Part shown: one piece after another, positions 1 to 64,000 of the stretch
Layout of the letters: each line of letters opens with the position of its first letter
How positions within the stretch are numbered: the stretch's first letter is position 1
DNA from: Escherichia coli
GTDB taxonomy: Bacteria > Pseudomonadota > Gammaproteobacteria > Enterobacterales > Enterobacteriaceae
DNA length: 64,000 bases
Strand: one strand, 5' to 3'
Assembly: GCF_013122565.1 (NCBI RefSeq)
Contig: NZ_CP053258.1
The notes under the pieces: generated by a model
The model's input: only the letters and a program-made list of their open reading frames with translations
Told to the model about the DNA's origin: nothing
The model's database searches: none
Translations under genes and position numbers: made by a program

Positions 1-11000: not shown

Positions 11001-11329
11001 TGGGACCCCCTTTTGATTTCTTGTTTGACACTTGCAGTTGCCAGACCGCAAGGTGTTTTAACAAATCAAAAGGGGTTTTAATAACTGGCTCAAAGCTGAA
11101 AGCTTTCCGGAACCCCCAGTCTAGCTGGGGGTTTTCTGTGCACAAGAAGAGCCCGTACGAAAGTACGGGCTTTTTTTTCGTATATTGCACACACCGGGTG
11201 CCCCCGCCCACGTCTGTTAGGGCGAGGGGAAATCGTACACATCAACTGTCTGATTGCTCAGTCAACAATCAAAATGCGCAAGAGAGTACAGAACATATAT
11301 GCGCTATCTGGTCACTTCCTGTAACTTCC

Positions 11330-12316
11330 TCACTTATTAAAATGCCCCCAACGGAAATACATGTCACATGCCATCATAAAATCGTTATGCCAGAGGAACC
11401 GACAATGGAAAAAATAGTAAATTAAGCACGGTACATAGCAGAGTAAAAAATAGGCTTCAAACCAAATCCGCCATTCCACAAGCGTTGCCAATACCGACAC
11501 CAGCGTAATCCACATCACTTCAATAACCAGCAATATGAATAACCGAAGCCAAAGCGGCTTGGCAAAAAAGGTCGACAACGCATTTTCACTGGAGAAAAAC
11601 AGATCGATTTCCTGCAAAAAAAGCCTGCCCAGAAAAGCGTACCGCTTGGAGAAGCGCAGAAAAAACAGATTAATCGCCAACACTACGCCACAAAGAATGA
11701 GCAATGCAATTATCGATTTAAACGTTAACCACTGCCCCTCTGTCACAAAAGAGTTACTGTTACGCAACGGGCTGATAGTAAGCAGGTTAACAACCGTTGA
11801 GATACACACCGAAAGCAGCACATAGCGAGTCAGACTTTTATATTTTACTTTTTTCGCTACTGAAATAGCGACCTGCTTGACATAACTGGTGCGGATCATC
11901 CGAAACAACAGAAAGATGACCAACGGCCCAAGTAACGAAATCAGGAACAGCGCATATAACGAGGGTAGAAGCTGGTATAGCCCCCAACTCATTGCACTCA
12001 ACATGATTAACGACAGAAATCCTGCCACCAGAGGTTGTGTAAGAAATAATTCTATTTTGTGGTTCTGCTTTTTCTTAAACCACGAAAAATCGATATTCTT
12101 CGTGACGCATTTATAAGCCCAGTACGCCTTGAGATCAAAAATAAAATTATACAGCACCAGGACCAGAATCCCACTAACTACACCAATATCCTCTGATGGA
12201 AAAGTAAACCCTGCATTTTTCCAATAAAAGCCTATCAGAATAAGTCCAATAGCATAAATGTATATCAGATTTCGTTTATCCTGAAAGCGAATAAAAGTTA
12301 AATAATCAGGAATCAT
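11330..12316 (-). CDS. ycdU: Polytopic inner-membrane protein, 328 aa (YcdU-like), last gene of the 17-gene array
   Basis: Hydrophobic multi-helix ORF; start overlaps stop of upstream FabD-like gene by 4 bp; size matches E. coli YcdU. Confidence 0.55.
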
Positions 12317-13257
12317 TTGAATACCTTCGCATCACTAAATGCTTTACGACAATGCATAACTCGTTGCTGATCCACGCCAGCAAAATCATTTAACATATTC
12401 CCCAAATAGGGCTTATTACTTATTTCAAGGAAAGCTACCGGGGTTGGCATATTCAGAAATGTATCGAGAGATTCAGTCCATTTCACCGTATGAGTTAAGT
12501 GTAATGAGAGATTTTCTTTGATAATTGACGGAGCGACCTCGCTTTTTGCTGTTACGTTCATCAGAACCTGATGCTCTGGCGAAGCGATATCCAGTCCGGC
12601 AAGATAATCGCGCATTGCCTGAACGCCGTCTTCCATCAAACGCGTGTGCCAGGCACCGCTCACACCGAGTTTAACCGGTTCGTACCCAGCGGCCATCAGC
12701 AGCGTGGCAAATTCATTCAACGCAGTCTGCGTTCCCCCAATAACCTGCTGGCGCGGCGTGTTATCACAGCTAATATCCAGCGCAATGCCTGATTCCGTAA
12801 TCATCGTCTGCAGTTGTTCGCGGTTGATGCCTTTAACCGCCAGCATTGCGCCTTTATTTCTCTGGCTTTCGTCATGCATCAGGCTGGCTCTGAAGTGAAT
12901 CATGCCAAATAGCGTCTCAAGAGAAATAGCTCCAGCGGCGTAGAGCGCACTGTATTCACCAACGCTGTGTCCGCAGGAGCCCACAACCGTTAAATTCTCA
13001 AGACGCTCGCGGCACAGGGTATAGAGCGTTACATTAATTGCGGTCACCGCCAGTTGTTGTACCGTCGTTTGAATAAGGCGATTCATCGGCCCTTTCTGAC
13101 ACAGGCGACGCAGGTTCAGTCCGGAAATATCGCTGGCACAATCCCAGATATGTTTTGTACTGGCGTTGAGATCCCAAAGATCGCTGCCCATACCAATAAC
13201 CGGATTACCCTGACCGGCAAAAAGCAGTACTGTCGGTTGTGAAGCATTATTCATCAT
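12313..13257 (-). CDS. Malonyl-CoA:ACP transacylase-like acyltransferase (FabD family)
   Basis: FAGQG N-terminal motif and GHSVGE active-site serine motif. Confidence 0.8.
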
Positions 13258-13267
13258 CTCTTTATCC

Positions 13268-14656
13268 TTATAGATAGTATTTAAAGCCCAAATAAAGGCC
13301 TAACGTGTCGCCAAAAAGCGCAAATTCAGAATACCGACTTCCCAGCGCGCTATAGCCACCGGCATAGGCTTCAAGCTGGTTACTGATAGCGCTGAGCGGC
13401 GTGGAATAATGCAGGCCCAGCAACGTACTGCCATCAATGAGATTGACCACCAGCGAAGGCTGCAGCGTCGACTCTCCCGCCAGCGGCAGACTGGCCCAGG
13501 CGTTCAGATAGTGCTTACCCTGCAGCATCCCCTGATTGGCGGTATTGCTGATTTCTGAAGCCATCAGGTATTTGTAAGAATCAAATGCCTGATCCAGTGG
13601 CGCATAGCCGGTTGTGGTATTGAGGAAGTCAATTAACTCGCGCTGCTGACGCTGTTCAGCGCGCGAATAACCCTCGCTCTGAAAGTAATACTCAACGCCA
13701 AACACGCTGAAATTATCACTGGTGTACTGCCCACCCAGCGCCAGCTCCACGCCGCTTTCATCTTTCGTTTCATAGAGCGAATCCGGAAACTGATATTCCT
13801 CGACCTGCGCCGTCTCACGGTGGGAAAGATGCCGCCATTGCTGGGAGCGGTGGTAGGCTGCGTCGACATTCAGCGTAAGCTGCGGGGTGTAGTGATAACT
13901 GTCAGACAGCGCGAGTGACGGCGATGGTCCGAGCCGCACATTGACTGTCGGCGTGTGCTCACCAAAGCGATGATCGCTGAAGCTCAGCAGATAGGCTTCG
14001 TCGCTGTTTCCCTGCTGATTAGCCGACCAGTTGCCAGACGTCACATAGCGTTTGTCGATGGTGGCTAACTTCGGTATGACACTCGCCGAAAACGCATAAT
14101 CGCGTGTATCCACGCTCATTTTTGCGCCCCACGATGACGCCTGATACGCCGATGTCATTTTGGGATCGTGCAAACGCGTCGACTGGAATCCAGTGTAATA
14201 ATGCGTTTGCAAATCAGAAGGCGAACGCAAAAAGAACATTCCTGACGGCGCGGCAAATTTGCCTGCTTCAAATTGAACGCTGTCCGAGGCACTATAGACC
14301 AGACTGAAGCGGTTAATTAACGCACGCGTGCGGCTATCATCCGTTTCGAATTTCCCTGCAGGTTTAAGCGCATATTCGTTTATTCCATACAGATTGAGCT
14401 TAAGGTCCAGCGTATTGTCGATTATTGAACAACCACTATTGATGCCAATCCCCGCCTCCTGATAACCGTTGTGACGTGTGTAGGGATTTTTGCCTGCAAT
14501 CTGCCAGGCCGAAGCCTGTTTATTGACATAAGACACCTGCTCGTAGAGCGTCACATCGCTGTTTTGTGCCACCTCGTCACCTGACAGGCAATCCGCCTGT
14601 ACCGTCAACGGCAGCGCAACACACAGCAACGAAGAGATCTTCAGCGTGCGTTTCAT
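13268..14656 (-). CDS. Predicted outer-membrane beta-barrel protein, 462 aa
   Basis: Signal peptide MKRTLKISSLLCVALPLTVQA; Gly/Tyr/Ser-rich alternating pattern; function unknown. Confidence 0.45.
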   Translation of the reverse strand: MKRTLKISSLLCVALPLTVQADCLSGDEVAQNSDVTLYEQVSYVNKQASAWQIAGKNPYTRHNGYQEAGIGINSGCSIIDNTLDLKLNLYGINEYALKPAGKFETDDSRTRALINRFSLVYSASDSVQFEAGKFAAPSGMFFLRSPSDLQTHYYTGFQSTRLHDPKMTSAYQASSWGAKMSVDTRDYAFSASVIPKLATIDKRYVTSGNWSANQQGNSDEAYLLSFSDHRFGEHTPTVNVRLGPSPSLALSDSYHYTPQLTLNVDAAYHRSQQWRHLSHRETAQVEEYQFPDSLYETKDESGVELALGGQYTSDNFSVFGVEYYFQSEGYSRAEQRQQRELIDFLNTTTGYAPLDQAFDSYKYLMASEISNTANQGMLQGKHYLNAWASLPLAGESTLQPSLVVNLIDGSTLLGLHYSTPLSAISNQLEAYAGGYSALGSRYSEFALFGDTLGLYLGFKYYL

Positions 14657-15441
14657 TTCGCACCTCGCTGAATATACTCTTTGGTGAAATGAAACTCTGG
14701 CAGCGATTCCAGACGAACATCGCTGTACTCCATCACTGAATAGTTATTGCCGTGACGGACATCGGTAACGGTTATTTTCATGGGTCGCGTTTTCCCCAGC
14801 ACCGGCTGGAAATCCTGATACAACACTTCTTTTATTAACTGGTCATCCTGCGAGTAATAGGCCGCCTTCCACGGGCGATTATCACCGTCTTTTTCAACGT
14901 AATAGATAACCTTCGGCCAGGTGATATCCGCCGATTTACGCACAAGCGCCAGCTTGTAACACTGCTTTTCAGCACAAGAGACTTCCCCCACAAGGGTCGA
15001 GTCATAGGCATATTCAAAGTTAGTGACAATGACATCGCCGTTAGAGATTTGCCCAATTAATCTTTGTTGCCGTGAAATAGGCATCGGACGTCGCAGTTCC
15101 GGCGTGTAAAACCATAAATCGTACCAGTCGGAAAGCATGACTTTTCCTTTATCTCGCGGCGGATAAATAAAACGCACCAGCGAGCGCGCATCCGCTTTTT
15201 CATTACCCAGCGGTTTCATAAAACGCATGGAAATATCGAGGACCTGTTTATTCTCTGGCTGGGTTACGCCCGCTTTATATTCCGTTACCGTCAGCGTGTA
15301 ACGAAACGGTTTATTCGGCGAACGAATTTCGTCAGCGCGACGAATTATATCCAGCGCCTTATTATCTGTGCTCGCCGCCTGAACGCACGACGTAGCGAGC
15401 CACAGGCAAGCAAACCACTTGCCGTAAAAAGCCATATTCAT
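14653..15441 (-). CDS. Secreted LolA-like / lipoprotein-sorting-like protein (tentative), 262 aa
   Basis: Signal peptide; size and context next to FtsX-type permease and OMP; assignment by context and recollection of similar clusters. Confidence 0.4.
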   Translation of the reverse strand: MNMAFYGKWFACLWLATSCVQAASTDNKALDIIRRADEIRSPNKPFRYTLTVTEYKAGVTQPENKQVLDISMRFMKPLGNEKADARSLVRFIYPPRDKGKVMLSDWYDLWFYTPELRRPMPISRQQRLIGQISNGDVIVTNFEYAYDSTLVGEVSCAEKQCYKLALVRKSADITWPKVIYYVEKDGDNRPWKAAYYSQDDQLIKEVLYQDFQPVLGKTRPMKITVTDVRHGNNYSVMEYSDVRLESLPEFHFTKEYIQRGAK

Positions 15442-15449
15442 AATCAGTC

Positions 15450-16760
15450 CTACGAGAATTTAAATGCGTCAGAAATATTCAGCCGGGAAGCACGTAAAGC
15501 CGGTAACACAGAGGCACCTGTTGCTGTCAAAATAGGTAATACCACCGTCACCCAAATCAATTCCGGGTTACTGGTTTTTATAAAGGCGGTATAGCCGATG
15601 GTTTGTCCCGGCGATGGCGGCATCGCAATACCATAAAGATTAATAATCCAGGCTAGCGCCCCCCCCACCAGTAGGCTACCGACTGCGCCAATCACACCAA
15701 TAAAAATGCCTTCCGTCAGAAACAAGCGCGTGACGTGAAGCGGCTTCAGGCCTATGGCACGCAGAGTGGTAATTTCACGGGTGCGTTCAGCAATGTTCAT
15801 TGCCATCGAATTGCTGATCATGAAGATGACAATCAGCGCAACAATCAGCTTGATGAAGAAATAGATCCCCGACAGTAACCCCTCAACCTGTTGATAAAAG
15901 AGTGAAACATCACGCCAGTCTTTGACCACCAGCGGCAAATGATTGCGTTCAATAAACTGACGCAGCTTAGCGCTAAACGCCGCGGTGTCATCCTCTTTTA
16001 GCAGGATAAGCACTTTGCTGACGCCATCCGTACCCATCATGCGCTGCGCGGTGTCCAGCGGGATCTTCATCGCGACATCGTCATAATCTTTAATGCCTGA
16101 CTCAAAAATGCCACGCAGTTTTAGCGACAATGCGCCCTGCCCGCCCGCCGTGTTGACGACCATCACATCCAGCCAGTCGTCATATTTCGCATTCAACGTT
16201 TTCGCCAGACCGCTGCCCAGGGTGATTTCATCACCTTTTACCCGGGAAAGATCGCTCCCCGCGATAATCTTATCGAACGAGCCCAGCTTTAAAGCGGGTA
16301 ACGGCTCCACCCCTAGCGCGGAGAAATAGCTGGAGGTTTCGCTCTCGTAATGTGAAATTACGCCAGTAAACTCCAGTTGCCCGGAGAGCGTGGAAATATC
16401 CGCCGCCAGCGTCGGGTCCGACAAAATAGCTTTCTTTAACGCCGCATAATCGGCAATCAGGCTCTTATTTTTATTCGACGTTTCAAAATAGTGCTGATTG
16501 TAAATCTGTACATGACCAATATTGGTACGAATCGTCTGCTCTTTCAGGATCCAGAAAGAGTAATCAATAAATCCGCCATATAAAAAAATTGCCACGCCAC
16601 CCAATACAATGGCGGTTATAGTAGAAAAAGAGCGACGCTTGTGGCGAAAGAGATTCAAAAATGCAAATTTGACATCTCGTGAATAAAACAGAAGCTGATA
16701 AAACACAAAAAACAGAATCAGCAGCAGAACGCAATTAACAGCTAAAATTTCCCCGGACAT
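15450..16760 (-). CDS. ABC transporter permease, FtsX/MacB/LolCE family (N-terminal TM, large periplasmic domain, C-terminal 3-TM bundle)
   Basis: Topology and C-terminal FtsX-like segment; start codon abuts stop of upstream gene. Confidence 0.65.
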   Translation of the reverse strand: MSGEILAVNCVLLLILFFVFYQLLFYSRDVKFAFLNLFRHKRRSFSTITAIVLGGVAIFLYGGFIDYSFWILKEQTIRTNIGHVQIYNQHYFETSNKNKSLIADYAALKKAILSDPTLAADISTLSGQLEFTGVISHYESETSSYFSALGVEPLPALKLGSFDKIIAGSDLSRVKGDEITLGSGLAKTLNAKYDDWLDVMVVNTAGGQGALSLKLRGIFESGIKDYDDVAMKIPLDTAQRMMGTDGVSKVLILLKEDDTAAFSAKLRQFIERNHLPLVVKDWRDVSLFYQQVEGLLSGIYFFIKLIVALIVIFMISNSMAMNIAERTREITTLRAIGLKPLHVTRLFLTEGIFIGVIGAVGSLLVGGALAWIINLYGIAMPPSPGQTIGYTAFIKTSNPELIWVTVVLPILTATGASVLPALRASRLNISDAFKFS

Positions 16761-17417
16761 TTACTCACCTTTCATCAGCGGCAGCAGTACCTGGGTTAAC
16801 TCTTCACTATCCCATTCTGGTACAACATTAAAATCATGCGTCAGCGACTGCGCTAGCGCGGTGTTTTGCCCTTTAATTTGCGCCAACAACGCATTCGCGC
16901 GGGTGGTGTCCTTGCAGTGACGTAATGCGCGATAACGCATCGCCAGAATATGGTCGCGGATCGTTGTCGTCCATATCGCCGGGTCAGCCAGCATGTGTTC
17001 GGTATCTTTGACTGTCACCACGCAACGCCCTGAATCTGCGGGTAAATAGGCATCTACGCGGGCACGTAAATACCGTACGCGTTGATTTTTCTCCTGCAAA
17101 TCCACCGCTTCATCCAGCCAGAAAAAGCCGCTTTTGGCGTATTCTGAGGCATGGATAAAATCGTTTGTTGCCGCATAACTGTCTGCCTGACGCAGTAAGC
17201 CATAGGCATAAAAAACCAGCGCCACCACATTGTGCCTGGCGTCATACTCTTTCTTTAACGCCTCGGTCAGCATCGCCAGCGCGGCAGGCTGCGCCGGGAG
17301 CCCCTGTTGCAGAACCTGGTTAACGGCGTCGGGTGTTGCCGCGTAAATCTTCGGGGCCAAAAACGCCGCGTACAAAAAGACGCCGATGAGCAAAAATCCT
17401 TTATGCATCTGAGTCAT
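16761..17417 (-). CDS. Secreted hypothetical protein, 218 aa
   Basis: Signal peptide [26 protein letters not shown]; overlaps ABC ATPase gene end. Confidence 0.4.
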   Translation of the reverse strand: MTQMHKGFLLIGVFLYAAFLAPKIYAATPDAVNQVLQQGLPAQPAALAMLTEALKKEYDARHNVVALVFYAYGLLRQADSYAATNDFIHASEYAKSGFFWLDEAVDLQEKNQRVRYLRARVDAYLPADSGRCVVTVKDTEHMLADPAIWTTTIRDHILAMRYRALRHCKDTTRANALLAQIKGQNTALAQSLTHDFNVVPEWDSEELTQVLLPLMKGE

Positions 17418-18108
17418 GAATCAATACTCCATCCTGAATTTCAACCACTCGCCGTGCCCGCGCTTTTAATTCGCTGGAGTGCGTGGAAATAACAAATGTG
17501 GTGCCTGTCTGCTGATTAATCGTCAACAGCAGGTCCAAAATAGCCTCGCCGGTTGACAGGTCTAAATTTCCCGTCGGTTCATCGGCAATGACCACCATCG
17601 GTTCGTGTGCCAGTGCCCGGGCGATGGCGACACGCTGTTGTTGACCGCCCGATAGTTGCCCAGGTTTGCGATCGCCAAAACCGCTTAATCCGACGCTATC
17701 GAGATAATGCAGCGTCCGTTCAGTGGCTTCTTTTTTACTGAACTGGCCATTAAGCACCAATGGGAAATAAACGTTATCGAAAACATTTAATACCGGCATA
17801 AGATTAAAAAACTGAAAAATAAAACCCAGATGTTTTCCACGAATCACAGCTAACTGCTCTTCCGGCAGTTGGTTCAGTAATTTATTTAAAAATATCACCG
17901 TTCCGCTGGTCGGTTTATCAATACCCGAGAGAATATTCAACAGAGTACTTTTACCACTGCCTGATGGCCCACACAGTGCGAGAAATTCGCCTTTATTGAT
18001 ATCAAGATTAATGCTTTTAAGCGCATCAACCTTTCCTGCCCCGGCACCATAACACTTGTAAATGTTGCTAAGCGAAATAGCGGGCAACGATTTAATAGTA
18101 GATTGCAT
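17401..18108 (-). CDS. ABC transporter ATP-binding protein (LolD/MacB-type), ~235 aa from ATG 18108
   Basis: Walker [10 protein letters not shown], signature [15 protein letters not shown], Walker B VVIADEPT; start chosen downstream of the 317-aa gene stop with AGGA upstream. Confidence 0.85.
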
Positions 18109-18118
18109 ACGACTGTCG

Positions 18119-19072
18119 TTATCCTTCAAGGTATTCAAGGTCAAAGTAGTGATAACCAAACTGTTTATCGGCAATGACCGTACGCATTTTTCCACCGGGC
18201 TGAATATGACGGGTTAAATAATCCATACTCAGCGCGGGCGTCAGACAACCGCTTTCTCCGTAATGGGCTACCAGGTCGATAACGCCAGCAGCAGGCCGGG
18301 ACGGCATTTGTCGCCGTTCGCTGAAGGCCATGACATCAATATCCGTAGCATGCTGTGGCGCAGTGCCGGAATGATATTCCCCGCATTGCAGCCTGATGGC
18401 GCTCTCACGCTGGCTGAGAATAAAACAACCCACGCGTTCAACAGATAAATTCACCTCATCAGCACGACGGGGGAATAAACGCTTAGGCGGTTTACCCACA
18501 TCCTCTTCAGAGAATACCAGTACCGGAATTGCCCGATAGGCAGCGCAAATCACCACGTTATCGAATACATCCCAGGCGAGATAATCCTGCGCCATACGCA
18601 GCGCCTGAACGAATGCCTGTTTTTCGCCACGAATTTTGCAAGTCGGCTCAGTTATCGAAAACTTCTTAAGTAAATTCTTGGGAAGCGTATCAATAGTGGC
18701 GATATGCAGCGCACTGGAAATTTTTTCAAACGGACCGGATTCGCCCCAGGAATCGGCATAAATAAATGCCGTGCGCGATTTCATTAACTTCATGCGTTCT
18801 TTAGTCGGCATTTGTTGTAATGCAGAATCGGTCACCTGCTCCATCGCCTCAAGGTAAGGCATATATTGCGGATTACGGATCCGTTCCGGCGCATAAATAT
18901 CGTTCTCAACGCCAAAGCGCTTCAGCCCCCAGCCATTAGCACGGGTGCCATATAATCCTCTTTCGTACATATGTGCTTCCCAGGCGTTGAGCCAGGTCGG
19001 CTGATAAAAATAAAAAATGTCGTCCGGTTCCGTAAGCGCCCAGGAAGACAGGTAGATACTCTTTTCCGTCAT
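18119..19072 (-). CDS. Hypothetical protein, 317 aa, unknown function
   Basis: ORF in operon context, 4-bp overlap with upstream KS gene; no motif recognised. Confidence 0.5.
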   Translation of the reverse strand: MTEKSIYLSSWALTEPDDIFYFYQPTWLNAWEAHMYERGLYGTRANGWGLKRFGVENDIYAPERIRNPQYMPYLEAMEQVTDSALQQMPTKERMKLMKSRTAFIYADSWGESGPFEKISSALHIATIDTLPKNLLKKFSITEPTCKIRGEKQAFVQALRMAQDYLAWDVFDNVVICAAYRAIPVLVFSEEDVGKPPKRLFPRRADEVNLSVERVGCFILSQRESAIRLQCGEYHSGTAPQHATDIDVMAFSERRQMPSRPAAGVIDLVAHYGESGCLTPALSMDYLTRHIQPGGKMRTVIADKQFGYHYFDLEYLEG

Positions 19073-20292
19073 TTCGCGCGCCCCGCTTGCATATTTGACA
19101 TAACAACGCCAATAACCGAACCATCGACACCCACACCAACCTTCAGCAAATGGCGTTTGCTATGGTTTGTCACGCTGCCGTCCGTAAGTACCAGCGAAGC
19201 CATGCTGTCGATAATGACGTCGTTACCAACAGGTGCGATCAGTTGATGATGCGTCAACGAATGGTGGCCAATGATCAGATCGACAACACCGGATCCGGTT
19301 GCGGTATAGCCGATCTGCCCTTTATAGGCGAGAACGGGGATCTGCCGCTCCCCTGCGAACATGGTGATGGCTTTGGCTTCCGCGTTATCGCTCACTGCCG
19401 AACCGTTGCCGTGTGGAAGAATGGCTGCAAGATCATCCAGCGCAATTTCAGCCTGCTTCATCGCGGCCTGCATGACCTTGTGCACGTTAGTGCTAAGCCA
19501 GGAGGCATCGTTGCTGCGGCCCGCGCTGATTTGGGTGTAAGTCGTTTGCACCCTTACGCCCTCACTTTGTTGACGCGCCCGGCGGTGATGAGCGCTTTCC
19601 AGTAGGAGCGCGCTAAAACCTTCTGCGAACGCCACACCTTTACTGTTTTCACCAAACGGCTGAACCTGTTCGCTGTCCAGCATCGATTGCGTTTCCAGGA
19701 ACCAGATATCCTGGGTTTTAATTTTCGAACAGTTCAGCACAATCGCGAGATCAATCCCGCCCTGCTCAATGCCCTGCGTCGCCAGATGCACCGCAGTCAG
19801 TGACGAGTTACTGGTGCAGTTCATGTTAGGCGGCAAATACTGCAAGCGATATTTGCGCGCAAGATGGCTTGAAATCGTGTCCTGCGACATCTTTGAGGCA
19901 TGCAGATTTGTGATGGATTGCGTTAAGTTGATATCTTCTACATCGTTGTAATTATAGAAAGATTTGTAATCCAGCCCGTCGATACGCGGCCCAATACCGG
20001 TCAGATAAACGCGAACGTTGCGCCCGGCCAGGCAATGCTTATCCAGCATTGCCTGTTCCAGGGCTTCGTCGATCAACTGAGACAGCAGGTCCAATGCGCT
20101 ATCGTCCACCTGTTTCAACGTCGCCACTGACGGATTACCCTTAAACCCGCATTTAATGGCTTCCTCGTTGGAGGTAAACCAGGGTGTACGCGCAACGCGT
20201 TTCCCCTGTTTCAGATTGTCAATTAACTGCGAACAGTCTTCGGCATACGGCATCCACACGCTGTAACCCGAAATAATAGCGGCATTGTCCAC
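19069..20292 (-). CDS. Beta-ketoacyl synthase-like protein (start uncertain; GTG 20292 proposed, longest ORF to 20358)
   Basis: Active-site-like NCTSNSS cysteine and HGNGS histidine motifs; thiolase-fold length. Confidence 0.7.
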   Translation of the reverse strand: MDNAAIISGYSVWMPYAEDCSQLIDNLKQGKRVARTPWFTSNEEAIKCGFKGNPSVATLKQVDDSALDLLSQLIDEALEQAMLDKHCLAGRNVRVYLTGIGPRIDGLDYKSFYNYNDVEDINLTQSITNLHASKMSQDTISSHLARKYRLQYLPPNMNCTSNSSLTAVHLATQGIEQGGIDLAIVLNCSKIKTQDIWFLETQSMLDSEQVQPFGENSKGVAFAEGFSALLLESAHHRRARQQSEGVRVQTTYTQISAGRSNDASWLSTNVHKVMQAAMKQAEIALDDLAAILPHGNGSAVSDNAEAKAITMFAGERQIPVLAYKGQIGYTATGSGVVDLIIGHHSLTHHQLIAPVGNDVIIDSMASLVLTDGSVTNHSKRHLLKVGVGVDGSVIGVVMSNMQAGRAK

Positions 20293-20296
20293 AGTC

Positions 20297-22855
20297 TTAT
20301 CCCTTAATGACGAACGCGTAGTAGTTGCCGCCTTCCGTTGCGCCAACAAGCAGGACATGGTTCAGCGCAAGTTTCATCGACTGGCGTACAAAATTCACAC
20401 GCTCATCAAAGAATTCCACCGTATTTGGAATCGCAGGTACTGCCTGCTTCTTAATGCAGTCAGTAATCACGGCGAGGTTAAGCAAACCAGCGGCAGAGGC
20501 GACAAAACCAAAGCAAGCGTTGTAGTTCACTACCGGCACCGCCGGGTTTTGCGCAGCGAAGGTGTTGTAAATGGCGTCAATTTCGATACGAGAATGGTCA
20601 TCGCTGCCGTTGCTGGTACCACAGACCAAATCAATATCGCCAGCAGAGATGCCCGCATGCGTAAGGGCGCGTTCAATGGCCAGCGCCATCGACGCGGATT
20701 TTTCTTCCAACAATGAGGCGTCGAAGTAGGTATTACTACATGACTTACCGTAGCCCACCACTTCCGCGAGAACCTCAGCGCCACGCGCCGCAGCCAACTG
20801 TGGATCTTCCAGCAGCAGCATGCAGGCACCCTCGCCCGGAACATAACCCTGCGGATCTTTACCGTAAATTTGATAGTCGCTCGCCTCAGCCGTCATGTGG
20901 ATCTTTTGCGTCACCGCATCCATATACAGCGACATAGACGGGAAGTACTCATCCGCGCCGCCAACCAATACCTGCGGTTGCAGGTTCTGCCGGACGATTT
21001 CATAACCGTAGGTCAGCGCGCCCAGCGCCGAGTTTTCCCCTGTCGCAAGCGTAGTGGTATACCCTTTGATCCCTTCAGAGATCCCGCAGAACGTTGGGAT
21101 CGCATTCATCAGCGAGCCAGGAAATTCCGACGTACGTACTTTGCGTGGATCGGGTTTCAGACTTTGCAGATATTTGTAGGTGGTTTCCTGCGGACCGCGG
21201 GACATCCCCATGATCATGCCCAGCTCATCGCCATCGCGTTTGATTTTACGCTTCGCCTGTTCCAGCGCTTCGGTGAGTGCGATCAGGGCAAACGTGCCGC
21301 CACGGGTCGCTTTACGCTGATCGAAACGACGCAGGTGTTTACGCGGCTCCAGCCCGGAAACCTGGAACGTTTTAAAGTTGCTTGCCGTTTCCGGAAGCGT
21401 AGCGTCGCTGAAGCTGTACTCTTCATCAAACAGCTCGGCAAACTGGTTTGATTCATCCAGCACGGCCAGCAGCTCTTTGGCTTCTTCCAGTGTATCGTCC
21501 GGGAAGGTTACGCTACCCAGTTCAACGTGGTGGTCCTGCGCCCAGATGTTTTCCAGAACCTGGTTGAGCGTGTGGCCTATTGCGGATACTGCACCGACGC
21601 CCGAGATAGCCACACGCTTCGAATCATAGGTACTGACCGGAATGGACGCGGGCTCCATGCTCAGGATCATGCAGCAATTGTTGCCGCCGAAGGCATAGTT
21701 ATTCTTCATGAAGATGTTCACTTTGCGATCGCGAAATTCATTCGGCACATAGTCCAGATCGCAATTCGGGCGTGCCTGGCTGAAATTCAGCGTCGGCAGT
21801 ACGCGGTTGTCCGGCAGTGTTGCCAGACAGGCAATCAGTTCCACAATCCCCGCTGCGCCAATGTTGTGGCCAAAGTAAGATTTGGTGGAGCTCACCAGCA
21901 GTTTATCGTGGTTAGCGAAGACCTTTTTCATTGCCAGCGTTTCGATACGGTCATTGGCTTCGGTACCCGTACCGTGCGCGTTGACGTAATCGATTTGCTC
22001 CGGGGTTACGCCCGCATTTGCCATTGCCTTGTTCATGACCTGCACCGCTCCGCTGGCACGCGGATCTGGCCCGGTTTCATGGAAAGCATCGCAGGAAGTG
22101 GCGTAAGAGAGGATCTCACCATAAATGGTCGCCCCGCGTGCTACGGCGTGCTCATACTCTTCCAGCACGATAGCGCCAGCGCCTTCACCAATCGACATAC
22201 CGGACTGACCCGAGAACGGCGTACAAGTGTCTGGATGCATGACATTCAGTGCGTAGAATCCGGCAAAGGTCGGCAGATAGATGGGCTCGGTACCTACTGC
22301 CAGCATGGTTTTGCTTTTACCATTCTGGATGTAGTCAAAGGCCATCCCCACGGCGTTCGGGCTGGCGGTACACGCGGTCGCCACCAGTTCAACCCCGCCC
22401 TGTAAGCCCAGCAGCGTTGAAACGCTGGAACAACATGATGAGAACGCGCCGGAAAAAAGTGCTTTGCGCAGCGAGAAATCTTCCATGCGCTGTTCGAACA
22501 GCGGTAAAAAGGCCTCTGTACCCGCGGAGGAAACACCGACGATCATGCCTGTTTCTTTGAGAGTGTCACGGCTATCCATCAGGCCGGCCTGACTCAGCGC
22601 ATCTTTACCCACTTTGTAGGCCCAGAGCGCTGCGTTATCCAGTGAATCGATAACATCTTCGTTCAGATCGGAGTATTCAATGTCATGCAACACTTCTGCC
22701 GCACGCGCATTTTCAAACCATTTTGCAAAGCGTTCGCTATCCTTAACGCCATTTTTTTTATTTAATAATGCTTCCCGGAAATCCTGAATATTTTCCGCCA
22801 GTGAGGACAAAATCCCCAGCCCGGTAATAACAACTCTTTTCCTGTTCGTTTTCAT
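20297..22855 (-). CDS. Fused ketosynthase / chain-length-factor-like protein (KS-CLF), 852 aa
   Basis: N-terminal half has TACTAS Cys, HGTGT and GHNIGAAG motifs; C-terminal half is KS-like but lacks the active-site Cys. Confidence 0.8.
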   Translation of the reverse strand: MKTNRKRVVITGLGILSSLAENIQDFREALLNKKNGVKDSERFAKWFENARAAEVLHDIEYSDLNEDVIDSLDNAALWAYKVGKDALSQAGLMDSRDTLKETGMIVGVSSAGTEAFLPLFEQRMEDFSLRKALFSGAFSSCCSSVSTLLGLQGGVELVATACTASPNAVGMAFDYIQNGKSKTMLAVGTEPIYLPTFAGFYALNVMHPDTCTPFSGQSGMSIGEGAGAIVLEEYEHAVARGATIYGEILSYATSCDAFHETGPDPRASGAVQVMNKAMANAGVTPEQIDYVNAHGTGTEANDRIETLAMKKVFANHDKLLVSSTKSYFGHNIGAAGIVELIACLATLPDNRVLPTLNFSQARPNCDLDYVPNEFRDRKVNIFMKNNYAFGGNNCCMILSMEPASIPVSTYDSKRVAISGVGAVSAIGHTLNQVLENIWAQDHHVELGSVTFPDDTLEEAKELLAVLDESNQFAELFDEEYSFSDATLPETASNFKTFQVSGLEPRKHLRRFDQRKATRGGTFALIALTEALEQAKRKIKRDGDELGMIMGMSRGPQETTYKYLQSLKPDPRKVRTSEFPGSLMNAIPTFCGISEGIKGYTTTLATGENSALGALTYGYEIVRQNLQPQVLVGGADEYFPSMSLYMDAVTQKIHMTAEASDYQIYGKDPQGYVPGEGACMLLLEDPQLAAARGAEVLAEVVGYGKSCSNTYFDASLLEEKSASMALAIERALTHAGISAGDIDLVCGTSNGSDDHSRIEIDAIYNTFAAQNPAVPVVNYNACFGFVASAAGLLNLAVITDCIKKQAVPAIPNTVEFFDERVNFVRQSMKLALNHVLLVGATEGGNYYAFVIKG

Positions 22856-22928
22856 GAATAATACCTGTCAATCCCGCCTATTGGGGTTAATTTAAGCCGC
22901 GTAAGCTATAGTCACGCGGCGATATTCA

Positions 22929-24089
22929 TTACGCAGCGCTTTTATTTTTTGACGCGTCGATATAACTGTGCTCAGTTGGGCTAACCAACATGCTCAGGTT
23001 ATAAATAAACGGCATACATTTTGATTGCGCCGGAATAATTCCGTGAGCAGTTTGAATTTCGTAGCCGCTGATGTCAGACCAGGCGTAATCATTATCCAGC
23101 AGAGTCAGGGCAATGAAACGCTGCAACGCTGGGGAAAAGAGTGCCTTCACGATATAGCCCACGTCTTGACCTTCCACCAGCACACGATCGCCAGCCTCAA
23201 TGCCTTCGCATTCTTCCTGAGCGATCATGCCGATGAGTTTATTACCGGTATACTCCTGGGAGAGCTCTGTCACCGCGTCCTTGCCAATAAAATCATCTTT
23301 GTCGTACTGCACCGCCCACTGCATCTGCAACTGAACCGGATTCACTGCCTGACCTTCCCAGAGGCTGGCATCCCAGCACGGATTTTCGAGGCGTACGATT
23401 TTTTGATAATCCAGGCCGCCGGTCTGCATCAGGTATTTCTCGCCGACGGTTAACAGTTTTTCCCACTGCTCCGCCAGTTTCGCCTGCTCACCGATGGTCA
23501 TGTACGCATACTCACCGTGTTTACCACAGCGGAAGATCAGCAGATCCTCCTCGGTATTCATGTATTCGTAGTAAGGCAGGCCAATAACGTCAAAGCCATG
23601 AATTTCAGACATGATCTCCCAGGAGTATGGGCCTTCGAGCAGGATTGCCCCCCAGTTGTTTTCCCGCATATCCTGAATTTCAGGCATCGATTGAATATCC
23701 AGTTCTTCCGCTTTTTCGAGAATGGTATTCATGCTGGCGATCAATTCGGCAGCCGAAATATCTTCTGAAAGCAGGTAATAACCGTCAATGCTGCACAGCA
23801 CATAGACGTCTCCGCGAATGGTGCCCTCTTCATTCAACACCAGTGAGTAGATTGCCTGCTCATCACGAATGATGGAGACATCTGCGGAAACCAGCTGGTT
23901 GATCAGCGCCCAGGCATCATCGCCCATGACGCTAACAATAGAGAGGTGAGAATAGTCCACCAGCAGCGCGTTTTCACGAACGGCTTTATATTCGGTCATA
24001 GCATCGTGATAAGAAGAAGGTAGGGTACGGTTGTTATATACCCCCATTACCGCATTATTTTTCAAGTGAAATTCAGCAAGAGATTTCAT
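22929..24089 (-). CDS. GcvT-like aminomethyltransferase-family (folate-binding) protein, 386 aa
   Basis: Overall resemblance to glycine-cleavage T family N-terminus; assignment tentative. Confidence 0.5.
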   Translation of the reverse strand: MKSLAEFHLKNNAVMGVYNNRTLPSSYHDAMTEYKAVRENALLVDYSHLSIVSVMGDDAWALINQLVSADVSIIRDEQAIYSLVLNEEGTIRGDVYVLCSIDGYYLLSEDISAAELIASMNTILEKAEELDIQSMPEIQDMRENNWGAILLEGPYSWEIMSEIHGFDVIGLPYYEYMNTEEDLLIFRCGKHGEYAYMTIGEQAKLAEQWEKLLTVGEKYLMQTGGLDYQKIVRLENPCWDASLWEGQAVNPVQLQMQWAVQYDKDDFIGKDAVTELSQEYTGNKLIGMIAQEECEGIEAGDRVLVEGQDVGYIVKALFSPALQRFIALTLLDNDYAWSDISGYEIQTAHGIIPAQSKCMPFIYNLSMLVSPTEHSYIDASKNKSAA

Positions 24090-24124
24090 AAACGTGTCCT
24101 GATAATTAATTCTTTAATAAGTAG

Positions 24125-24406
24125 TTAATCGTTGTTCTTTTGAATAACGAAGGTGGCCAGACTATTGATACTGCGCATATAGGACGGGTCGTCACTTTCG
24201 CTGATCTTGATATCAAATACTTTATCCAGCAGAACGACAATTTCCGTTGCATCGACGGAGTCCAGTTTAAAACCATTACCAAACAGCGCAGTATCATCAT
24301 CAATTTGCGCTTCATCGCGTTGAATATTCAGTCGCTGGATGATCTCAGTTTTAATGGTCATCAGAACTTCTTTACGCTGTTCAATAGCGTCATTCATGGT
24401 AGACAT
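24125..24406 (-). CDS. Acyl carrier protein
   Basis: FKLDSVDATEIVVLLD phosphopantetheine-attachment motif; small acidic protein. Confidence 0.75.
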   Translation of the reverse strand: MSTMNDAIEQRKEVLMTIKTEIIQRLNIQRDEAQIDDDTALFGNGFKLDSVDATEIVVLLDKVFDIKISESDDPSYMRSINSLATFVIQKNND

Positions 24407-24427
24407 AATATTTACTCTCTTATTGGA

Positions 24428-24976
24428 TTACTTGGTTTCACGGAAATTGATAATGGTGCCCTGACTAATCAGCTTTTTACCGACGTACGCGGTCACGGAA
24501 TAGTGTTTAAAGCCACTGGCATCCGAAAAAGCCAATTTGCTGACAACATCAATAGAATCACCCGGATAGGCGATATCTTTAAATTTCAGGTTCTGAGCAG
24601 CCAGCACGCCGCGTACCTGGCTGCGCCGGGTACGGATAATCTCCAGCATTTCAGGGCGGTGAATGCGTGCGTGAATATCACGTAACGACTTCAGCTCTTC
24701 CTCAAAACGTTCGCGCCAGATATCGCAAATGTCGGTCAGGAAAGAGAGATACTCGCTGGCCTGGCCGAAGATTTCCGAAATAATCACCCCGGGCATAATC
24801 GGATCTTCCGGGAAATGCCCCAGTAGATACGGTTCGTTATAGGTGACGTGCTTCACGACACTGACAAAGCCATTTTCACCGTATTTATAATCTGCAATTT
24901 TATCGACCATCAGCAGCGGCTGACGCCAGCCGCCCATTTCGAGGAAGATTTTCGAAGGAATCGTGTATTTGGACAT
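24428..24976 (-). CDS. FabA/FabZ-like hot-dog beta-hydroxyacyl-ACP dehydratase
   Basis: HFPEDPIMPGVIISEIFGQA matches the FabZ catalytic His region. Confidence 0.65.
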   Translation of the reverse strand: MSKYTIPSKIFLEMGGWRQPLLMVDKIADYKYGENGFVSVVKHVTYNEPYLLGHFPEDPIMPGVIISEIFGQASEYLSFLTDICDIWRERFEEELKSLRDIHARIHRPEMLEIIRTRRSQVRGVLAAQNLKFKDIAYPGDSIDVVSKLAFSDASGFKHYSVTAYVGKKLISQGTIINFRETK

Positions 24977-24979
24977 AAA

Positions 24980-25744
24980 TCACCGCATGACCAGGCCGCC
25001 ATCGATAACGATGGTCTGGCCGACAATGTAGCTGGAGGCAGAGGAACTTAAGAAGACGATGGTGTTCGCCACTTCTTCACATTTACCCAGACGGCGTAAC
25101 GGGATGGTACTGGTTACCGCACGGACCACTGCGCGGGATACTTTTTTCACCATTTTCGATTCAATCATTCCCGGTGCGACCGCGTTGACGCGCACGCCCC
25201 AGGGTGCCATTTCTGCTGCCAGCGTGCGGGTGAAGCCTAGGATCGCCCCTTTTGACGCGCTGTAATTCGCCTGACCGACGCTTGGGATCAGCGCTGCAAT
25301 AGAGGCAACGTTAATAATGGCGGGATTTTCTGCCGCACGAAGCAACATCAGCGCGTCTTTCGTCAGACGGAAAATGCTGAACATGTTGGTTTCGATAACT
25401 TGGGTGAAATCCTCATAGCTCATCGAGGCAAACAGGCTGTCTTTAACGATGCCCGCGTTATTCACCAGCACATCAATCTTGCCAGCTTCGCGCTCTATCT
25501 GTTCGCACAATGCGCTCACACTCTGGGGGCAGGCGAGATCGCACTGCACAATATGCAGTTTATCGCCTGCAGGATGGCTTGCTTTCAGCGCCGTTAATTG
25601 CACGTCGTTGGATTTATAGAGCGCATAAACATCGCAGTTCTGCTCCAGATATTTTTCACAAATACCCAGTCCAATATCACCACTGGCTCCTGTCACCAGT
25701 ACGGTTTTTTCATTTAAATCATTATATTTGTACATATTCATCAT
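24980..25744 (-). CDS. 3-oxoacyl-ACP reductase-like SDR (FabG family)
   Basis: TVLVTGASGDIG Rossmann motif, NNAG, YSASK catalytic Tyr-Lys; start set at internal Met to avoid overlap with PPTase. Confidence 0.85.
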   Translation of the reverse strand: MMNMYKYNDLNEKTVLVTGASGDIGLGICEKYLEQNCDVYALYKSNDVQLTALKASHPAGDKLHIVQCDLACPQSVSALCEQIEREAGKIDVLVNNAGIVKDSLFASMSYEDFTQVIETNMFSIFRLTKDALMLLRAAENPAIINVASIAALIPSVGQANYSASKGAILGFTRTLAAEMAPWGVRVNAVAPGMIESKMVKKVSRAVVRAVTSTIPLRRLGKCEEVANTIVFLSSSASSYIVGQTIVIDGGLVMR

Positions 25745-25754
25745 ATATGTTGAG

Positions 25755-26123
25755 TTAATAAACGATGACAGTCGCAATGGCGTGGGTACGGCAATGCGAA
25801 ATACTCAGGGAGTTATTTTGCAACCCCTGCCCGAGAAAAATTTCTTGTAGTCTTCCGGAAATAACGAAATAAGGTGCTTTGGCCGCATCATGCTTTATTT
25901 CAATATCCTGGAAACGTACGCCATCACGAAAACCACAACCAATCGCTTTAACTAACGCTTCTTTCGCCGCCCAGAATCCAGAGGCCCGTTCATAATCAGG
26001 TTCTGCAGGATTAATGAGTAAGCGCTCATGAGCAGTATAAACACGCTCATAAAAAGCCATCTCTCCATTAATAATGGCTTTGGTTATTCTGGCAATTTCA
26101 ACAATATCTGTTCCTATTCTCAT
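25755..26123 (-). CDS. AcpS-type 4'-phosphopantetheinyl transferase (holo-ACP synthase)
   Basis: [14 protein letters not shown]-terminus and [11 protein letters not shown], both AcpS-like; 15 nt after tpsB stop with AAGGA SD. Confidence 0.8.
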
Positions 26124-26138
26124 TAGTCTCGTTATCCT

Positions 26139-27758
26139 TTACATTTGGTACGAAAAATTAAAATTTATATTCACCCGATCAATATCTAATGTCGCCGGGT
26201 ACTTTAATGGGGTAGAAACGGAAAAGTTATACTCAAGACTTTTTATGTTTCCATCAATACCAACTGCCGCGCCCACCAGTGATTCATCGCCATAAGAAGC
26301 GTCCTGATACACTTGCCCAAAATCAAGACCGGCATAATAATTAGCTTTCATTCCAGGCAAAGGAAATGCCAGCGTATTTTTTATATAAAAACCATCATTC
26401 CCTGACAAACCTACGCTATTTTCAAACCCGCGAATACTCCAACGATCGCCAACTGTAATTTGATCTTGCAAAGTCAGTTCACACGGTGCGTACTGGGCAA
26501 AAAAAGCGGTATTGTAATATCCATTATCTATTTGTCGGGTATAGTTACCCTCAAAATTAAAGATATTGCTTACCGGGCTAACGTCGCCATATTGCATATT
26601 CGGCGTTTTTTCACCACCGAACCAAGTTAAAAAGCGTTGCCACGAGAGGGTTGAATCCCAGAACGCGCCGGGTAACTGTTGCTTATAATTTAGCCCCAGC
26701 TTGATATTTCCCATATCCCGCGCCTGTAATGTCAGCTCCTCACCATTAAGCGTGTAATTCGACTTTCGTCGAATGAGTTCTGCACTCCCGGCGAATTTTT
26801 TTGTTTTATCGCGATAAACGGTACGCGTCGCCTTTGCGCTCAAGTATTCGCTGGTGCCAACATAATCCAGCGAGATGTACGAAAGCGGAATCACCTGCTG
26901 CGATTTACTTTTGCTATAGAAAAAGCCGTACTCCCAGTACCCCACCGGAATGGAATAATAGCTACTGACGTTTTCGTACTGTCCAGTAGTACTACGCGTA
27001 CCGGCGAGATAAAACAGATCCCCCATTTTCGCTGGATTAAACAGATAACCCACCGCGGTTGTCTGGTAACGGCCCGTTTCTTCATCGCCCCAATTGTTGT
27101 AACTTGCCCGAACGCTCCAGTTTTTGCCCCGGTGTGTATCAATATGAACGATGCTGTAACCATCCCGTGTTCCCGGTTCAATATTAATTTTCACATCAAC
27201 GTCAGGTACTCGCTGAAGATTTTCCAGCCCCTGTTCAATATCGCGAATATTGAGAATATCGTTACGCTGAAAAGGTAACATCCATTCACTGATATCATTA
27301 CCTTCCACAATCGTTTTTTCTATCTTCCCGGCATTAACCTGGAAACGTAGCTTGCCTTTAGAAATATCCTGCGAAGGGATACTAATTCGCGTTGTGATAT
27401 ATCCGGCATTAATATAATAATCCTGCAAGGCAGCAGCAATTTTTTGCACACCAGCACTACCGACACAACGTCCGGCAATCGCTTTTTGCACTTCAGAAAT
27501 AAACTGACCATCCAGAAAGTTATCTTCCAGTTCAATCCGATTAATGATAAAGCAATTCTTTTCCTGCGGTAGATCACTCAGAGTAAACGCATTACGTTGT
27601 GCATTTGAGTAAACATCTTTTTTTTCTAATTTATGCGCGCGTAACGTGCTTTCATCTGCATTTTTTTGCTGCTTGATCAAATTATCAATACTGTCTTTCG
27701 CTGCAACCTGAAAACAACAAAGAATGAGCAGCAAACCAAAATTAAATCGTAATTGCAT
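26139..27758 (-). CDS. TpsB outer-membrane transporter (ShlB/FhaC/HecB family)
   Basis: Signal peptide, POTRA-region length, loop-6 SIRGFE (VRGY/F) motif. Confidence 0.8.
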   Translation of the reverse strand: MQLRFNFGLLLILCCFQVAAKDSIDNLIKQQKNADESTLRAHKLEKKDVYSNAQRNAFTLSDLPQEKNCFIINRIELEDNFLDGQFISEVQKAIAGRCVGSAGVQKIAAALQDYYINAGYITTRISIPSQDISKGKLRFQVNAGKIEKTIVEGNDISEWMLPFQRNDILNIRDIEQGLENLQRVPDVDVKINIEPGTRDGYSIVHIDTHRGKNWSVRASYNNWGDEETGRYQTTAVGYLFNPAKMGDLFYLAGTRSTTGQYENVSSYYSIPVGYWEYGFFYSKSKSQQVIPLSYISLDYVGTSEYLSAKATRTVYRDKTKKFAGSAELIRRKSNYTLNGEELTLQARDMGNIKLGLNYKQQLPGAFWDSTLSWQRFLTWFGGEKTPNMQYGDVSPVSNIFNFEGNYTRQIDNGYYNTAFFAQYAPCELTLQDQITVGDRWSIRGFENSVGLSGNDGFYIKNTLAFPLPGMKANYYAGLDFGQVYQDASYGDESLVGAAVGIDGNIKSLEYNFSVSTPLKYPATLDIDRVNINFNFSYQM

Positions 27759-27846
27759 TATCTTCTCAAACTAAATAAAGACAGCAGCAACCCCTGCGTG
27801 ACATGACGCATTAATATTAAATGCCACTGCTGTCTTTGGTTACATC

Positions 27847-30800
27847 TTACATGCCGACAATAGTACCGGTGTTGTCAGTTTCGTTTGCTTCTAACGCTAA
27901 ACCGTAGAAGCCACCGAGAACAGCGTCTTTACCGCTATTCGTAACCTTATTTGCCGATACGCCAGCGACACCATAACTCAGCATATTGAGGTAGTTATAA
28001 ATATTACCGGTGGTTTTAACACCCAGAGAATAATCACCCACAATATTTCCACGGTTATTAATGTCATTCACGGCATTGATCGCGATGGTTTGTCCCAACA
28101 TATTACTGTTGCTGTTGTTGGTAACATACTTCTGCGTATCAATAGTCAGCGCAGTTCCCGCCACAATGTCTTTAAAGTTCTCAACACCGTTCAGGGCATT
28201 AATGGTCAGCGCGTTGTCCGCTGCGATGGCATTACGGTTATACAGCGTGCCTTTCAGAACATTGAAATGCACATCCCCTTTACCGCTGATCCAACCATAG
28301 TTAGTGACGCTGTTATCAACGTTCAGATCTAGGTTTTTGTCAGACGCAATCACGCCCGTGGCGGTATTGTCTTCCAGACGACCATCACTGGCGTTACTCA
28401 ACGACGCCGCATAAACATCGAGATTACCGGCGCTGTAAGTGGTGGCATAGTTGTTGTAGAACATACCAGCCGCACGGATGATGGCATCAGCCCCACTGCT
28501 AAGAAGCGCGCGGGTATTATCCAGCGTTCCCCTGGACAGCAGATTAAGCGGACCATTTTCAGCGATGATGCTGCTGTTATTGTTGTAGACGTTCTGAGCA
28601 GAAAGCGTGACACCTTCTTTACCCACAATGCCACCAACGTTGTCAGTAATACCGAAAACTTCACCGTTATAACGCAGGAAGTTATTCCCGTCGCGGTTTT
28701 CGAGGTTGCCGCCAGCGTTAATAACCAGCTTTTTATTCGCCGCGATCAGCGCAGTGTTGTTGTAAATCGTCGATTTAGCATCGACAGAAACATTCTCACC
28801 GGCAATCAAACCATAGGCGTTGTCTACAATGTTCGCCGTCAGAGTCACGTCGCCCGTTTCAGAGGTCAGCGAGCCCTTAAAACTGTCGTAGTTGCCCGTC
28901 AGTGCCAGCGTGACGTCGTCATAACCACGAATTTCACCGTAGTCGTTGTTCAGATTGCTGCCTTTTACAGACAACACGCCGTTCAACGCATGCAGCTTAC
29001 CGCGGTTGTTACCCACGTTGCCCTTCGAATCGATAATCAGATCGCCTGTCGCTTCGATGGTCGCGTTATTGTTGGCCACGCTATTTGCCGTTAATGCGAC
29101 ATCCCCATAACCCACCATATAGAGATAGTTATACAGGTTGCCTTTGGTTGTCACGTTCAGGTCAACATCACTGACAATGTTGCCACGGTTGTTGATATCG
29201 TTAACCGCGTTAATAACGATATTCTGCCCCACCATATTGCTGTTGGAGTTGTTGGTCACATGGCGATTGGTGTTCATCGTCAGGTCGCCGCCAGCAGAAA
29301 TATCCTTCCAGTTTTCAATACCGTTCAGTGCTGCAATGTCCAACCCCTTTTCAGCCGCAATAGTATTGCGGTTGTACAGGTTGCCATTTTTCACCGTGAC
29401 ATCAACATCACCTTTACCGCTGATCCAGCCGTAGTTGGTAAGGCTATTCACCACTTCCAGTGACAGATTTTTGTCAGATGCAATGAACCCGGTCGCATTG
29501 TTATCGATCATCGTACCGCTGCTGCTGTTTTGCAGCGTGGTCGCGTCGATATCCAGGTTGCCCGCACTCCAGGTGGTAGCGTAGTTGTTGTAATACGTTC
29601 CGCCAACCTGAATAGATGCATCCGCCCCGCTGATGACCAGAGCTCGCGTGTTGTCGAACGTGTTCTGCGCCTGCAGAGTCAGAGGACCATCCTCAGCGAT
29701 AATACGGCTGTTGTTGTTATAGATGTTCTGCCCGGAAAGCTCGATGCCTTCCTTGCCGACCATTCCACCCGTTTGCTGAGGCATGCCGAAGTACTGACCA
29801 TAAGCATTACCGAAGTTATTGCCATCGCGGTTTTCGATACTGCCGCGCGCATTTATCTTCAGTTTTTTGCTGGCCACGATCAGCGCTGTGTTGTTATTGA
29901 CGCCAGACATCGACTCCATCGTGATGTTCTGCCCCATCATGAAGCCGCCGTGGTTATCCACGGAGTTGGCTAACAGGGAGATATCACCCTCTTCAGAGCT
30001 GATCACGCCAATATTATTGGTCAGGCTGCCGCCAACGGCGACTTCAATACCCTGCTTACCGCTGATCCCCCCGGTATCGTTACGCAGAGAGCTTCCCTTG
30101 ATAATCACTTTGCTGTTGGACAGAATTTTGCCCGCATAGTCGTCGATCGTGCTGTAACTTGACAGGGAGACGTTGCCATTAGACGCAATCTGTCCGCCAT
30201 TGTTATTGATGTTGTTCGCACCAATTTCTACGCCGGTATCTGCAATAATGCCCAGAGAGTCAGAACTGCCGGTATCGGCGGTTTTGGTTGAACCATTATT
30301 TACGCTACCTGCCGCACCAATAACGATATGCCCGGTGGACGAACGGATCAGACCTTTGTTGTTATCCACATTACCGTTACTGATAATGGCGATATCGCCA
30401 GTGGTCTGGATATCACCGCTGTTGTTATTCAACGCGCCTGATTCAAGCCCCACATAACCGCCGCGAATCTGACCATTGCTGTTGTTGAGCGTTCCGGTTT
30501 TCAGCGCCACGAGCCCCGCTTCAATCCCGACAGAACTCCCTTTACCAGAGTTAATCAGCGTGGCGTTATTGGTATCAACCGCCAGCATACCTGCTGCGGC
30601 GAGCTTGCCGTTGGTGTTATCAATCGTGCCACTGTTAACGTAGATATCGCCCATCGTAGAGATGTTACCCGCACGGGTATTCACGATAGTATTCTTGTTG
30701 GTATTAAGCGAGATAGTGCCTACAGATGTCACCGTACCGGTGGTGTTATCCAGAGTACCATTTGTTGTCAGGTTGATCGTGCTTGCAGACTGAATCTGGG

Positions 30801-31659
30801 CGTTACTGTTTAACAGGTTACCTTTGGAATCGATGCTGACACCATTAACCCCCCCAGCAATAACGCCGAGGTTGCGAACCCCCACACCTTTCTCGGTGCT
30901 GACCAGACTGATTTTGTTCGCATACATTCCGCCCAGTTTGGCAACATCTACGCTGTAACCGTTACGGGACCCCGTGGCGGATACGCTACCGGTCACCTGG
31001 CCTGCGGCATTAACATAGTTATTGCCAGCAACAACGTTCAGCTCATCGGCAGACACTTTGCCGTTAACTACCACGTTACGGGACAGAATTTCTGTCGGGC
31101 TGGCGTTATCCAGTTTACCGAGCGTAATGGTACCGCCGTTCACGGAGTAACCGGCCAGCTTGTCATCCTGGATATCCGGCGTCCCGGTGGTTAAGGTAAG
31201 TTTACCTGTATTGATTGAACCGCCACCGTTTACAGTAATACCATTCGGGTTGGCAATAATCAGATCCGCTTTATCCCCTGCAACTTCCATCATCCCATTA
31301 ATGGTTGAAGGATTTTTGGAAGTAACCTCATTCAGGATCACCTTCGCCGACCCGGAGGTCAGATTACTGTTTCCCTGAATATTTCCGGCAAGTGAAGTAC
31401 TGGATTCATTAGCGCTGTTATTGAAAACGACACCATTTTTATCAACGTTTAGGTTATCCCAGATATTATGAGATAAACCGCTACCGTTAGGTTTGTTGAT
31501 GTCAACGACTGGCACACCATTGGCGTTATATACCGTTCCATTTTTTATGACTAATCCCGCCGCTTGAGAAGCTACAGGAAAAGACAACATCATAAGTATA
31601 GCAATAGGGGTTAATGCTTTACCCACCGTTGCTTCCTTACTTAAATTTATCATCGCCAC
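27847..31659 (-). CDS. TpsA exoprotein (filamentous haemagglutinin/haemolysin-like), 1270 aa, with internal tandem duplication
   Basis: N-terminal TPS domain with ANPNGI motif; Asn/Gly/Thr-rich beta-helix repeats; no recognisable C-terminal toxin domain. Confidence 0.85.
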   Translation of the reverse strand: MAMINLSKEATVGKALTPIAILMMLSFPVASQAAGLVIKNGTVYNANGVPVVDINKPNGSGLSHNIWDNLNVDKNGVVFNNSANESSTSLAGNIQGNSNLTSGSAKVILNEVTSKNPSTINGMMEVAGDKADLIIANPNGITVNGGGSINTGKLTLTTGTPDIQDDKLAGYSVNGGTITLGKLDNASPTEILSRNVVVNGKVSADELNVVAGNNYVNAAGQVTGSVSATGSRNGYSVDVAKLGGMYANKISLVSTEKGVGVRNLGVIAGGVNGVSIDSKGNLLNSNAQIQSASTINLTTNGTLDNTTGTVTSVGTISLNTNKNTIVNTRAGNISTMGDIYVNSGTIDNTNGKLAAAGMLAVDTNNATLINSGKGSSVGIEAGLVALKTGTLNNSNGQIRGGYVGLESGALNNNSGDIQTTGDIAIISNGNVDNNKGLIRSSTGHIVIGAAGSVNNGSTKTADTGSSDSLGIIADTGVEIGANNINNNGGQIASNGNVSLSSYSTIDDYAGKILSNSKVIIKGSSLRNDTGGISGKQGIEVAVGGSLTNNIGVISSEEGDISLLANSVDNHGGFMMGQNITMESMSGVNNNTALIVASKKLKINARGSIENRDGNNFGNAYGQYFGMPQQTGGMVGKEGIELSGQNIYNNNSRIIAEDGPLTLQAQNTFDNTRALVISGADASIQVGGTYYNNYATTWSAGNLDIDATTLQNSSSGTMIDNNATGFIASDKNLSLEVVNSLTNYGWISGKGDVDVTVKNGNLYNRNTIAAEKGLDIAALNGIENWKDISAGGDLTMNTNRHVTNNSNSNMVGQNIVINAVNDINNRGNIVSDVDLNVTTKGNLYNYLYMVGYGDVALTANSVANNNATIEATGDLIIDSKGNVGNNRGKLHALNGVLSVKGSNLNNDYGEIRGYDDVTLALTGNYDSFKGSLTSETGDVTLTANIVDNAYGLIAGENVSVDAKSTIYNNTALIAANKKLVINAGGNLENRDGNNFLRYNGEVFGITDNVGGIVGKEGVTLSAQNVYNNNSSIIAENGPLNLLSRGTLDNTRALLSSGADAIIRAAGMFYNNYATTYSAGNLDVYAASLSNASDGRLEDNTATGVIASDKNLDLNVDNSVTNYGWISGKGDVHFNVLKGTLYNRNAIAADNALTINALNGVENFKDIVAGTALTIDTQKYVTNNSNSNMLGQTIAINAVNDINNRGNIVGDYSLGVKTTGNIYNYLNMLSYGVAGVSANKVTNSGKDAVLGGFYGLALEANETDNTGTIVGM
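27972..30240. repeat. Two tandem ~1134-bp repeat units inside tpsA (approximate bounds)
   Basis: Antisense ORFs at 28061-28300 and 29138-29434 end in the same SPLPLIQP peptide 1134 bp apart; corresponding TpsA segments (~370 aa each) align with high identity. Confidence 0.7.
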
Positions 31660-31922
31660 TAACGTTTTCCTTATTGATGCTATTCATTTTGGACATGCAG
31701 ATCACTTTTGATGACTCACGGAATATCAGCAAAAATGATTGCGGCAAATCCTATCACCTGGCGCAATAAAAAATCACGAAAAATAAGCTGAAATAAGGAT
31801 TCAAAAAAACAACTAAGAGTTATTGTTTTTTCATCGAACGGCGAAGAACCTAACTTACTAAAACACAATAATTTAAAAGTCCCCCATCCTTGCTCCTTGG
31901 GTGATAAAAAATCCAATTTAGA

Positions 31923-31973
31923 GGATGTCTGAAATGATATGTAGTTTTCTGTACGACATCATTTCAGACATCC
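31923..31973. repeat. Perfect 16-bp inverted repeat ggatgtctgaaatgat / atcatttcagacatcc, 19-nt spacer
   Basis: Read directly; ~265-315 bp upstream of tpsA start within a 1.4-kb AT-rich intergenic region. Confidence 0.9.
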
Positions 31974-33051
31974 GAATAAAACAACAAAGTTGGTGAGTTA
32001 CAATTAATTTAAATCTTATTATTTGATTAACAAAGCATCATCATTACTGCATCTTATTCTCTATATCTTTTACGTCGGGGTAGATTCTTTATGGTCATTA
32101 CGGGCAGGCGACATTTCATTATATTACCATTTGCATTCACGCTTGTAACCCTTAAGAGTTATATAAAAAGGAAAGAGTTCTTGCTCATGGTATTACTGAG
32201 ATCGGATTAACCATGAGGTTAGCTATATAGAGAGCTTTGGCTTTGCGACAATTGGCTTAAGCAGCCACATTATGCCTGGCTTATCGTTGAAAGGGAGAAA
32301 GAAGAGCAAAACGGTTTGGCAAGCTTTCATTCCCATCTAATAGCAATCACCGCTATACATCATCCCTTAACGTATTCTGGTCTTCATAAAAATGTTATTC
32401 TAAATTAAAGATTGTAATGATTTTAATAATGTTGTTATTATTTTGCAACAAATCAATATAACACAATGATTATTCGCGATTTTTTATTAGTTAAGAGGAA
32501 TTGTTTTTACAGATTGCGCTACAATTCCGCTCATTTCTCACCACAGGAAAAGCTGAAGTAATCTTAAATGACTGTATTAACCCTTTTCTCCGCTGCCAGC
32601 ACTCTTAAATATCGTTGTTTTATTCTTATAAAAACGGCTTTTTTGACATAAAAAGTAATAGGTTCAGCCATTATGCAGAATTTACAACCTGAGAAAATCG
32701 CAAAAAACACTCTTATTCAGAATAAAACTCTGTTTATCATCTTTCGGTAAGCATTAAATTACTATATTACCGTTCAACATGAGTATGAATGAAAATTCAG
32801 TTGTTATACATGTGATGAATGTCATATATTGTGCTCATCGATTGCAGGACATCGCTATTCTTTTAGAGATACAGATATCACGCTGTTACTCTCTAATATA
32901 AAGAACACGCAAAGATTAGTTGTGTTACTGCAGTTGTTATGTCGCATATGGAATGCCCATTGTTACATCTTTAGTAAAAAGCTTTATTCACTTTCAAAAT
33001 TTTTACTCCATGAAGATAGGCTGTTTTGCTGCAAGCAATTGAGTTAGTGCA

Positions 33052-33675
33052 ATGAACAAGAACTTACTAACAAGGGTAATTATCATTTCGGATGATCTAT
33101 ATTACCTTCAGGGATTAAGTGCAAAACTAGGTCACCATTATCGTTTTTTTATTGAGTGTTTTTTTTGTTCTCAAAATGCATGCAATAATGACCTAAGTAC
33201 ACTTAGATTTGACAACCGCTTTACAAAAAACGTACTTCTTGTCGCAGTGGATGACGTAAGTATACTTGCAAAACTGCCAGATTTGGCCAGGTTTTTAATG
33301 ATTGTTTCACTAAGAAAGATGAAAAACAGAAATATCTTCTTTTCACTTTCAGAGCAAACATTCATTAGCCGATATATAAAATTGAATAAACTCATTACTT
33401 TGATTAAAAGTACTGATAAAGACCAGCAAGTCAGGCAGGTGACTCTGACAAGGTATGAGTGGGATATCTATTACTTATTTTTTAAGATAGATAACAAAAG
33501 AATATTGCACACCCTGCTAAAAAAGGATGTCAAGTATATTAGTCACTATAAAATATCAGTTTTTAATAAGTTTGAAATTGCTTGTGATAGTGATGGCTTT
33601 TACATTTTCAAGGCACTTATACAGTTAAGGAGATTTACCCGTTTTAAAAACGTCAGATTGTATCAATTGCATTAA
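33052..33675 (+). CDS. Putative transcriptional regulator (LuxR-type C-terminus, tentative), 207 aa
   Basis: AT-rich ORF directly upstream of fimbrial major subunit; weak LuxR-HTH-like C-terminal segment. Confidence 0.35.
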   Translation: MNKNLLTRVIIISDDLYYLQGLSAKLGHHYRFFIECFFCSQNACNNDLSTLRFDNRFTKNVLLVAVDDVSILAKLPDLARFLMIVSLRKMKNRNIFFSLSEQTFISRYIKLNKLITLIKSTDKDQQVRQVTLTRYEWDIYYLFFKIDNKRILHTLLKKDVKYISHYKISVFNKFEIACDSDGFYIFKALIQLRRFTRFKNVRLYQLH

Positions 33676-33717
33676 TTAACTCGTTCTATATTAACTCTAA
33701 ATTTCAAGGATATTAAT

Positions 33718-34278
33718 ATGTTTTCTACTTTCAAAAAAGCAGCTCTGCTGGCAGCTATTGCATTACCTTTTTCAACTATGGCTGCGCCTACAGTCACTTT
33801 TCAGGGTGAAGTAACCGATCAGACCTGTTCCGTAAATATCAACGGTCAAACCAATTCAGTAGTATTGATGCCGACCGTAGCCATGGCTGACTTCGGTGCA
33901 ACTTTAGCTGATGGTCAGAGCGCAGGCCTGACGCCGTTTACGGTTTCTGTGTCTAACTGCCAGGCTCCAACTGGTACAGATCAGGCAATCAACACCACCT
34001 TCCTGGGCTACGACGTTGACGCTAGCACGGGTGTTATGGGAAACCGTGATACCAGCAGCGATGCGGCGAAAGGCTTTGGCATTCAGTTAATGGATTCCAG
34101 CACTTCTGGTAACCCAATAACTCTGGCTGGCGCGACTAACGTACCGGGTCTGACCCTGAAAGTTGGCGATACCGAAGCCAGCTACGACTTCGGTGCGCGT
34201 TACTTCGTTATCGATAGCGCTGCTGCCACTGCCGGTAAAATTACCGCTGTCGCAGAATACACCCTGAGCTACCTCTAA
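33718..34278 (+). CDS. Fimbrial major subunit (FimA-like)
   Basis: Signal peptide, TVTFQGEVTDQTCSV N-terminal motif, ~19 kDa. Confidence 0.8.
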   Translation: MFSTFKKAALLAAIALPFSTMAAPTVTFQGEVTDQTCSVNINGQTNSVVLMPTVAMADFGATLADGQSAGLTPFTVSVSNCQAPTGTDQAINTTFLGYDVDASTGVMGNRDTSSDAAKGFGIQLMDSSTSGNPITLAGATNVPGLTLKVGDTEASYDFGARYFVIDSAAATAGKITAVAEYTLSYL

Positions 34279-34342
34279 TTAATCTACTGGCTGGCAGTAA
34301 ATGTCAGCCAGTATTTCTTTGCACAATTAATAGTGATTTTTC

Positions 34343-35065
34343 ATGGACATGGAAAAGATAAGAATGAACATTTTTGCATATTTACTGGTACTTGTATTTT
34401 CCATGAGCATGAGCAGCAGCGCGTTTGCCAGCGTGGTAATGACCGGAACCCGTATTATTTTCCCTGGTGACGCAAAGGAAAAAACCATCCAGTTGCGAAA
34501 TACCAGCGATCAGCCCTATATCATTAATATCCATGTTGAGGATGAACGTGGTTCTGACAAGAATATACCGTTTATGCCAACCCCGCAGACATTTCGCATG
34601 GAAGCTGCCGCAGGTCAGGCGTTACGCCTGCTCTACACTGGTGATAATTTACCGCAGGATCGCGAGTCTGTTTTCTGGTTTAGTTTCAGTCAACTACCTT
34701 ATCTGAATAAGAACGATAAAAGTCAGAACCAGCTCATCCTGGCCCTGACTAATCGAGTCAAAATTTTCTATCGTCCCAGCTCAATTGTCGGTAAATCCAG
34801 TGACGCGCCAAAAAACCTGACTTACCAAGTAAAACAGAACCGCATTGAAGTGACGAATCCCACGGGCTATTACGTCGTGATTCGCGCCGCTGAACTGCTT
34901 AATAACGGTAAAAAAGTCCCCCTCGCGAATTCCGTCATGATTGCTCCTCAAGGCAAAACTGAATGGACACTACGCACTGGCATCAGCGTCGCTCCCGGTG
35001 CGCAGATTCATTTAGTGACCGTCAATGACTATGGCGTAAATGTCACGTCTGAGCATGCCTTATAA
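34343..35065 (+). CDS. Periplasmic fimbrial chaperone (PapD-like)
   Basis: Signal peptide and typical chaperone N-domain pattern. Confidence 0.8.
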   Translation: MDMEKIRMNIFAYLLVLVFSMSMSSSAFASVVMTGTRIIFPGDAKEKTIQLRNTSDQPYIINIHVEDERGSDKNIPFMPTPQTFRMEAAAGQALRLLYTGDNLPQDRESVFWFSFSQLPYLNKNDKSQNQLILALTNRVKIFYRPSSIVGKSSDAPKNLTYQVKQNRIEVTNPTGYYVVIRAAELLNNGKKVPLANSVMIAPQGKTEWTLRTGISVAPGAQIHLVTVNDYGVNVTSEHAL

Positions 35066-35117
35066 GCTCTTTCCCCTTTTTTGAGCGGTATCCTTTTTCA
35101 CGCACGAGTATGTCGAG

Positions 35118-37640
35118 ATGAATAAATCCGTTGTGTCAATTTCTGCGGCAATATTGGTTTTACTCTGCCAGCCGGTTATGGGGAAAGAAATCTCACCCGC
35201 TACACCGTCAGATGAAGATAACTACACCTTTGACCCGCAACTCTTTCGCGGCAGCAGATTTAGTCAGTCGTCATTGGCAAAACTGACAACTCGTGAGTCT
35301 GTTGCACCGGGTAATTATAAAATGGATATCTACACCAATAATAAGTTGTCAGGCAGTTGGAATGTCACGTTCAAAGAAGCCGCTGATGGTCGCGTTCTGC
35401 CCTGCCTGACGCCTGAAGTCGCGGACGCGATAGGCCTCAAAACAGGGGAAGATAAGGGTGAAAAAGATCCGGTCTGTACCTTTGCTCAGGAACTCGCTCC
35501 CGGCATCACCAGCCAGACACAGTTGTCACAACTACGCCTTGACTTGTCGGTGCCTCAGAGTCAAATGATTAGTCGCCCTCGCGGCTATGTCCCCCCCAGC
35601 GAGCTGGATACCGGAGCATCGCTGGCGTTCATGAATTATATTGCCAACTATTACAACGTTGCCTATTCAGGGCAGAATGCTCATAGCCAGCGTTCGCTAT
35701 GGGCATCATTTAATGGTGGCATCAACCTTGGTGCCTGGCAATATCGTCAGTTATCCAACATGACCTGGGATAATGACAAAGGGAATCAGTGGAACAATAT
35801 TCGTAGCTATTTGCAACGCCCGCTGCCCGCCATAAATAGCCAGTTAATGATGGGGCAGCTTATCACCAGCGGAAGATTTTTCTCTGGACTCAGTTATCAC
35901 GGCGTTAGTCTCGCGACCGATGAACGTATGCTGCCGGACTCCATGCGCGGCTATGCGCCGACTATTCGCGGCGTGGCCGCAACAAACGCCAGAGTCTCGG
36001 TAATGCAAAACGGTCATGAAATATATCAGACCACCGTGGCTCCTGGCCCTTTCGAGATAAACGACCTATACCCCACCAGCTACAGCGGCGATCTGGATGT
36101 CACCGTTACGGAAGCTAACGGCGCAGTCAGTCGTTTCAGTGTCCCCTTTTCAGCCGTACCAGAATCGATGCGTCCAGGAACTTCCCGTTATAACGTGGAA
36201 GTAGGTAAAACGCAGGATAGTGGTGATGACTCGATGTTTGGTGACCTTACCTGGCAGCACGGGATGACTAATACGCTGACATTTAACAGTGGTTCGCGTA
36301 TCGCTGATGGCTACCAGGCGCTGATGCTGGGCGGAGTCTATGGCAGTTCGCTGGGGGCATTTGGGGCAAACCTCACTTGGTCCCATGCGCGTGTTCCCGA
36401 AAGCGAAGCGCAGAGTGGTTGGATGTCGCAATTAACCTGGAGTAAAACTTTCCAGCCTACTTCAACCACCGTCTCCCTGGCAGGTTATCGATACTCTACC
36501 AGCGGCTATCGTGATCTGGCTGATGTGCTGGGAGAGCGTCATGCTGCCAGCAATAAACAGTCATGGGACTCCAGCCAGTGGCGTCAACAGTCGCGCTTCG
36601 ATCTTACGTTAAGTCAGAGCCTTGCGAATTACGGCAACCTGTTTGTGTCAGGTTCAACACAGAACTACCGTGGCGGCAAAAGCCGTGATACACAGCTTCA
36701 GTTAGGTTACAGCAATAGCTTTAGCCATGGCATCAGTATGAACCTTTCCGTCGGACGCCAAAGAATGGGCGGCTATAAAGACAATTCTGATGATATGCAG
36801 ACGGTAACATCCCTTTCATTCTCATTCCCACTTGGCGGCAATGGACCTCGTGTACCAAGTCTTAGCAACAGCTGGACCCATTCAACTGACGGTAGCTCGC
36901 AATTACAAAGCTCGCTAACCGGAATGCTTGATGAAGCACAGACCACCAACTACAGCCTGAACGTCATGCGCGATCAACAATATAAGCAGACGACGCTTAG
37001 CGGAAACATGCAAAAACGTTTTTCACAAACTACCGTCGGATTGAACGCATCGAAGGGCCAGGATTACTGGCAGGCTTCAGGTAACGTACAAGGCGCGATG
37101 GCTGTGCATGGTGGCGGCATTACTTTCGGACCTTATCTGGGTGAAACGTTCGCCCTGGTCGAAGCTAAAGGCGCAGAAGGTGCAAAAGTCTATAACTCCA
37201 GTCAGCTGGAAATTAATGACAGTGGCTATGCGCTTGTTCCGGCAGTAACGCCCTATCGATACAACCGTATATCTCTCGATCCACAAGGAATGGATGGCGA
37301 TGCCGAGTTGGTCGACAGTGAAAGACAGGTAGCACCGGTTGCAGGTGCGGCGGTGAAAGTAATTTTCCGTACCCGTCCTGGTAAAGCGTTGCTGATTAAA
37401 TCCCGCATGGCAGATGGTTCGGAACTGCCAATGGGAGCCGATGTGCTGGATGAGAATAATACAGTCGTCGGTATAGCCGGTCAGGGGGGGCAAATTTACC
37501 TCCGCACAGAACAGACAAAAGGCCACTTGTCAGTTCGCTGGGGTGAAGGTGCTAACGATAGCTGCCAATTGCCCTTTGATATCAGCGGGAAGGACAGCAA
37601 TAGCCCTATCATCCGCCTGAATGAAACCTGTCAGTCTTGA
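35118..37640 (+). CDS. Fimbrial usher, 840 aa
   Basis: Size, signal peptide, usher-typical composition. Confidence 0.85.
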   Translation: MNKSVVSISAAILVLLCQPVMGKEISPATPSDEDNYTFDPQLFRGSRFSQSSLAKLTTRESVAPGNYKMDIYTNNKLSGSWNVTFKEAADGRVLPCLTPEVADAIGLKTGEDKGEKDPVCTFAQELAPGITSQTQLSQLRLDLSVPQSQMISRPRGYVPPSELDTGASLAFMNYIANYYNVAYSGQNAHSQRSLWASFNGGINLGAWQYRQLSNMTWDNDKGNQWNNIRSYLQRPLPAINSQLMMGQLITSGRFFSGLSYHGVSLATDERMLPDSMRGYAPTIRGVAATNARVSVMQNGHEIYQTTVAPGPFEINDLYPTSYSGDLDVTVTEANGAVSRFSVPFSAVPESMRPGTSRYNVEVGKTQDSGDDSMFGDLTWQHGMTNTLTFNSGSRIADGYQALMLGGVYGSSLGAFGANLTWSHARVPESEAQSGWMSQLTWSKTFQPTSTTVSLAGYRYSTSGYRDLADVLGERHAASNKQSWDSSQWRQQSRFDLTLSQSLANYGNLFVSGSTQNYRGGKSRDTQLQLGYSNSFSHGISMNLSVGRQRMGGYKDNSDDMQTVTSLSFSFPLGGNGPRVPSLSNSWTHSTDGSSQLQSSLTGMLDEAQTTNYSLNVMRDQQYKQTTLSGNMQKRFSQTTVGLNASKGQDYWQASGNVQGAMAVHGGGITFGPYLGETFALVEAKGAEGAKVYNSSQLEINDSGYALVPAVTPYRYNRISLDPQGMDGDAELVDSERQVAPVAGAAVKVIFRTRPGKALLIKSRMADGSELPMGADVLDENNTVVGIAGQGGQIYLRTEQTKGHLSVRWGEGANDSCQLPFDISGKDSNSPIIRLNETCQS

Positions 37641-37655
37641 TACAGAGAAAACCCG

Positions 37656-38990
37656 ATGTCTAAATCGACTTTATTACACATTCTGATTAGCTCCATCATA
37701 TTGGTGGCACTAATACAATCATCCGCTTGGGCTAACTGTACAAACACACAGATAGGTCAAACTGAAGATGGTCGGACAGCGCTTATTGAGTTCGGAAAAA
37801 TTAATATGACCGACACCTATTTTGCGCCAGCAGGTTCACTCCTCGCGACAACGGTCGTACCTCCCACTAACTACACATCAGGTGGCGCGACAGGAAGCTC
37901 AGTATTGTGGGAATGTGATGCAACAGATTTGCCAAACATCTATTTTCTGGTCGCTACCAATGGCGACGACCGCGTGGGGGGCTTTTACGATGCAGGCGGG
38001 CCTGATGGTCTGAGTGATGTCTATGCCACCTGGTTCGCTTTTGTCGGTCTCAAGCAGACCATGGCGGGCGTGACGCTTGGTCGTTACTGGAAGAAAGTGC
38101 CCATCACCAGTTATGCCACTCAGGGAACTAAAATCCAGATTCGCTTACAGGATATCCCTCCTCTTCATGCTGAGCTTTATCGCATCAGTACGCTACCTGA
38201 TACATCAGCAACAACAAGTTGGTGCGGTAATAATAATACAGATGGTAGTGGAGTCGGATTCGCAAAACCTTCCGGTACAATCTATAACTGTGTTCAGCCC
38301 AATGCCTATATTCAGCTTTCCGGTACCAGCGGCATTTTATTTGGTCATGATGAGCCCGGCGAAGATAGTTCTGTTCATTGGGATTTCTGGGGTGCTGATA
38401 ATGGTTTTGGTTACGGAATGCGTTCGGCCAATCGACTCTACAACAATGCCACCTGCGTTGCCCGCAGCGCCACGCCGTTAGTATTGCTGCCGACAATTGC
38501 AGAAGCACAACTGAATGCGGGCATGGAAAGTACCGGTAATTTTAATGTCCGCGTCGAGTGTAGTAACTCGGTTCAATCAGGGATTAGCGATACTCAGACA
38601 GCATTAGGAATCCAGGTGTCTGAAGGTGCATATACAGCGGCGCAAAAACTGGGGATTATCAATAGCAACGGCGGCGTCAGCGCCCTGGTCTCTGATAATT
38701 ATGACGCAGCAGAGATGGCAAAGGGCGTTGGGATCTACATTTCTAACAGTGCTCACCCCGATACGGCGATGACGCTGGTTGGTCAACCGGGCATCGCGAA
38801 GTTAACCCCCGGAGGAAATGCAGCGGGGTGGTATCCTGTATTTGAAGGGGCAACATTAGAAGGTGCGACTCACCCCGGATACTCCAGCTATAGTTACTCT
38901 TTTATCGCCCGGTTGAAGAAACTGCCAAATCAGACAGTCAGTGCGGGAAAAGTGCGGGCAACGGCTTATATATTGGTGAAAATGCAATGA
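37656..38990 (+). CDS. Large fimbrial subunit / putative tip adhesin, 444 aa
   Basis: Signal peptide; position after usher; unusually long for a pilin. Confidence 0.5.
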   Translation: MSKSTLLHILISSIILVALIQSSAWANCTNTQIGQTEDGRTALIEFGKINMTDTYFAPAGSLLATTVVPPTNYTSGGATGSSVLWECDATDLPNIYFLVATNGDDRVGGFYDAGGPDGLSDVYATWFAFVGLKQTMAGVTLGRYWKKVPITSYATQGTKIQIRLQDIPPLHAELYRISTLPDTSATTSWCGNNNTDGSGVGFAKPSGTIYNCVQPNAYIQLSGTSGILFGHDEPGEDSSVHWDFWGADNGFGYGMRSANRLYNNATCVARSATPLVLLPTIAEAQLNAGMESTGNFNVRVECSNSVQSGISDTQTALGIQVSEGAYTAAQKLGIINSNGGVSALVSDNYDAAEMAKGVGIYISNSAHPDTAMTLVGQPGIAKLTPGGNAAGWYPVFEGATLEGATHPGYSSYSYSFIARLKKLPNQTVSAGKVRATAYILVKMQ

Positions 38991-39676
38991 AATCCGTTTT
39001 GCTCCTCTTAACCGTCTTGTTCGTACAGTCAGTGGAAGCCGGCATCATGCCGGCTTCTTCACGGATTATTTATCGCGATGGCGATCGGGAAAAGACACTG
39101 ATGCTGGTCAATACCAATGACTATCCGGTACTGGTGCAAAGTTGGGTAGATAATGGTGAAGGTTCCCCAGAATCTGCTTCTCCCCCCTTTGTGGTGCTGC
39201 CACCGGTTTTCCGCCTGGCTGCGAGACGAACCCAGGGGTTGCGGATTATCTATAATCATGACCCACTTCCCCAGGATCGCGAATCTGCATTCTGGTTAAA
39301 TCTTTATGAAATGCCGCCAGAAACTCCCCATCAAGATCCCACACATTTAACGCTGGCAATGAATACGCAACTTAAAATCTTTTACAGGCCAAAATCTGTA
39401 ACTATGACGCCCCAAGAAGCTATGCGTAAAATAAGTTGGCATCTGGGTAACGACGGCAGCAGTAGCTATATTGAGCTTAATAACCCAACACCACTGAATA
39501 TCTCTTTCACCTCCATCAGCATTGGGGCTACAAAGGTGCAGCAAGAAAGCGATATGATGATAAAACCCTTCAGTCAACGACGGTACTGGTTAGCAAGTAA
39601 TAACGTTAGTGGTGTGGTTGCGGCGACATATCTCGATGATAATGGTGCACAGATAAAACAACAATTAGCGCAATAA
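38987..39676 (+). CDS. Second PapD-like fimbrial chaperone
   Basis: Signal peptide, chaperone-like motifs, 4-bp overlap with preceding gene. Confidence 0.7.
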   Translation: MKSVLLLLTVLFVQSVEAGIMPASSRIIYRDGDREKTLMLVNTNDYPVLVQSWVDNGEGSPESASPPFVVLPPVFRLAARRTQGLRIIYNHDPLPQDRESAFWLNLYEMPPETPHQDPTHLTLAMNTQLKIFYRPKSVTMTPQEAMRKISWHLGNDGSSSYIELNNPTPLNISFTSISIGATKVQQESDMMIKPFSQRRYWLASNNVSGVVAATYLDDNGAQIKQQLAQ

Positions 39677-39821
39677 TGCTCTGAGTGGTATGTAAACTCA
39701 TCGCGATGGTTCAACGCTAACGAATAACCACTATACCCACCTGAAGTACCGGAAGTGGAGAAATGACAACATCTCTCCACTCCATTTTCCAGTCAAAACA
39801 CCTCAACGCAGCCAAAAATCG

Positions 39822-50805: not shown

Positions 50806-52123
50806 TCGCATCGTATCGTTTTTTATATTATGTCTGGTGTTATGCATACCCCTATGCGTAGCGTACTTTCACTCTGGTGAACTGATGATGAGGTTCGTTT
50901 TCTTCTGGCCGTTTTTTATGTCCATTATGTGGATTGTTGGCGGCGTCTATTTCTGGGTCTATCGTGAACGCCACTGGCCGTGGGGAGAAAACGCACCAGC
51001 TCCCCTGTTGAAAGATAATCCGTCTATCTCCATTATCATTCCCTGTTTTAATGAGGAGAAAAACGTTGAGGAAACCATACACGCCGCTTTAGCACAGCGT
51101 TATGAGAACATTGAAGTTATTGCCGTAAATGACGGTTCAACAGATAAAACCCGTGCCATCCTGGATCGCATGGCTGCACAAATTCCCCATTTGCGGGTCA
51201 TTCATCTGGCGCAAAACCAGGGGAAAGCCATTGCGCTTAAAACCGGAGCTGCCGCGGCGAAAAGTGAATATCTGGTGTGCATTGATGGCGACGCGTTATT
51301 AGACCGCGATGCGGCGGCATATATTGTGGAACCGATGTTGTACAACCCGCGTGTGGGTGCCGTAACCGGTAATCCTCGTATTCGCACACGTTCTACCCTG
51401 GTGGGTAAAATTCAGGTTGGCGAGTATTCCTCAATTATTGGTTTGATCAAGCGAACCCAGCGTATCTATGGAAACGTATTTACCGTTTCCGGTGTTATTG
51501 CCGCATTTCGTCGCAGCGCCCTGGCAGAGGTGGGTTACTGGAGTGACGATATGATCACCGAAGATATTGATATTAGCTGGAAGCTGCAGTTGAATCAGTG
51601 GACGATTTTTTACGAGCCTCGGGCGCTGTGCTGGATATTAATGCCTGAAACGTTAAAAGGGCTGTGGAAACAGCGCCTGCGCTGGGCTCAGGGCGGTGCA
51701 GAAGTATTCCTCAAAAATATGACAAGGCTATGGCGCAAAGAAAACTTTCGAATGTGGCCACTGTTTTTTGAATACTGCCTGACAACAATATGGGCCTTCA
51801 CCTGCCTGGTCGGTTTCATTATTTACGCAGTCCAACTTGCCGGTGTACCGTTAAATATTGAATTGACACATATCGCTGCGACACATACTGCCGGAATATT
51901 ATTGTGTACGTTATGTTTACTGCAATTTATTGTCAGCCTGATGATCGAGAATCGCTATGAGCATAATCTGACTTCATCGCTTTTCTGGATTATTTGGTTC
52001 CCGGTTATTTTCTGGATGCTGAGCCTGGCAACGACATTGGTATCATTTACACGAGTCATGTTGATGCCTAAAAAGCAACGCGCCCGTTGGGTAAGTCCTG
52101 ATCGCGGGATTCTGAGAGGTTAA
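50798..52123 (+). CDS. pgaC: PgaC, PGA synthase glycosyltransferase (GT2)
   Basis: 441 aa, GT2 motifs, multi-TM. Confidence 0.9.
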
Positions 52124-52124
52124 T

Positions 52125-52538
52125 ATGAACAATTTAATTATTACGACCCGACAATCGCCAGTACGTTTACTGGTTGATTATGTTGCCACAACCATCTTGT
52201 GGACATTATTTGCTTTGTTCATATTCTTATTCGCCATGGATCTGCTGACGGGTTATTACTGGCAAAGCGAGGCCCGAAGCCGACTTCAGTTCTATTTTTT
52301 GCTGGCAGTGGCGAATGCCGTCGTGTTAATTGTCTGGGCGCTGTACAATAAGCTGCGTTTTCAAAAACAGCAGCATCATGCAGCCTACCAATATACGCCG
52401 CAAGAATATGCAGAGAGCTTAGCAATACCTGATGAGCTCTATCAGCAACTACAAAAAAGCCACAGGATGAGCGTACACTTCACCAGCCAGGGGCAAATAA
52501 AAATGGTGGTTTCAGAAAAAGCGCTAGTCCGGGCATAA
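52125..52538 (+). CDS. pgaD: PgaD, PGA synthesis accessory protein
   Basis: 137 aa two-TM protein directly after pgaC. Confidence 0.85.
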
Positions 52539-52549
52539 ACACCCAAAAC

Positions 52550-52572
52550 AAAGCCCGGTTCGCCCGGGCTCT
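52550..52572. terminator. Bidirectional hairpin (agcccgg-ttcg-cccgggct) between convergent pgaD and phoH
   Basis: Read directly. Confidence 0.55.
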
Positions 52573-52587
52573 GCACCGATAATACAC

Positions 52588-53652
52588 TTAACTGTATGCA
52601 TGTAGCGTACGTTGGCAAAGTGCCGAACGTACGCAATCCTCTTTACCGAATCGGACGATCCCGACCATTTCATCTTCTTCGAAACGTTCCAGTGCGTCAC
52701 TTAATCCGGAGCGCACGCCGCGAGGTAAATCGCATTGCGTGATATCACCGTTAACGATAACCGTCACGTTCTCCCCGAGGCGGGTTAAAAACATTTTCAT
52801 TTGCGCGGCAGTCACATTCTGCGCCTCGTCAAGAATGACAACTGCATTTTCAAAGGTACGTCCACGCATATAGGCGAACGGCGCAATTTCCACCTTCCCT
52901 ATTTCCGGTCGCAGGCAGTACTGCATAAAGGAAGCCCCTAAGCGCCGGACCAGCACGTCGTATACCGGGCGAAAATAGGGAGCAAACTTTTCTGCGATAT
53001 CTCCAGGTAAGAAGCCAAGATCTTCATCGGCTTGCAGAACTGGACGGGTGACGATAATCCTGTCGACATCCTTATGTATCAGGGCCTCTGCCGCTTTTGC
53101 TGCGCTGATCCAGGTTTTTCCGCACCCGGCTTCGCCCGTAGCGAATATCAGCTGCTTACTCTCAATAGCCTTCAGATAGTGCAATTGCGCTTCATTTCGC
53201 GCGAGGATGGGCGAAGTATCGCGACTGTCGCGGGCCATACCAATGGCTTCTACGCCGCTCATCTGCACAAGCGAGGTGACCGATTCTTCTTCACGCTGCT
53301 TATGGCTGCGCGAATCCCGTCTCAGCACACGTTTTGCCTCGCGACGAGCTTTGATCACTGCTTTTTGTCTTCCCATGGAGAGCACCTTGAGTTGTTTGTA
53401 TTCATCACACGCGCCGTTGGCAGCGCGATTATGCGCACGAACATCAGAGGGTTGGCTTCCTTGTAAGCCATAGTTTGCTTTTGGATAAAATGCCGAAAAA
53501 CGGCTACGCGCACCGTTTACGGCGTCGGTAACACATGAAAAGAAAGGATGAGGTTGAAAATGCAAAGTGACGAGATGACTACCGGAGGAGAAAACTCCGC
53601 GAGTGGTGGCGCGTTGATTATCTAAAACATGTCCAGTACAGGACGTTACCAT
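52588..53652 (-). CDS. phoH: PhoH, phosphate-starvation-inducible ATPase
   Basis: 354 aa; Walker A GEAGCGKT; PhoH-like domain. Confidence 0.9.
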   Translation of the reverse strand: MVTSCTGHVLDNQRATTRGVFSSGSHLVTLHFQPHPFFSCVTDAVNGARSRFSAFYPKANYGLQGSQPSDVRAHNRAANGACDEYKQLKVLSMGRQKAVIKARREAKRVLRRDSRSHKQREEESVTSLVQMSGVEAIGMARDSRDTSPILARNEAQLHYLKAIESKQLIFATGEAGCGKTWISAAKAAEALIHKDVDRIIVTRPVLQADEDLGFLPGDIAEKFAPYFRPVYDVLVRRLGASFMQYCLRPEIGKVEIAPFAYMRGRTFENAVVILDEAQNVTAAQMKMFLTRLGENVTVIVNGDITQCDLPRGVRSGLSDALERFEEDEMVGIVRFGKEDCVRSALCQRTLHAYS

Positions 53653-53801
53653 CCGCGATCTCCATAGTGACTGACTATCACTGCCGGGAACTTCCGCTGC
53701 TACTTAATAAGTACAACAGATCTCGCATTCATTGCAACAATATATTCACTTATATTTAACTATAAAACACCATTTTAGTGACATTAGTTTCTACTGGAAA
53801 G

Positions 53802-53819
53802 ATGACAGAGTGATGACAG
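53802..53819 (-). promoter_or_regulatory. Pho box (two CTGTCAT half-sites 11 bp apart) upstream of phoH
   Basis: Minus-strand reading CTGTCATCACTCTGTCAT; ~150 bp upstream of phoH start. Confidence 0.6.
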
Positions 53820-53876
53820 AGATGAAAAAAGCTGTGTGCTTTCAGCAGGATTCACATCAGGCATCAGTGCACGATC

Positions 53877-53985
53877 GCCGGATGCGGCGTGAACGCCTGA
53901 TCCAGCCTACCGACCCCGCACCGATTGTGGGCATGATAAGCAGCGCAAGCGCCACATCAGGCATCTGCGCACAAATGCCTTATCC
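53877..53985. repeat. REP/BIME-type palindromic elements between efeB and the phoH promoter
   Basis: gccggatgcggcgtgaacgcctgatccagcctac and a second REP-like palindrome ~53945-53985. Confidence 0.55.
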
Positions 53986-53996
53986 GCCTAAAAACA

Positions 53997-55268
53997 TTAA
54001 ACCCGCAATAACGCGCTTCCGAGATAATCATTCGCGTCCTTCACTCCCGGCAGCGCAAAAAAATAGCCGCCGCCGATAGGTTTAACGTATTCCTCCAGCG
54101 CTTCGCCATTGAGCCTTTTTTGTACTGTCAGGAAGCCTTTTTCCAGATCGTGCTGGTAGCAGACAAACAGCAACCCCATATCCAGTTGTCCGGAGTTGGT
54201 GACGCCCAGTGAATAACTGTAGCCACGACGCAGCATCAGGCTGGACTCACTCTCCGCCGTGCGGGGATTCGCCAGCCGGATATGGCTGTCCAACGCAATC
54301 ACCTTCCCTTCCGGGTCGCTGGCGTAATCAGGCACATCATGCTCATGCTGCATTCCCAGCGGCGCACCGGTTTGCTTATCACGGCCAAAAATCGTCTGCT
54401 GTTCTTTCAGCGGCGTTCTGTCCCAAAATTCCACTCGAAACTGAATCAAGCGTACTGCCTGATAGCTGCCACCGATTGTCCACGCAGGCTCCTGCTGATC
54501 TGCCGTTACCCACACCACTTTTTGCATCAACTTATCATTCTGGCTATCGGGATTGGCAGTGCCGTCTTTGAAACCCAGCAAATTAATCGGCGTCTCTTTG
54601 CCTTTACTACGCGCCGCGTGATCGGAAATAAACCCTTCCCGCTTCCAGCGCACACTGAGCAAATCCGGCGTGTGTTTGATGATATCGCGCAGCGCATGGA
54701 TAACCGTGTCCTGGGTGTTGGCGCAAATCTGTAGCAACACATCACCATGACATAACGCCGCATCCAGCGAGTCGTTGGGGAAACGCGTCATCTTCTGCAG
54801 CTTTTTTGGCATCTGTGGCGCAAGGCCAAAGCGCTCATCAAACAATGAGTGACCCACCGATAACGTGATGGTGAGATTATCGGGCGCAATGTAGCCGCCA
54901 AGAATGCCGGAATCGAGTGGTGGCAGGCGCGGATTTGGCGTTTCTGGTGCTGCTCCGCCCTGAGTCAGAAAAGCAAAACGCTGAGTCAACAAGCGAAACA
55001 ACCGCTCAAGATCGGCTTTATCGCTGGCAAGCACATCAAACGCCACCAGCATCATTGCGGCCTGTTGTGGCGTCAGGATCCCTGCCTGATGCTCACCATA
55101 AAACGGCTGTTTCTCATTGCGAGCATCCGGTGAAAGCGTACCCGGCGCACTTTGCGTTTTTTGTGCATGAGCGACCGGACAACTTCCCGCCAGCGCCAGT
55201 GCACCTATCACTTTCAGTAAACGTCGGCGTGACGGTTCATTCACGCCGTTTTCATCTTTATACTGCAT
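53997..55268 (-). CDS. efeB: EfeB, Tat-exported DyP-type haem peroxidase
   Basis: 423 aa; twin-arginine signal [16 protein letters not shown]. Confidence 0.9.
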
Positions 55269-55273
55269 AACGC

Positions 55274-56401
55274 TTAATCCAGTCCCAGCACACCGCGAAG
55301 TTGCGCCAGATCTTCCGCCAGCGCAGTAATCGGTCCTTTCAGTGCATTCCGGTCGGCATCGGTCAATTTGTCGTAGGTTTCAAAACCGTCTTTAGTACGG
55401 TATTTCGCCAGAATGGTATCGACCTTTTTAAAGTTGGCATCGACTTTTGCCAGCAGTTCCGGGTTGGCTTTTTGCAGTTGTGGACGCAGCAAATCGACAA
55501 TTTTCTGCGAGCCTTCAACGTTAGCCTGGAAATCCCACAGATCGGTGTGGCTGTAGCGATCTTCTTCACCGCTAATTTTGCTGGCTGCCACTTCCTCAAT
55601 CAGTCCGGCTGCGCCGCCGACCACTTTTGAAGGTGGGAAAGCCAGTTCACTGATGCGTTTTTGCAAATCGACCACATCGGTATAAAGCTGCTCAGCGTAC
55701 TGATCCATCCCTTTGGTGGTGTTGTCGCCAAACAATGCTTTTTCCAGACGGTGGAAACCAGTGAATTTTGGGTCGGCGGCTTTTTGCTCGTAATCATCTT
55801 CACGGGCGTCAATGCTGCCATCCAGATCGGAGAACAGTTCAGCAATCGGTTCAATACGCTCATAGTGCTGGCGCGTCGGTGCATACAGTGCTTTCGCTTT
55901 TTCGATATCGCCTGCTTTAATCGCGTCGGTAAAGGCTTTGGTGTCGGTCACCAGCTGCGTGGTTTCCGCCATGACATACGCTTTATATGCAGTAATTGCA
56001 CCACCAAGACTTAACAGCGCATCACTTTGCGCCGCATCCGCCGTTGCCTCACCTTTGACGATCAACTTCCCTTTCGGGTTAGTCAGCAGACCGCAGGTCA
56101 TATCGTATTCGCCAGGCTGTAAATTCGCCGTCATTTTCTGGCTAAAGCCAGGGGCGATATTTTCCCGCTCTTCCACCACCATCACGCCTTTGAGGATCTC
56201 CCACTCCAGCGCCTTCTGGCTGTGGTTCTGAATAATGAACTGTGTTTTCCCGGCGTTAACCGTAATGGTCATCGGTTCGCACTGCTTATCCGTCACGGTC
56301 ACTTTGACCTGCGGCACATCAGCGGCGTTAGCCATAAAAGCAGAAGAAAACAGCGCAGCCACGCTCAACTGCAATGCGTTACGGCGGAAGTTAATGGTCA
56401 T
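55274..56401 (-). CDS. efeO: EfeO, periplasmic iron-uptake component
   Basis: 375 aa, signal peptide, operon position. Confidence 0.9.
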
Positions 56402-56458
56402 GACGAGACTATCCCTTTAAAGTATGTTGTAACTAAGCAAGAGTTTGCGTCGTATTTG

Positions 56459-57289
56459 TTACGCGGAGCGAGACGCTGTCGCCCCTGCGCGTGGTGGCAG
56501 AGCAAATGCCACCAGCGCCGGGATGAGATAAATAAACCAGACGGCGACTTCGCTGACGCTCGGCGCTTCCTGATAGCCAAAAATCCCTTCCATCAGCGTG
56601 CCAAACAGCGAGTGAGTTGAGAGCACCGCACTCATATCGAAGGCGATTTCCTGAAAGTGGTTCCACAATCCGGCTTCATGAAATGCGCGAATGGCACCAG
56701 CTGCCAGCCCTGCGGCGACGAAGAGAATAAACAGGCTGGTCCATTTAAAAAATGCACCAAGATTGAGGCGAATACCGCCCCAGTAGAGCAGGAAGCCTAG
56801 CACCACGGCAGTAGCAAGACCGAGCATTGCACCCAGCGGCGGCCAGATCCCGACATCTTGTTGAAATGCCGCCAGCAGGAAAAAGACCGACTCCAGCCCT
56901 TCCCTTGCAACGGCAAAAAAGACCATCATCACCAGCGCCCAGCCATGATGATTTCCACGCTGCAATGCGCTATCGACTGCCTGTTCCAGTTGCACTTTGA
57001 CGTTGCGCGACACTTTGCGCATCCAGAAAACCATCCAGGTAAGGATCACCACGGCGATCACCGCCACGATACCTTCAAACAGTTCCTGTTCTTTTTGCGG
57101 AAATTCGCCGGTGGTTTCGTTAATGAAGATACCCAAGCCCAGGCACAACGCAGCGGCAAGCAACACGCCAATCCACATCACACCAATCCATCGGCCTCGC
57201 TGGGTACGCTTAAGATAGCTGGCAATCAAACTGACAATCAGCGCGGCTTCAAGTCCTTCGCGCAACATAATGAGAAACGGAACAAACAT
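56459..57289 (-). CDS. efeU: EfeU, FTR1-type ferrous iron permease, intact reading frame
   Basis: Two REGLE motifs (REGLEAAL, REGLESVF); uninterrupted ~276 codons. Confidence 0.85.
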   Translation of the reverse strand: MFVPFLIMLREGLEAALIVSLIASYLKRTQRGRWIGVMWIGVLLAAALCLGLGIFINETTGEFPQKEQELFEGIVAVIAVVILTWMVFWMRKVSRNVKVQLEQAVDSALQRGNHHGWALVMMVFFAVAREGLESVFFLLAAFQQDVGIWPPLGAMLGLATAVVLGFLLYWGGIRLNLGAFFKWTSLFILFVAAGLAAGAIRAFHEAGLWNHFQEIAFDMSAVLSTHSLFGTLMEGIFGYQEAPSVSEVAVWFIYLIPALVAFALPPRAGATASRSA

Positions 57290-57346
57290 GCCACCCACCC
57301 TTAAACGTTTTTCTGAGTCAATCTATGCAAAGAAAAGTAAATCGCA

Positions 57347-57365
57347 GTGATAGCGATTATCATTA
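57347..57365. promoter_or_regulatory. Fur-box-like sequence (tgatagcgattatcattac) upstream of efeU
   Basis: Resemblance to GATAATGATAATCATTATC consensus, ~60 bp upstream of efeU start. Confidence 0.4.
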
Positions 57366-57831
57366 CGGCAAAGAAAAACACAAGCGGAATGTTTATAAAA
57401 TGATGTTGGAATGTAAACAAAGAGAGGTAATGCCAGGGGATATAAACGATTATTCCAGGGTAGAAAGATGGGATTGTTTGCAAAGAACCATGTGTTCTTG
57501 CCGGATGCCGCGTAAACGCCATATCCAGCCGACAAAACTGTCCAGACTCAATGCATCAGAGCTTCCATGTAAAACTGATAAGCGGGTGTATCAAGCAATT
57601 TCGTCCATCCGCGATTATCAAATCTAACTTTTTGCCCGGAACATAATAACAGCTCGGGTGTTGGTGGCGTCAAAATCGCTGAAGCGTTCCCCGAAGGCCG
57701 GGACAGCAGGGGGCGGCGGCGATTGGCCGCCCCCTGCGCGCTCCCTGCACCATTCAATTTATATGGCGAGGCACATTAAGGGAGCGCAACCCGCTGCTGA
57801 AGCCAAACAAAACCGCCGCAGGCTAAGTCCC

Positions 57832-59340
<1,509 letters not shown>

Positions 59341-59528
59341 CTAAAGTCTCCAAAAAATTATTATCGGCAATGTCGAAACTTGCCGTTATATCTGCCACCG
59401 GAACGGGGTAACAGAGTTTATGTTTTACCAGGGCGACCGTATCCTGCCGGAAGCGCTGGTTATTCACAATCGATTTAACACACCATTTACATTAAATTTT
59501 AGTGCTCAGCGACACTATTTTTCATCAG

Positions 59529-59735
59529 GTTGCACTCTCTCACATTTTTTGCGGTTGCACCTTTCAAAAATGTTAACTGTCGCAGAGAAAAAGTCTGAGT
59601 TATTTTTTTAATCCCTGTCATATCGATTTCTTTTATTAACATTTCATTCATTTTTAAGCTTGCTACGCAAGTCACATTTAACATGGTTGCACAAAGTTGC
59701 AACATCGTGGATATTTCACGATAACGTTAAGTTGC
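59529..59735. promoter_or_regulatory. putP-putA control region with five GTTGCA PutA-operator motifs (59529, 59554, 59685, 59695, 59730)
   Basis: Motifs read directly; number and arrangement fit the described put operators. Confidence 0.6.
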
Positions 59736-59762
59736 ACCTTTCAGAACAACAGGAGTAATGGC

Positions 59763-62700
59763 ATGGGAACCACCACCATGGGGGTTAAGCTGGACGACGC
59801 GACGCGTGAGCGTATTAAGTCTGCCGCGACACGTATCGATCGCACGCCACACTGGTTAATTAAGCAGGCGATTTTTTCTTATCTCGAACAACTGGAAAAC
59901 AGCGATACTCTGCCGGAGCTACCTGCGCTGCTTTCTGGCGCTGCCAATGAGAGCGATGAAGCACCGACTCCGGCAGAGGAACCACACCAGCCATTCCTCG
60001 ACTTTGCCGAGCAAATTTTGCCCCAGTCGGTTTCCCGCGCCGCGATCACCGCGGCCTATCGCCGCCCGGAAACCGAAGCGGTTTCTATGCTGCTGGAACA
60101 AGCCCGCCTGCCGCAGCCAGTTGCTGAACAGGCGCACAAACTGGCGTATCAACTGGCCGATAAACTGCGTAATCAAAAAAATGCCAGTGGTCGTGCAGGA
60201 ATGGTCCAGGGGTTATTGCAGGAGTTTTCGCTGTCATCGCAGGAAGGCGTGGCGCTGATGTGTCTGGCAGAAGCGTTGTTGCGTATTCCCGACAAAGCCA
60301 CCCGCGACGCGTTAATTCGCGACAAAATCAGCAACGGTAACTGGCAGTCACACATTGGTCGTAGCCCGTCACTGTTTGTTAATGCCGCTACCTGGGGGCT
60401 GCTGTTTACTGGCAAACTGGTTTCCACCCATAACGAAGCCAGCCTCTCCCGCTCGCTGAACCGCATTATCGGTAAAAGCGGTGAACCGCTGATCCGCAAA
60501 GGTGTGGATATGGCGATGCGCCTGATGGGCGAGCAGTTCGTCACGGGCGAAACCATCGCGGAAGCGTTAGCCAATGCCCGCAAGCTGGAAGAGAAAGGTT
60601 TCCGTTACTCTTACGATATGCTGGGCGAAGCCGCGCTGACCGCCGCAGATGCACAGGCGTATATGGTTTCCTATCAGCAGGCGATTCACGCCATCGGTAA
60701 AGCGTCTAACGGTCGTGGCATCTATGAAGGTCCGGGCATTTCAATCAAGCTGTCGGCGCTGCATCCGCGTTACAGCCGCGCCCAGTATGACCGGGTAATG
60801 GAAGAGCTTTACCCACGTCTGAAATCACTCACCCTGCTGGCGCGTCAGTACGATATTGGTATTAACATCGATGCCGAAGAGGCCGATCGTCTGGAGATCT
60901 CCCTCGATCTGCTGGAAAAACTCTGTTTCGAGCCGGAACTGGCAGGCTGGAACGGCATCGGTTTTGTTATTCAGGCTTATCAAAAACGCTGCCCGTTGGT
61001 GATTGATTACCTGATTGATCTCGCCACCCGCAGCCGTCGCCGTCTGATGATTCGTCTGGTGAAAGGCGCGTACTGGGATAGTGAAATCAAGCGTGCGCAG
61101 ATGGACGGCCTTGAAGGTTATCCGGTTTATACTCGCAAGGTGTATACCGACGTTTCTTATCTTGCCTGTGCGAAAAAGCTGCTAGCGGTGCCAAATCTAA
61201 TCTACCCGCAGTTCGCGACGCACAACGCCCATACGCTGGCGGCAATTTATCAACTGGCAGGTCAGAACTACTATCCGGGTCAGTACGAGTTCCAGTGCCT
61301 GCATGGTATGGGCGAGCCACTGTATGAGCAGGTCACCGGGAAAGTTGCCGACGGCAAACTTAACCGTCCGTGTCGTATTTATGCTCCGGTCGGTACACAT
61401 GAAACGCTGCTGGCGTATCTGGTGCGTCGCCTGCTGGAAAACGGTGCTAACACCTCGTTTGTTAACCGTATTGCCGACACCTCTTTGCCACTGGATGAAC
61501 TGGTCGCCGATCCGGTCACTGCTGTAGAAACACTGGCGCAACAGGAAGGGCAAACTGGATTACCGCATCCGAAAATTCCCCTGCCGCGCGATCTTTACGG
61601 TCACGGGCGCGACAACTCGGCAGGGCTGGATCTCGCTAACGAACACCGTCTGGCCTCGCTCTCTTCTGCCCTGCTCAATAGTGCACTGCAAAAATGGCAG
61701 GCCTTGCCCATGCTGGAACAACCGGTAGCGGCTGGTGAGATGTCGCCCGTTATTAACCCTGCGGAACCGAAAGATATTGTGGGCTATGTGCGTGAAGCCA
61801 CGCCGCGTGAAGTAGAACAGGCGCTGGAAAGTGCGGTTAATAACGCGCCAATCTGGTTTGCCACTCCTCCGGCTGAACGCGCGGCAATTTTACATCGCGC
61901 TGCCGTGCTAATGGAAAGCCAGATGCAGCAACTGATTGGTATTCTGGTGCGTGAAGCCGGAAAAACCTTCAGTAACGCCATTGCCGAAGTGCGCGAAGCG
62001 GTCGATTTTCTCCACTACTACGCCGGACAGGTGCGGGATGATTTCGCTAACGAAACCCACCGTCCATTAGGGCCTGTGGTGTGTATCAGTCCGTGGAACT
62101 TCCCGCTGGCTATTTTTACCGGGCAGATCGCTGCCGCACTGGCGGCAGGTAACAGCGTGCTGGCAAAACCGGCAGAACAAACGCCGCTGATTGCCGCGCA
62201 AGGGATCGCCATTTTGCTGGAGGCGGGTGTACCGCCAGGCGTGGTGCAATTGCTGCCAGGTCGGGGTGAAACCGTGGGCGCGCAACTGACGGGTGATGAT
62301 CGCGTGCGCGGGGTGATGTTTACCGGTTCAACCGAAGTCGCTACGTTACTGCAACGCAATATCGCCAGCCGCCTGGACGCTCAGGGTCGCCCTATTCCGC
62401 TCATCGCTGAAACCGGCGGCATGAACGCGATGATTGTCGATTCTTCAGCACTGACCGAACAAGTCGTAATAGATGTGCTGGCCTCGGCGTTCGACAGTGC
62501 GGGTCAGCGTTGTTCGGCGCTGCGCGTGCTGTGCCTGCAAGATGAGATTGCCGACCACACGTTGAAAATGCTACGCGGCGCAATGGCCGAATGCCGGATG
62601 GGTAATCCGGGTCGCCTGACCACCGATATCGGTCCGGTGATTGATAGCGAAGCGAAAGCCAATATCGAGCGTCATATTCAGACCATGCGTAGCAAAGGCC

Positions 62701-63725
62701 GTCCGGTGTTCCAGGCGGTGCGGGAAAACAGCGAAGATGCCCGTGAATGGCAAAGCGGCACCTTTGTCGCCCCGACGCTGATCGAACTGGATGACTTTGC
62801 CGAATTGCAAAAAGAGGTTTTTGGTCCGGTGCTGCATGTGGTGCGTTACAACCGTAACCAGCTGCCGGAGCTGATCGAGCAGATTAACGCTTCCGGTTAT
62901 GGTCTGACGCTTGGCGTCCATACGCGCATTGATGAAACCATCGCCCAGGTCACTGGCTCGGCCCATGTTGGTAACCTGTATGTTAACCGTAATATGGTGG
63001 GCGCAGTGGTTGGTGTGCAGCCGTTCGGCGGCGAAGGGTTGTCCGGTACCGGGCCGAAAGCAGGCGGTCCGCTCTATCTCTACCGTCTGCTGGCGAATCG
63101 CCCGGAAAGTGCGCTGGCAGTAACGCTCTCGCGTCAGGATGCAGAGTATCCGGTCGATGCGCAGTTGAAAGCCGCATTGACTCAGCCGCTAAATGCACTG
63201 CGGGAATGGGCAGCAAATCGTCCAGAATTGCAGGCGTTATGTACGCAATATGGCGAGCTGGCGCAGGCAGGAACACAACGATTGCTGCCAGGGCCGACGG
63301 GTGAACGCAACACCTGGACACTGCTGCCGCGTGAGCGCGTATTGTGTATCGCGGATGATGAGCAGGATGCGCTGACTCAGCTCGCCGCCGTGCTGGCGGT
63401 GGGCAGCCAGGTACTGTGGCCGGATGACGCGCTGCATCGTCAGTTAGTAAAGGCATTGCCATCGGCAGTCAGCGAACGTATTCAACTGGCGAAAGTGGAA
63501 AATATAACCGCTCAACCCTTTGATGCGGTGATCTTCCACGGTGATTCGGATCAGCTTCGCGCATTGTGTGAAGCCGTTGCCGCGCGGGATGGCGCAATTG
63601 TTTCGGTGCAGGGTTTTGCCCGTGGCGAAAGCAATATCCTTCTGGAACGGCTGTATATCGAACGTTCGCTGAGTGTGAATACCGCTGCCGCTGGCGGTAA
63701 CGCCAGCTTAATGACGATCGGTTAA
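59763..63725 (+). CDS. putA: PutA, trifunctional proline dehydrogenase / P5C dehydrogenase / repressor
   Basis: Start at ATG 59763 (MGTTTMGVKLDDATRERIK, RHH N-terminus), 1320 aa; track ORF from 59697 is an upstream over-extension. Confidence 0.9.
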   Translation: MGTTTMGVKLDDATRERIKSAATRIDRTPHWLIKQAIFSYLEQLENSDTLPELPALLSGAANESDEAPTPAEEPHQPFLDFAEQILPQSVSRAAITAAYRRPETEAVSMLLEQARLPQPVAEQAHKLAYQLADKLRNQKNASGRAGMVQGLLQEFSLSSQEGVALMCLAEALLRIPDKATRDALIRDKISNGNWQSHIGRSPSLFVNAATWGLLFTGKLVSTHNEASLSRSLNRIIGKSGEPLIRKGVDMAMRLMGEQFVTGETIAEALANARKLEEKGFRYSYDMLGEAALTAADAQAYMVSYQQAIHAIGKASNGRGIYEGPGISIKLSALHPRYSRAQYDRVMEELYPRLKSLTLLARQYDIGINIDAEEADRLEISLDLLEKLCFEPELAGWNGIGFVIQAYQKRCPLVIDYLIDLATRSRRRLMIRLVKGAYWDSEIKRAQMDGLEGYPVYTRKVYTDVSYLACAKKLLAVPNLIYPQFATHNAHTLAAIYQLAGQNYYPGQYEFQCLHGMGEPLYEQVTGKVADGKLNRPCRIYAPVGTHETLLAYLVRRLLENGANTSFVNRIADTSLPLDELVADPVTAVETLAQQEGQTGLPHPKIPLPRDLYGHGRDNSAGLDLANEHRLASLSSALLNSALQKWQALPMLEQPVAAGEMSPVINPAEPKDIVGYVREATPREVEQALESAVNNAPIWFATPPAERAAILHRAAVLMESQMQQLIGILVREAGKTFSNAIAEVREAVDFLHYYAGQVRDDFANETHRPLGPVVCISPWNFPLAIFTGQIAAALAAGNSVLAKPAEQTPLIAAQGIAILLEAGVPPGVVQLLPGRGETVGAQLTGDDRVRGVMFTGSTEVATLLQRNIASRLDAQGRPIPLIAETGGMNAMIVDSSALTEQVVIDVLASAFDSAGQRCSALRVLCLQDEIADHTLKMLRGAMAECRMGNPGRLTTDIGPVIDSEAKANIERHIQTMRSKGRPVFQAVRENSEDAREWQSGTFVAPTLIELDDFAELQKEVFGPVLHVVRYNRNQLPELIEQINASGYGLTLGVHTRIDETIAQVTGSAHVGNLYVNRNMVGAVVGVQPFGGEGLSGTGPKAGGPLYLYRLLANRPESALAVTLSRQDAEYPVDAQLKAALTQPLNALREWAANRPELQALCTQYGELAQAGTQRLLPGPTGERNTWTLLPRERVLCIADDEQDALTQLAAVLAVGSQVLWPDDALHRQLVKALPSAVSERIQLAKVENITAQPFDAVIFHGDSDQLRALCEAVAARDGAIVSVQGFARGESNILLERLYIERSLSVNTAAAGGNASLMTIG

Positions 63726-63730
63726 ACAGG

Positions 63731-63760
63731 TAGCCGGAGGATGTTACAACCTCCTCCGGC
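63731..63760. terminator. Bidirectional hairpin (gccggagg-atgttacaac-cctccggc) after putA
   Basis: Read directly. Confidence 0.5.
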
Positions 63761-63764
63761 ATCT

Positions 63765-64000
63765 TTAACGTGGTCGAATCCCCTCAATAATAATCCGCTG
63801 CACGTTTTCAACCGTTTGAGTGAAAAATATCTCATCGCGCAACGTCGCGCCTGTCACCGCCTCCACCTGAGGGGCGAAATCGGCGTAATGTTGAGTGGAA
63901 GCCCAAATCATAAAAATCAAATGCTGCGGATCAATCGGCGCGAGTTTGCCGCTTTTGACCCAACCGGCAATCAGCGCCGATTTCTCATCAATTAATGCCT
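63765..64000 (-). CDS. rutR: 3' portion of a TetR-family regulator (RutR-like), truncated by window edge
   Basis: Hand translation of minus strand gives ...TGATLRDEIFFTQTVENVQRIIIEGIRPR-stop; convergent with putA as in E. coli. Confidence 0.55.
   Translation of the reverse strand, partial: ALIDEKSALIAGWVKSGKLAPIDPQHLIFMIWASTQHYADFAPQVEAVTGATLRDEIFFTQTVENVQRIIIEGIRPR

Follow-up and report, generated by a model that had tools for sequence, protein, structure and literature searches.

A seventeen-gene block in O-island 47 of Escherichia coli links a two-partner secretion pair with a type II FAS/PKS-like lipid pathway and a MacB/Lol-like exporter

A two-partner secretion (TPS) pair and a type II FAS/PKS-like pathway with a MacB/Lol-like exporter stand together in one block of seventeen genes within the 64,000 nucleotides of Escherichia coli DNA analyzed here (contig NZ_CP053258.1; the window). 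This arrangement did not arise by chance, as the identical order recurs in about 27 other species. The evidence supports the view that the block encodes a self-contained pathway with its own acyl carrier protein (ACP), phosphopantetheinyl transferase (PPTase) and exporter. We give an even chance to the reading that the pathway makes a dedicated, partly reduced lipid which, once exported to the envelope, acts together with the exoprotein TpsA, the whole being a mobile but long-conserved module of two coupled halves.

The locus is already known as annotation, as part of O-island 47 (OI-47), and a thesis on Z1542 (tpsA) has been cited. Our literature search returned no paper on the lipid genes or their product; the papers on OI-47 deal with grvA and with island distribution, and one deals with ymdE-ycdU.

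Gene content and layout of the block

Seventeen minus-strand ORFs run from tpsA down to ycdU. They are given below in that order, together with a hairpin found between the first two.

27847..31659, minus strand: tpsA, 1270-aa TPS exoprotein with signal peptide, TPS domain and beta-helix (TIGR01901 and PDB matches)
27777..27837, minus strand: terminator-like/attenuator hairpin directly after the tpsA stop codon (folding)
26139..27758, minus strand: tpsB, Omp85-family TpsB transporter, ending 15 nt before the PPTase start
25755..26123, minus strand: AcpS-type PPTase (TIGR00516, 79.6 bits, cut-off 59.8)
24980..25741, minus strand: FabG-like ketoreductase (KR, SDR; TIGR01830, 238 bits, below the cut-off of 298; start as in RefSeq)
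24428..24976, minus strand: FabZ/ApeI-like dehydratase (DH; FabZ models 72-74 bits, below cut-off)
24125..24406, minus strand: dedicated ACP (PRK09184, 43 bits; ACP models below cut-off)
22929..24089, minus strand: GcvT-like folate-type aminomethyltransferase-family protein (PRK00389, 136 bits, below the cut-off of 300)
20297..22855, minus strand: KS-CLF fusion, a FabF-like ketosynthase (KS) plus a KS-like half (fabF, 454 bits on residues 6-398)
19069..20292, minus strand: KS2, second ketosynthase-like protein (weak KS models; active-site alignment; start as in RefSeq)
18119..19072, minus strand: 317-aa degenerate thiolase-fold protein (AF2 and Foldseek)
17401..18108, minus strand: LolD/MacB-type ABC ATPase (TIGR02211, 228 bits, below the cut-off of 308)
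16761..17417, minus strand: 218-aa exported helical protein (two invariant Cys by alignment; between ATPase and permease in all cases)
15450..16760, minus strand: MacB_PCD/FtsX permease, type VII ABC (lolCE, 91 bits, below the cut-off of 362)
14653..15441, minus strand: periplasmic LolA-like (TP_0789-like) protein (Pfam PF17131, 3.2e-36)
13268..14656, minus strand: 462-aa exported protein, putative outer-membrane component (signal peptide visible in the sequence)
12313..13254, minus strand: FabD-like malonyl acyltransferase (AT; TIGR00128, 177 bits, below the cut-off of 261)
11330..12316, minus strand: ycdU, polytopic inner-membrane protein (family limited to this cluster)

The original prediction of seventeen tightly spaced, co-directional genes proved correct. 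Computed with the RefSeq starts of strain PapRG-04-4 (99.9% identical) and read from ycdU to tpsA, the junctions measure -4, 13, -4, 8, 0, -17, 10, -4, 4, 73, 35, 21, 3, 13, 15 and 88 nt; the widest gap is that between tpsA and tpsB, and three junctions are 4-nt overlaps. The tpsB stop codon lies 15 nt from the PPTase ATG with AGGA between them, matching the spacing and Shine-Dalgarno sequence that had been read there. We infer that tpsB to ycdU form one translationally coupled operon. A simple scan found no intergenic intrinsic terminator on the minus strand from tpsB to ycdU; the same scan missed the hairpin after tpsA because of its long loop, and folding revealed it. This hairpin has a 15-bp outer stem (AAAGACAGCAGUGGC / GUUGCUGCUGUCUUU) followed by a U-rich tail. 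An equivalent hairpin of differing sequence occurs in 28 of the 30 loci scanned and in all 14 that were folded individually, the Proteus group included; control gaps had no consistent hairpin. Because of this conserved terminator-like element 3' of tpsA, a single operon from tpsA to ycdU is doubtful. The physical coupling first proposed for the TPS and lipid genes holds in part: a terminator-like hairpin sets tpsA apart, and tpsB is the one TPS gene in tight fusion with the lipid genes, its gap to the PPTase gene being 15-23 nt across four genera. An Rfam search of 9-34 kb of the window matched only the IS200 RNA STnc490, with no riboswitch or leader upstream of tpsA. Upstream of tpsA there is also a perfect inverted repeat of 16 bp, found in E. 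coli only.

All functional calls first made from the sequence were checked, and most were upheld by profile or PDB matches. One was refined, the 317-aa "unknown" having a thiolase fold, and the 462-aa "OMP" stays putative. TpsA scores 77 bits with TIGR01901 (cut-off 29.1) and matches FHA (1RWR, E 8e-36), with 1RWR and HpmA (4W8Q) together spanning E 1e-33 to 1e-36; its signal peptide and NPNGI-type motif (ANPNGI) are visible in the alignment. Relative to orthologues of 847-892 aa, BLAST reveals an internal duplication of about 380 aa. TpsB has Pfam matches to ShlB (5e-69), POTRA_2 (1e-15) and POTRA_3 (2e-13). An exoprotein whose signal peptide is followed by an N-terminal TPS domain, and an adjacent Omp85-type transporter gene (two POTRA domains and a ShlB barrel) 88 nt downstream, make this a type Vb system, in which TpsA is the exoprotein predicted to be secreted by TpsB.

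The lipid pathway has its own ACP and PPTase, as had been proposed: the ACP is recognized by PRK09184, and the AcpS-type PPTase is the single FAS-type equivalog above its cut-off (79.6 vs 59.8). In the KS-CLF alignment the active-site Cys, His and His are present in the N-half and none of the three in the C-half, which are predicted to be an active KS and an inactive partner, respectively. KS2 carries Cys, His and Lys, with Tyr replacing the second His. The 317-aa protein has no Pfam or PDB sequence match, but its AF2 model (pLDDT 85, pTM 0.88) finds KS, OleA, ChlB3 and DpsC in Foldseek at E ~1e-11, and in clusters P0263 and P0283 the thiolase-fold partner is fused to KS2. It is likely the CLF-like partner of KS2. 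Orthologues of the DH have Pfam FabA plus weak ApeI-like matches. The GcvT-like protein aligns over its full length with T-protein (1WOO, E 2.5e-24), with the catalytic Asp aligned, and its gene was found in every locus and is core to all cluster types. Its scores stay below the GcvT equivalog cut-offs (TIGR00528, 99 vs 236; PRK00389, 136 vs 300), and the cluster contains no gene for the H or P protein of glycine cleavage. Enoyl reductase (ER) is also absent from the cluster. No adenylation, ammonia-lyase, thioesterase or MMPL domain occurs in any of the 17 ORFs, nor is there an acyltransferase of a known protein-lipidating family or a recognizable one of the glycerolipid type.

FtsX, LolCE and MacB models match the permease, and its 82%-identical Kosakonia orthologue has Pfam MacB_PCD and FtsX; with FtsX domain, MacB periplasmic core and ATPase, the pump belongs to the MacB-type (type VII) ABC systems. 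Four unannotated proteins gave nothing significant against Pfam, NCBIfam and PDB sequences, and structure prediction resolved one of them, the thiolase fold. The 218-aa and 462-aa proteins have no Pfam or PDB match; the 462-aa gene always follows the LolA-like gene, and both are lost together in the Proteus group. YcdU, also without a Pfam match, has only 121 homologue clusters, all within cluster-bearing taxa. Its AF2 model (pLDDT 86) found no fold match among solved structures in the PDB (best E 0.5) and only uncharacterized proteins in AFDB. Profile comparison by hhalign linked YcdU to the equivalent gene of distant locus L047 (96% probability), and no link was found to the 356-aa membrane protein of distant locus L049. 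Outside this cluster, members of the YcdU and thiolase-partner families are essentially absent.

Distribution and the place of the TPS genes

The region is the TPS/lipid half of OI-47. Of 5,426 complete E. coli genomes, 379 have it in full, and about 2,290 others, including K-12, have only ycdU and a 3' stump of the FabD-like gene, the K-12 pseudogene ymdE (remnant pattern; PMC4951805). The K-12 orphans ycdU and ymdE are leftovers of the 17-gene block. OI-47 additionally bears fimbrial and regulatory genes.

The species with all 17 genes in the same order include members of Kosakonia, Enterobacter, Klebsiella, Mixta, Rahnella, Acinetobacter and Neisseria. Flanks vary, from yajQ/yajR in K. aerogenes and cobW/yaeQ in Acinetobacter to another context in Neisseria; TpsA and TpsB keep the same place between unrelated flanks in about 25 species. 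In two Kosakonia species tpsA is gone and tpsB is retained beside the lipid genes. The deeply diverged Proteus/Morganella/Providencia lineage, with KS-CLF 55-58% identical, has a TpsA gene directly upstream of the PPTase gene; TpsB is missing from it, as are the LolA-like protein and the 462-aa protein. Outside its own clade, Proteus TpsA best matches the TpsA of a type-A cluster (343 bits; 66% identical to the E. coli protein), vs less than 180 bits for generic TpsAs. The TpsAs of both lineages are mutual closest relatives and therefore co-diverged with the cluster. TPS and lipid genes do co-occur across genomes, both in about 25 species and, as TpsA beside PPTase, in the ~56%-identical Proteus lineage. 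Taken together, these comparisons support a TPS-lipid tie that would be more than physical.

No TPS genes accompany the cluster in a third lineage (Serratia/Cedecea/Erwinia) or in distant metagenomic clusters, one of which, at L049, is an exporter-less variant. Because the lipid pathway also occurs without a TPS gene, the TPS genes are an accessory of one branch rather than core. Serratia fonticola has an orphan TpsA of the same family, standing alone. An apparent TpsA-PPTase fusion in Providencia was rejected as an artefact of ORF extension. Most matches labelled as plasmids were mislabelled chromosomes; the only copies that look genuinely plasmid-borne are on a 322-kb plasmid of Enterobacter bugandensis and a Rahnella megaplasmid.

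Comparison with known systems and alternative readings

Curated families for aryl-polyene (APE) clusters, FAS, LolCDE and cispentacin gave no match above threshold, the AcpS model excepted. Housekeeping type II FAS equivalogs fell short (fabF 454 vs 494, fabD 177 vs 261, fabG 238 vs 298, fabZ 72 vs 155), as did those for Lol lipoprotein release (LolD 228 vs 308, lolCE 91 vs 362, no NCBIfam LolA model match) and the cispentacin Amc equivalogs (AmcF 246 vs 325, AmcB 29.8 vs 80, AmcE 28 vs 140).

Several systems resemble parts of the block. HMW1A/B/C of Haemophilus and EtpBAC of ETEC are TPS operons with a TpsA-tailoring enzyme, one cytoplasmic glycosyltransferase. They share the TpsA/TpsB pair plus extra genes and set a precedent for a TPS system and a modification pathway at one locus; here, however, the extra part is a 14-gene route for making and exporting a lipid, and modification of TpsA is hypothetical. 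The activity of ShlA needs a phospholipid cofactor, a precedent for a lipid-requiring TpsA, and the TPS domain of our TpsA matches HpmA structures (E ~1e-33). ShlA and HpmA are about 1,600 aa long, have B-A gene order and use bulk membrane phosphatidylethanolamine, whereas this TpsA is ancestrally about 850 aa, has its gene ahead of that for TpsB (A-B order) and comes with a private lipid pathway. The heterocyst glycolipid and DevBCA-TolC system of cyanobacteria likewise combines a PKS/FAS-like envelope lipid with MacB-family ABC export, and our ATPase scores 187 bits with the DevA model. However, the block has a LolA-like carrier and the 462-aa protein instead of a membrane-fusion protein (DevB) or TolC, its synthases are of type II where those of the heterocyst system are of type I, and phylum and cell biology differ. 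With LolCDE-LolA-LolB it shares an ABC ATPase, an FtsX/MacB-type permease and a periplasmic LolA-fold carrier, and this component set suggests that a hydrophobic cargo is extracted from the inner membrane and shuttled to the outer membrane. It differs from LolCDE in having one permease gene, a PF17131 carrier that is not LolA proper and a cargo that is presumably the lipid of the cluster rather than lipoproteins.

APE clusters reportedly occur in Gram-negatives such as E. coli CFT073 and Xenorhabdus, and they share with the block a stand-alone type II set with KS, inactive CLF-like partner, KR, DH, own ACP and no ER, linked LolA-like envelope-export genes and a wide horizontal spread; a divergent APE pigment cluster would also fit the weak ApeI-like matches of DH orthologues. 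A KS with an inactive CLF-like partner, KR and DH but no ER is common to many type II systems and is insufficient for this assignment. Among the 17 ORFs, none provides aryl starter activation (adenylating/AasS-like, often with ammonia-lyase), a thioesterase, a methyltransferase, glycerolipid- or lysophospholipid-type acyltransferases or an MMPL/RND exporter; there is one ACP rather than two, the LolA-like protein is PF17131, and a GcvT-like enzyme and an ABC/FtsX pump replace APE parts. The KS-CLF fusion, KS2 with its degenerate partner, YcdU and the TPS pair are further extras. With no curated APE model reaching its cut-off, the initial judgement that this is not an APE locus stands, and we regard an APE identity as highly improbable. 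A diffusible secondary metabolite, such as an exported polyene acid or a cispentacin-like or other cyclized product with the ABC system for self-protection or export, is unlikely, but less so. It would fit the weak similarity to AmcF, AmcB, AmcE and DarD (the darobactin exporter ATPase), the missing glycerolipid-type acyltransferase and the exporter-less variant L049. However, every Amc model scores well short of its cut-off, FabF (454 bits) is the best match of the KS N-half, the pump is accompanied in two of three lineages by a LolA-like carrier for hydrophobic cargo and a downstream exported protein, and the cluster has its specific polytopic membrane protein, YcdU.

The strongest competitor, though still rather unlikely, is that the two halves are independent neighbors, the TPS pair being an ordinary adhesin or cytolysin cassette that travels in the island with no TpsA-lipid interaction. 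TPS-free lipid clusters, the hairpin after tpsA, the lone TpsA of S. fonticola and the fimbrial and regulatory genes of OI-47 are all compatible with it. It explains less readily why the genes stay side by side in unrelated chromosomal settings and in two lineages of only about 56% identity, why the TpsAs of these lineages are mutual closest relatives, and why tpsB lies 15-23 nt from the PPTase gene and stays where tpsA is lost.

Proposed pathway and significance

For the reading in which lipid and TpsA cooperate, we infer operon structure, product chemistry, transport route and partnership as follows. The AcpS-type PPTase would activate the dedicated ACP, the FabD-like AT would load malonate, the KS fused to its CLF-like dead KS would build the chain, and the KR and DH would process it. 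Because enoyl reductase and thioesterase are absent, the chain is probably hydroxylated and/or unsaturated. The folate-type GcvT-like enzyme may add or remove a one-carbon unit, and KS2 (Cys-His-Tyr), the thiolase-fold partner and YcdU are candidates for priming or for chain handover to a membrane acceptor. The MacB-type pump (ATPase, permease and 218-aa periplasmic protein) would pull the lipid out of the inner membrane, and the LolA-like carrier would take it across the periplasm to the 462-aa outer component. With tpsA first and the hairpin behind it, tpsA should exceed the rest in abundance, and its short beta-helical product would be secreted through TpsB. Lipid and TpsA would most likely act jointly at the cell surface, the lipid serving as cofactor, anchor or covalent modification. 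The Proteus group, which has TpsA without TpsB, LolA-like protein or 462-aa protein, argues against a simple model in which both go to the surface.

A more far-reaching version, which we put forward tentatively and consider less probable, is a new class of TPS system: the PKS-like pathway would give the exoprotein a private lipid, attached covalently or bound tightly as cofactor or anchor. A single machine for surface assembly would then have TpsB, fused to the lipid operon, and the LolA-like route as its two arms, and YcdU in K-12 would be a relic of it.

The module lies within a signature island of E. coli O157:H7, O55:H7 and O145:H28, and occurs also in Klebsiella aerogenes, Klebsiella oxytoca, the Enterobacter cloacae complex and Proteus mirabilis. 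It gives an origin to two K-12 orphans, ymdE as the stump of an acyltransferase gene and ycdU as the last gene of the operon, and draws attention to families seen only in this cluster, namely YcdU, the thiolase-fold partner, the 218-aa periplasmic protein and the 462-aa protein. The presence of a GcvT-like enzyme within a type II PKS-like line is a hint that a chain bound to the ACP undergoes folate-dependent one-carbon chemistry; we know of no precedent for this. If lipid and TpsA do act together, the block would represent the first TPS system to be supplied with a lipid of its own, with a bearing on adhesion, cytolysis and envelope biology.

Layout of the locus and a hairpin behind tpsA

The original prediction described 17 co-directional genes running from tpsA to ycdU, and all of these open reading frames were confirmed on the minus strand at their predicted positions in window 11330-31659. 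With RefSeq start codons, the tightest junction is an overlap of 17 nt and the widest a gap of 88 nt. The stop codon of tpsB lies 15 nt before the ATG of the PPTase gene, with AGGA in between, also as predicted. A consensus scan of the gaps from tpsB to ycdU found no convincing intrinsic terminator on the minus strand. Folding identified the following feature:

27777-27837, in the minus-strand cluster, strong hairpin directly 3' of the tpsA stop codon

This hairpin has a 15-bp outer stem, an A-run 5' and a U-rich tail 3'. A hairpin of 9-17 bp was present in all 14 loci folded one by one, and 28 of the 30 scanned loci, the Proteus group among them, carry one; of the two exceptions, one has a disrupted tpsA and the other a stop-codon misassignment. 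Its sequence differs from locus to locus, its position is the same and its shape is often that of an intrinsic terminator. In the control gap between the GcvT-like and KS-CLF genes (73 nt), a hairpin was found in only part of the loci. A terminator between the two-partner secretion (TPS) genes and the lipid genes had been named as evidence against the original interpretation, and the hairpin partly supplies it. Probably, tpsA is a separately attenuated unit and tpsB-ycdU is the tight operon. A parallel is offered by pilus operons, where major-subunit genes are attenuated separately.

The region upstream of tpsA holds a further repeat, seen only in E. coli among the loci fetched:

31923-31973, perfect 16-bp inverted repeat (GGATGTCTGAAATGAT, 19-nt spacer) in an AT-rich (35% GC) intergenic region of 1.4 kb, ~265 nt 5' of the tpsA start

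Lineages and the proposed link between TPS and lipid genes

The fusion of an active ketosynthase to an inactive KS-like half (KS-CLF) occurs in 39 of ~100,000 species-representative genomes, and additional assemblies also carry it. A tblastn matrix of 17 proteins against 46 loci defined three lineages, which are roughly equidistant (56-60% KS-CLF identity between them).

Lineages of the cluster and their members
Type A: E. coli, Kosakonia, Enterobacter, Klebsiella aerogenes, Klebsiella oxytoca, Izhakiella, Silvania, Buttiauxella, Leclercia, Mixta, Pantoea, Rahnella, Serratia sp. Ag1, Tenebrionibacter, Acinetobacter sp. ANC 4558, Neisseria sp. Ec49
Type B: Proteus, Morganella, Providencia
Type C: Serratia rubidaea, fonticola, silvae and others; Cedecea, Entomohabitans, Erwinia

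Type A loci (72-100% identity) hold all 17 genes in unchanged order within unrelated chromosomal neighbourhoods. In type B, tpsA (30% identity) lies immediately 5' of the PPTase gene, and the TpsB, LolA-like and 462-aa genes are absent. Type C has no TPS genes, retains the LolA-like and 462-aa genes, and carries in addition an SDR gene and a ~245-aa gene. Two distant clusters, L047 and L049, have the core genes of biosynthesis, the GcvT-like gene among them, and no TPS genes; in L047 the PPTase gene is at the opposite end of the operon. The comparison thus defines a core of PPTase, KR, DH, ACP, GcvT-like protein, KS-CLF, second ketosynthase-like protein (KS2), its partner and AT, usually accompanied by the ABC pump and a YcdU-like protein.

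The predicted coupling of TPS and lipid genes is supported by gene position in types A and B, but type C and the distant clusters do without TPS genes. The position of tpsA is constant in types A and B, and that of tpsB in type A. The gap between tpsB and the PPTase gene is 15-23 nt in four genera, and in two Kosakonia species tpsA is gone and tpsB is still fused to the lipid genes. Among hits from other clades, Proteus TpsA scores highest against a TpsA of a type A cluster (343 bits), which shares 66% identity with E. coli TpsA over the full length; generic TpsAs score <180 bits in this word-index search, which may miss remoter relatives.

The TPS domain of TpsA is genuine: it scores above the TIGR01901 cut-off and matches the structures of FHA and HpmA with E-values of 1e-33 to 1e-36. 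TpsB has ShlB and two POTRA domains. The E. coli TpsA (27847-31659; 1270 aa) contains an internal tandem duplication of ~380 aa, residues ~470-850 recurring at ~850-1230. The duplication is also found in Enterobacter soli (1290 aa) and not in the 847-892-aa orthologues of other genera. Single strains show signs of decay: in Mixta mediterraneensis, tpsA apparently ends early and ~1.2 kb is inserted ahead of the LolA-like gene.

In one Serratia fonticola assembly (L050 10001-12532), an 843-aa TpsA belonging to the cluster-type family is an orphan, and neither TpsB nor lipid genes lie in its neighbourhood; another assembly of the species (L051) carries a TPS-less type C cluster. This hints at a TpsA-lipid partnership acting in trans.

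Candidate regulatory genes were found as follows:

41292-42104, plus strand, E. coli GrvA-family ToxR-like wHTH regulator
42109-42600, plus strand, its ~160-aa partner
L018 3050-4388, L019 3058-4387 and L016 4-1063, regulator-partner pairs outside E. coli

In two Kosakonia species and one Buttiauxella MAG the pair adjoins the cluster, upstream and divergent, and the two proteins are 26-28% identical to their E. coli counterparts (E 6e-33 and 8e-18). GrvA may therefore be the cognate regulator of the TPS-lipid module.

Biosynthetic and export proteins

The PPTase scores over the AcpS cut-off. KR, DH, ACP, AT and both KS proteins match the FabG, FabZ, ACP, FabD and FabF models, all below equivalog cut-offs, and are therefore specialised paralogues rather than housekeeping FAS components. 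In the 852-aa protein the N-terminal half has Cys-His-His and the C-terminal half has none of the three, so that the active-site alignment upholds its original assignment as a KS-CLF fusion. KS2 (407 aa from the ATG at 20292) retains the Cys, the first His and the Lys, and the second His is replaced by Tyr in every lineage aligned.

Sequence searches with the 317-aa protein gave no match. Its predicted structure has a thiolase fold (pLDDT 85, pTM 0.88), and Foldseek matched the model to KS, OleA, ChlB3, DpsC and CerJ (E ~1e-11). A profile search recovered only 57 representatives in 1.84 billion proteins, two of them ~780-aa fusions with KS2; in the metagenomic locus L047 (6282-8636), KS2 and the thiolase-fold partner form a single 784-aa protein. 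The fold and the fusions therefore mark the 317-aa protein as the degenerate counterpart with which KS2 pairs, giving the cluster two KS/CLF-type pairs.

The GcvT-like protein can be aligned from end to end with structures of T-protein and has retained the catalytic Asp; its score is far under the GcvT cut-off. Searches among the 17 open reading frames found no adenylating enzyme, ammonia-lyase, thioesterase, enoyl reductase or MMPL pump. The cluster thus has its own PPTase and ACP and, as had been claimed, lacks the adenylation, ammonia-lyase, thioesterase and MMPL genes of aryl-polyene (APE) clusters.

The exporter consists of a LolD-like ATPase and a MacB_PCD/FtsX permease, both below Lol cut-offs, and the LolA-like protein belongs to PF17131. 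Signal peptides are present in the 218-aa protein, which has two invariant Cys, and in the 462-aa protein, the putative outer-membrane protein of the original prediction; sequence searches returned no family or structure match for either. The 462-aa gene is broken into 185- and 222-aa open reading frames in one K. aerogenes contig (L003 18206-19595). YcdU is confidently predicted to be an all-helical polytopic membrane protein with no relative found among solved structures, and its family is essentially confined to cluster-bearing taxa.

It is reasonable to propose that AT would load malonate onto the dedicated ACP, the KS-CLF fusion would prime and elongate the chain, and KR and DH would process it. 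As type A has neither enoyl reductase nor thioesterase, the chain probably carries hydroxyl groups and/or double bonds, and its release would probably be a transfer and not a hydrolysis. The priming or transfer step may fall to KS2 (Cys-His-Tyr) and its partner, or to YcdU; folate-dependent one-carbon chemistry is the probable role of the GcvT-like enzyme. The MacB-type pump would move the product outward together with the LolA-like carrier and the 462-aa protein. TpsA, exported by TpsB, would work together with the lipid.

Genomic island, related systems and significance

Window 11330-31659 shares 99.9% identity with strain PapRG-04-4 and 98.3% with O157:H7, and corresponds to one half of O-island 47 (OI-47; z1528-z1556, 31.7 kb), known for the regulator GrvA. 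OI-47 is flanked by ycdU on one side and dgcT(ycdT)-pgaABCD on the other. Among 5,426 complete E. coli genomes, 379 carry the whole 20-kb stretch, and ~2,290 others match just query 1-1327 or 1-1512, that is, ycdU and the FabD-like 3' end. The FabD-like stump of K-12 is the pseudogene ymdE, cut by IS3 (PMC4951805). The ymdE and ycdU genes of K-12 are therefore relics of the cluster operon.

Surrounding features were as follows:

9160-10251, tyrosine integrase past the IS200 element, as are phage or defence remnants
10542-11171, IS200 element immediately 3' of ycdU (tnpA 10542-11051)
11010-11133, Hfq-binding RNA STnc490 in the IS200 element (141 bits)
11150-11171, GC-rich 9-bp hairpin of the IS200 element
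33052-39680, plus strand, chaperone-usher fimbrial operon, divergent from tpsA

These fimbrial genes are also found beside the Kosakonia radicincitans cluster, and the block shared by the two genera therefore exceeds 17 genes.

APE clusters have type II logic and a LolA-like export theme in common with this locus, which however fails their defining starter, thioesterase and MMPL features. Heterocyst-glycolipid synthesis with DevBCA, combining a PKS-made lipid with a MacB-family pump, is among the closest kinds, and the likeness to LolCDE-LolA is limited to transport logic. HMW1ABC and EtpBAC are TPS operons with a tailoring enzyme, and ShlA depends on phospholipid. The locus belongs to none of the compared families (APE, heterocyst/DevBCA, LolCDE-LolA, HMW1ABC/EtpBAC). 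It is already annotated as part of OI-47, and tpsA (Z1542) has been noted in a thesis. A literature search, thin on subscription journals, found no account of the cluster product or of conserved TPS-lipid coupling.

The original interpretation thus survives in part: the lipid cluster is self-contained and TPS adjacency is kept, but the tpsA hairpin and the TPS-free lineages count against it. The module is conserved and clinically widespread, and the proposed protein-lipid partnership, a hypothesis from genomic inference, is unusual and testable.

Follow-up and report, generated by a model that had tools for sequence, protein, structure and literature searches.

Escherichia coli K-12 ymdE and ycdU as a probable remnant of a 17-gene array that forms part of O-island 47

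In the window, a 64,000-nucleotide stretch of an Escherichia coli genome (contig NZ_CP053258.1), we identified ycdU as the last gene of an intact 17-gene array. Our best explanation, which we regard as very likely when taken as a whole, is that the array came to this locus with the older gain of a larger block and was later lost in association with IS3, and that ymdE and ycdU of K-12 are the remnant of that loss.

ycdU at the end of a conserved array

The array and the features at its 3′ end are as follows.

11330..31659, minus strand: 17-gene array, delineated from open reading frames (ORFs), annotation and NCBIfam matches
11330..12316, minus strand: ycdU, an ORF of 328 aa and the last gene of the array, encoding a polytopic inner-membrane protein
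12313..13257, minus strand: FabD-like gene of the ACP S-malonyltransferase family, intact in the window (ORF, 314 aa; RefSeq name "ACP S-malonyltransferase")
12313..12316, minus strand: ATGA in which the FabD-like stop codon and the ycdU start codon overlap, from direct reading of the sequence
12324..12328, minus strand: GAAGG ribosome-binding site for ycdU, within the 3′ end of the FabD-like gene (coding strand ...GCGAAGGTATTCAAATGATTC)
12313..12656, minus strand: portion of the FabD-like gene that survives as K-12 ymdE, from about residue 201 (blastn and junction read-out; 99.7% identity to K-12)

Read from 31659 down to 11330, all 17 genes share a strand and are separated by at most 88 bp. 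In order, they encode TpsA, TpsB, AcpS, an SDR protein, FabA/Z, an ACP, a GcvT-like protein, a KS-KS protein of 852 aa, a KS, a hypothetical protein, an ABC ATPase, a second hypothetical protein, an FtsX/LolCE-like permease, a TP_0789/LolA-like protein, a 462-aa protein, the FabD-like protein and YcdU. The predicted composition is therefore that of a TpsA/TpsB two-partner secretion pair, a dedicated type II FAS/PKS-like set, a LolCDE/LolA-like exporter, a FabD-like acyltransferase and YcdU. The FabD-like protein scores 177.5 bits against the fabD model TIGR00128, under the equivalog cutoff of 260.9, and retains the nucleophile motif GHSxG (as GHS98VG) together with the arginine (R123) and the histidine (H204). 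Its homologues belong to Pfam PF00698 (Acyl_transf_1), and it is a member of this family but not the housekeeping FabD.

Conservation across genera accords with the proposal of an earlier note on this DNA that ycdU is a member of the operon. In all nine contexts read outside E. coli, the YcdU homologue (39–73% identity) directly follows the Acyl_transf_1 gene at a spacing of −4 to +16 bp and is always the last gene, with a downstream flank that differs in each of the nine. Three of these contexts, a Klebsiella-type contig, Mixta and Enterobacter, have the same 17 genes in the complete order from TpsA to YcdU, and in none of the contexts outside E. coli was ycdU found without the array. Together with the overlap of the two genes and the lack of ycdU wherever the array never was, this synteny bears out the operon membership of ycdU.

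The 4-bp overlap itself, also claimed in the earlier note, was confirmed by direct reading. Plus-strand positions 12313–12316 are TCAT, which is ATGA on the coding strand, so that the ycdU start codon (ATG, 12316–12314) and the FabD-like stop codon (TGA, 12315–12313) share 4 bp, and the Shine-Dalgarno match GAAGG at 12328–12324 stands 7 nt from the ycdU ATG. According to the MG1655 annotation, ymdE and ycdU of K-12 likewise overlap by 4 bp. The same −4 arrangement is found in YcdU relatives of 73% and 70% identity, with gaps of 1–16 bp in more distant ones, and because the overlap recurs in relatives it is not due to chance. A consensus scan, which is a weak negative as it performed no better than chance, found neither a promoter nor a terminator between the FabD-like gene and ycdU. 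Translation of ycdU would thus be coupled to that of the FabD-like gene through the ATGA overlap and the internal ribosome-binding site, a part of the best explanation that shares in its high overall probability.

The IS3 scar in K-12 and its deletion classes

The layout that the earlier note gave for K-12, with ycdU and the pseudogene ymdE next to an IS3 copy after ycdT, is correct: the order annotated in MG1655 is dgcT (ycdT), IS3D, ymdE (pseudogene), ycdU and serX. Three further features of the window define the scar.

12657..44397, no strand assigned: segment missing from K-12, which has IS3D in its place (31,741 bp; equivalent of O-island 47 of O157:H7 EDL933)
42701..44311, minus strand: c-di-GMP phosphodiesterase with an EAL domain (homologue of vmpA/pdeT), the first of the genes that K-12 has lost here (NCBIfam PRK10551, 310 bits; annotation and literature)
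12657..12841, minus strand: further 185 nt of the FabD-like gene that class IIb (such as FDAARGOS_1059) and O104:H4 retain, present in 1116 genomes

K-12 aligned to the window over 54644–44398 and 12656–11144 at 98.4%, with IS3D between the two segments. The element is complete (1258 bp, with both terminal repeats) and sits exactly at the break: its ends, TGATCCTACCC... and ...GGGTAAGATCA, directly adjoin positions 44398 and 12656 of the window, and the two segments it joins are separated by 31.7 kb where the locus is intact. ymdE was found to be homologous to the FabD-like gene, as the remnant reading of the earlier note requires: it corresponds to the last 344 nt of that gene at 99.7% identity, runs on into ycdU, and begins at about residue 201, without the Ser98 nucleophile and Arg123. 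Upstream of K-12 ycdU the sequence is also homologous to that of the window, and a sigma-70-like promoter was not detected there by consensus scan, again a weak negative from a scan no better than chance; neither comparison spoke against the note. K-12 ycdU is intact but orphaned, cut off from the promoter region of the array about 20 kb upstream, and the high likelihood of the best explanation covers this point jointly with the rest. The K-12 remnant is an ordinary kind of genome decay and involves no new biological principle.

Truncation of ymdE by IS3 and the full-length homologue of 945 bp are already in print. Goldstone et al. (2016) reported that an IS3 element foreshortens ymdE and that a 945-bp homologue is encoded in other phylogroups, with which the present analysis agrees on both counts (PMC4951805). 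These authors also suggested that ymdE may keep its function and treated ymdE-ycdU as a small pga-linked locus (PMC4951805), whereas we find that a 17-gene array terminates with this pair at its 3′ end and that ymdE is without Ser98 and Arg123. The idea that ymdE still works as an enzyme is weakened.

A census of 5426 complete E. coli genomes identified the array in 389, the scar in about 2206 and, in 1398, a form without ycdU in which dgcT is followed directly by the serX repeats. IS3 lies beside the FabD fragment in 2195 genomes, a count of the K-12 junction that takes in class IIb (pieces 185 bp apart were joined); counted separately, class IIb accounts for 716, and about 1479 have the endpoint at 12656. 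Both classes have the very same dgcT–IS3 junction, and the endpoint on the FabD side is 12656 in class IIa and 12841 in class IIb. HS-01 exhibits further erosion on both sides of its IS3-family element.

Simple insertion of IS3 leaves a 3-bp target-site duplication, and one-sided deletion adjacent to the element is known for IS1, IS3-family and other elements. The duplication is absent in both deletion classes, whose flanks in K-12 orientation read TTT–IS3–GTG in K-12 and TTT–IS3–GGC in class IIb. Like adjacent deletions mediated by IS elements, the K-12 scar keeps the IS at the break, lacks a duplication, and has one junction that is fixed and another that varies among relatives; unlike the documented cases, its process is read from the junctions with no intermediate found. 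The fixed dgcT–IS3 junction and the nested FabD endpoints would fit one-sided IS3-adjacent deletions. Equally, the region could have been removed by recombination between two copies of IS3, which would depend on the IS just as much.

A different possibility is that the 31.7 kb were lost by illegitimate recombination and that IS3 inserted at the scar afterwards and independently. We consider this improbable, as a later simple insertion should show the 3-bp duplication that neither class has, and the combination of one common and one differing IS3 junction is the classic one-sided IS-adjacent pattern. In its favour are the O104:H4-type genomes (approximately 11), which have the class IIb endpoint without IS3 and in which the FabD fragment is fused to dgcT at a 3-bp GCC microhomology; this form is nevertheless rare against the 2195 genomes with IS3. 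Moreover, the IS3 classes keep 7 bp (AAATGCC) on the dgcT side, or 4 bp when the shared GCC is counted with dgcT, and the O104:H4 junction, which is without these 7 bp, was rejected as their precursor. Our reading of the O104:H4 form, which could be argued the other way, is that it may have arisen by secondary loss of IS3 and the 7 bp through the GCC microhomology, and its identical ycdU supports this. Also in line with a deletion independent of IS3 is the failure to find an intermediate, in which IS3 would lie beside an undeleted neighbour at either junction: none was present in the 5426 complete genomes (IS3 end joined to the vmpA side) or in metagenome contigs (both versions), and no IS3 with an intact array was seen in either set. 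This does not disprove the IS3 mechanism that we favour, as a survivor may be lacking.

Age of the block and order of events

The segment lost from K-12 lies within a larger block, whose limits in the window are given by the following features.

11199..44445, no strand assigned: whole block absent from the array-free (Type III) form, 33,247 bp extending from within the 3′ end of dgcT as far as the first RtT repeat unit
44409..45767, minus strand: dgcT (ycdT), whose last 10 codons (44412–44441) encode RDVVNFCESP, a derived tail made at the block edge
11144..11198, no strand assigned: fragment of an RtT-type repeat unit (serX-associated), the block boundary on the ycdU side, matching the 181-bp ycdU–serX repeats of K-12
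10435..11143, minus strand: IS200 copy inside the RtT repeat unit and not part of the array (tnpA, 10542..11051, matches NF033573)

Homology to Type III genomes and to an outgroup breaks at 44437–44446 and resumes at 11198. The ycdU–serX repeats are annotated as RtT sRNA in other genomes, and the unit at the boundary is split between 10434 and 11144 by the IS200 copy, within which 11010–11133 matches STnc490 at 140.8 bits.

A scan of species-representative genomes with DgcT yielded one usable Escherichia outgroup, the remaining matches being generic GGDEF domains or contaminant contigs. This divergent Escherichia (L014; 84–90% nucleotide identity) is array-free and has no ycdU, and in it, as in the 1398 E. 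coli genomes mentioned above, a dgcT of 455 aa with a KEAEILINRKDDE-like tail is joined directly to the serX RtT repeats. The KEAE...KDD tail is common to DgcT lineages of 76–95% identity, and the RDVVNFCESP tail of the window and K-12 is confined to a close group of at least 91% identity. Because the outgroup is array-free, as is every divergent DgcT lineage, we infer that the array is not ancestral to Escherichia and that the 33.2-kb block, ycdU included, entered dgcT at its 3′ end in an older insertion. The claim of the earlier note that the array was ancestral at this locus and lost from K-12 by IS-mediated deletion thus stands in its second half, with 31.7 kb gone, IS3D at the break and no duplication, and falls in its first, where "ancestral" is true no further back than the common ancestor of the lineages with the array or the scar.

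Strict ancestry of the array in Escherichia, with the array-free form arising by deletion, would be in keeping with the frequency of deletions at this locus, and the FabD-like gene differs by up to 2.6% among array-bearing genomes, which makes the block old. It would, however, have to accommodate the array-free outgroup with its DgcT tail, which has diverged at the same pace as the remainder of the protein (TEAENLMNWKDDD versus KEAEILINRKDDE), and a KEAE-type tail in every divergent DgcT lineage, with RDVVNFCESP restricted to the group of at least 91% identity. One deletion would need to have made the same functional tail before the outgroup split, which would make array-bearing E. coli branch outside all other members of the genus. 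We therefore hold strict ancestry to be unlikely and retain the older insertion.

Between the island and O157 the difference is 0.4–3% per 2 kb, with a single 2-kb segment (41258–43257) at 4.3%, much like the flanking pga genes, and this match with the flanks counts in favour of a probable vertical history. Locus-type alleles may also have been spread among genomes by recombination. The base composition of the block is a mosaic of 33–54% GC and does not settle its origin.

In the history that we propose, a 33-kb block comprising vmpA/pdeT, a grvA-like regulator, a fimbrial operon and the array would have entered between approximately codon 442 of dgcT and the RtT repeats in the ancestor of part of E. 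coli. In a sub-lineage, IS3 would have come to sit 10 bp past the new dgcT stop codon, and an IS3-associated deletion of about 31.5 kb would have spared ycdU and the final 528 nt of the FabD-like gene, as in class IIb. A further deletion of 185 bp from the same IS3 end would have given the K-12 state, class IIa, with the FabD remnant known as ymdE. The junctions are directly observed; since no intermediate was found, the order of events is one that we infer from them.

O-island 47 and the possible role of YcdU

O-island 47 (OI-47) of O157:H7 EDL933 spans 31,727 bp and z1528–z1556 (PMC8565820). According to the O157 annotation, its gene content (vmpA/pdeT, grvA, fimbrial, adhesin and fatty-acid/polyketide-like genes) matches the window. 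It occupies the corresponding site between dgcT/ycdT and ycdU with the gene order unchanged and nearly the same size, at 31,727 versus 31,741 bp, and per segment the window is 96–100% identical to an O157:H7 genome. The window segment, for its part, lies between dgcT/ycdT and ycdU, measures about 31.7 kb, begins with vmpA/pdeT and ends with the FabD-like gene. As OI-47 was defined against K-12, its listed edge cuts the FabD-like gene midway, whereas the real unit runs from the dgcT tail through ymdE and ycdU to the RtT repeats, which places the true edges inside dgcT and beyond ycdU.

Reviews describe OI-47 as exclusive to the O157/O55/O145 lineage; we find it in a genome whose ycdU is nearer to that of K-12, and about 2206 further genomes have the scar. 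The common view that OI-47 was gained in the EHEC O157 lineage alone should be revised, with approximately 40% of complete E. coli genomes showing the IS3-bounded scar. That view, in which vmpA was "inserted" after ycdT, and the presence of the array in just 389 of the 5426 genomes would suit a gain of the array in the lineage of this genome, by insertion into a K-12-like locus with ymdE and ycdU as backbone genes. We regard such a recent gain as extremely improbable. A 5′-truncated fragment abutting an IS cannot precede an intact gene that it matches at 99.7%, and the ymdE alignment already refutes such a gain; in addition, ycdU was never without the array in the contexts read outside E. coli and is missing from both array-free E. 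coli and the outgroup. The window copies of ymdE and ycdU are 99.0–99.7% identical to those of K-12 (ycdU, 99.0%), with lower values of 98.2–98.8% for the O157 copies, and the window ycdU is nearer to the K-12 copy than to the O157 copy. Reading ymdE and ycdU as a remnant, as we prefer, changes how both ycdU and OI-47 should be read.

YcdU had no match in Pfam, NCBIfam or the PDB, and profile and fold searches gave no functional clue; its AF2 model is all-helical with a pLDDT of 87.9. Our best guess, held with low confidence, is that YcdU is a membrane component that receives or hands over an acyl product at the inner membrane. It is possible, if doubtful, that the array is a conserved Enterobacterales module that makes and exports a special lipid which modifies, or acts with, the two-partner-secreted exoprotein of approximately 1270 aa, with YcdU acting at the inner membrane to take over the acyl chain from the carrier protein. 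On this same tentative reading, the exoprotein would be genetically locked to its own ACP, ketosynthases, KR, DH, GcvT-like enzyme, FabD-like acyltransferase, LolCDE/LolA-like exporter and the family-less YcdU. If this were true, K-12 ycdU would be a stranded machine part, which would explain its resistance to functional assignment. Given its orphan status, this uncharacterised K-12 "y-gene" should be studied in an array-bearing strain (O157:H7, RM14516 or this genome) and not in K-12.

No publication on the array itself turned up in literature searches that used its locus tags or its set of enzymes. As a lead, we take the aryl-polyene-type type II FAS/PKS-like clusters of Enterobacterales, with their LolA-like/exporter genes, to be possible kin. 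Both have a dedicated ACP, ketosynthases, KR, DH and Lol-related envelope-export proteins; unlike those clusters, the array has the fused KS-KS protein of 852 aa, the GcvT-like protein, the LolCDE-like ABC transporter, TpsA/TpsB and YcdU.

The end of the array and its K-12 counterpart

In the window, the 17 genes of the array lie on one strand (31659 to 11330), with gaps of at most 88 bp and several 4-bp overlaps, and end with the following pair:

12313..13257, minus strand, FabD-like gene (ORF, 314 aa)
11330..12316, minus strand, ycdU (ORF, 328 aa)

At 12313-12316 the plus strand reads TCAT, or ATGA on the coding strand, such that the start codon of ycdU (ATG) overlaps the stop codon of the FabD-like gene (TGA) by 4 bp, as the earlier note had claimed. 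A GAAGG match to a ribosome-binding site lies within the FabD-like gene and ends 7 nt 5' of the ycdU ATG, and a consensus scan of this boundary identified neither a promoter nor a terminator. The intact FabD-like protein possesses the nucleophile of its family (GHS98VG), as well as R123 and H204.

The MG1655 annotation of the corresponding locus reads dgcT (ycdT), IS3D, the pseudogene ymdE, ycdU, serX and ghrA. Using blastn, we found that K-12 aligns with two parts of the window:

54644-44398, K-12 efeB to 10 bp past the dgcT stop, 98.4% identity
12656-11144, K-12 ymdE, ycdU and 131 bp beyond, 98.4% identity

The 31,741 bp at 12657-44397 had no blastn match in K-12, where the site of this missing segment is occupied by IS3D (1258 bp). 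The K-12 junctions read ...GCGGCATTT / TGATCCTACCC (IS3) at one end and (IS3) GGGTAAGATCA / GTGCCTGGCAC... at the other. IS3 insertion usually produces a 3-bp target duplication; the triplets flanking IS3D are TTT and GTG, and thus no such duplication is present.

Goldstone et al. (2016) reported that IS3 has cut short the MG1655 copy of ymdE, whose homologue in other phylogroups measures 945 bp, and proposed that the shortened ymdE might still function (PMC4951805). The earlier note raised the question of whether ymdE is homologous to the FabD-like gene; it corresponds to the 3'-terminal 344 nt of that gene, at 99.7% identity. Because the fragment starts at approximately residue 201 of a protein carrying GHS98VG, R123 and H204, its predicted product cannot be an active acyltransferase. 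The K-12 ycdU reading frame is intact. A scan from IS3 to the ycdU start identified no sigma-70-like promoter, and ycdU RNA is low in one published table (53 and 64, versus thousands for the neighbouring phoH; PMC10294691), both of which are consistent with an orphaned ycdU. Since a 5'-truncated fragment abutting an IS is unable to yield an intact gene, the array is, as judged from these sequences, the older state relative to K-12.

In size and position, the segment absent from K-12 matches O-island 47 (OI-47) of O157:H7 EDL933, and the annotation of an O157:H7 genome shows that the gene content matches too. OI-47 is described as 31,727 bp spanning z1528-z1556 (PMC8565820), vmpA (pdeT) as inserted after ycdT in EDL933 (Richter et al. 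2014; PMC4287979), and the island as exclusive to O157:H7, O55:H7 and O145:H28 in reviews (PMC10877973; PMC3893438). Genome decay of this kind is commonplace, and part of the phenomenon is already in print. The literature searched made no mention of ycdU as an OI-47 array member, of OI-47 edges reaching beyond the listed ones, or of the island's scar in approximately 40% of complete genomes, the frequency found here. The value of these results is practical: they improve the interpretation of ycdU, ymdE and OI-47 and flag a conserved, unstudied 17-gene module.

Deletion classes and the probable role of IS3

Counts by sequence query over 5426 complete E. coli genomes
FabD-like gene, 5' part: 389
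Intact dgcT-vmpA junction: 385
Segment 12657-12841: 1116
ycdU: 2607
IS3 beside a FabD fragment, classes IIa and IIb pooled (the query tool merges hits separated by 185 bp): 2195
Class IIb junction: 716
Type I, array intact: 389
Class IIa, K-12-like scar: approximately 1479
Class IIc, IS3-free scar: approximately 11
Type III, array-free: 1398

Genomes outside the listed types are rearranged or lack this part of dgcT. Class IIb (e.g. FDAARGOS_1059) has the same dgcT/IS3 junction as K-12 and retains a further 185 nt of FabD-like sequence, with its break at 12841 (...AACCGCC / TGATCTTACC) and without a target duplication. Class IIc, which includes the O104:H4 lineage and is exemplified by O104:H4 2009EL-2050 (locus L006, 3990-4010), shares the 12841 endpoint but is devoid of IS3; the 7 bp on the dgcT side that IIa and IIb retain are missing, the join falls at a GCC microhomology, and the FabD fragment lies 4 bp from dgcT. 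As the ycdU of 2009EL-2050 is also identical to that of class IIb, IIc looks like a rare, near-precise secondary loss of IS3 together with these 7 bp. Strain LD27-1 has an additional IS1 within ymdE. In HS-01 (locus L005, 5000-7500), an IS3-family element separates 46 bp of ycdU from a 5'-truncated pgaC, and dgcT, pgaA and pgaB are gone; this element, whose end sequence is unlike that of IS3D, may be another member of the family.

The fixed IS junction, the variable far endpoints and the lack of a target duplication are what IS-adjacent deletion typically leaves behind. With IS3D exactly at the break in K-12, these features support the earlier proposal that K-12 lost the array through an IS, and that ymdE, a truncated FabD-like gene beside IS3D, and ycdU, the last gene of the array, are remnants left behind by an IS3-associated deletion. 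Recombination between two IS3 copies, rather than IS-adjacent deletion, is an equally IS-dependent alternative for the 31.7-kb loss. For either route to an IS3-associated deletion, we can only infer the order of events, as an intermediate with IS3 beside an undeleted neighbour was found in none of the 5426 complete genomes and, in either possible version, in none of the metagenome contigs.

ycdU as the last gene of the array

We identified YcdU homologues (39-73% identity) in Klebsiella, Enterobacter, Kosakonia, Mixta, Pantoea and others. In all nine non-E. coli contexts read, a common gene order ends with the homologue and comprises KS-KS(852), KS(~406), a hypothetical protein, an ABC ATPase, a second hypothetical protein, an FtsX-type permease, a TP_0789-like protein, a ~460-aa protein, Acyl_transf_1 and YcdU. 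The YcdU gene follows the acyltransferase gene at -4 bp in the two closest relatives and at +1 to +16 bp elsewhere, and the genes 3' of the ycdU homologue differ from context to context. The entire 17-gene order, headed by a TPS-domain exoprotein with a ShlB-type partner (TpsA/TpsB), is kept in the three loci read further upstream (L046, L050 and L051), from a Klebsiella-type contig, Mixta tenebrionis and Enterobacter cloacae. This terminal position across genera shows that ycdU is a conserved last member of the array rather than a neighbouring backbone gene and, together with the 4-bp overlap, bears out its earlier assignment to the FabD-like/lipid operon.

It is unusual for a ~1270-aa secreted exoprotein to be tied to an ACP/KS/KR/DH/GcvT-like/FabD-like set of its own and to a LolCDE/LolA-like exporter, and we found nothing on this TpsA/TpsB-lipid combination in the literature searched.

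YcdU and 36 homologues had no match in Pfam, nor did YcdU in NCBIfam or a profile of it among PDB sequences. An AlphaFold model built from the alignment is confident (pLDDT 87.9, pTM 0.85) and all-helical, and a Foldseek search of AFDB50 matched only uncharacterised membrane proteins. The remote fold relatives (14-22% identity, TM 0.77-0.87) come from Providencia, Winslowiella, Paraburkholderia, Verminephrobacter, Aquipseudomonas and Desulfatitalea; one is labelled DUF975. Invariant polar residues of the family (R10, Q12, R142, Y165, W309-H310, D318 and R322) cluster at both termini. From its constant position behind an acyltransferase and beside a Lol-like exporter, our working guess is that YcdU might be an inner-membrane protein that handles the acyl product.

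Age of the block and its edges

Window ycdU has 10 differences from K-12 ycdU and 18 from O157 ycdU. The island differs from that of O157 by 0.4-3% per 2 kb (4.3% at 41258-43257), similar to the flanking pga genes, which favours a long shared inheritance with the locus over a recent transfer. The parts most diverged from O157:H7 are the grvA-like regulator/vmpA 3' region (41258-43257) and the dgcT-pgaA divergent promoter region (45768-46354), at 95.6-95.7% identity versus 97-99.6% for the rest of the locus.

In the 1398 Type III genomes, dgcT (455 aa) leads straight into an RtT-type repeat unit followed by serX, and ycdU, IS3 and the fragments are all absent; homology to the window stops at 44446, inside the last dgcT codons. 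The single outgroup locus recovered (L014), labelled E. coli but serving as the representative of a separate species (84% identity over pga-dgcT, 89.8% over ghrA-csg), is array-free and arranged likewise. The dgcT 3' ends compared were:

window, 44409-44445
comparison locus L007, 5958-6003
outgroup L014, 11331-11371

E. coli has two DgcT tails, RDVVNFCESP (452 aa) alongside the array or its scar, and ...KEAEILINRKDDE (455 aa) in array-free genomes, the outgroup ending in ...TEAENLMNWKDDD. Among DgcT homologues, the array-free tail is found in all lineages from 76% to 95% identity, and RDVVNFCESP, the tail in the window and K-12, is restricted to a closely related group. The one outgroup and these protein tails are most economically read as the insertion, between dgcT codon ~442 and the first RtT unit, of a 33,247-bp block (window 11199-44445) comprising vmpA, the grvA-like regulator, the genes of a fimbrial operon and the array through ycdU; this insertion would have replaced ~88 bp and given dgcT a new tail. 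Both ends of the block persist in K-12, as ten new dgcT codons and as ymdE-ycdU plus 131 bp, and the division of tails by locus type suggests that island insertion created the tail of the K-12 reference DgcT. The array is thus ancestral, as the earlier note proposed, only for lineages with the array or its scar, and not deeper in the genus, given the array-free outgroup, the 1398 genomes and the DgcT tails.

RtT-type units of 181 bp make up the spacer between ycdU and serX (locus L001, 12962-13560; window 10413-10434 and 11144-11198), each repeating the last ~20 nt of tRNA-Ser (serX), the attachment site of serX-integrating islands. The window contains no tRNA genes, and its positions 1-10251 are the integrase-proximal end of a serX-type island. 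The features at this end and in the adjoining spacer are:

10435-11143, IS200 copy splitting one RtT-type unit (STnc490 match at 11010-11133)
9160..10251, 363-aa ORF with an overlapping 77-aa ORF, P4-like integrase, probably frameshifted
3841..5367 and 5711..7561, two large ORFs with no NCBIfam match
2542..3669, IS256-family transposase
895..1407, ISL3 transposase fragment

Near-identical E. coli dgcT also occurs in a MAG labelled 'uncultured Ruminococcaceae' (L015) and a 214-bp contig of Methylobacterium organophilum (L019). In both of these public assemblies, the sequence looks like contamination with K-12-type E. coli DNA; the MAG matches K-12 at 99.3% across the dgcT/IS3D junction.

Follow-up and report, generated by a model that had tools for sequence, protein, structure and literature searches.

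A putative lipid export module of a type VII ABC transporter, a LolA-like protein and an outer-membrane barrel in a type II FAS/PKS-like operon of Escherichia coli

Introduction

Type VII ABC systems act on substrates of the periplasm or the outer leaflet together with a periplasmic partner, and four such systems are counted in E. coli K-12 (PMC12646458). LolA-like export genes also occur within lipid clusters, as in the aryl-polyene clusters, which carry ApeM, ApeL and ApeN (10.1101/2020.12.19.423268). In Pseudomonas, a cassette of DUF1302 and DUF1329 proteins with a BNR protein and an RND transporter showed cofitness on fatty esters, and the export of an envelope component was proposed for it (10.1101/2020.07.04.188060). 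The cassette described here offers a compact, genetically tractable candidate for the passage of hydrophobic secondary lipids across the periplasm to the outer membrane, with all of its parts in one operon.

We analyzed a stretch of 64,000 nucleotides of E. coli DNA (hereafter, the window), which covers an operon of the pathogenicity island OI-47, a marker of the O157:H7, O55:H7 and O145:H28 lineage (PMC3893438). The operon contains five tightly packed genes, and we regard these, with moderate confidence, as a dedicated path of export through the envelope for the hydrophobic product of the biosynthetic genes around them.

Results

Organization of the operon

The five genes of the module lie on the minus strand (13268-18108) and encode an ABC ATPase, a 218-aa protein, a permease, a LolA-like protein and an outer-membrane protein. 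The ATPase gene overlaps the 218-aa gene by 17 nt, the latter abuts the permease gene (0 nt), 8 nt separate the permease and LolA-like genes, and the LolA-like gene overlaps that of the outer-membrane protein by 4 nt. No strong terminator was found inside the module, and a terminator-like hairpin is located further downstream, at 11150-11171.

The module is part of a 15-gene type II FAS/PKS-like operon that runs from acpS to ycdU. The upstream genes (19069..26123, minus strand), assigned by NCBIfam and the RefSeq annotation of a near-identical copy, encode AcpS, a FabG-like reductase, a FabZ-like dehydratase, an ACP, a GcvT-like aminomethyltransferase, an 852-aa KS-CLF fusion and a second KS-like protein (KS2), with intergenic gaps of 3-73 nt. 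Downstream, on the same strand, are a FabD-type malonyl transferase (12313-13257; FabD TIGR00128, E 4e-52) and YcdU (11330-12316), a polytopic inner-membrane protein with about 7-8 hydrophobic segments, whose genes overlap by 4 nt and close the cluster at its 3' end in other genera as well. The exporter genes lie downstream of the ketosynthase genes and upstream of fabD-ycdU, and neighboring genes in this part overlap or are ≤10 nt apart. Neither an enoyl reductase nor a thioesterase is encoded in the operon, and a search for a tRNA that might mark the island border found none in the window. E. coli K-12 retains just the final two genes, as a ymdE'-ycdU stump, and would therefore be a clean host for transfer of the complete operon.

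The ATPase and the permease

A reading made earlier from the sequence only had placed a type VII ABC transporter at this position, its ATPase and FtsX permease being separate proteins. Indeed, on the basis of its motifs and NCBIfam matches, the 235-aa ATPase (17401..18108, minus strand) is the nucleotide-binding subunit of a type VII (MacB/Lol/FtsEX-type) transporter. Its translation starts at the ATG at 18108, identical to the RefSeq start, and the Walker A motif, the signature LSGGQQQR and the Walker B motif VVIADEP are all readable. The top NCBIfam matches were LolD, YbbA, DarD, MacB, FtsE and DevA (E 1e-55 to 8e-68), and the scores for LolD (228 bits, cut-off 308), YbbA (208), DarD (205) and MacB (203) are all under the curated cut-offs.

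The permease (436 aa; 15450..16760, minus strand) was assigned as an FtsX-type protein with a MacB-like periplasmic core domain by Pfam, NCBIfam, PDB and hydropathy analyses. The Pfam matches are MacB_PCD at residues 44-268 (5.6e-9) and FtsX at residues 302-429 (6.7e-18), and the hydropathy profile predicts TM1 (44-66), a periplasmic domain that spans about 225 aa, and three further TM segments, in addition to a conserved hydrophobic helix at the N-terminus. The motifs and clade of the nucleotide-binding subunit, together with the TM1, MacB_PCD and three C-terminal TM segments of the permease, place the pair in the type VII ABC superfamily. Among solved structures, the permease is nearest to LolE (6e-14), LolF (9e-13) and LolC (2e-7), followed by MacB (3e-5), and its NCBIfam scores are 91.5 bits for LolCE (cut-off 362), 68.6 for LolE (439) and 32.5 for LolC (473). 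In a pairwise alignment, one permease loop is about 5 residues shorter than the corresponding LolE/LolF region and is Gly-rich; the LolA-binding hook of LolC lies in this region, and any Lol-type docking of the carrier here would be hypothetical. As only a single permease gene is present, the permease is presumably a homodimer.

The LolA-like protein and the outer-membrane barrel

The 262-aa protein (14653..15441, minus strand), previously read as a secreted LolA-like protein, proved to be a full-length member of PF17131 (E 3.2e-36, model positions 2-184 of 184) and showed clear homology to a solved member of this fold, PDB 3BUU ('LolA superfamily protein NE2245'; E 3.5e-34, residues 29-259), with weaker matches to 4Z48 and 9TP6. 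Its place in the LolA superfamily is judged from the name given to 3BUU by the depositors. No other Pfam match was detected at E≤10, no NCBIfam LolA model at E≤0.01, and no LolB match. Across 40 homologues, the signal peptides are of the signal-peptidase-I type and no lipobox Cys is conserved; a lipoprotein was thus rejected, and the protein is predicted to be soluble in the periplasm, where we propose it as the carrier of a hydrophobic cargo. RefSeq names it 'outer membrane lipoprotein-sorting protein', and some copies bear lipoprotein transport GO terms; both the name and the terms are probably misleading. A literature search found no functional study of PF17131.

The 462-aa protein (13268..14656, minus strand) likewise agreed with the earlier reading, as a predicted outer-membrane protein. 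It has a signal peptide and a predicted porin/AlgE-like β-barrel of 18 strands, which is not a TolC-type duct, and we propose it as the receptor or the exit of the cargo. Its family is unnamed and is without a model in Pfam or NCBIfam. Although it resembles AlgE in fold class, it is neither a member of Pfam Alginate_exp nor associated with a polysaccharide synthase. The signal peptide has an end of the signal-peptidase-I type, and the residue preceding a conserved Cys is often D, E, H or N; there is no consistent lipobox, and a lipoprotein was also rejected in this case.

The 218-aa and 317-aa proteins

The gene between those of the ATPase and the permease (16761..17417, minus strand) encodes a 218-aa, all-helical protein with TPR/Sel1-like repeats and a predicted cleavable signal peptide, leaving a mature protein of about 190 residues, a putative periplasmic accessory subunit. 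We count it as the fifth exporter component because it lies inside the module and is maintained in synteny. The sequence-only reading had left it out of the component count.

The 317-aa protein (18119..19072, minus strand) is not part of the exporter. A signal peptide is missing, and the gene is inherited together with that of the second ketosynthase (KS2), which it overlaps by 4 nt. Its fold is without assignment: no Pfam or PDB match was obtained even with a 26-sequence profile, and a comparison with the active-site region of KS2 gave a weak hhalign match (E 1e-3, probability 19%).

Either of these two proteins might have been the periplasmic adaptor of a MacAB-type pump. Both were rejected as membrane-fusion proteins, the former for its TPR-like helical repeats, and the latter for the missing signal peptide, the lack of a Pfam or PDB homologue and its movement with the ketosynthase genes. 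Furthermore, the annotation around the near-identical RefSeq copy shows no membrane-fusion protein over ±20 kb, in agreement with the earlier reading.

These observations bear on a continuous trans-envelope efflux pump, in which the ABC transporter, the TPR-like protein, the LolA-like protein and the barrel would form one static complex and expel a diffusible amphiphilic polyketide, with the TPR-like and LolA-like proteins replacing the fusion protein. The stoichiometric packing of the five genes is consistent with such a complex, as are the likeness of the barrel to secretion channels, such as AlgE, and the frequent pairing of TPR proteins with barrels in polymer secretion. However, there is neither an HlyD/MFP-type protein nor a TolC-type duct, the mature TPR-like protein is probably too short to span the periplasm, and the LolA-like protein is a soluble, unanchored β-fold typical of a shuttle. 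We therefore consider a static pump unlikely.

Conservation and recurrence of the cassette

The module is present in 389 of the 5426 complete E. coli genomes. The order KS-CLF, KS2, 317-aa protein, ATPase, 218-aa protein, permease, (SDR), LolA-like protein, barrel, FabD, (YcdU) is shared by 40 genomes of three orders, from Enterobacterales, Acinetobacter and Paraburkholderia, and it holds even where the barrel identity is just 26-31%. The ATPase is 65-81% identical in the 23 closer genomes of this set and 56-59% identical in the others. Throughout the 40 genomes, the exporter is never separated from the biosynthetic genes, and a metagenomic relative has the same parts in a shuffled order.

A homologue search with the LolA-like protein gave solely close relatives from the same cluster; a wider context was obtained by tblastn against plasmids. 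Among eight distant plasmid-borne PF17131 genes, six retain an intact order of ATPase, FtsX permease, PF17131 protein and a 399-480-aa protein, on plasmids of E. coli, Burkholderia, Paraburkholderia, Aliiroseovarius and Plesiomonas, whereas the Haematospirillum copy is decayed and the genes are reordered in Ralstonia. The window ATPase is 43-47% identical to its counterparts in six other cassettes, and the cassette permeases align with the window permease over their full length at 103-189 bits, as compared with 55 bits for LolE. The downstream proteins scored 9.8-69.6 bits against an HMM of the barrel, the two weakest (12.3 and 9.8) being marginal, whereas 180 shuffles and 14 unrelated proteins scored ≤2.8 bits. 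On some of the plasmids, the neighbors are KS genes, a fatty acyl-AMP ligase and a desaturase, a type I PKS and an aminotransferase, or a P450 and a PPTase, which represent lipid-type chemistry. Unrelated plasmids repeatedly carry this four-gene cassette (ATPase, FtsX permease, PF17131 protein and barrel), in several cases beside lipid-type genes.

Other plasmid cassettes, those of Plesiomonas, Burkholderia gladioli and Aliiroseovarius, have genes for a histidine kinase and a response regulator as neighbors, and the Plesiomonas cassette has no biosynthetic genes nearby. The cassette could accordingly be a general handler of hydrophobic compounds, with a role in the detoxification of exogenous bile, fatty acids or host lipids and a loose tie to its biosynthetic neighbors, rather than a product-specific exporter. 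In the family of the window operon, however, the exporter genes are embedded among the biosynthetic genes, their stop and start codons overlapping, and this, together with their strict co-inheritance, makes the general role quite improbable.

An equally improbable reading is that of a mechanotransmission regulator comparable to FtsEX-EnvC and YbbAP-TesA, in which ATP would activate or position the TPR-like or LolA-like partner to modify or process an envelope component. The type VII ABC family includes non-transporting members with periplasmic partners (PMC7668044 and PMC12646458). In addition, the invariant charged residues of the TPR-like protein (E92, D102, R118, D122, R131 and D138) could make up a site of binding or catalysis. 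Against this, a LolA-like fold and a dedicated barrel are parts of carriers and channels, not enzymes, and a search for a hydrolase or amidase-activator domain detected none.

Finally, a paralogous lipoprotein-sorting system that moves one or a few island lipoproteins or lipidated proteins to the outer membrane, as the RefSeq name and GO terms of the 262-aa protein and the LolE, LolF and LolC likeness of the permease might suggest, is highly improbable, since the conserved operon encodes no candidate lipoprotein, its secreted proteins are without a conserved lipobox, the ATPase and permease fall below the LolD/LolCE cut-offs, no LolA or LolB family match was obtained, and the conserved partners are enzymes of lipid synthesis.

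Discussion

The reading that we favor is a dedicated export route for the lipid product of the operon, whose cargo is judged to be hydrophobic from the enzyme set. The searchable literature yielded no functional study or experiment on this locus. The analysis establishes what each part is and its fold class, the predicted compartments, the lack of a fusion protein or TolC-like duct, and the strict inheritance together with the biosynthetic genes. The pathway itself is inferred, from the cargo and its direction to the succession of transfer steps, all contacts between the proteins and the part played by the TPR-like protein, and would proceed as follows. In the cytoplasm, AcpS, the ACP, FabD, KS-CLF, KS2 with the 317-aa protein, the ketoreductase, the dehydratase and the GcvT-like enzyme would build an acyl- or polyene-type lipid on the operon's own ACP, and the lipid would reach the inner membrane, possibly aided by the polytopic YcdU. 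A homodimeric type VII ABC transporter (two ATPase and two permease subunits) would then extract the lipid from the outer leaflet of the inner membrane by ATP-driven movements of its large periplasmic domains and pass it to the soluble PF17131 protein, which would shield it during the crossing of the periplasm. The 18-strand barrel would take over the lipid, either for insertion into the outer membrane or for release to the cell surface. The small TPR-like protein may be an accessory that serves as a docking site or scaffold for the transporter or the carrier, or as an assembly factor for the barrel, although any such role is a guess.

The recurrent plasmid cassettes allow a broader and more speculative proposal, in which a type VII ABC transporter, a PF17131 carrier and an 18-strand barrel, with the TPR-like protein as an optional part, might constitute an unrecognized and widespread route in Proteobacteria that carries specialized lipids derived from polyketides or fatty acids, other than LPS and lipoproteins, from the inner membrane to the outer membrane or the surface. 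If true, this route would stand alongside the Lpt, Lol and Mla/AsmA-type systems, and the OI-47 copy would give EHEC and related E. coli a surface lipid. The window transporter is a fifth, strain-specific type VII system beside the four of K-12 counted in PMC12646458, with a PF17131 carrier, a TPR-like protein and a new barrel family as new partners. It also offers a testable function for PF17131 and for a barrel family that lacks Pfam and NCBIfam models.

Comparison with known systems

Periplasmic TPR proteins are combined with outer-membrane barrels in AlgK-AlgE, PgaA, BcsC and PelBC, which serve synthase-dependent polysaccharide secretion. Unlike these systems, the window operon contains no polysaccharide synthase or glycosyltransferase, its TPR-like protein is small, separate and apparently not lipidated, and it also encodes an ABC transporter and a LolA-like carrier. 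The 462-aa barrel shares just 10-17% sequence identity with the AlgE, PgaA, BcsC and PelBC-type barrels.

The Pseudomonas DUF1302/DUF1329 cassette is likewise uncharacterized and combines an outer-membrane barrel, a periplasmic protein and an inner-membrane transporter. A DUF1302 protein is among the structural neighbors of the 462-aa barrel, and DUF1329 belongs to the LolA-like clan. However, neither Pfam DUF1302 nor DUF1329 was matched by the window proteins, the transporter is an ABC and not an RND protein, and there is no BNR protein.

The clusters for aryl polyenes, xanthomonadin and flexirubin are also Gram-negative type II FAS/PKS-like lipid clusters with their own LolA-like protein (ApeL), and they presumably place their product in the outer membrane (10.1101/2020.12.19.423268). 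They rely on an RND/MMPL protein (ApeM) and a LolB-like DUF3261 partner (ApeN), whereas the window system has an ATP-driven type VII ABC transporter and a barrel, and adds the TPR-like protein. Furthermore, the window operon includes a GcvT-like enzyme and a fused KS-CLF, and has no acyl- or glycosyltransferases.

With MacAB-TolC, as well as DevBCA-HgdD and PvdRT-OpmQ, the module shares the MacB_PCD and FtsX permease, an ATPase similar to the MacB nucleotide-binding domain (203 bits) and an export function tied to a gene cluster. It differs in the absence of a MacA/HlyD-type adaptor and a TolC-type duct, in the separation of ATPase and permease, and in the presence of a LolA-like carrier. The sequence-only reading had compared the module with a private Lol-type shuttle rather than with a MacAB-TolC pump. 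The second half of this comparison holds, and the permease is nearest to LolE, LolF and LolC; the first half holds for the logic only, as the module fails the Lol family tests.

In common with LolCDE-LolA-LolB, the module has a type VII ABC transporter whose ATPase is separate from a four-TM permease with a MacB-type periplasmic domain, a soluble periplasmic protein of the LolA superfamily and no fusion protein, and would follow the same logic of extraction from the inner membrane and transfer to a soluble shuttle. In contrast to LolCDE, the ATPase and permease are far under the LolD and LolCE cut-offs and there is only one permease gene, while the carrier is a PF17131 protein outside the LolA family proper. 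At the outer membrane, an integral 18-strand barrel takes the place of a lipoprotein, and the operon has no LolB-like gene. The window system further adds the TPR-like protein and the N-terminal permease helix to the Lol design, and its genes are embedded in a lipid-biosynthesis operon, which makes a lipid, rather than a lipoprotein, the presumed cargo.

Gene organization of the operon

The putative export module at 13268-18108 lies within a single run of 15 minus-strand genes, which are separated by gaps of at most 73 nt and include four overlaps. The run opens with acpS (25755-26123), followed on the same strand by the genes for a FabG-like reductase (24980-25741), a FabZ-like dehydratase (24428-24976), an ACP (24125-24406), a GcvT-like aminomethyltransferase (22929-24089), an 852-aa KS-CLF fusion (20297-22855), the 407-aa second ketosynthase-like protein KS2 (19069-20292) and a 317-aa protein (18119-19072). 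The five module genes then encode an ABC ATPase (17401-18108), a 218-aa protein (16761-17417), a permease (15450-16760), a 262-aa protein (14653-15441) and a 462-aa protein (13268-14656). FabD (12313-13257) and YcdU (11330-12316), whose genes overlap by 4 nt, complete the operon; a terminator-like hairpin lies 3' of ycdU, and no strong terminator was found inside the five-gene module. The sequence-only reading had placed and described the ATPase, permease, LolA-like and outer-membrane protein genes correctly. In RefSeq, these genes are named 'hypothetical protein', 'ABC transporter' or 'outer membrane lipoprotein-sorting protein', and the same layout is present in a near-identical annotated RefSeq copy and in an O157:H7 EDL933 record.

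Among the biosynthetic genes, the GcvT-family gene (folate-dependent aminomethyltransferase/demethylase-like), located between those of the ACP and the KS-CLF fusion, is conserved with both. The operon contains no gene for an enoyl reductase, thioesterase or acyltransferase, and the lipid may therefore be a polyunsaturated chain, an assignment of low confidence. The gene of the 317-aa protein directly follows that of KS2 and overlaps it by 4 nt. For this protein, no signal peptide was found, and searches of Pfam and the PDB detected no relatives; W48, R52-F53-G54, D107 and, after it, W109-G110-E111 are among its invariant positions, and the sole match obtained was a weak hhalign match to the active-site region of KS2. 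We assigned the protein to the biosynthetic half of the operon, and it may represent a partner subunit that has diverged very far.

Genomic setting

The window is from the E. coli chromosome and also carries putA, putP, efeB, pgaABC, genes for a GGDEF protein and an EAL phosphodiesterase, and then a fimbrial operon and a two-partner secretion pair. The locus is the position of O-island 47 (OI-47), a 31.7-kb island spanning z1528-z1556 (PMC8565820), which is common to O157:H7, O55:H7 and O145:H28 and is among the large islands that set the O157/O145 lineage (EHEC/EPEC lineage I) apart from lineage II (PMC3893438). The 4.8-kb module was matched at 95% identity or more in 389 of 5426 complete E. 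coli genomes, with at least 80% of its length covered in 382 of the 389. E. coli K-12 retains only ymdE and ycdU, beside an IS element, and ymdE is reported to be a pseudogene whose domains resemble acetyltransferases (PMC4951805). We take ymdE to be a truncated copy of the operon's FabD gene, so that the uncharacterised ycdU of K-12 would be what is left of the operon's 3' end.

On the far side of ycdU, at low window coordinates, lie genes for an IS256-family transposase (2542-3669) and an integrase-domain protein (9160-10251), together with two large ORFs (3841-5367 and 5711-7561) that gave no family hits. Positions 1-10300 are unlike strain PapRG-04-4, which is near-identical elsewhere; no tRNA genes were found in the window. 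Directly upstream of acpS on the minus strand, the two-partner secretion pair (26139-31659) encodes an FhaB-like protein of 1270 aa that has a TPS domain, and a 539-aa protein assigned by RefSeq to the ShlB/FhaC family. The pair is probably an unrelated neighbour, since relatives of the lipid cluster on metagenomic contigs lack it. At 42701-52123, the EAL phosphodiesterase gene, the adjoining GGDEF protein gene and pgaABC are found. PgaA is itself a TPR-plus-barrel exporter, and the window therefore holds two TPR/barrel export systems less than 35 kb apart.

Components of the putative exporter

The translated ATPase carries all three ABC motifs, and its best matches are LolD, YbbA, DarD, MacB, FtsE and DevA, every score being under its curated cut-off. 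The permease comprises MacB_PCD (residues 44-268) and FtsX (302-429) domains in Pfam and, among solved structures, is closest to LolE (6e-14), next to LolF and LolC, and then to MacB. Before the FLNLFRHRRRS/TM1 segment with which FtsX-type permeases canonically start, it has an additional hydrophobic helix at the N-terminus (about residues 8-26), which could create a 5-TM topology or serve as a docking helix. This helix is kept in 40 cluster-linked loci and two metagenomic relatives, whereas six other cassettes that combine ATPase, FtsX, PF17131 and barrel genes have permeases without it.

The 262-aa protein matches PF17131 (LolA_like) over its full length (E 3.2e-36) and is homologous to the solved 'LolA superfamily protein NE2245' (3BUU, 3.5e-34). 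Its homologues have signal peptides and lack a conserved cysteine, and the protein is therefore predicted to be soluble and periplasmic. The 462-aa barrel has near-invariant cysteines at residue 23, two or three residues past the predicted signal-peptidase cut, and at residue 76, close to where strand 2 ends on the periplasmic side; the two may form a disulfide pinning the N-terminus to the rim.

Co-inheritance with the biosynthetic genes

At the sequence level the barrel family is very small, with 86 clusters in a 5.8-billion-protein set and 55 representatives in 1.84 billion by profile search, and the 218-aa family is as restricted in distribution. A locus scan with one genome per species yielded 40 loci, from Enterobacterales (including Enterobacter, Kosakonia, Klebsiella, Mixta, Serratia, Erwinia and Rahnella), one Acinetobacter and several Paraburkholderia. 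The order KS-CLF, KS2, 317, ATPase, 218, permease, LolA-like, barrel, FabD, (YcdU) is kept in all 40. A second clade, with barrels just 26-31% identical, has one additional reductase gene between the permease and LolA-like genes, and metagenomic relatives have the same parts, in shuffled order in one case. From this kept order and content and the equally restricted 218-aa family, the exporter and biosynthetic genes are inherited as one unit.

Related cassettes on plasmids

A tblastn search of plasmids with the LolA-like query detected 31 distant PF17131 genes (<60% identity), and we inspected the genomic context of eight (loci L046-L053). Cassettes were called intact when ABC ATPase, FtsX permease, PF17131 protein and a 399-480-aa hypothetical protein followed in this order. 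Intact cassettes were found in Burkholderia gladioli (L047), with a two-component regulator pair and, farther downstream, a fatty acyl-AMP ligase and desaturase; in Aliiroseovarius (L048), with response regulators, a histidine kinase and KS genes about 5 kb downstream; in Paraburkholderia ginsengisoli (L049), with P450, PPTase and lipase genes; in Plesiomonas (L051), with a histidine kinase and LytTR regulator and without biosynthetic genes; and in Burkholderia sp. FERM BP-3421 (L052), with a type I PKS, aminotransferase and alcohol dehydrogenase. Haematospirillum (L050) has a decayed copy beside a crotonase gene, and Ralstonia (L053) a different order and an 830-aa permease, with no neighbours noted.

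A second, different E. coli cluster (L046) lies at 13370-28008 of the IncK2/Z plasmid NZ_CP060058.1, from a healthy human, and encodes a KS-like protein, a PfkB kinase, a 220-aa TPR-like secreted protein that matches the TPR profile (2.3e-6), an ATPase, an FtsX permease and a PF17131 protein, and then a barrel homologue of 399 aa and a crotonase. Against the 462-aa barrel HMM, the downstream proteins scored 69.6, 47.1, 42.6, 34.9, 22.5, 21.9, 12.3, 9.8 and 6.9 bits, the three lowest being marginal, against a best control score of 2.8 bits (180 shuffled sequences and 14 unrelated proteins). Furthermore, the cassette permeases aligned with the module permease over the full length at 103-189 bits, much higher than LolE (55 bits).

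Proposed export route and comparison with known systems

The sequence-only reading had proposed a Lol-type shuttle, and this interpretation is both supported and extended. The analysis establishes what each part is, its class of fold and its predicted compartment; it detects neither a fusion protein nor a TolC-type duct, and it documents the co-inheritance with biosynthetic genes. A MacAB-TolC pump is rejected on the lack of adaptor and duct. The best-fitting and most economical reading is a six-step lipid export route, for which we infer the cargo, the direction and all contacts. The lipid would be made by cytoplasmic enzymes on the cluster's own ACP, enter the inner membrane, be pulled from its periplasmic leaflet by the type VII ABC transporter, and cross the periplasm on the soluble LolA-like protein; the barrel would then bring it into or through the outer membrane, with the TPR-like 218-aa protein docking or assembling the partners. 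Type VII ABC systems are known to act together with partners in the periplasm on substrates that are not cytoplasmic (PMC12646458), and aryl-polyene clusters set a precedent, as lipid gene clusters that come with their own LolA-like export genes (10.1101/2020.12.19.423268).

We found no earlier study of these genes in the open-access literature, a scope that could miss other papers. Although not surprising in principle, the module is a clean and recurring candidate, accessible to experiment, for specialised-lipid trafficking to the outer membrane, an unsolved step, and it is located in a lineage-marking EHEC island. The aryl-polyene export set differs from the module in relying on an RND transporter together with a LolB-like protein. 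The Pseudomonas DUF1302/DUF1329/BNR/RND cassette (10.1101/2020.07.04.188060) also differs, but may be the nearest analogue in concept. In comparison with Lol, the ATPase and permease miss the LolD and LolCE cut-offs, the carrier falls outside the LolA family proper, and the acceptor is a barrel instead of LolB. We rate the module, which is like Lol in its working and like Lpt in outline but a member of neither family, as an envelope machine of the type VII ABC kind whose partners are new.

What the first reader, a model, noticed from the sequence alone, without database searches (positions are those of the whole stretch)
20297..22855. Single-polypeptide KS-CLF fusion
The 852-aa protein has a complete ketosynthase (TACTAS Cys, HGTGT, GHNIGAAG) fused to a second KS-like domain without the catalytic Cys. 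In type II systems KS-alpha and KS-beta/CLF are normally separate proteins; fusion is reminiscent of PUFA-synthase-type architecture and argues for chain-length-controlled synthesis rather than housekeeping FAS.
Basis: seen in the sequence. Interest (0 to 1): 0.55.

Follow-up and report, generated by a model that had tools for sequence, protein, structure and literature searches.

The report
Fused ketosynthase / chain-length-factor gene
One 852-residue E. coli protein joins a working fatty-acid/polyketide condensing enzyme to a catalytically dead copy of itself; it is real, conserved in many bacteria, and sits in an uncharacterised lipid-making and lipid-export operon of the O157:H7 island OI-47.

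Summary

- **Domains.** Pfam finds two complete ketosynthase units. The N-half keeps Cys162/His294/His330/Lys325, invariant in 21 orthologues. The C-half has Glu/Thr/Phe at the triad positions.
- **Not an artefact.** One full-length match is present in 381 of 5426 complete E. coli genomes. About 100 protein clusters of roughly 852 aa come from many genera.
- **Fold.** The AlphaFold model superposes as a whole only on the PfaC KS-CLF didomain (6riw, TM 0.75). Single ketosynthase chains give 0.43.
- **The fusion is common.** 109 of the 150 best representatives found with the C-half are 700-900 aa double-KS proteins. Of these, 102 keep the triad in the first half only.
- **Operon.** The gene lies in a conserved operon: AcpS, KR, DH, ACP, GcvT-like, KS-CLF, a Ser/His/Tyr KS, a KASIII-fold protein, Lol-like exporter, MAT, YcdU. 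This is the FAS-like part of EHEC island OI-47.

Best reading: an intramolecular KS/CLF pseudo-heterodimer acting as the elongating enzyme of a dedicated type II FAS/PKS-like pathway. The product is an unknown exported lipid. Chain-length control is inferred, not shown. I rate it a new variant of a known kind, of moderate interest.

The parts
20297..22855 (-). Fused KS-CLF gene, 852 aa plus stop codon
   Evidence: ORF list and translation; Pfam shows two KS units; RefSeq annotates the same full-length CDS
21656..22855 (-). N-half (residues 1-400): FabF-like active ketosynthase. Cys162 codon 22370-22372, His294 21974-21976, Lys325 21881-21883, His330 21866-21868
   Evidence: PDB hits to FabF at E 1e-72 and to 9s5h_B at 1e-77; NCBIfam PRK07314 436 bits, above the cutoff of 387; triad invariant in 21 orthologues; codons checked
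21620..21655 (-). Short, poorly conserved linker (residues 401-412, EPASIPVSTYDS)
   Evidence: Alignment A1: linker identity is 8-83% while the flanks are conserved
20300..21619 (-). C-half (residues 413-852): catalytically dead KS-like (CLF-like) domain. Glu607 codon 21035-21037, Thr747 20615-20617, Phe784 20504-20506. A variable helical stretch at about residues 440-505 has no counterpart in the FabF alignment
   Evidence: Pfam; FabF alignments; orthologue columns; conservation profile peaks at residues 511-630
22929..24089 (-). GcvT-family (aminomethyltransferase-fold) gene directly upstream. The pairing is conserved
   Evidence: PF01571+PF08669; PDB T-protein hits; present beside fused KS-CLF genes in L004, L005, L087 and L089 and in the orthologous loci
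24125..24406 (-). Dedicated acyl carrier protein (93 aa, LDS50 motif)
   Evidence: NCBIfam; sequence
24428..24976 (-). FabZ/FabA-like dehydratase
   Evidence: NCBIfam; Pfam FabA
24980..25777 (-). FabG-like ketoreductase (RefSeq start corresponds to window 25741)
   Evidence: NCBIfam; annotation
25755..26123 (-). AcpS-type phosphopantetheinyl transferase
   Evidence: NCBIfam TIGR00516 79.6 bits, above the cutoff of 59.8
19069..20292 (-). Third KS-like protein (407 aa from a GTG start, 4 nt after the KS-CLF stop). It has Ser at the Cys position, keeps His1 and has Tyr at His2
   Evidence: Pfam; PDB alignment; orthologue columns; start codon
18119..19072 (-). 317-aa protein with no Pfam, NCBIfam or PDB sequence hit. 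Predicted KASIII/OleA/DpsC-like thiolase fold, with no Cys at the predicted nucleophile elbow (invariant RGE)
   Evidence: no hits; AF2 pLDDT 82; Foldseek; motif conservation
13268..18195 (-). Export module: LolD-like ATPase (17401-18195), 218-aa protein, LolC/E-like permease (15450-16760), LolA-like protein (14653-15441), 462-aa protein of unknown fold
   Evidence: NCBIfam; Pfam PF17131; conserved order
12313..13257 (-). FabD-like malonyl-CoA:ACP transacylase
   Evidence: NCBIfam; annotation
11330..12316 (-). YcdU, a protein with no family match; last gene of the conserved cluster
   Evidence: Annotation; orthologues at the cluster end in other genera
26139..31659 (-). TpsB (26139-27758) and TpsA (27847-31659) two-partner secretion genes, contiguous with the cluster and co-conserved in the closer genera
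   Evidence: Annotation; tblastn matrix

Best explanation
The 852-aa protein is a genuine single-chain KS/CLF-type pseudo-heterodimer. The N-half is a FabF-like ketosynthase with an intact Cys-His-His-Lys site. I infer that it carries out the decarboxylative Claisen condensation of malonyl-ACP with the growing acyl chain. The C-half is a diverged ketosynthase copy that has lost all three triad residues. In the model it packs against the N-half as the second subunit of an ordinary KS dimer would, joined by a linker of about 12 residues. Its inferred role is structural: it enforces 1:1 pairing, completes the dimer interface and shapes the acyl-binding tunnel, and so the chain length or kind of chain accepted. 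The protein is probably the elongating enzyme of a dedicated type II FAS/PKS-like pathway. That pathway has its own AcpS, ACP, MAT, KR and DH, a conserved GcvT-like partner, and a second degenerate thiolase-fold pair (the Ser/His/Tyr KS and the KASIII-fold 317-aa protein). I infer that its lipid-like product is exported by a LolCDE/LolA-like system. Shown: domain architecture, residue states, conservation, predicted fold and gene context. Inferred: heterodimer-like packing in vivo, chain-length control, the nature of the product, and export.
For: Two KS units by Pfam. The N-half triad is invariant and the C-half triad absent in 21 orthologues at 55-88% identity. The model (pLDDT 75.6, pTM 0.85) superposes as a whole on the PfaC KS-CLF didomain 6riw (TMq 0.75 over 951 columns), while single KS chains reach only 0.43. 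One full-length match is present in 381 E. coli genomes, annotated as a single CDS where inspected, and about 100 clusters of roughly 852 aa come from many genera. The C-half evolves faster than the N-half (46-57% against 66-70% identity in the distant group), but it is most conserved at residues 511-630. By alignment to FabF these residues cover the pseudo-active-site region; that they form the interface is inferred. 109 of the top 150 representatives are fused, and 102 of these have CHH only in the N-half. Free-standing relatives of about 400 aa nearly all lack the triad, which marks the C-half as part of a clade of dead KS partners. The full operon is conserved in Enterobacterales, Acinetobacter and Paraburkholderia. 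A free-standing FabF-like KS plus dead-KS pair from anammox bacteria was shown to form a functional heterodimer (bioRxiv 10.64898/2026.05.19.726425). The top sequence hits 9s5h_B and 9s5h_C may be that pair, but this is unverified.
Against: There is no experimental data on this protein or on any member of its orthologous group, and OI-47 reviews discuss only GrvA. Model confidence is moderate, and residues 554-591 in the C-half fall below pLDDT 50. The Cys-equivalent residue is variable (E/Q/V/I), unlike the conserved Gln of classical CLFs, so any priming-decarboxylase role of that residue is unlikely. Strong conservation of parts of the C-half could reflect a function other than tunnel shaping. 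No enoyl reductase, thioesterase or off-loading enzyme is recognised in the operon, so the pathway logic is incomplete.
Confidence: 0.75

Rival explanations
1. The C-half is not a chain-length factor. It has a different, specific job, such as a docking platform for the GcvT-like protein, the ACP or the KS3/h317 pair, or a new catalytic activity using other conserved residues.
For: Many residues are invariant in the C-half outside the dead triad, including Cys590, Cys745, the PDPRKVRTSEF segment and GGADE. The GcvT-like gene is a conserved neighbour of fused KS-CLF genes across distant lineages, which suggests a physical or functional partnership. The Cys-equivalent position is variable, so the classical Gln-dependent role is absent.
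Against: The most conserved C-half segment (residues 511-630) aligns to the part of FabF that holds the active site, as expected for a CLF. The whole-model superposition on PfaC KS-CLF fits the ordinary dimer geometry. No alternative catalytic motif was identified.
Confidence: 0.2
2. The fusion is a relic or offshoot of a PUFA-synthase PfaC-type megasynthase (descent rather than convergence).
For: The order is the same, KS then CLF, and 6riw is the best whole-chain structural match.
Against: Identity to 6riw is only 18%. The N-half scores far higher against FabF models (454 bits) than against PfaA (81 bits, cutoff 1010). The polypeptide ends after the CLF-like half, and no DH didomain, PfaA/B/D or PfaD-type ER homologue is recognised in the operon.
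Confidence: 0.08
3. The long ORF is an assembly or sequencing artefact, or a recent accidental fusion of two genes.
For: None found. Truncated database entries exist (P0038 at 712 aa and P0120 at 470 aa), along with one deletion variant.
Against: One full-length match is present in 381 complete genomes, and every hit inspected carries a single intact CDS. The 852-aa length is kept down to 55% identity in many genera. Fused relatives occur down to 25% identity.
Confidence: 0.01
4. It is a redundant housekeeping FabF paralogue with a degenerate appendage and no specialised pathway role.
For: The N-half passes the NCBIfam FabF subfamily cutoff.
Against: It is accessory, present in 382 of 5426 genomes. 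It is embedded in a 15-17-gene conserved operon with its own ACP, AcpS and exporter. The C-half is under clear purifying selection.
Confidence: 0.03

Closest known systems
PfaC KS-CLF didomain of bacterial PUFA synthases (PDB 6riw)
   Same: An active KS is followed by a Cys-less CLF-like domain in one polypeptide. It is the best whole-chain structural match (TMq 0.75).
   Different: PfaC continues into DH domains and works within a pfaA-E megasynthase. Here the polypeptide is the didomain alone, in a dissociated (type II) system. Identity is only 18%, and no Pfa partner genes are present.
Free-standing KS/CLF heterodimers of type II PKSs: actinorhodin KS-alpha/KS-beta (1tqy), ishigamide Iga11/Iga12 (6kxd), aryl-polyene ApeO/ApeC
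   Same: An active KS is paired with a dead KS homologue, and the gene context has ACP, KR and DH. The highly reducing examples also lack an ER.
   Different: Those pairs are separate proteins. The classical CLF has a conserved Gln at the Cys position, whereas here it is E/Q/V/I. The C-half matches FabF (E 6e-21) better than the act CLF (7e-14).
Anammox ladderane-cluster amxFabF2/amxFabFmut heterodimer (bioRxiv 10.64898/2026.05.19.726425); PDB 9s5h B/C may be this pair
   Same: A FabF-like active KS pairs with a FabF-like dead partner (Val/Thr at the Cys position) in a FAS-like rather than aromatic-PKS context. 9s5h_B is the best sequence hit for the N-half (E 1.4e-77), and 9s5h_C also hits the C-half (E 4e-17).
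   Different: Those are two genes and two chains. That cluster carries radical-SAM enzymes, which are absent here. The identity of 9s5h with that work could not be verified from the text.
E. coli FabF (KAS II)
   Same: The N-half has the same fold, triad, Lys and FGG loop, and passes the FabF subfamily model.
   Different: FabF is a homodimer of about 410-aa chains and is housekeeping. Here the partner subunit is fused, dead and accessory. The N-half is below the FabF equivalog cutoff (454 against 493.75 bits).

Membership tests
Beta-ketoacyl-ACP synthase II (FabF/KAS II) family, N-half | Thiolase-fold KS with PF00109 + PF02801 | tested here: met
   Pfam E 7e-30 and 1.5e-35
Beta-ketoacyl-ACP synthase II (FabF/KAS II) family, N-half | Cys-His-His catalytic triad plus conserved Lys | tested here: met
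   C162, H294, H330 and K325 are invariant in 21 orthologues
Beta-ketoacyl-ACP synthase II (FabF/KAS II) family, N-half | Score above the curated NCBIfam cutoffs | tested here: inconclusive
   Subfamily PRK07314 436 bits, above 387. Equivalog TIGR03150 454 bits, below 493.75
Chain length factor (KS-beta) of type II PKS, C-half | KS fold with the catalytic Cys replaced | tested here: met
   Pfam; Glu607 at the Cys position, with both His also lost
Chain length factor (KS-beta) of type II PKS, C-half | Conserved Gln at the Cys position | tested here: not met
   The position is E, Q, V or I among orthologues, and G/A/P/V and others among distant fused relatives
Chain length factor (KS-beta) of type II PKS, C-half | Forms a 1:1 dimer with the active KS | tested here: inconclusive
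   Prediction only: AF2 pTM 0.85, and whole-chain superposition on 6riw at TMq 0.75.
Chain length factor (KS-beta) of type II PKS, C-half | Determines product chain length | not testable with these tools
   Needs biochemistry or mutagenesis
PUFA synthase (Pfa) system | KS-CLF in one polypeptide | tested here: met
PUFA synthase (Pfa) system | KS-CLF followed by FabA-like DH domains in PfaC, with PfaA (KS-MAT-ACPn-KR), PfaB and the PfaD ER in the operon | tested here: not met
   The protein ends after the CLF-like half. The PfaA model scores 81 bits against a cutoff of 1010. The neighbours are discrete AcpS, KR, DH, ACP and MAT
Aryl polyene (APE) gene cluster | Separate ApeO/ApeC pair plus ApeR, an adenylating or starter-forming enzyme, an MMPL exporter, and glycosyl/acyl-transferases | tested here: not met
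   Only generic parts are shared (KR, FabA-like DH, LolA-like). No adenylation enzyme, MMPL or transferases are recognised
Anammox ladderane cluster I | amxFabF2/amxFabFmut pair together with radical-SAM enzymes | tested here: not met
   No radical-SAM protein is recognised among the operon's ORFs. The KS pair is fused here

The most novel reading that the evidence does not exclude
The fused KS-CLF and its conserved GcvT-family neighbour may define the core of a widespread, undescribed class of type II FAS/PKS-like pathways, found from Enterobacterales to uncultured lineages. In that reading a folate-type C1/aminomethyl enzyme acts on an ACP-bound chain, three degenerate thiolase-fold units programme the chain, and the product is a new kind of lipid placed in the outer membrane by a Lol-like route. 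In EHEC O157:H7 and its relatives this lipid would be functionally coupled to the adjacent two-partner-secretion adhesin or toxin.
Probability: 0.3. Interest if true: 0.75.

Novelty: new variant of a known kind. Interest (0 to 1): 0.5.

Why it matters
KS/CLF pairing is the programming device of type II polyketide synthases, and a 2026 preprint reports it for a fatty-acid-like pathway. A natural covalent KS-CLF that stands alone, outside a megasynthase, shows that evolution has repeatedly fixed the 1:1 pairing by fusion. It also offers a convenient single-gene handle for expression, structure determination and engineering of such enzymes.

This gene marks an orphan 15-17-gene lipid biosynthesis and export operon in island OI-47 of E. 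coli O157:H7, and in Proteus, Serratia, Klebsiella, Enterobacter, Acinetobacter and Paraburkholderia. Its product is unknown. The conserved GcvT-like partner has no precedent that I could find in FAS/PKS chemistry. Finding the product could reveal a new envelope lipid of an important pathogen.

Tried and rejected
- **Plus-strand reading.** Stop codons throughout, so the gene is on the minus strand.
- **Artefactual fusion.** Rejected by conservation.
- **Second active site in the C-half.** Rejected. No Cys or His occurs at the triad positions in any orthologue. A BLASTP self-alignment with a 3-residue offset was resolved using HMMER, MAFFT and the model's secondary structure.
- **Membership of PUFA, APE or ladderane clusters.** Defining partner genes are absent.
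- **Literature.** Searches for OI-47, GcvT plus ketosynthase, KS-CLF fusion, ladderane/antiSMASH/O157, EDL933 locus tags that I guessed, and the PDB code 9S5H found no characterisation of these genes. The link between 9s5h and the anammox preprint could not be verified.
- **Sequence searches for the 317-aa protein.** No hit in Pfam, NCBIfam or PDB. Only structure prediction identified its fold.
- **Promoter and terminator scan of the operon.** Nothing above chance.
- **Short metagenomic contigs L002 and L003.** Little context.
- **Model coordinates.** Not available to scripts, so no interface or tunnel analysis was possible.
Full report
**1. Observation**

The interval 20297..22855 contains one ATG-initiated ORF of 852 codons on the minus strand. 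The plus-strand frame is broken by stops.

Pfam finds two complete ketosynthase units:
- PF00109 and PF02801 at residues 6-358 (E 7e-30 and 1.5e-35).
- The same pair again at residues 413-811 (E 3e-16 and 3e-9).

The N-half carries ATAC162TAS, H294GTGT and K325...GH330NIGAAG. The triad positions in the C-half are Glu607, Thr747 and Phe784. Three lines of evidence agree on this:
- HMMER alignment to FabF structures.
- MAFFT alignments.
- The strand-loop-helix register of the AlphaFold model.

A BLASTP self-alignment (25% identity between the halves, E 1e-16) shifts the first site by three residues. There is no cysteine in that elbow in either register. The halves are joined by a variable linker of about 12 residues.

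**2. Is it real?**

The same DNA is found in 382 of 5426 complete E. coli genomes.
- In 381 of them it is a single full-length match. Every hit inspected carries one intact CDS, including the O157:H7 strain examined.
- The one exception is a deletion variant.

A protein search returns about 100 clusters of roughly 852 aa at 55-99% identity. The named ones come from Kosakonia, Enterobacter, Klebsiella, Serratia, Proteus, Providencia, Pantoea, Mixta, Rahnella, Aeromonas, Acinetobacter and Neisseria.

A scan of species-representative genomes adds Morganella, Erwinia, Paraburkholderia, Desulfatitalea and Arenicella.

In 21 aligned orthologues, C162, H294, K325 and H330 are invariant.

**3. Fold**

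An AlphaFold2 model built on the orthologue alignment has mean pLDDT 75.6 and pTM 0.85. Against the PDB:
- The best hit is 6riw, the PfaC KS-CLF didomain, with query-normalised TM 0.75 over 951 columns.
- All single ketosynthase chains plateau at TM 0.43, which is one half of the query.

Both halves therefore superpose at once on a known intramolecular KS/CLF pseudo-dimer. Identity to 6riw is only 18%.

By sequence, the N-half is closest to 9s5h_B (E 1.4e-77) and to FabFs (about 1e-72). The C-half is closest to FabFs (6e-21) and also matches 9s5h_C (4e-17) and the actinorhodin CLF (7e-14).

A 2026 preprint shows that a FabF-like active KS and a dead paralogue from anammox bacteria form a functional KS/CLF-like heterodimer. 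9s5h may be that structure, but I could not verify this.

**4. How unusual is the fusion?**

I searched 1.84 billion representative proteins with the C-half alone.
- Of the 150 best hits, 109 are 700-900-aa double-KS proteins.
- 102 of those 109 keep Cys-His-His in the first half, and the triad is generally lost in the second.
- The hits of about 400 aa are nearly all free-standing dead KS proteins.

The C-half thus belongs to a broad clade of catalytically dead KS partners that occur both free and fused. Among its nearest relatives, fusion is the majority state. I found no paper describing free-standing KS-CLF fusions outside PUFA synthases.

**5. Context**

The gene lies in a tightly packed minus-strand operon. 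In order:
- TpsA, TpsB, then AcpS, a FabG-like KR, a FabZ-like DH, an ACP and a GcvT-family protein.
- KS-CLF.
- A third KS-like protein, starting 4 nt after the KS-CLF stop, with Ser/His/Tyr at the triad positions.
- A 317-aa protein with no sequence-level match. Its model (pLDDT 82) has a KASIII/OleA/DpsC-like thiolase fold, with an invariant RGE at the predicted nucleophile elbow.
- A LolD-like ATPase, a 218-aa protein, a LolC/E-like permease, a LolA-like protein and a 462-aa protein.
- A FabD-like MAT and YcdU.

No enoyl reductase, thioesterase or transferase was recognised.

This is the FAS-like part of O-island 47 of EHEC O157:H7. The reviews I read discuss only the regulator GrvA.

A tblastn matrix shows that AcpS through MAT is conserved in order in about 45 genomes of Enterobacterales, Acinetobacter and Paraburkholderia. 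TpsA and TpsB are co-conserved in the group at 70% identity or above.

Fused KS-CLF genes at only 25-40% identity (measured on the C-half), from unrelated metagenomic contigs, have a similar gene set:
- A GCV_T gene sits beside or near the fused gene in four of five contigs, and a fifth candidate is cut off at a contig end.
- ACP, KR, an ApeI-like DH and a MAT occur in most of them.
- Several also carry a KS of about 410 aa followed by a protein with no Pfam match, together with ABC/FtsX and LolA-like export genes.
- One contig carries three fused KS-CLF genes in tandem.

**6. Mechanism**

*Shown.* There is one canonical condensing site per polypeptide and a conserved dead partner domain. The C-half evolves faster overall but is most conserved at residues 511-630, which align to the FabF region around the pseudo-active site. 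The protein is encoded beside dedicated carrier, priming and processing enzymes.

*Inferred.* The protein folds as an intramolecular KS/CLF pseudo-heterodimer, with these roles:
- The N-half elongates an ACP-bound chain with malonyl-ACP.
- The C-half guarantees stoichiometric pairing and shapes the acyl tunnel.
- KR and DH process each β-keto group.
- Lacking an ER, the chain is either unsaturated or hydroxylated, or is reduced by host FabI.
- The KS3/317-aa pair and the GcvT-like enzyme perform priming, branching or off-loading chemistry that is not yet known.
- A Lol-like machine moves the product to the outer membrane.

The variable residue at position 607 argues against a Gln-type decarboxylase role for the C-half.

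**7. Comparison and novelty**

- It works like a KS/CLF pair and looks like the PfaC didomain, but it is not a Pfa, APE or ladderane system, because the defining partner genes are absent.
- It is not a classical KS-beta, because there is no conserved Gln and its sequence affinity is to FabF.
- The gene has been in databases since the first O157:H7 genomes under generic names.
- The architecture as a free-standing unit of a dissociated pathway, and its conserved pairing with a GcvT-family gene, appear undescribed in the literature I could search.

I rate it a new variant of a known kind, with interest about 0.5.

Noticed in passing
window 11330-13257; locus L086 (NZ_CP143392.1) 7433-9987: The orphan K-12-type gene ycdU is the last gene of this operon. 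In strains with the pga-dgcT-IS3 arrangement, an IS3 abuts a MAT pseudogene that lacks its N-terminus, followed by ycdU and tRNA-Ser. ycdU DNA is in 2662 of 5426 genomes, against 382 for the KS-CLF gene, so most E. coli that carry ycdU have lost the KS-CLF part of the cluster.
   Followed up: partly
window 26139-31659: The two-partner secretion genes (TpsA, 1270 aa; TpsB, 539 aa) are on the same strand, with 15 bp between TpsB and AcpS. They are co-conserved with the lipid cluster in about 20 genera, which hints at a functional link between the exoprotein and the lipid.
   Followed up: partly
window 22929-24089; loci L004, L005, L087, L089: A GcvT-family aminomethyltransferase-fold gene is a conserved neighbour of fused KS-CLF genes even at 25-40% identity. 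The T-protein-type Asp and the D-x-SH motif are conserved in 51 orthologues. No known role in FAS/PKS chemistry was found.
   Followed up: partly
window 18119-20292: There is a second pair of degenerate thiolase-fold proteins: a KS with Ser/His/Tyr at the triad positions, and a 317-aa KASIII/OleA/DpsC-like protein with an invariant TCK-RGE motif and no Cys at the predicted nucleophile elbow. They may form a second heterodimer, as PqsBC does.
   Followed up: partly
locus L005 10001-17460: A metagenome-assembled genome (GCA_041739875.1) has three fused KS-CLF genes in tandem (827, 812 and 843 aa), downstream of an ACP gene and a GcvT-like gene.
   Followed up: no
window 9160-11051: An IS200/IS605-type TnpA ORF (10542-11051) and a tyrosine integrase (9160-10251) lie just beyond ycdU, yet ARAGORN finds no tRNA anywhere in the window, although tRNA-Ser follows ycdU in strain HD12480 (L086). 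The integrase ORF's C-terminal sequence may be disrupted.
   Followed up: no
window 31660-35065: A low-GC (about 35%) gap of roughly 1.4 kb lies upstream of tpsA. It is followed by plus-strand ORFs at 33052-33675, 33718-34278 and 34343-35065, which correspond to the hypothetical protein, fimbrial protein and fimbrial chaperone genes annotated beside tpsA in strain SS17.
   Followed up: no
locus L091 (NZ_CP133871.1) 2150-4618: E. coli strain ES5 carries a deletion that removes the first 941 bases of the KS-CLF gene. Its annotation lacks a separate tpsB and the AcpS, KR, DH, ACP and GcvT-like genes, and shows a chimeric 822-aa CDS next to a frameshifted tpsA.
   Followed up: no

What the first reader, a model, noticed from the sequence alone, without database searches (positions are those of the whole stretch)
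22929..24089. GcvT-like folate-binding aminomethyltransferase-family gene embedded in a lipid biosynthesis operon
This family is not a usual component of fatty-acid or polyketide clusters. It could supply a one-carbon/aminomethyl transfer or act on an amino-containing head group, pointing to an atypical product.
Basis: inference. Interest (0 to 1): 0.5.

Follow-up and report, generated by a model that had tools for sequence, protein, structure and literature searches.

The report
Carrier-protein-partnered GcvT-like enzyme in lipid cluster
A gene in an E. coli O157-type genomic island looks like the folate-using T-protein of glycine cleavage, but it has lost most of the folate-contact residues and always sits beside (or is fused to) an acyl carrier protein in an uncharacterised lipid-building gene cluster found across several bacterial phyla, so it is probably a re-purposed enzyme of unknown chemistry.

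Summary
Window 22929..24089 (-) encodes a 386-aa protein with Pfam GCV_T and GCV_T_C domains and a confident T-protein fold. It lies inside a 15-gene type II FAS/PKS-like operon in E. coli O-island 47.

The gene is a core part of the cluster. In 80 of 80 related loci, from Enterobacterales to Myxococcota, Planctomycetes and Gemmatimonadetes, an ACP gene lies directly upstream. A KS-CLF didomain gene is present in 72 of 74. Three loci found through the KS protein all carry the gene. In Myxococcota the ACP and the GcvT-like domain are fused.

The one-carbon reading is weakly supported. The catalytic Asp is kept. The folate-contact Tyr, Glu and Arg, and a canonical Asn, are replaced throughout the clade by Lys, a variable residue, Gln/Leu and Glu. 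New clade-specific invariant residues appear. Scores fall far below the curated GcvT cut-offs, and no gcvH is nearby.

Best reading: a T-protein fold re-purposed to act on the phosphopantetheine-tethered intermediate of its partner ACP, perhaps releasing it to a nitrogen nucleophile. The chemistry is inferred, not shown. I found no paper on this association. I rate it a new variant of a known kind, of moderately high interest.

The parts
22929..24089 (-). GcvT-like (T-protein-fold) protein, 386 aa; the finding itself
   Evidence: ORF. Pfam GCV_T plus GCV_T_C. NCBIfam GcvT score of 136 bits against a cut-off of 300. AF2 model with pLDDT 93. Foldseek top hits are T-proteins. Residue analysis.
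24125..24406 (-). Acyl carrier protein (93 aa, LDSVD serine motif); invariant upstream partner of the GcvT-like gene
   Evidence: NCBIfam ACP families. Serine motif. Adjacent in 80 of 80 loci. Fused to the GcvT-like domain in Myxococcota.
20297..22855 (-). KS-CLF didomain protein (852 aa). The N-terminal half has a Cys-His-His triad. The C-terminal half has Glu/Thr/Phe at those positions and is inactive, like a chain-length factor.
   Evidence: NCBIfam FabF 3.5e-136. Active-site alignment to E. coli FabF. Co-occurrence.
19069..20292 (-). Third KS-like protein with Ser in place of the active-site Cys, and Tyr in place of the second His
   Evidence: RefSeq start.
18119..19072 (-). 317-aa protein with no family match. 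It aligns weakly to the KS fold and is conserved after KS3 in architectures A and B.
   Evidence: Co-occurrence.
24428..24976 (-). FabZ/FabA-type (ApeI-like) dehydratase
   Evidence: NCBIfam FabZ 1.6e-20. Pfam FabA/ApeI-like on orthologues.
24980..25741 (-). FabG-like ketoreductase (SDR)
   Evidence: NCBIfam 3-oxoacyl-ACP reductase 7.8e-71. RefSeq coordinates.
25755..26123 (-). Dedicated AcpS-type phosphopantetheinyl transferase
   Evidence: NCBIfam TIGR00516 scores 79.6 bits against a cut-off of 59.8.
17401..18108 (-). LolD-like ABC ATPase
   Evidence: NCBIfam LolD 7.8e-68.
16761..17417 (-). 218-aa conserved protein of unknown family, with a signal-peptide-like N-terminus
   Evidence: No family. 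Conserved position. Faint TPR hits on a relative.
15450..16760 (-). LolC/E-like (MacB_PCD plus FtsX) permease
   Evidence: NCBIfam lolCE 5.1e-26. Pfam hits on orthologues.
14653..15441 (-). LolA-like periplasmic carrier (TP_0789-like, PF17131)
   Evidence: RefSeq name 'outer membrane lipoprotein-sorting protein'. Pfam hits on orthologues.
13268..14656 (-). 462-aa secreted protein of unknown family, a candidate outer-membrane component
   Evidence: No Pfam or NCBIfam match. Conserved position.
12313..13257 (-). FabD-like malonyl-CoA:ACP transacylase. It is the full-length form of the K-12 pseudogene ymdE.
   Evidence: NCBIfam fabD 4e-52. K-12 ymdE is truncated by IS3D. The 945-bp full-length form is noted in PMC4951805.
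11330..12316 (-). YcdU, a polytopic membrane protein. It is the last gene of the operon and overlaps the FabD-like stop codon.
   Evidence: Also found in the Providencia locus.
11150..11171 (-). Best intrinsic-terminator-like hairpin (9-bp stem, 6 G-C pairs), downstream of ycdU. Likely the operon end.
   Evidence: This is a consensus match only.
26139..27758 (-). TpsB (ShlB/FhaC-type) transporter, conserved upstream of the lipid genes in architecture A
27847..31659 (-). TpsA exoprotein (TPS domain and filamentous-haemagglutinin repeats), conserved upstream in architecture A
   Evidence: NCBIfam adhes_NPXG 7.9e-22..

Best explanation
The gene encodes a full three-domain T-protein (GcvT) fold that has been re-purposed as a dedicated subunit of a type II FAS/PKS-like pathway. 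Its partner is no longer the lipoyl-bearing H-protein. It is the acyl carrier protein encoded directly upstream, which is fused to it in some Myxococcota. I propose (inference) that the phosphopantetheine arm of that ACP, carrying the growing or finished acyl chain, enters the central cavity in the way the lipoyl-lysine arm of the H-protein enters GcvT. I also propose that the reaction does not use tetrahydrofolate in the canonical way. The pterin-binding Glu, the stacking Tyr, the GcvT-specific Arg and a canonical Asn are replaced across the whole clade, while the catalytic Asp (D94) is kept. A new invariant set has appeared: E109, Y155, W157, E158, K190, Y196, N236 and a C-terminal PFxxNxS tail. 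My most specific guess is that it offloads or tailors the chain. By analogy with GcvT chemistry, where an Asp-activated nitrogen attacks the carbon bound to the carrier's sulfur and frees the thiol, D94 would activate an amine (or water) bound in the remodelled pocket. That nucleophile would attack the acyl-S-ACP thioester. The released lipid would then be moved to the outer membrane by the LolCDE-like transporter and LolA-like carrier encoded downstream. Shown: family, fold, residue pattern, universal ACP adjacency and fusion, and co-occurrence with KS-CLF. Inferred: ACP-arm insertion, folate independence, and the offloading chemistry. My confidence of 0.55 applies to the general statement (ACP-partnered, not canonical folate chemistry). 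For the specific offloading-by-amine step I estimate about 0.25.
For: (1) Fold and family. Pfam GCV_T and GCV_T_C match, the AF2 model has pLDDT 93, and TM is 0.78-0.86 to T-proteins against 0.5-0.6 to YgfZ/Iba57. (2) Obligate ACP partnership. An ACP ORF ends within 400 nt upstream in 80 of 80 loci, with a median gap of about 34 nt. Natural ACP-GcvT-like fusion proteins exist: five representatives, confirmed by precomputed Pfam PP-binding plus GCV_T, and about 27 of the best 120 clusters around P0251. The domain order, ACP then GcvT-like, matches that of ACP followed by a release or tailoring domain in megasynthases (established knowledge; inference). (3) Core cluster membership. A KS gene, usually the KS-CLF didomain, lies in 72 of 74 loci with enough flank. 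Three of three loci found through the KS-KS protein carry ACP then GCV_T. The minimal Myxococcota version is only KS-CLF, ACP, GcvT-like, AT, KR and DH. (4) Remodelled folate site over 84 clade members against canonical GcvTs. The human Y197 position is Lys in 82 of 84. The E204 position is K/L/D/M and never Glu. The R233 position is Gln in 50 and Leu in 31. The canonical Asn is Glu in 100%. Asp101/EcD97 is kept as D in 77 and E in 7. The identity of the catalytic Asp was checked against the 3A8K D97N sequence. The roles of these residues come from PMC9551070. Larger multi-domain relatives (762-920 aa) keep Tyr and Glu. (5) New clade-specific invariant residues indicate a conserved function rather than decay. 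(6) No gcvH homologue lies in any locus. A hot-dog thioesterase appears in only 2 loci and a FeeM-type acyltransferase in 1, so most clusters lack another obvious release enzyme. (7) Scores fall far below curated cut-offs for GcvT, DmdA, SoxA, Tdm and LigM/DesA.
Against: No biochemical data exist. I could not inspect model coordinates, so neither the position of the new invariant residues in the cavity nor the docking of the ACP was verified. A carboxylate could have moved: the invariant E109 might bind a pterin in an altered pose, so folate use is not excluded. One locus (L091) also encodes a 4HBT thioesterase and a FeeM-like N-acyl synthase, which argues against the GcvT-like protein being the sole release enzyme there. 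KS3, with Ser in place of Cys, together with its 317-aa partner could be the acyl-transfer or release activity in architectures A and B. Housekeeping thioesterases or FabI could act in trans. The literature tool covers only part of the literature, so 'not described' is provisional.
Confidence: 0.55

Rival explanations
1. It is still a folate-dependent one-carbon enzyme. It would use 5,10-methylene- or methyl-THF bound in a non-canonical pose to add a C1 unit to, or remove one from, the ACP-tethered intermediate, for example an alpha-methylene, hydroxymethyl or aminomethyl group.
For: All characterised catalytic members of the fold transfer C1 units to THF (family names and hits). The catalytic Asp and the GE and RLE motifs are retained. 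A carrier protein with a thiol arm is the natural partner type of a T-protein. The invariant E109 could substitute for the lost pterin-binding Glu (inference).
Against: Three canonical folate contacts (Tyr197, Glu204 and Arg233 equivalents) and a canonical Asn are replaced throughout the clade (roles from PMC9551070). No folate-metabolism or gcvH gene lies in any of the roughly 90 loci I inspected. Scores are far below every curated cut-off for folate-dependent relatives.
Confidence: 0.2
2. It is a non-catalytic ACP-binding scaffold or chaperone. The T-protein cavity would sequester and protect a reactive polyene or beta-keto intermediate on the ACP arm, or help set chain length, without doing chemistry.
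For: ACP adjacency and fusion. In the glycine cleavage system, binding of the T-protein governs release and protection of the carrier arm (PMC7733448). Related folds (YgfZ, Iba57) have lost folate catalysis (PMC9551070).
Against: The retained catalytic Asp and a set of invariant charged or polar residues (E109, E158, K190, E193, Y196, E235, N236) look more like an active or ligand site than a hydrophobic holder. This is inference only.
Confidence: 0.13
3. It is an ordinary glycine-cleavage T-protein paralogue, or a YgfZ/Iba57-type Fe-S factor, that merely hitch-hikes in the island and has nothing to do with the lipid pathway.
For: The database name is 'aminomethyltransferase family protein', and some sources call it 'glycine cleavage system T protein'.
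Against: It scores 136 bits against a cut-off of 300 for GcvT. E. coli has a canonical gcvTHP operon elsewhere. The position between the ACP and KS-CLF genes is conserved across phyla, and fusions to the ACP exist. Fold similarity to YgfZ/Iba57 is much lower than to T-proteins.
Confidence: 0.03

Closest known systems
[quoted passage not shown]
   Same: Same three-domain fold (TM 0.78-0.86) and same Pfam domains. It retains the catalytic Asp (EcD97/HsD101 = D94) and the AVR, GP, GE and RLE motifs. It works, by inference, with a small carrier protein that bears a thiol-ended swinging arm.
   Different: About 22-24% identity, and far below curated cut-offs. The folate-contact Tyr, Glu and Arg and a canonical Asn are replaced clade-wide. 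There is an extra conserved C-terminal tail. The partner gene is an ACP, not gcvH. It sits in a KS/KR/DH/AT operon.
YgfZ / Iba57 (COG0354), GcvT-fold proteins that have lost canonical folate binding
   Same: They set a precedent for a GcvT fold in which the pterin-binding Glu and the stacking Tyr are lost while the Asp is retained (PMC9551070).
   Different: Much weaker structural match (TM 0.5-0.6). No YgfZ family hit. The context is lipid synthesis, not Fe-S cluster maturation.
Aryl polyene (APE) biosynthetic gene clusters of Gram-negative bacteria
   Same: A type II system with a KS/CLF pair, FabG-like KR, ApeI-like FabZ-type DH and a dedicated ACP. There is no enoyl reductase in the cluster. 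A LolA-like protein for outer-membrane delivery is present. The composition of APE clusters is from my own knowledge of the literature and was not tested here.
   Different: No adenylating starter enzyme, methyltransferase, glycosyltransferase, lysophospholipid acyltransferase or MMPL exporter was found among the 17 proteins. It has instead the GcvT-like protein, a KS-CLF fusion, a Ser-active-site KS, a LolCDE-like ABC exporter and, in Enterobacterales, a two-partner-secretion pair.
O-island 47 (OI-47) of E. coli O157:H7 EDL933 (z1528-z1556)
   Same: The window carries this island: dgcT, an EAL-domain gene, a winged-helix regulator that I take to be grvA (assignment by position, not tested), a fimbrial operon, TpsA/B and the lipid operon ending at ycdU (PMC8565820). 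The gene is 99% identical in O157:H7 and O55:H7 genomes.
   Different: Published work on OI-47 that I could find concerns GrvA and effects on T3S. I found nothing on the lipid operon or this gene.

Membership tests
GcvT/aminomethyltransferase superfamily (Pfam GCV_T PF01571 plus GCV_T_C PF08669) | Significant match to both Pfam domains over their full length | tested here: met
   GCV_T 4.8e-33 (model positions 2-255 of 255) and GCV_T_C 3.4e-7 (2-78 of 80).
GcvT/aminomethyltransferase superfamily | Three-domain T-protein fold | tested here: met
   AF2 pLDDT 93 and pTM 0.90. Foldseek TM 0.78-0.86 to 1WOS, 1YX2, 1V5V, 1VLO and 1WSR.
Bona fide glycine-cleavage T-protein (GcvT) | Score above the curated NCBIfam cut-off (TIGR00528 at 235.85; NF001567 at 300) | tested here: not met
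   99.1 and 136.2 bits.
Bona fide glycine-cleavage T-protein (GcvT) | Canonical THF-contact residues (human Met56, Asp101, Tyr197, Glu204, Arg233; PMC9551070) | tested here: not met
   Leu49 (hydrophobic character kept) and Asp94 (kept). Lys190 replaces Tyr, Met197 replaces Glu and Gln229 replaces Arg. The same pattern holds in 84 clade members.
Bona fide glycine-cleavage T-protein (GcvT) | Genomic and functional association with gcvH and gcvP | tested here: not met
   No GcvH homologue in any related locus. The canonical gcvTHP operon lies elsewhere in E. coli K-12.
Bona fide glycine-cleavage T-protein (GcvT) | THF-dependent release of NH3 and CH2-THF from aminomethyl-H-protein | not testable with these tools
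   Needs an enzyme assay.
DmdA / LigM / DesA / Tdm / SoxA-type folate-dependent demethylases | Score above the curated family cut-off | tested here: not met
   DmdA 74 against 410. LigM 27 against 580. DesA 30 against 800. Tdm 89 against 1100. SoxA 79 against 1164.
YgfZ / Iba57 (COG0354) | Closest fold and sequence relationship to YgfZ/Iba57 rather than to T-proteins | tested here: not met
   TM 0.51-0.61 to 1NRK, 1VLY, 7Z3H and 6QE3, against 0.78-0.86 to T-proteins. No YgfZ family among the NCBIfam hits. The conserved Cys motif was not examined residue by residue.
Aryl polyene (APE) gene cluster family (the surrounding operon) | Type II KS/CLF, KR, ApeI-type DH and dedicated ACP, with no cluster-encoded enoyl reductase | tested here: met
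   and 17/18 (ApeI-like Pfam hit, weak).
Aryl polyene (APE) gene cluster family (the surrounding operon) | Aryl starter machinery (adenylating enzyme), thioesterase, acyl- and glycosyltransferases and an MMPL exporter. This list is recalled from the literature. | tested here: not met
   None of the 17 proteins between 11330 and 31659 matches such families. The exporter is LolCDE-like.
Proposed new clade: ACP-partnered GcvT-like proteins | Motif R-x-G-K-[TH]-G-E-[FY]-x-Y, invariant Glu at the canonical Asn position, G-P-Y-x-W-E, and a C-terminal P-F-x-x-N-x-S tail | tested here: met
   Query residues R187, K190, E193, Y196, E109, Y155, W157, E158, N364 and S366.
Proposed new clade: ACP-partnered GcvT-like proteins | ACP gene directly upstream or fused, with a KS-CLF didomain in the same cluster | tested here: met
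   Window. ACP upstream in 80 of 80 loci and KS in 72 of 74. Fusions.

The most novel reading that the evidence does not exclude
The T-protein fold has been recruited into polyketide/fatty-acid biochemistry as a new kind of carrier-protein-dependent enzyme. It would use the conserved Asp and a remodelled former folate pocket to release or modify an acyl-S-ACP, for example by amide-forming offloading to an amine. This would define a previously unrecognised, phylum-spanning family of lipid gene clusters. The enterobacterial version, in E. coli O157:H7 OI-47, would deliver its product to the outer membrane through a Lol-like route and would be genetically coupled to a two-partner-secretion adhesin.
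Probability: 0.25. Interest if true: 0.8.

Novelty: new variant of a known kind. Interest (0 to 1): 0.62.

Why it matters
If this is right, a fold known only for folate-dependent one-carbon transfer (and for the debated YgfZ/Iba57 Fe-S role) has a third use as a partner of acyl carrier proteins. That would add an enzyme type to the type II PKS/FAS toolbox and give a sequence signature for finding an uncharacterised family of lipid clusters in many phyla. The E. coli copy sits in O-island 47, which is carried by O157:H7, O55:H7 and other strains (about 7% of complete E. coli genomes) and survives in K-12 only as the ymdE-ycdU remnant. The product is therefore a candidate envelope lipid of a major pathogen. 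Its tight linkage to a TpsA/TpsB pair suggests a testable link between a secreted adhesin and a dedicated lipid. The work also cautions against reading 'aminomethyltransferase family protein' annotations as evidence of folate chemistry.

Tried and rejected
- **Literature searches.** I searched for GcvT or aminomethyltransferase together with ketosynthase, polyketide or aryl polyene, and for EDL933 locus tags Z1545-Z1550. None returned anything relevant. OI-47 papers discuss only GrvA and T3S effects.
- **T-protein/H-protein complex paper.** I tried to read the E. coli paper by DOI and by a guessed PMC id. It is not held, so contacts with the lipoyl tunnel and the H-protein could not be mapped.
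- **LigM search**. It gave no residue-level information, and I dropped it.
- **Ordinary GcvT paralogue.** Rejected on curated cut-offs, active-site residues and context.
- **YgfZ/Iba57-type protein.** Rejected on fold scores.
- **Control on the 'canonical' comparison set.** Two proteins in it (P0216, P0225) lack Tyr, Glu and Asp. P0216 proved to be another divergent GcvT-like protein, not DmdA. These outliers therefore do not weaken the canonical pattern. I could not obtain a DmdA or LigM sequence for a residue-level control.
- **Model coordinates.** I chose not to spend the second structure job on a fusion model, because only pLDDT and pTM would be returned.
- **TpsA repeats.** A DNA-level repeat search was negative. 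A protein-level comparison showed the internal duplication.
- **tRNA search.** No tRNA lies in window 1-12000, so the expected serX neighbour of ycdU is not within that stretch.
Full report

Yes. Window 22929..24089 (minus strand) is an ATG-started ORF of 386 aa. It has an AGGA ribosome-binding motif 7 nt upstream and lies 35 nt after the stop codon of an ACP gene.

Pfam matches GCV_T (4.8e-33, the whole model) and GCV_T_C (3.4e-7). The best NCBIfam hit is GcvT PRK00389 at 1.3e-39. An AlphaFold2 model built on a 20-sequence alignment is confident, with pLDDT 93 and pTM 0.90. Its best structural matches are solved T-proteins at TM 0.78-0.86. YgfZ and Iba57 match much less well, at TM 0.5-0.6.

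The neighbours lie on the same strand and are tightly packed:
- Upstream: an AcpS-type phosphopantetheinyl transferase, a FabG-like ketoreductase, a FabZ/ApeI-like dehydratase and an ACP.
- Downstream: an 852-aa KS-KS didomain, a third KS-like protein, a 317-aa protein of unknown family, a LolD-like ATPase, a 218-aa unknown, a LolC/E-like permease, a LolA-like carrier, a 462-aa unknown, a FabD-like transacylase and YcdU.

The best terminator-like hairpin on that strand lies just after ycdU. 'Embedded in a lipid biosynthesis operon' is therefore accurate.

**2. Where does the window come from?**

The region is E. coli. An 8.2-kb piece spanning the biosynthetic genes matches 382 of 5426 complete E. 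coli genomes at 95% identity or more. The gene itself matches 381 genomes, at 99% identity in O157:H7 and O55:H7.

The gene content corresponds to O-island 47 of EDL933 (z1528-z1556; PMC8565820). It comprises dgcT, an EAL-domain gene, a winged-helix regulator that I take to be grvA by position, a fimbrial operon, an SDR, TpsA/TpsB, and the lipid operon ending at ycdU.

K-12 keeps only dgcT, IS3D, the ymdE pseudogene and ycdU. ymdE is the 3' remnant of the FabD-like gene, whose full length is 945 bp, as PMC4951805 notes for other phylogroups. Papers on OI-47 that I could find deal with GrvA and T3S phenotypes, not with this operon.

**3. Is the gene a real member of the cluster?**

Orthologues at 56-80% identity occur in Enterobacter, Kosakonia, Leclercia, Klebsiella oxytoca and K. 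aerogenes, Mixta, Serratia, Rahnella, Aeromonas, Acinetobacter and Neisseria. An exhaustive search of representatives shows a graded clade reaching down to about 27% identity.

A genome scan with a clade alignment returned 80 loci. They come from Enterobacterales, Pseudomonas, Paraburkholderia, Desulfatitalea, Arenicella, Competibacteraceae, Myxococcota (Polyangium), Planctomycetes and Gemmatimonadetes. I annotated their six-frame ORFs with the window's proteins and counted:
- An ACP ORF ends within 400 nt upstream in 80 of 80 loci that have upstream sequence. The median gap is about 34 nt.
- A KS gene, usually the KS-CLF didomain, is present in 72 of 74 loci with at least 3 kb on both sides.

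Three architectures appear:
- **A:** TpsA-TpsB-AcpS-KR-DH-ACP-GcvT-like-KS/CLF-KS3-h317-LolD-h218-LolCE-LolA-OM462-FabD. Found in Enterobacterales, Acinetobacter and Neisseria.
- **B:** the same without the TPS pair and with an extra SDR. Found in Serratia, Erwinia, Proteus, Pseudomonas and Paraburkholderia.
- **C:** a minimal set of ACP and GcvT-like with one to three KS/CLF genes plus KR, AT and DH. Found in Myxococcota, Competibacteraceae and Planctomycetes.

As a reciprocal test, I searched with the KS-KS protein. I then opened three hits from taxa not seen before: Utexia, Thorsellia and Serratia fonticola. All three have ACP then GCV_T directly upstream.

**4. Rosetta-stone evidence**

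Five representatives of 459-477 aa carry an N-terminal ACP domain fused to the GcvT-like domain. The ACP domain matches the window's ACP at E 1e-14 to 1e-18 and has a GLxLDSVDA motif. Precomputed Pfam confirms PP-binding plus GCV_T, and the contexts again hold KR, DH, KS-KS and AT.

Around one such fusion, about 27 of the best 120 protein clusters are fusions. They come mainly from Archangium, Myxococcaceae and related Myxococcota. The ACP and the GcvT-like protein therefore act together.

**5. Are the folate-binding residues conserved?**

Mostly not. PMC9551070 lists Met56, Asp101, Tyr197 and Glu204 of human GcvT as the canonical THF contacts. These are invariant also in TrmE and dimethylglycine oxidase. 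Arg233 is GcvT-specific. I anchored the alignment on E. coli GcvT. I checked which Asp is catalytic against the deposited D97N mutant sequence.

| Human GcvT residue | Query residue | 84 cluster-linked proteins |
|---|---|---|
| Met56 | Leu49 | M, V, F, Y or L |
| Asp101 | Asp94 | D in 77, E in 7 |
| Tyr197 | Lys190 | K in 82 of 84 |
| Glu204 | Met197 | K, L, D, M and others; never E |
| Arg233 | Gln229 | Q in 50, L in 31 |
| canonical Asn (VVNxA motif) | Glu109 | E in 100% |

Canonical GcvTs and larger multi-domain relatives keep Tyr and Glu. Two outliers in my 'canonical' set turned out to be further divergent GcvT-like proteins, not DmdA.

The clade has gained its own invariant residues: Y155, W157, E158 (G-P-Y-x-W-E), K190, Y196, N236, and a C-terminal P-F-x-x-N-x-S(...N-P-x-E-H-S-Y) tail that canonical T-proteins lack. 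This pattern indicates a conserved, changed function rather than decay. No gcvH homologue lies in any locus, and E. coli has its ordinary gcvTHP operon elsewhere.

**6. What is the rest of the machinery?**

- The N-terminal half of the 852-aa protein has the FabF Cys-His-His triad. The C-terminal half has Glu/Thr/Phe at those positions and is CLF-like.
- The third KS has Ser in place of Cys and Tyr in place of the second His.
- The 317-aa protein aligns only weakly to the KS fold and has no family match.
- There is one ACP, one AT, one KR and one DH. No enoyl reductase or thioesterase is encoded in the operon. Host enzymes could act in trans.
- The exporter is LolD-like plus LolC/E-like with a LolA-like periplasmic protein (Pfam hits on orthologues).

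This suggests a lipid extracted from the inner membrane and passed to the outer membrane. The closest described system I know is the aryl polyene cluster family, a comparison made from memory. The aryl-starter, acyl- and glycosyltransferase and MMPL components of that family are absent here.

**7. How does it most likely work?**

Shown: fold, residue pattern, ACP pairing and fusion, and cluster membership. The rest is inferred.

A T-protein normally receives the thiol-ended swinging arm of a small carrier protein in its central cavity. There an Asp-activated nitrogen of THF attacks the carbon bound to sulfur and frees the thiol (PMC9551070, PMC7733448). I propose that in this clade the carrier is the ACP and the arm is phosphopantetheine. 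The former folate pocket would now bind something else.

My most specific guess is offloading or tailoring of the acyl-S-ACP by an amine or water nucleophile activated by D94. The reasons are these:
- Most clusters have no other release enzyme. A 4HBT thioesterase occurs in only 2 loci and FeeM in 1.
- The minimal clusters contain nothing else beyond elongation enzymes.
- The fused domain order, ACP then GcvT-like, mirrors ACP-release-domain arrangements in megasynthases.

Points against:
- L091 has its own thioesterase and FeeM-like enzyme.
- KS3(Ser) with h317 may be an acyl-transfer pair.
- Invariant E109 might rescue pterin binding.
- I could not examine coordinates.

I put 0.55 on the general statement (ACP-partnered, not canonical folate chemistry) and about 0.25 on the specific offloading step. 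I put 0.20 on a non-canonical folate-dependent C1 transfer, 0.13 on a non-catalytic ACP holder, and about 0.03 on an unrelated paralogue.

**8. Novelty and verdict**

Databases already label the gene 'aminomethyltransferase family protein', so the family assignment is not new. Three things appear undescribed in the literature I could search. They are the obligate, phylum-spanning pairing with an ACP and a KS-CLF, the natural ACP fusions, and the systematic remodelling of the folate site. I rate the gene a new variant of a known kind, a new functional clade of the GcvT fold, inside an uncharacterised lipid cluster family. Its interpretation is partly supported: the family and the atypical cluster role hold up, but folate-dependent C1 or aminomethyl transfer is not favoured. 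Interest 0.62.

Noticed in passing
window 26139-31659 (TpsB, TpsA); loci L002, L003, L008-L030, L052, L092: A two-partner-secretion pair (TpsA exoprotein and ShlB/FhaC-type TpsB) lies directly upstream of acpS in every architecture-A locus. These loci come from Enterobacterales, Acinetobacter, Neisseria and Utexia. The pair therefore looks like a conserved part of the lipid cluster rather than a chance neighbour. This raises the possibility that the lipid modifies or cooperates with the secreted protein.
   Followed up: partly
window 27847-31659 (TpsA protein residues 523-863 and 901-1241): The E. coli TpsA is 1270 aa, against about 850 aa in other genera. It contains an internal duplication: residues 901-1241 are 59% identical to residues 523-863. 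No DNA-level repeat was detected.
   Followed up: yes
window 11330-13257; K-12 locus L089 5545-6830: K-12 'ymdE' (a pseudogene) and ycdU are the last remnant of this 15-gene operon. The rest, and most of OI-47, is missing next to IS3D after dgcT. These two genes were reported as core genes of mastitis-associated phylogroup A E. coli, without this context being recognised (PMC4951805).
   Followed up: partly
window 18119-20292: The third KS-like protein has Ser in place of the catalytic Cys and Tyr in place of the second His. It is always followed by a 300-370-aa protein with no family match that aligns weakly to the KS fold. This may be a decarboxylase or acyl-transfer heterodimer.
   Followed up: partly
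window 18000-26200 against complete E. coli genomes: Reviews state that OI-47 is confined to O157:H7, O55:H7 and O145:H28. The lipid operon is nevertheless present in 382 complete genomes. These include isolates from baboon, blackbird, pig, fish, frog and gull, and one copy is on a plasmid.
   Followed up: partly
window 9160-11051: Just beyond ycdU lie an IS200C-type tnpA (10542-11051) and a tyrosine recombinase (9160-10251). They are followed in the matching genome by another island carrying inovirus Gp2-like genes, a YfjI-family gene and a fragment of a TOTE conflict system. No tRNA gene was found in window 1-12000, although serX follows ycdU in K-12.
   Followed up: no
protein P0034: A 287-aa version of the GcvT-like protein stands for 143 sequences, one from a 4.9-Mb contig. 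It is 97% identical and covers 72% of the query. Some E. coli lineages may therefore carry a truncated or differently called copy.
   Followed up: no
locus L091 9323-15380: In one variant with the ACP-GcvT-like fusion, the cluster also encodes a 4HBT thioesterase, a FeeM-like N-acyl amino acid synthase, a second AT and a glycosyltransferase. This hints that at least some family members make N-acylated or glycosylated lipids.
   Followed up: no
loci L075, L076, L079, L080, L083 (about 12970-14780); L090 3815-4981: Myxococcota clusters share an extra conserved gene after the dehydratase. It encodes a protein of about 390-600 aa with a weak match to a TmcD-family segment. Its function is unknown, and it is a possible additional cluster component.
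   Followed up: no

Follow-up and report, generated by a model that had tools for sequence, protein, structure and literature searches.

The genes otpA and otpB of Escherichia coli, which encode a type Vb secretion pair, stand at the head of a conserved 17-gene cassette for the synthesis and export of a lipid or polyketide. This linkage is the new point of the present analysis, which was carried out on a window of 64,000 nucleotides (contig NZ_CP053258.1 of assembly GCF_013122565.1). Our reading as a whole, which we hold to be probable, is that a type Vb pair of O-island 47 (OI-47), foreign to contact-dependent inhibition (CDI), heads this cassette and that its secreted member, OtpA, is most likely the partner of the cassette's product. 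The functional link between OtpA and the product, as well as the nature of the latter, we infer.

The pair itself is not new. By the identity of its proteins, it is the already characterised OtpA/OtpB of OI-47: OtpA matches ECs_1282 (ECs1282) of strain Sakai at 1250 of 1270 positions, and OtpB matches ECs_1283 (ECs1283) at 526 of 539, in both cases 98%, ungapped and at equal length, with 20 and 13 residues differing, respectively. The island around them is OI-47, between dgcT/ycdT and ycdU, and its neighbours match those of Sakai on both sides. The present locus is a non-O157 allele; its DNA is 99.9% identical to that of the baboon isolate PapRG-04-4. OtpA/OtpB has reportedly been in use since 2007 as a model of type Vb secretion kinetics. 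ECs1282/ECs1283 bear the name otpAB in bioRxiv 10.1101/2020.04.13.038984, where the pair is kept out of both the haemolysin and the adhesin subgroups. Secretion of OtpA depends on OtpB, as Choi et al. (2007) reported for the O157 proteins according to summaries in PMC5422565 and in the same bioRxiv paper; by these summaries, OtpB alone suffices for it in E. coli K-12. The initial annotation, which had placed the pair exactly (26139-31659; the genes are 31659..27847 and 27758..26139, both on the minus strand) and in its proper order, tpsA then tpsB, overlooked both that this is a named, experimentally studied pair and that the genes following tpsB form, with it, a conserved cassette. It had left the function open between adhesin and cytolysin, and a review of TPS systems likewise enters it as 'Unknown' (PMC5422565). 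Since the pair lies within a conserved cassette, the plausible functions shift away from that plain choice.

Features of the otpAB locus and its surroundings, with positions counted in the window
Feature	Position	Strand	Description and evidence
otpA (tpsA)	27847..31659	(-)	1270 aa, GTG start; ORF and translation
TPS secretion domain, OtpA residues 42-282	30814..31536	(-)	Pfam PF05860, E 2.9e-41
C-terminal beta-helix module, copy 1, OtpA residues 564-863	29071..29970	(-)	BLASTP of OtpA halves
Module copy 2, OtpA residues 942-1241, then conserved tail 1242-1270	27937..28836 (copy 2)	(-)	
otpA-otpB intergenic region with stem-loop	27759..27846	(-)	-26 kcal/mol, z-score -2.6 vs shuffles (RNA fold)
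otpB (tpsB)	26139..27758	(-)	539 aa; signal peptide, two POTRA domains, ShlB-type barrel; Omp85-type transporter
Gene 3, holo-ACP synthase (PPTase)	25755..26123	(-)	122 aa; TIGR00516, 79.6 bits, cut-off 59.8
Genes 4-7 together	22929..25741	(-)	NCBIfam and Pfam assignments
Gene 4, FabG-like ketoreductase (KR)	24980-25741	(-)	
Gene 5, FabZ/FabA-like dehydratase (DH)	24428-24976	(-)	
Gene 6, acyl carrier protein (ACP)	24125-24406	(-)	
Gene 7, GcvT-like aminomethyltransferase-family protein	22929-24089	(-)	
Genes 8-10 together	18119..22855	(-)	NCBIfam fabF-like matches for KS genes
Gene 8, fusion of active KS (Cys-His-His) and CLF-like half	20297-22855	(-)	852 aa
Gene 9, second variant KS	19069-20292	(-)	
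Gene 10, cytoplasmic protein	18119-19072	(-)	317 aa
Genes 11-15 together, putative export route	13268..18108	(-)	
Gene 11, LolD-like ATPase (ABC)	17401-18108	(-)	
Gene 12, signal-anchored protein	16761-17417	(-)	218 aa
Gene 13, MacB/LolCE-like permease	15450-16760	(-)	
Gene 14, LolA-like TP_0789 protein	14653-15441	(-)	
Gene 15, porin-like outer-membrane barrel	13268-14656	(-)	462 aa; fold search
Genes 16-17 together	11330..13257	(-)	
Gene 16, FabD-like malonyl-CoA:ACP transacylase	12313-13257	(-)	NCBIfam fabD-like, E 4e-52
Gene 17, ycdU, multi-pass inner-membrane protein	11330-12316	(-)	4-nt overlap with gene 16
Non-coding region, otpA to divergent loc6 fimbrial operon	31660..33051	(.)	1.39 kb, AT-rich, 33-35% GC
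grvA, ToxR/MarT-like regulator	41292-42104	(+)	95% identical to Sakai GrvA
fidL-like gene	42109-42600	(+)	99% identical to Sakai FidL-like protein; grvA and fidL span 41292..42600

The anatomy of the pair is that of a type Vb system: a passenger with a signal peptide and a TPS domain, and an adjacent POTRA-POTRA-ShlB transporter (Pfam: POTRA_2 1e-15, POTRA_3 2e-13, ShlB E 5e-69), encoded on a common strand with 88 bp between the genes. OtpA begins with a signal peptide, some 33 residues long, has zero cysteine and is rich in Asn, Gly, Ser and Thr. Its N-terminal TPS domain, already noticed in the initial annotation, is confirmed by Pfam and by TIGR01901 (77 bits for a cut-off of 29.1), displays the NEVTSKNPS and ANPNGI motifs and is better conserved in the family than any other part. 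Among PDB sequences it matches Fha30 (1rwr, E 8e-36) and HpmA265 (E 2e-33), and Foldseek gives TM values of 0.88-0.91 to HpmA265, and 0.75-0.91 over Fha30 and HpmA265 together. Beyond PF05860, Pfam recovered Fil_haemagg repeats only over residues 1-1200, and the last 400 residues, scanned on their own, added nothing. A conserved patch was sought outside the TPS domain; conservation is just moderate there, and even along the helix (0.5-0.7).

What had been described as a short protein is so when set against CdiA or FHA, not within its own family, where lengths fall mostly between 847 and 912 aa. OtpA is a long form because of an internal duplication with a 378-aa period: residues 564-863 and 942-1241 are 62% identical over 300 aa, ungapped (E 3e-118, BLASTP), and the 892-aa E. 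coli alleles P0007 and P0008 are OtpA minus exactly one period (1270 - 378 = 892). The AlphaFold (AF2) model of the 892-aa allele (pLDDT 93.8) is a continuous beta-helix from residue 36 to residue 892, and mature OtpA is thus predicted to be a single uninterrupted beta-helix down to its last residue. Around residues 613-624 there is a small helical, aromatic-rich insertion, FGxxYGxYFGM. Searched against 1.84 billion representative proteins, the C-terminal module gave only 42 matches at E<=1e-3, the strong ones all being members of the family, to which it is almost confined. The C-terminal tail is conserved family-wide, in alignments of 14 and of 71 members, which shows that nothing was lost by truncation.

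This matters for the question of contact-dependent inhibition, which the initial annotation had answered in the negative, and rightly so. VENN, ELYN and QLYN are all absent from OtpA, and Pfam finds neither PT-VENN nor DUF637, nor any other domain in the last 400 residues that would evoke a CdiA-CT-like toxin; a single VDNN (residue 431) and three LYN tripeptides all fall within the beta-helix repeats. The C-terminus is conserved and non-polymorphic, and the 122-aa frame that follows tpsB, far from an immunity gene, encodes a holo-ACP synthase. One might still think of a CDI system in decay, stripped of its toxin tip and immunity gene, because TpsA has FHA-1-type repeats, TpsB is CdiB-like, and a family member, P0084, is labelled 'tRNA nuclease CdiA-2' in its source database. 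However, the entire family shares the conserved tail and has no VENN motif, DUF637 or FHA-2 repeats, the predicted structure is a complete beta-helix, and the order is tpsA-tpsB followed by the PPTase gene. P0084 (884 aa) can be aligned with the family over its full length, and its label therefore looks like an annotation error. We give this degeneration practically no credit, and rejected it on the family-wide evidence.

Fifteen genes downstream of otpB complete the cassette. Genes 3-9 and 16 would encode a type II FAS/PKS-like pathway devoid of enoyl reductase. In the fusion encoded by gene 8 the active-site motifs TACTAS, HGTGT and KSYFGH are present in the N-terminal half only, and the dehydratase shows a weak ApeI-like match. 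The product of gene 10 has no match in Pfam or NCBIfam. The LolD/LolCE-like ABC transporter, the LolA-like carrier and the porin-like barrel (for which a PDB profile search gave no match) would make up a putative envelope-spanning export route belonging to the cassette itself. Finally, in Enterobacter mori and Klebsiella aerogenes the gene right after the FabD-like one encodes a YcdU homologue, and the YcdU family is restricted to taxa that have the cassette.

The arrangement is kept far beyond E. coli. The order runs tpsA-tpsB-PPTase-KR-DH-ACP-GcvT-like-KS/CLF-KS-x-ABC ATPase-x-LolCE-like permease-LolA-like-porin-like barrel-FabD-like-ycdU and, from the OtpB gene onward, it is fixed in E. coli and in 26 other sampled genomes from some 18 genera; for genes 4-7 it holds in all 27 sampled non-E. 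coli loci. Enterobacter, Aeromonas, Pantoea, 'Neisseria sp.', Acinetobacter and Klebsiella all have the cassette behind tpsA-tpsB, whereas the genes upstream of the pair are unrelated from one to the next; elsewhere than in E. coli these upstream neighbours include wza/wzc, another TPS system and housekeeping genes. The PPTase gene begins 15 bp past the otpB stop, and the corresponding gap varies from -1 to 23 bp in seven genera. The reverse query, made with the GcvT-like protein, retrieved 21 loci: all 21 have tpsB and keep the whole gene order of the cassette, and tpsA is present in 19 of them. The OtpA family and the cassette share the same narrow taxonomic distribution, and the 17 genes appear to be transferred together from genome to genome. 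Literature searches for this combination of a TPS pair and lipid genes yielded only passing remarks on an 'operon-like structure' (PMC1635569) and an antiSMASH call of the region as aryl-polyene (APE)-like (PMC9205054); ECs128x entries are absent from the main text and supplements of the Crozier 2016 transcriptome.

It is the fixed order of the OtpB gene and the cassette, amid variable flanks, that makes OtpA most likely to work with an exported lipid or polyene. In our reading, the scenario is as follows. OtpA carries a Sec signal peptide; in the periplasm, the POTRA domains of OtpB recognise its N-terminal TPS domain, and the chain is threaded through the OtpB barrel, to fold outside the cell as a single long right-handed beta-helix. 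The cassette would meanwhile make a lipid or polyene via its type II FAS/PKS-like pathway and export it by its own route, with OtpA as the secreted or surface protein partner of that product. Protein and product together would build a surface or matrix structure that serves colonisation, perhaps controlled by GrvA. That the structure is a composite, where the lipid or polyene binds the OtpA beta-helix, is attached to it or anchors it, the two acting together, is a more tentative proposal, to which we grant somewhat less than an even chance.

Several observations go against a partnership of OtpA with the cassette's product. In the cited literature, as far as the summaries quoted above go, OtpA is secreted in K-12 with OtpB alone, and the cassette would thus be dispensable for secretion. 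Two Kosakonia species keep an intact tpsB (547-548 aa) and the cassette with no adjacent tpsA, which makes OtpA dispensable for the role of the remaining cassette. P0363, a distant relative, has no cassette nearby, a divergent and apparently decaying cassette keeps tpsA while missing tpsB, and a stem-loop lies within the 88 bp that separate otpA from otpB. OtpA might be a free-standing adhesin or cytolysin, placed next to lipid genes by co-transfer of the island and not by shared function. In favour of this, its TPS domain has its nearest counterparts, by sequence as well as structure, in HpmA, a haemolysin, and FHA, an adhesin, OtpB is its sole secretion requirement in those same summaries, and the two species lacking tpsA retain the rest. 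Yet order and tight spacing are conserved in 27 non-E. coli loci from about 18 genera with differing flanks, tpsB is never missing from the reverse query, the family and the cassette occupy the same narrow taxa, and solved structures of haemolysins or adhesins show no full-length similarity to OtpA past its TPS domain. This independence of OtpA is, in our opinion, unlikely, while still deserving attention.

The same Kosakonia loci, and the constant presence of tpsB in the reverse query, could also mean that it is OtpB on which the cassette relies, for instance to export the lipid product across the outer membrane or display it at the surface, with OtpA as an optional passenger. But the cassette already has a porin-like barrel of its own, a TpsA may be encoded elsewhere in the two Kosakonia genomes, and the divergent cassette mentioned above does without tpsB. 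TpsB proteins, of the Omp85/TpsB family, are known solely as protein translocators. Such a role of OtpB seems to us improbable. As for the idea that OtpA is an accessory of the chaperone-usher fimbriae encoded by loc6, it is credited to Choi et al. as relayed in bioRxiv 10.1101/2020.04.13.038984, and accords with the divergent position of loc6, directly upstream of otpA in E. coli. Nevertheless, loc6 adjoins the TPS pair in none of the other genera that we examined, and while the ECs1272-1296 region is enriched on spinach roots, deletion of loc6 had no effect there. We deem this very improbable, and rejected it on family-wide evidence.

We come back to partnership of OtpA with the cassette's product, and to the way the genes may be expressed. 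From spacing and strand we infer co-transcription of otpAB and the downstream cassette genes. The region between otpA and loc6 is the presumed promoter or regulatory region; promoter- and terminator-like sites are not more frequent than in shuffled sequence, and the former are thus uninformative on the otpA promoter. On the minus strand, 25500-33200 contains no terminator-like site, and an Rfam scan of 25000-34000 gave zero matches. The otpA-otpB stem-loop could be a candidate for transcription attenuation or mRNA stabilisation. In two Kosakonia species and in Buttiauxella, pairs homologous to GrvA and the FidL-like protein (26-28% identity) are encoded directly and divergently upstream of the cassette, which makes GrvA a candidate for its native regulator.

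A linkage fixed across many plant-, insect- and gut-associated Gammaproteobacteria provides an experimental lead on the role of OtpA, and argues against the loc6 accessory idea, the sole published suggestion for this protein. The cassette may also lie behind the enrichment of the OI-47 region on spinach roots, so far left without explanation. If the composite proposed above is real, OtpA would be the first TPS passenger functionally dependent on a co-encoded lipid pathway, its standing apart from both adhesins and haemolysins would be explained, and ymdE-ycdU of K-12 would be the deletion scar of this system. The two K-12 genes can be reinterpreted as leftovers of the cassette.

How does the locus compare with known systems? 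FHA/FhaC of Bordetella, HpmA/HpmB of Proteus and ShlA/ShlB of Serratia have the same type of TPS domain, 30-35% identical to that of OtpA, and resemble OtpA/OtpB in combining a beta-helix passenger with a POTRA-POTRA-barrel transporter. Outside the TPS domain, by contrast, there is no detectable similarity of OtpA with FHA or HpmA, the match to HpmA265 being limited to that domain; otpA precedes otpB, whereas the order is shlBA and hpmBA. Passengers are larger there, about 1600 aa for ShlA and HpmA and about 3600 aa for FhaB, against 1270 or about 890 aa for OtpA. CdiB/CdiA/CdiI shares TPS-type secretion and FHA-1-type repeats in the passenger, but OtpA is much shorter than CdiA, without PT-VENN/pretoxin motif, CT toxin or immunity gene, and with a conserved C-terminus. 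HMW1A/B/C and EtpB/A/C offer a precedent for TPS operons with extra genes that act on the passenger, and in hmw1, too, A precedes B. There, however, the extra gene is a single glycosyltransferase, where the otpAB cassette has 15 extra genes for lipid or polyketide synthesis and export, and the TPS domain is of another structural subtype (weak Foldseek matches).

The cassette itself is comparable with the APE BGCs, which likewise lack an enoyl reductase and comprise type II KS/CLF, KR, an ApeI-like DH, ACP and a LolA-like carrier. The canonical APE cluster of E. coli O157 is located elsewhere (S-loop 225). NCBIfam and Pfam recognised neither an MMPL exporter nor aryl-starter enzymes in the otpAB cassette. 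APE clusters use an MMPL exporter, whereas the otpAB cassette has an ABC/LolCE-like one, together with a GcvT-like enzyme, a porin-like barrel and the TPS pair. Finally, MarT-FidL-MisL of Salmonella SPI-3, where MarT activates misL, also brings a ToxR-like regulator and a FidL-like gene near a type V secreted protein, with the difference that MisL is a type Va autotransporter and OtpA a TPS passenger. GrvA is reported to be 30% identical to MarT (PMC10877973).

The tpsA and tpsB genes form a system that already has a name and has been studied experimentally, and our main new result is that they are members of a 17-gene cassette, a linkage that appears not to have been used previously to interpret OtpA (the tpsA product) and that supplies testable hypotheses about it. 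The window pair is orthologous to O157:H7 Sakai ECs1282-1283, named otpAB (bioRxiv 10.1101/2020.04.13.038984): OtpA is identical to ECs_1282 at 1250 of 1270 positions and OtpB to ECs_1283 at 526 of 539, both ungapped. The 6-kb region, present in 382 of 5426 complete genomes, is 99.9% identical to that of E. coli PapRG-04-4 and about 98% to that of O157:H7; the surrounding island is OI-47 (z1528-z1556). In the same preprint, Choi et al. (2007) are credited with describing OtpAB as a genuine TPS system that clusters outside both the haemolysin and the adhesin subgroups. A 2017 TPS review lists the function of OtpA as 'Unknown', in agreement with the initial annotation, which had left function open, and cites OtpA/OtpB for uncoupled inner- and outer-membrane translocation with detectable periplasmic intermediates; the ortholog is exported by Sec, passes through a periplasmic intermediate and depends on OtpB for its release (PMC5422565).

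Both reading frames lie at 26139-31659, as initially annotated, and are not chance ORFs. OtpA has the expected N-terminal TPS secretion domain (residues 42-282, E 2.9e-41), the remainder comprising, in Pfam, Fil_haemagg repeats only, while OtpB combines POTRA_2, POTRA_3 and a ShlB barrel (E 5e-69). Every sequence trait of TPS membership is thus found in the two proteins, and they hold the domain set needed for Sec export and OtpB-dependent release. OtpA lacks cysteine, and Asn, Gly, Ser and Thr are abundant in it. None of the three traits specific to contact-dependent inhibition (CDI) was found: a separate Pfam scan of the last 400 OtpA residues gave no further domain, a motif search of the protein gave no VENN, ELYN or QLYN, and the 122-aa ORF located 15 bp past tpsB is ruled out as an immunity gene by its match to holo-ACP synthase, above the NCBIfam cut-off. 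The initial view of a pair without identifiable toxin domain or immunity partner, hence not a CDI locus, is therefore supported, for what proves to be a known system; this is almost certainly OtpAB, acting by two-partner secretion and not by CDI.

TpsA had also been called short. Its length of 1270 aa stands, but the adjective holds only in comparison with CdiA or FHA: most members of its tight family span 847-912 aa and OtpA has an extra module, so that within this family it is long. Indeed, residues 564-863 align without gaps to 942-1241 (62% identity over 300 aa), a duplication with a period of 378 aa, and two 892-aa E. coli alleles (P0007 and P0008, 90% identical) differ from it by exactly one such period; the additional module brings members from E. 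coli, Enterobacter and Aeromonas to 1270-1290 aa. With 71 homologues as input, AlphaFold2 models the 892-aa allele (mean pLDDT 93.8) as a single beta-helix that runs unbroken from residue 36 to 892, apart from two tiny helices at 613-624: the passenger is all beta-helix, without effector domain. Conservation peaks in the TPS domain and is moderate and even elsewhere. Beyond that domain Foldseek matches are generic only, and PDB sequence matches end there. Among 1.84 billion representatives the C-terminal module has 42 matches at E<=1e-3, all strong ones being family members, and by this measure it appears family-specific. A Mixta intestinalis homologue (P0084, 884 aa) is labelled 'tRNA nuclease CdiA-2' in its source database, probably an annotation error, since it aligns end to end with this toxin-less family. 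Tenebrionibacter intestinalis (L018 217-6240) has two tandem tpsA genes, of 862 and 852 aa; in Mixta mediterraneensis (L012 1613-5599) a 1328-aa tpsA ORF stops about 740 bp short of tpsB, which may reflect a frameshift.

Genes of the otpAB cassette, in order, and neighbouring features of the window
Feature	Product or content	Position	Strand	Remark
tpsA (otpA)	secreted passenger	31659..27847	-	1270 aa, GTG start
tpsB (otpB)	outer-membrane transporter	27758..26139	-	539 aa
Cassette gene 3	PPTase (holo-ACP synthase)		-	directly after otpB
Cassette gene 4	FabG-like ketoreductase		-	
Cassette gene 5	FabZ/FabA-like dehydratase		-	
Cassette gene 6	acyl carrier protein		-	
Cassette gene 7	GcvT-family protein		-	
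Cassette gene 8	852-aa fusion, active KS (Cys-His-His) + CLF-like half		-	
Cassette gene 9	second, variant KS		-	
Cassette gene 10	317-aa uncharacterised protein		-	
Cassette gene 11	LolD-like ATPase		-	
Cassette gene 12	218-aa signal-anchored uncharacterised protein		-	
Cassette gene 13	MacB/LolCE-like permease		-	
Cassette gene 14	LolA-like (TP_0789-like) protein		-	
Cassette gene 15	462-aa protein, putative barrel		-	
Cassette gene 16	FabD-like transacylase		-	
Cassette gene 17	ycdU		-	
Mobile-element genes	IS200-family transposase, tyrosine integrase	9160-11051		just past ycdU
otpA-otpB gap	15-bp-stem hairpin, then U-rich stretch	27759-27846	-	-26 kcal/mol, z-score -2.6
Non-coding region	1.39 kb, 33-35% GC	31660-33051		between otpA and divergent loc6 operon
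Island and flank	loc6 chaperone-usher fimbrial operon, SDR gene, EAL-domain phosphodiesterase (VmpA region), dgcT/ycdT, pgaABC	33052-40700, 42700-52000		
grvA, fidL-like gene		41292-42600		separated from otpA by loc6 and SDR gene

The genes 3' of otpB all lie on the same strand, their spacing going from a 17-bp overlap to a 73-bp gap. Linkage with the TPS pair was tested both ways. Forward, OtpA homologues (45-66% identity) were found in six organisms (Enterobacter mori, Aeromonas veronii, Pantoea alhagi, 'Neisseria sp. Ec49-e6-T10', Acinetobacter sp. ANC 4558 and Klebsiella aerogenes), and behind each comes the same series of genes in unchanged order, with a tpsB-PPTase gap of -1 to 23 bp throughout. 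In reverse, scanning GTDB genomes with the GcvT-like protein retrieved 21 loci at at least 56% identity (Kosakonia, Enterobacter, Mixta, Izhakiella, Buttiauxella, Tenebrionibacter, Serratia, Leclercia, Silvania, Klebsiella, Rahnella, Acinetobacter and an unclassified enterobacterium): tpsB and the whole order as far as the FabD-like gene are there in all 21, and tpsA (847-1328 aa) stands directly 5' in 19. The other two, from Kosakonia pseudosacchari and K. quasisacchari (L015, L016; 3900-7955), have an intact tpsB (547-548 aa) without tpsA upstream, and no tpsA remnant was detected in either cassette at E<=1e-8; an orphan TpsB is retained there within the biosynthetic cluster. Across genera the biosynthetic proteins are 70-86% identical, OtpA and OtpB just 44-67%, as expected of exposed proteins. 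A divergent family member, P0373, sits before a partly decayed cassette without tpsB, and no cassette accompanies P0363, a relative more distant still. In the divergent cassette at L038 10001-22526 (GCA_000314855.2) the PPTase gene comes straight after tpsA; tpsB is absent, KR has no gene call, and the KS-CLF gene, next to a 47-aa fragment, is shortened, so that the whole has the look of a copy in decay.

Upstream genes differ in every forward organism (wza-wzb-wzc, another TPS system, housekeeping genes). This bears on the connection with the upstream loc6 fimbriae that, in the same preprint, Choi et al. (2007) are said to suggest: among the organisms compared loc6 adjoins the pair in E. coli only, and the cassette linkage argues against OtpA being a loc6 accessory.

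The downstream end is ycdU, an uncharacterised K-12 gene whose place at the close of the cassette is conserved (window 11330-13257, loci L035 and L036). Its homologues lie 1-10 bp after the FabD-like gene in Enterobacter and Klebsiella, and the family is restricted to cassette-bearing taxa. The cassette thus runs one gene past the published OI-47 boundary, which cuts through it. In 2667 of the 5426 complete E. coli genomes, K-12 derivatives included, all that is present is ycdU and 340-525 bp from the end of the FabD-like gene; just 389 keep this region intact. The fragment is the K-12 pseudogene ymdE, beside insEF, and therefore ymdE-ycdU seems to be what a deletion has left of the otpAB cassette. 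The Sakai element SpLE1 starts just past ycdU, at the position equivalent to that of the mobile-element genes.

As for regulation, the otpA-otpB hairpin may set the OtpA:OtpB ratio, either as a partial terminator or as a stabiliser. The non-coding region upstream of otpA, where no RNA family matches were found, is typical of a horizontally acquired regulatory region, possibly H-NS-bound. GrvA, a ToxR/MarT-like 'global regulator of virulence A' (MarT-like in PMC10877973), may be the native regulator of the cassette, because GrvA/FidL-like pairs, 26-28% identical to the E. coli proteins, adjoin it directly upstream and divergently in two Kosakonia species and Buttiauxella (L015 4311-5649, L016, L017 1020-2343). 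In the island and its flank several surface or biofilm determinants are clustered with c-di-GMP enzymes.

What might all this be for? Transcription of the cassette would start in the AT-rich region preceding otpA, since no minus-strand terminator-like sites were found at 25500-33200, and the stem-loop could modulate the ratio of the two products. The product expected of the cassette enzymes is an unsaturated acyl or polyene-type compound, as suggested by KS/CLF, KR and DH without ER and by an antiSMASH call of the region as APE-like (PMC9205054). The ABC transporter, the LolA-like protein and the barrel would take this compound across the envelope. At the cell surface OtpA would act together with it, and may bind it, carry it, be anchored by it or be modified by it. 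A published BAC screen on spinach roots found enrichment of the OI-47 region (ECs1272-1296) and no effect of loc6 deletion, which weakly supports such a surface role; most cassette-bearing genera are plant-, insect- or gut-associated. Functional coupling of OtpAB to the downstream pathway is, we think, fairly probable; that OtpA and the product form a composite lipid-protein surface structure is a more tentative idea, somewhat short of an even chance.

Known systems provide partial likenesses. The genes downstream of otpB resemble an aryl-polyene (APE) cluster, but neither its type of exporter nor its starter enzymes were found among them. The TPS domain of OtpA matches that of HpmA265 (Foldseek TM 0.88-0.91, 33-35% identity) and also Fha30, and similarity to cytolysins was seen in this domain only. 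CdiA proteins, by contrast, have polymorphic ends, and the OtpA family does the opposite: it aligns end to end, down to a conserved C-terminal tail with the common consensus VTNSGxxAVLGGxxGLxLxA...G.VVG[ML].
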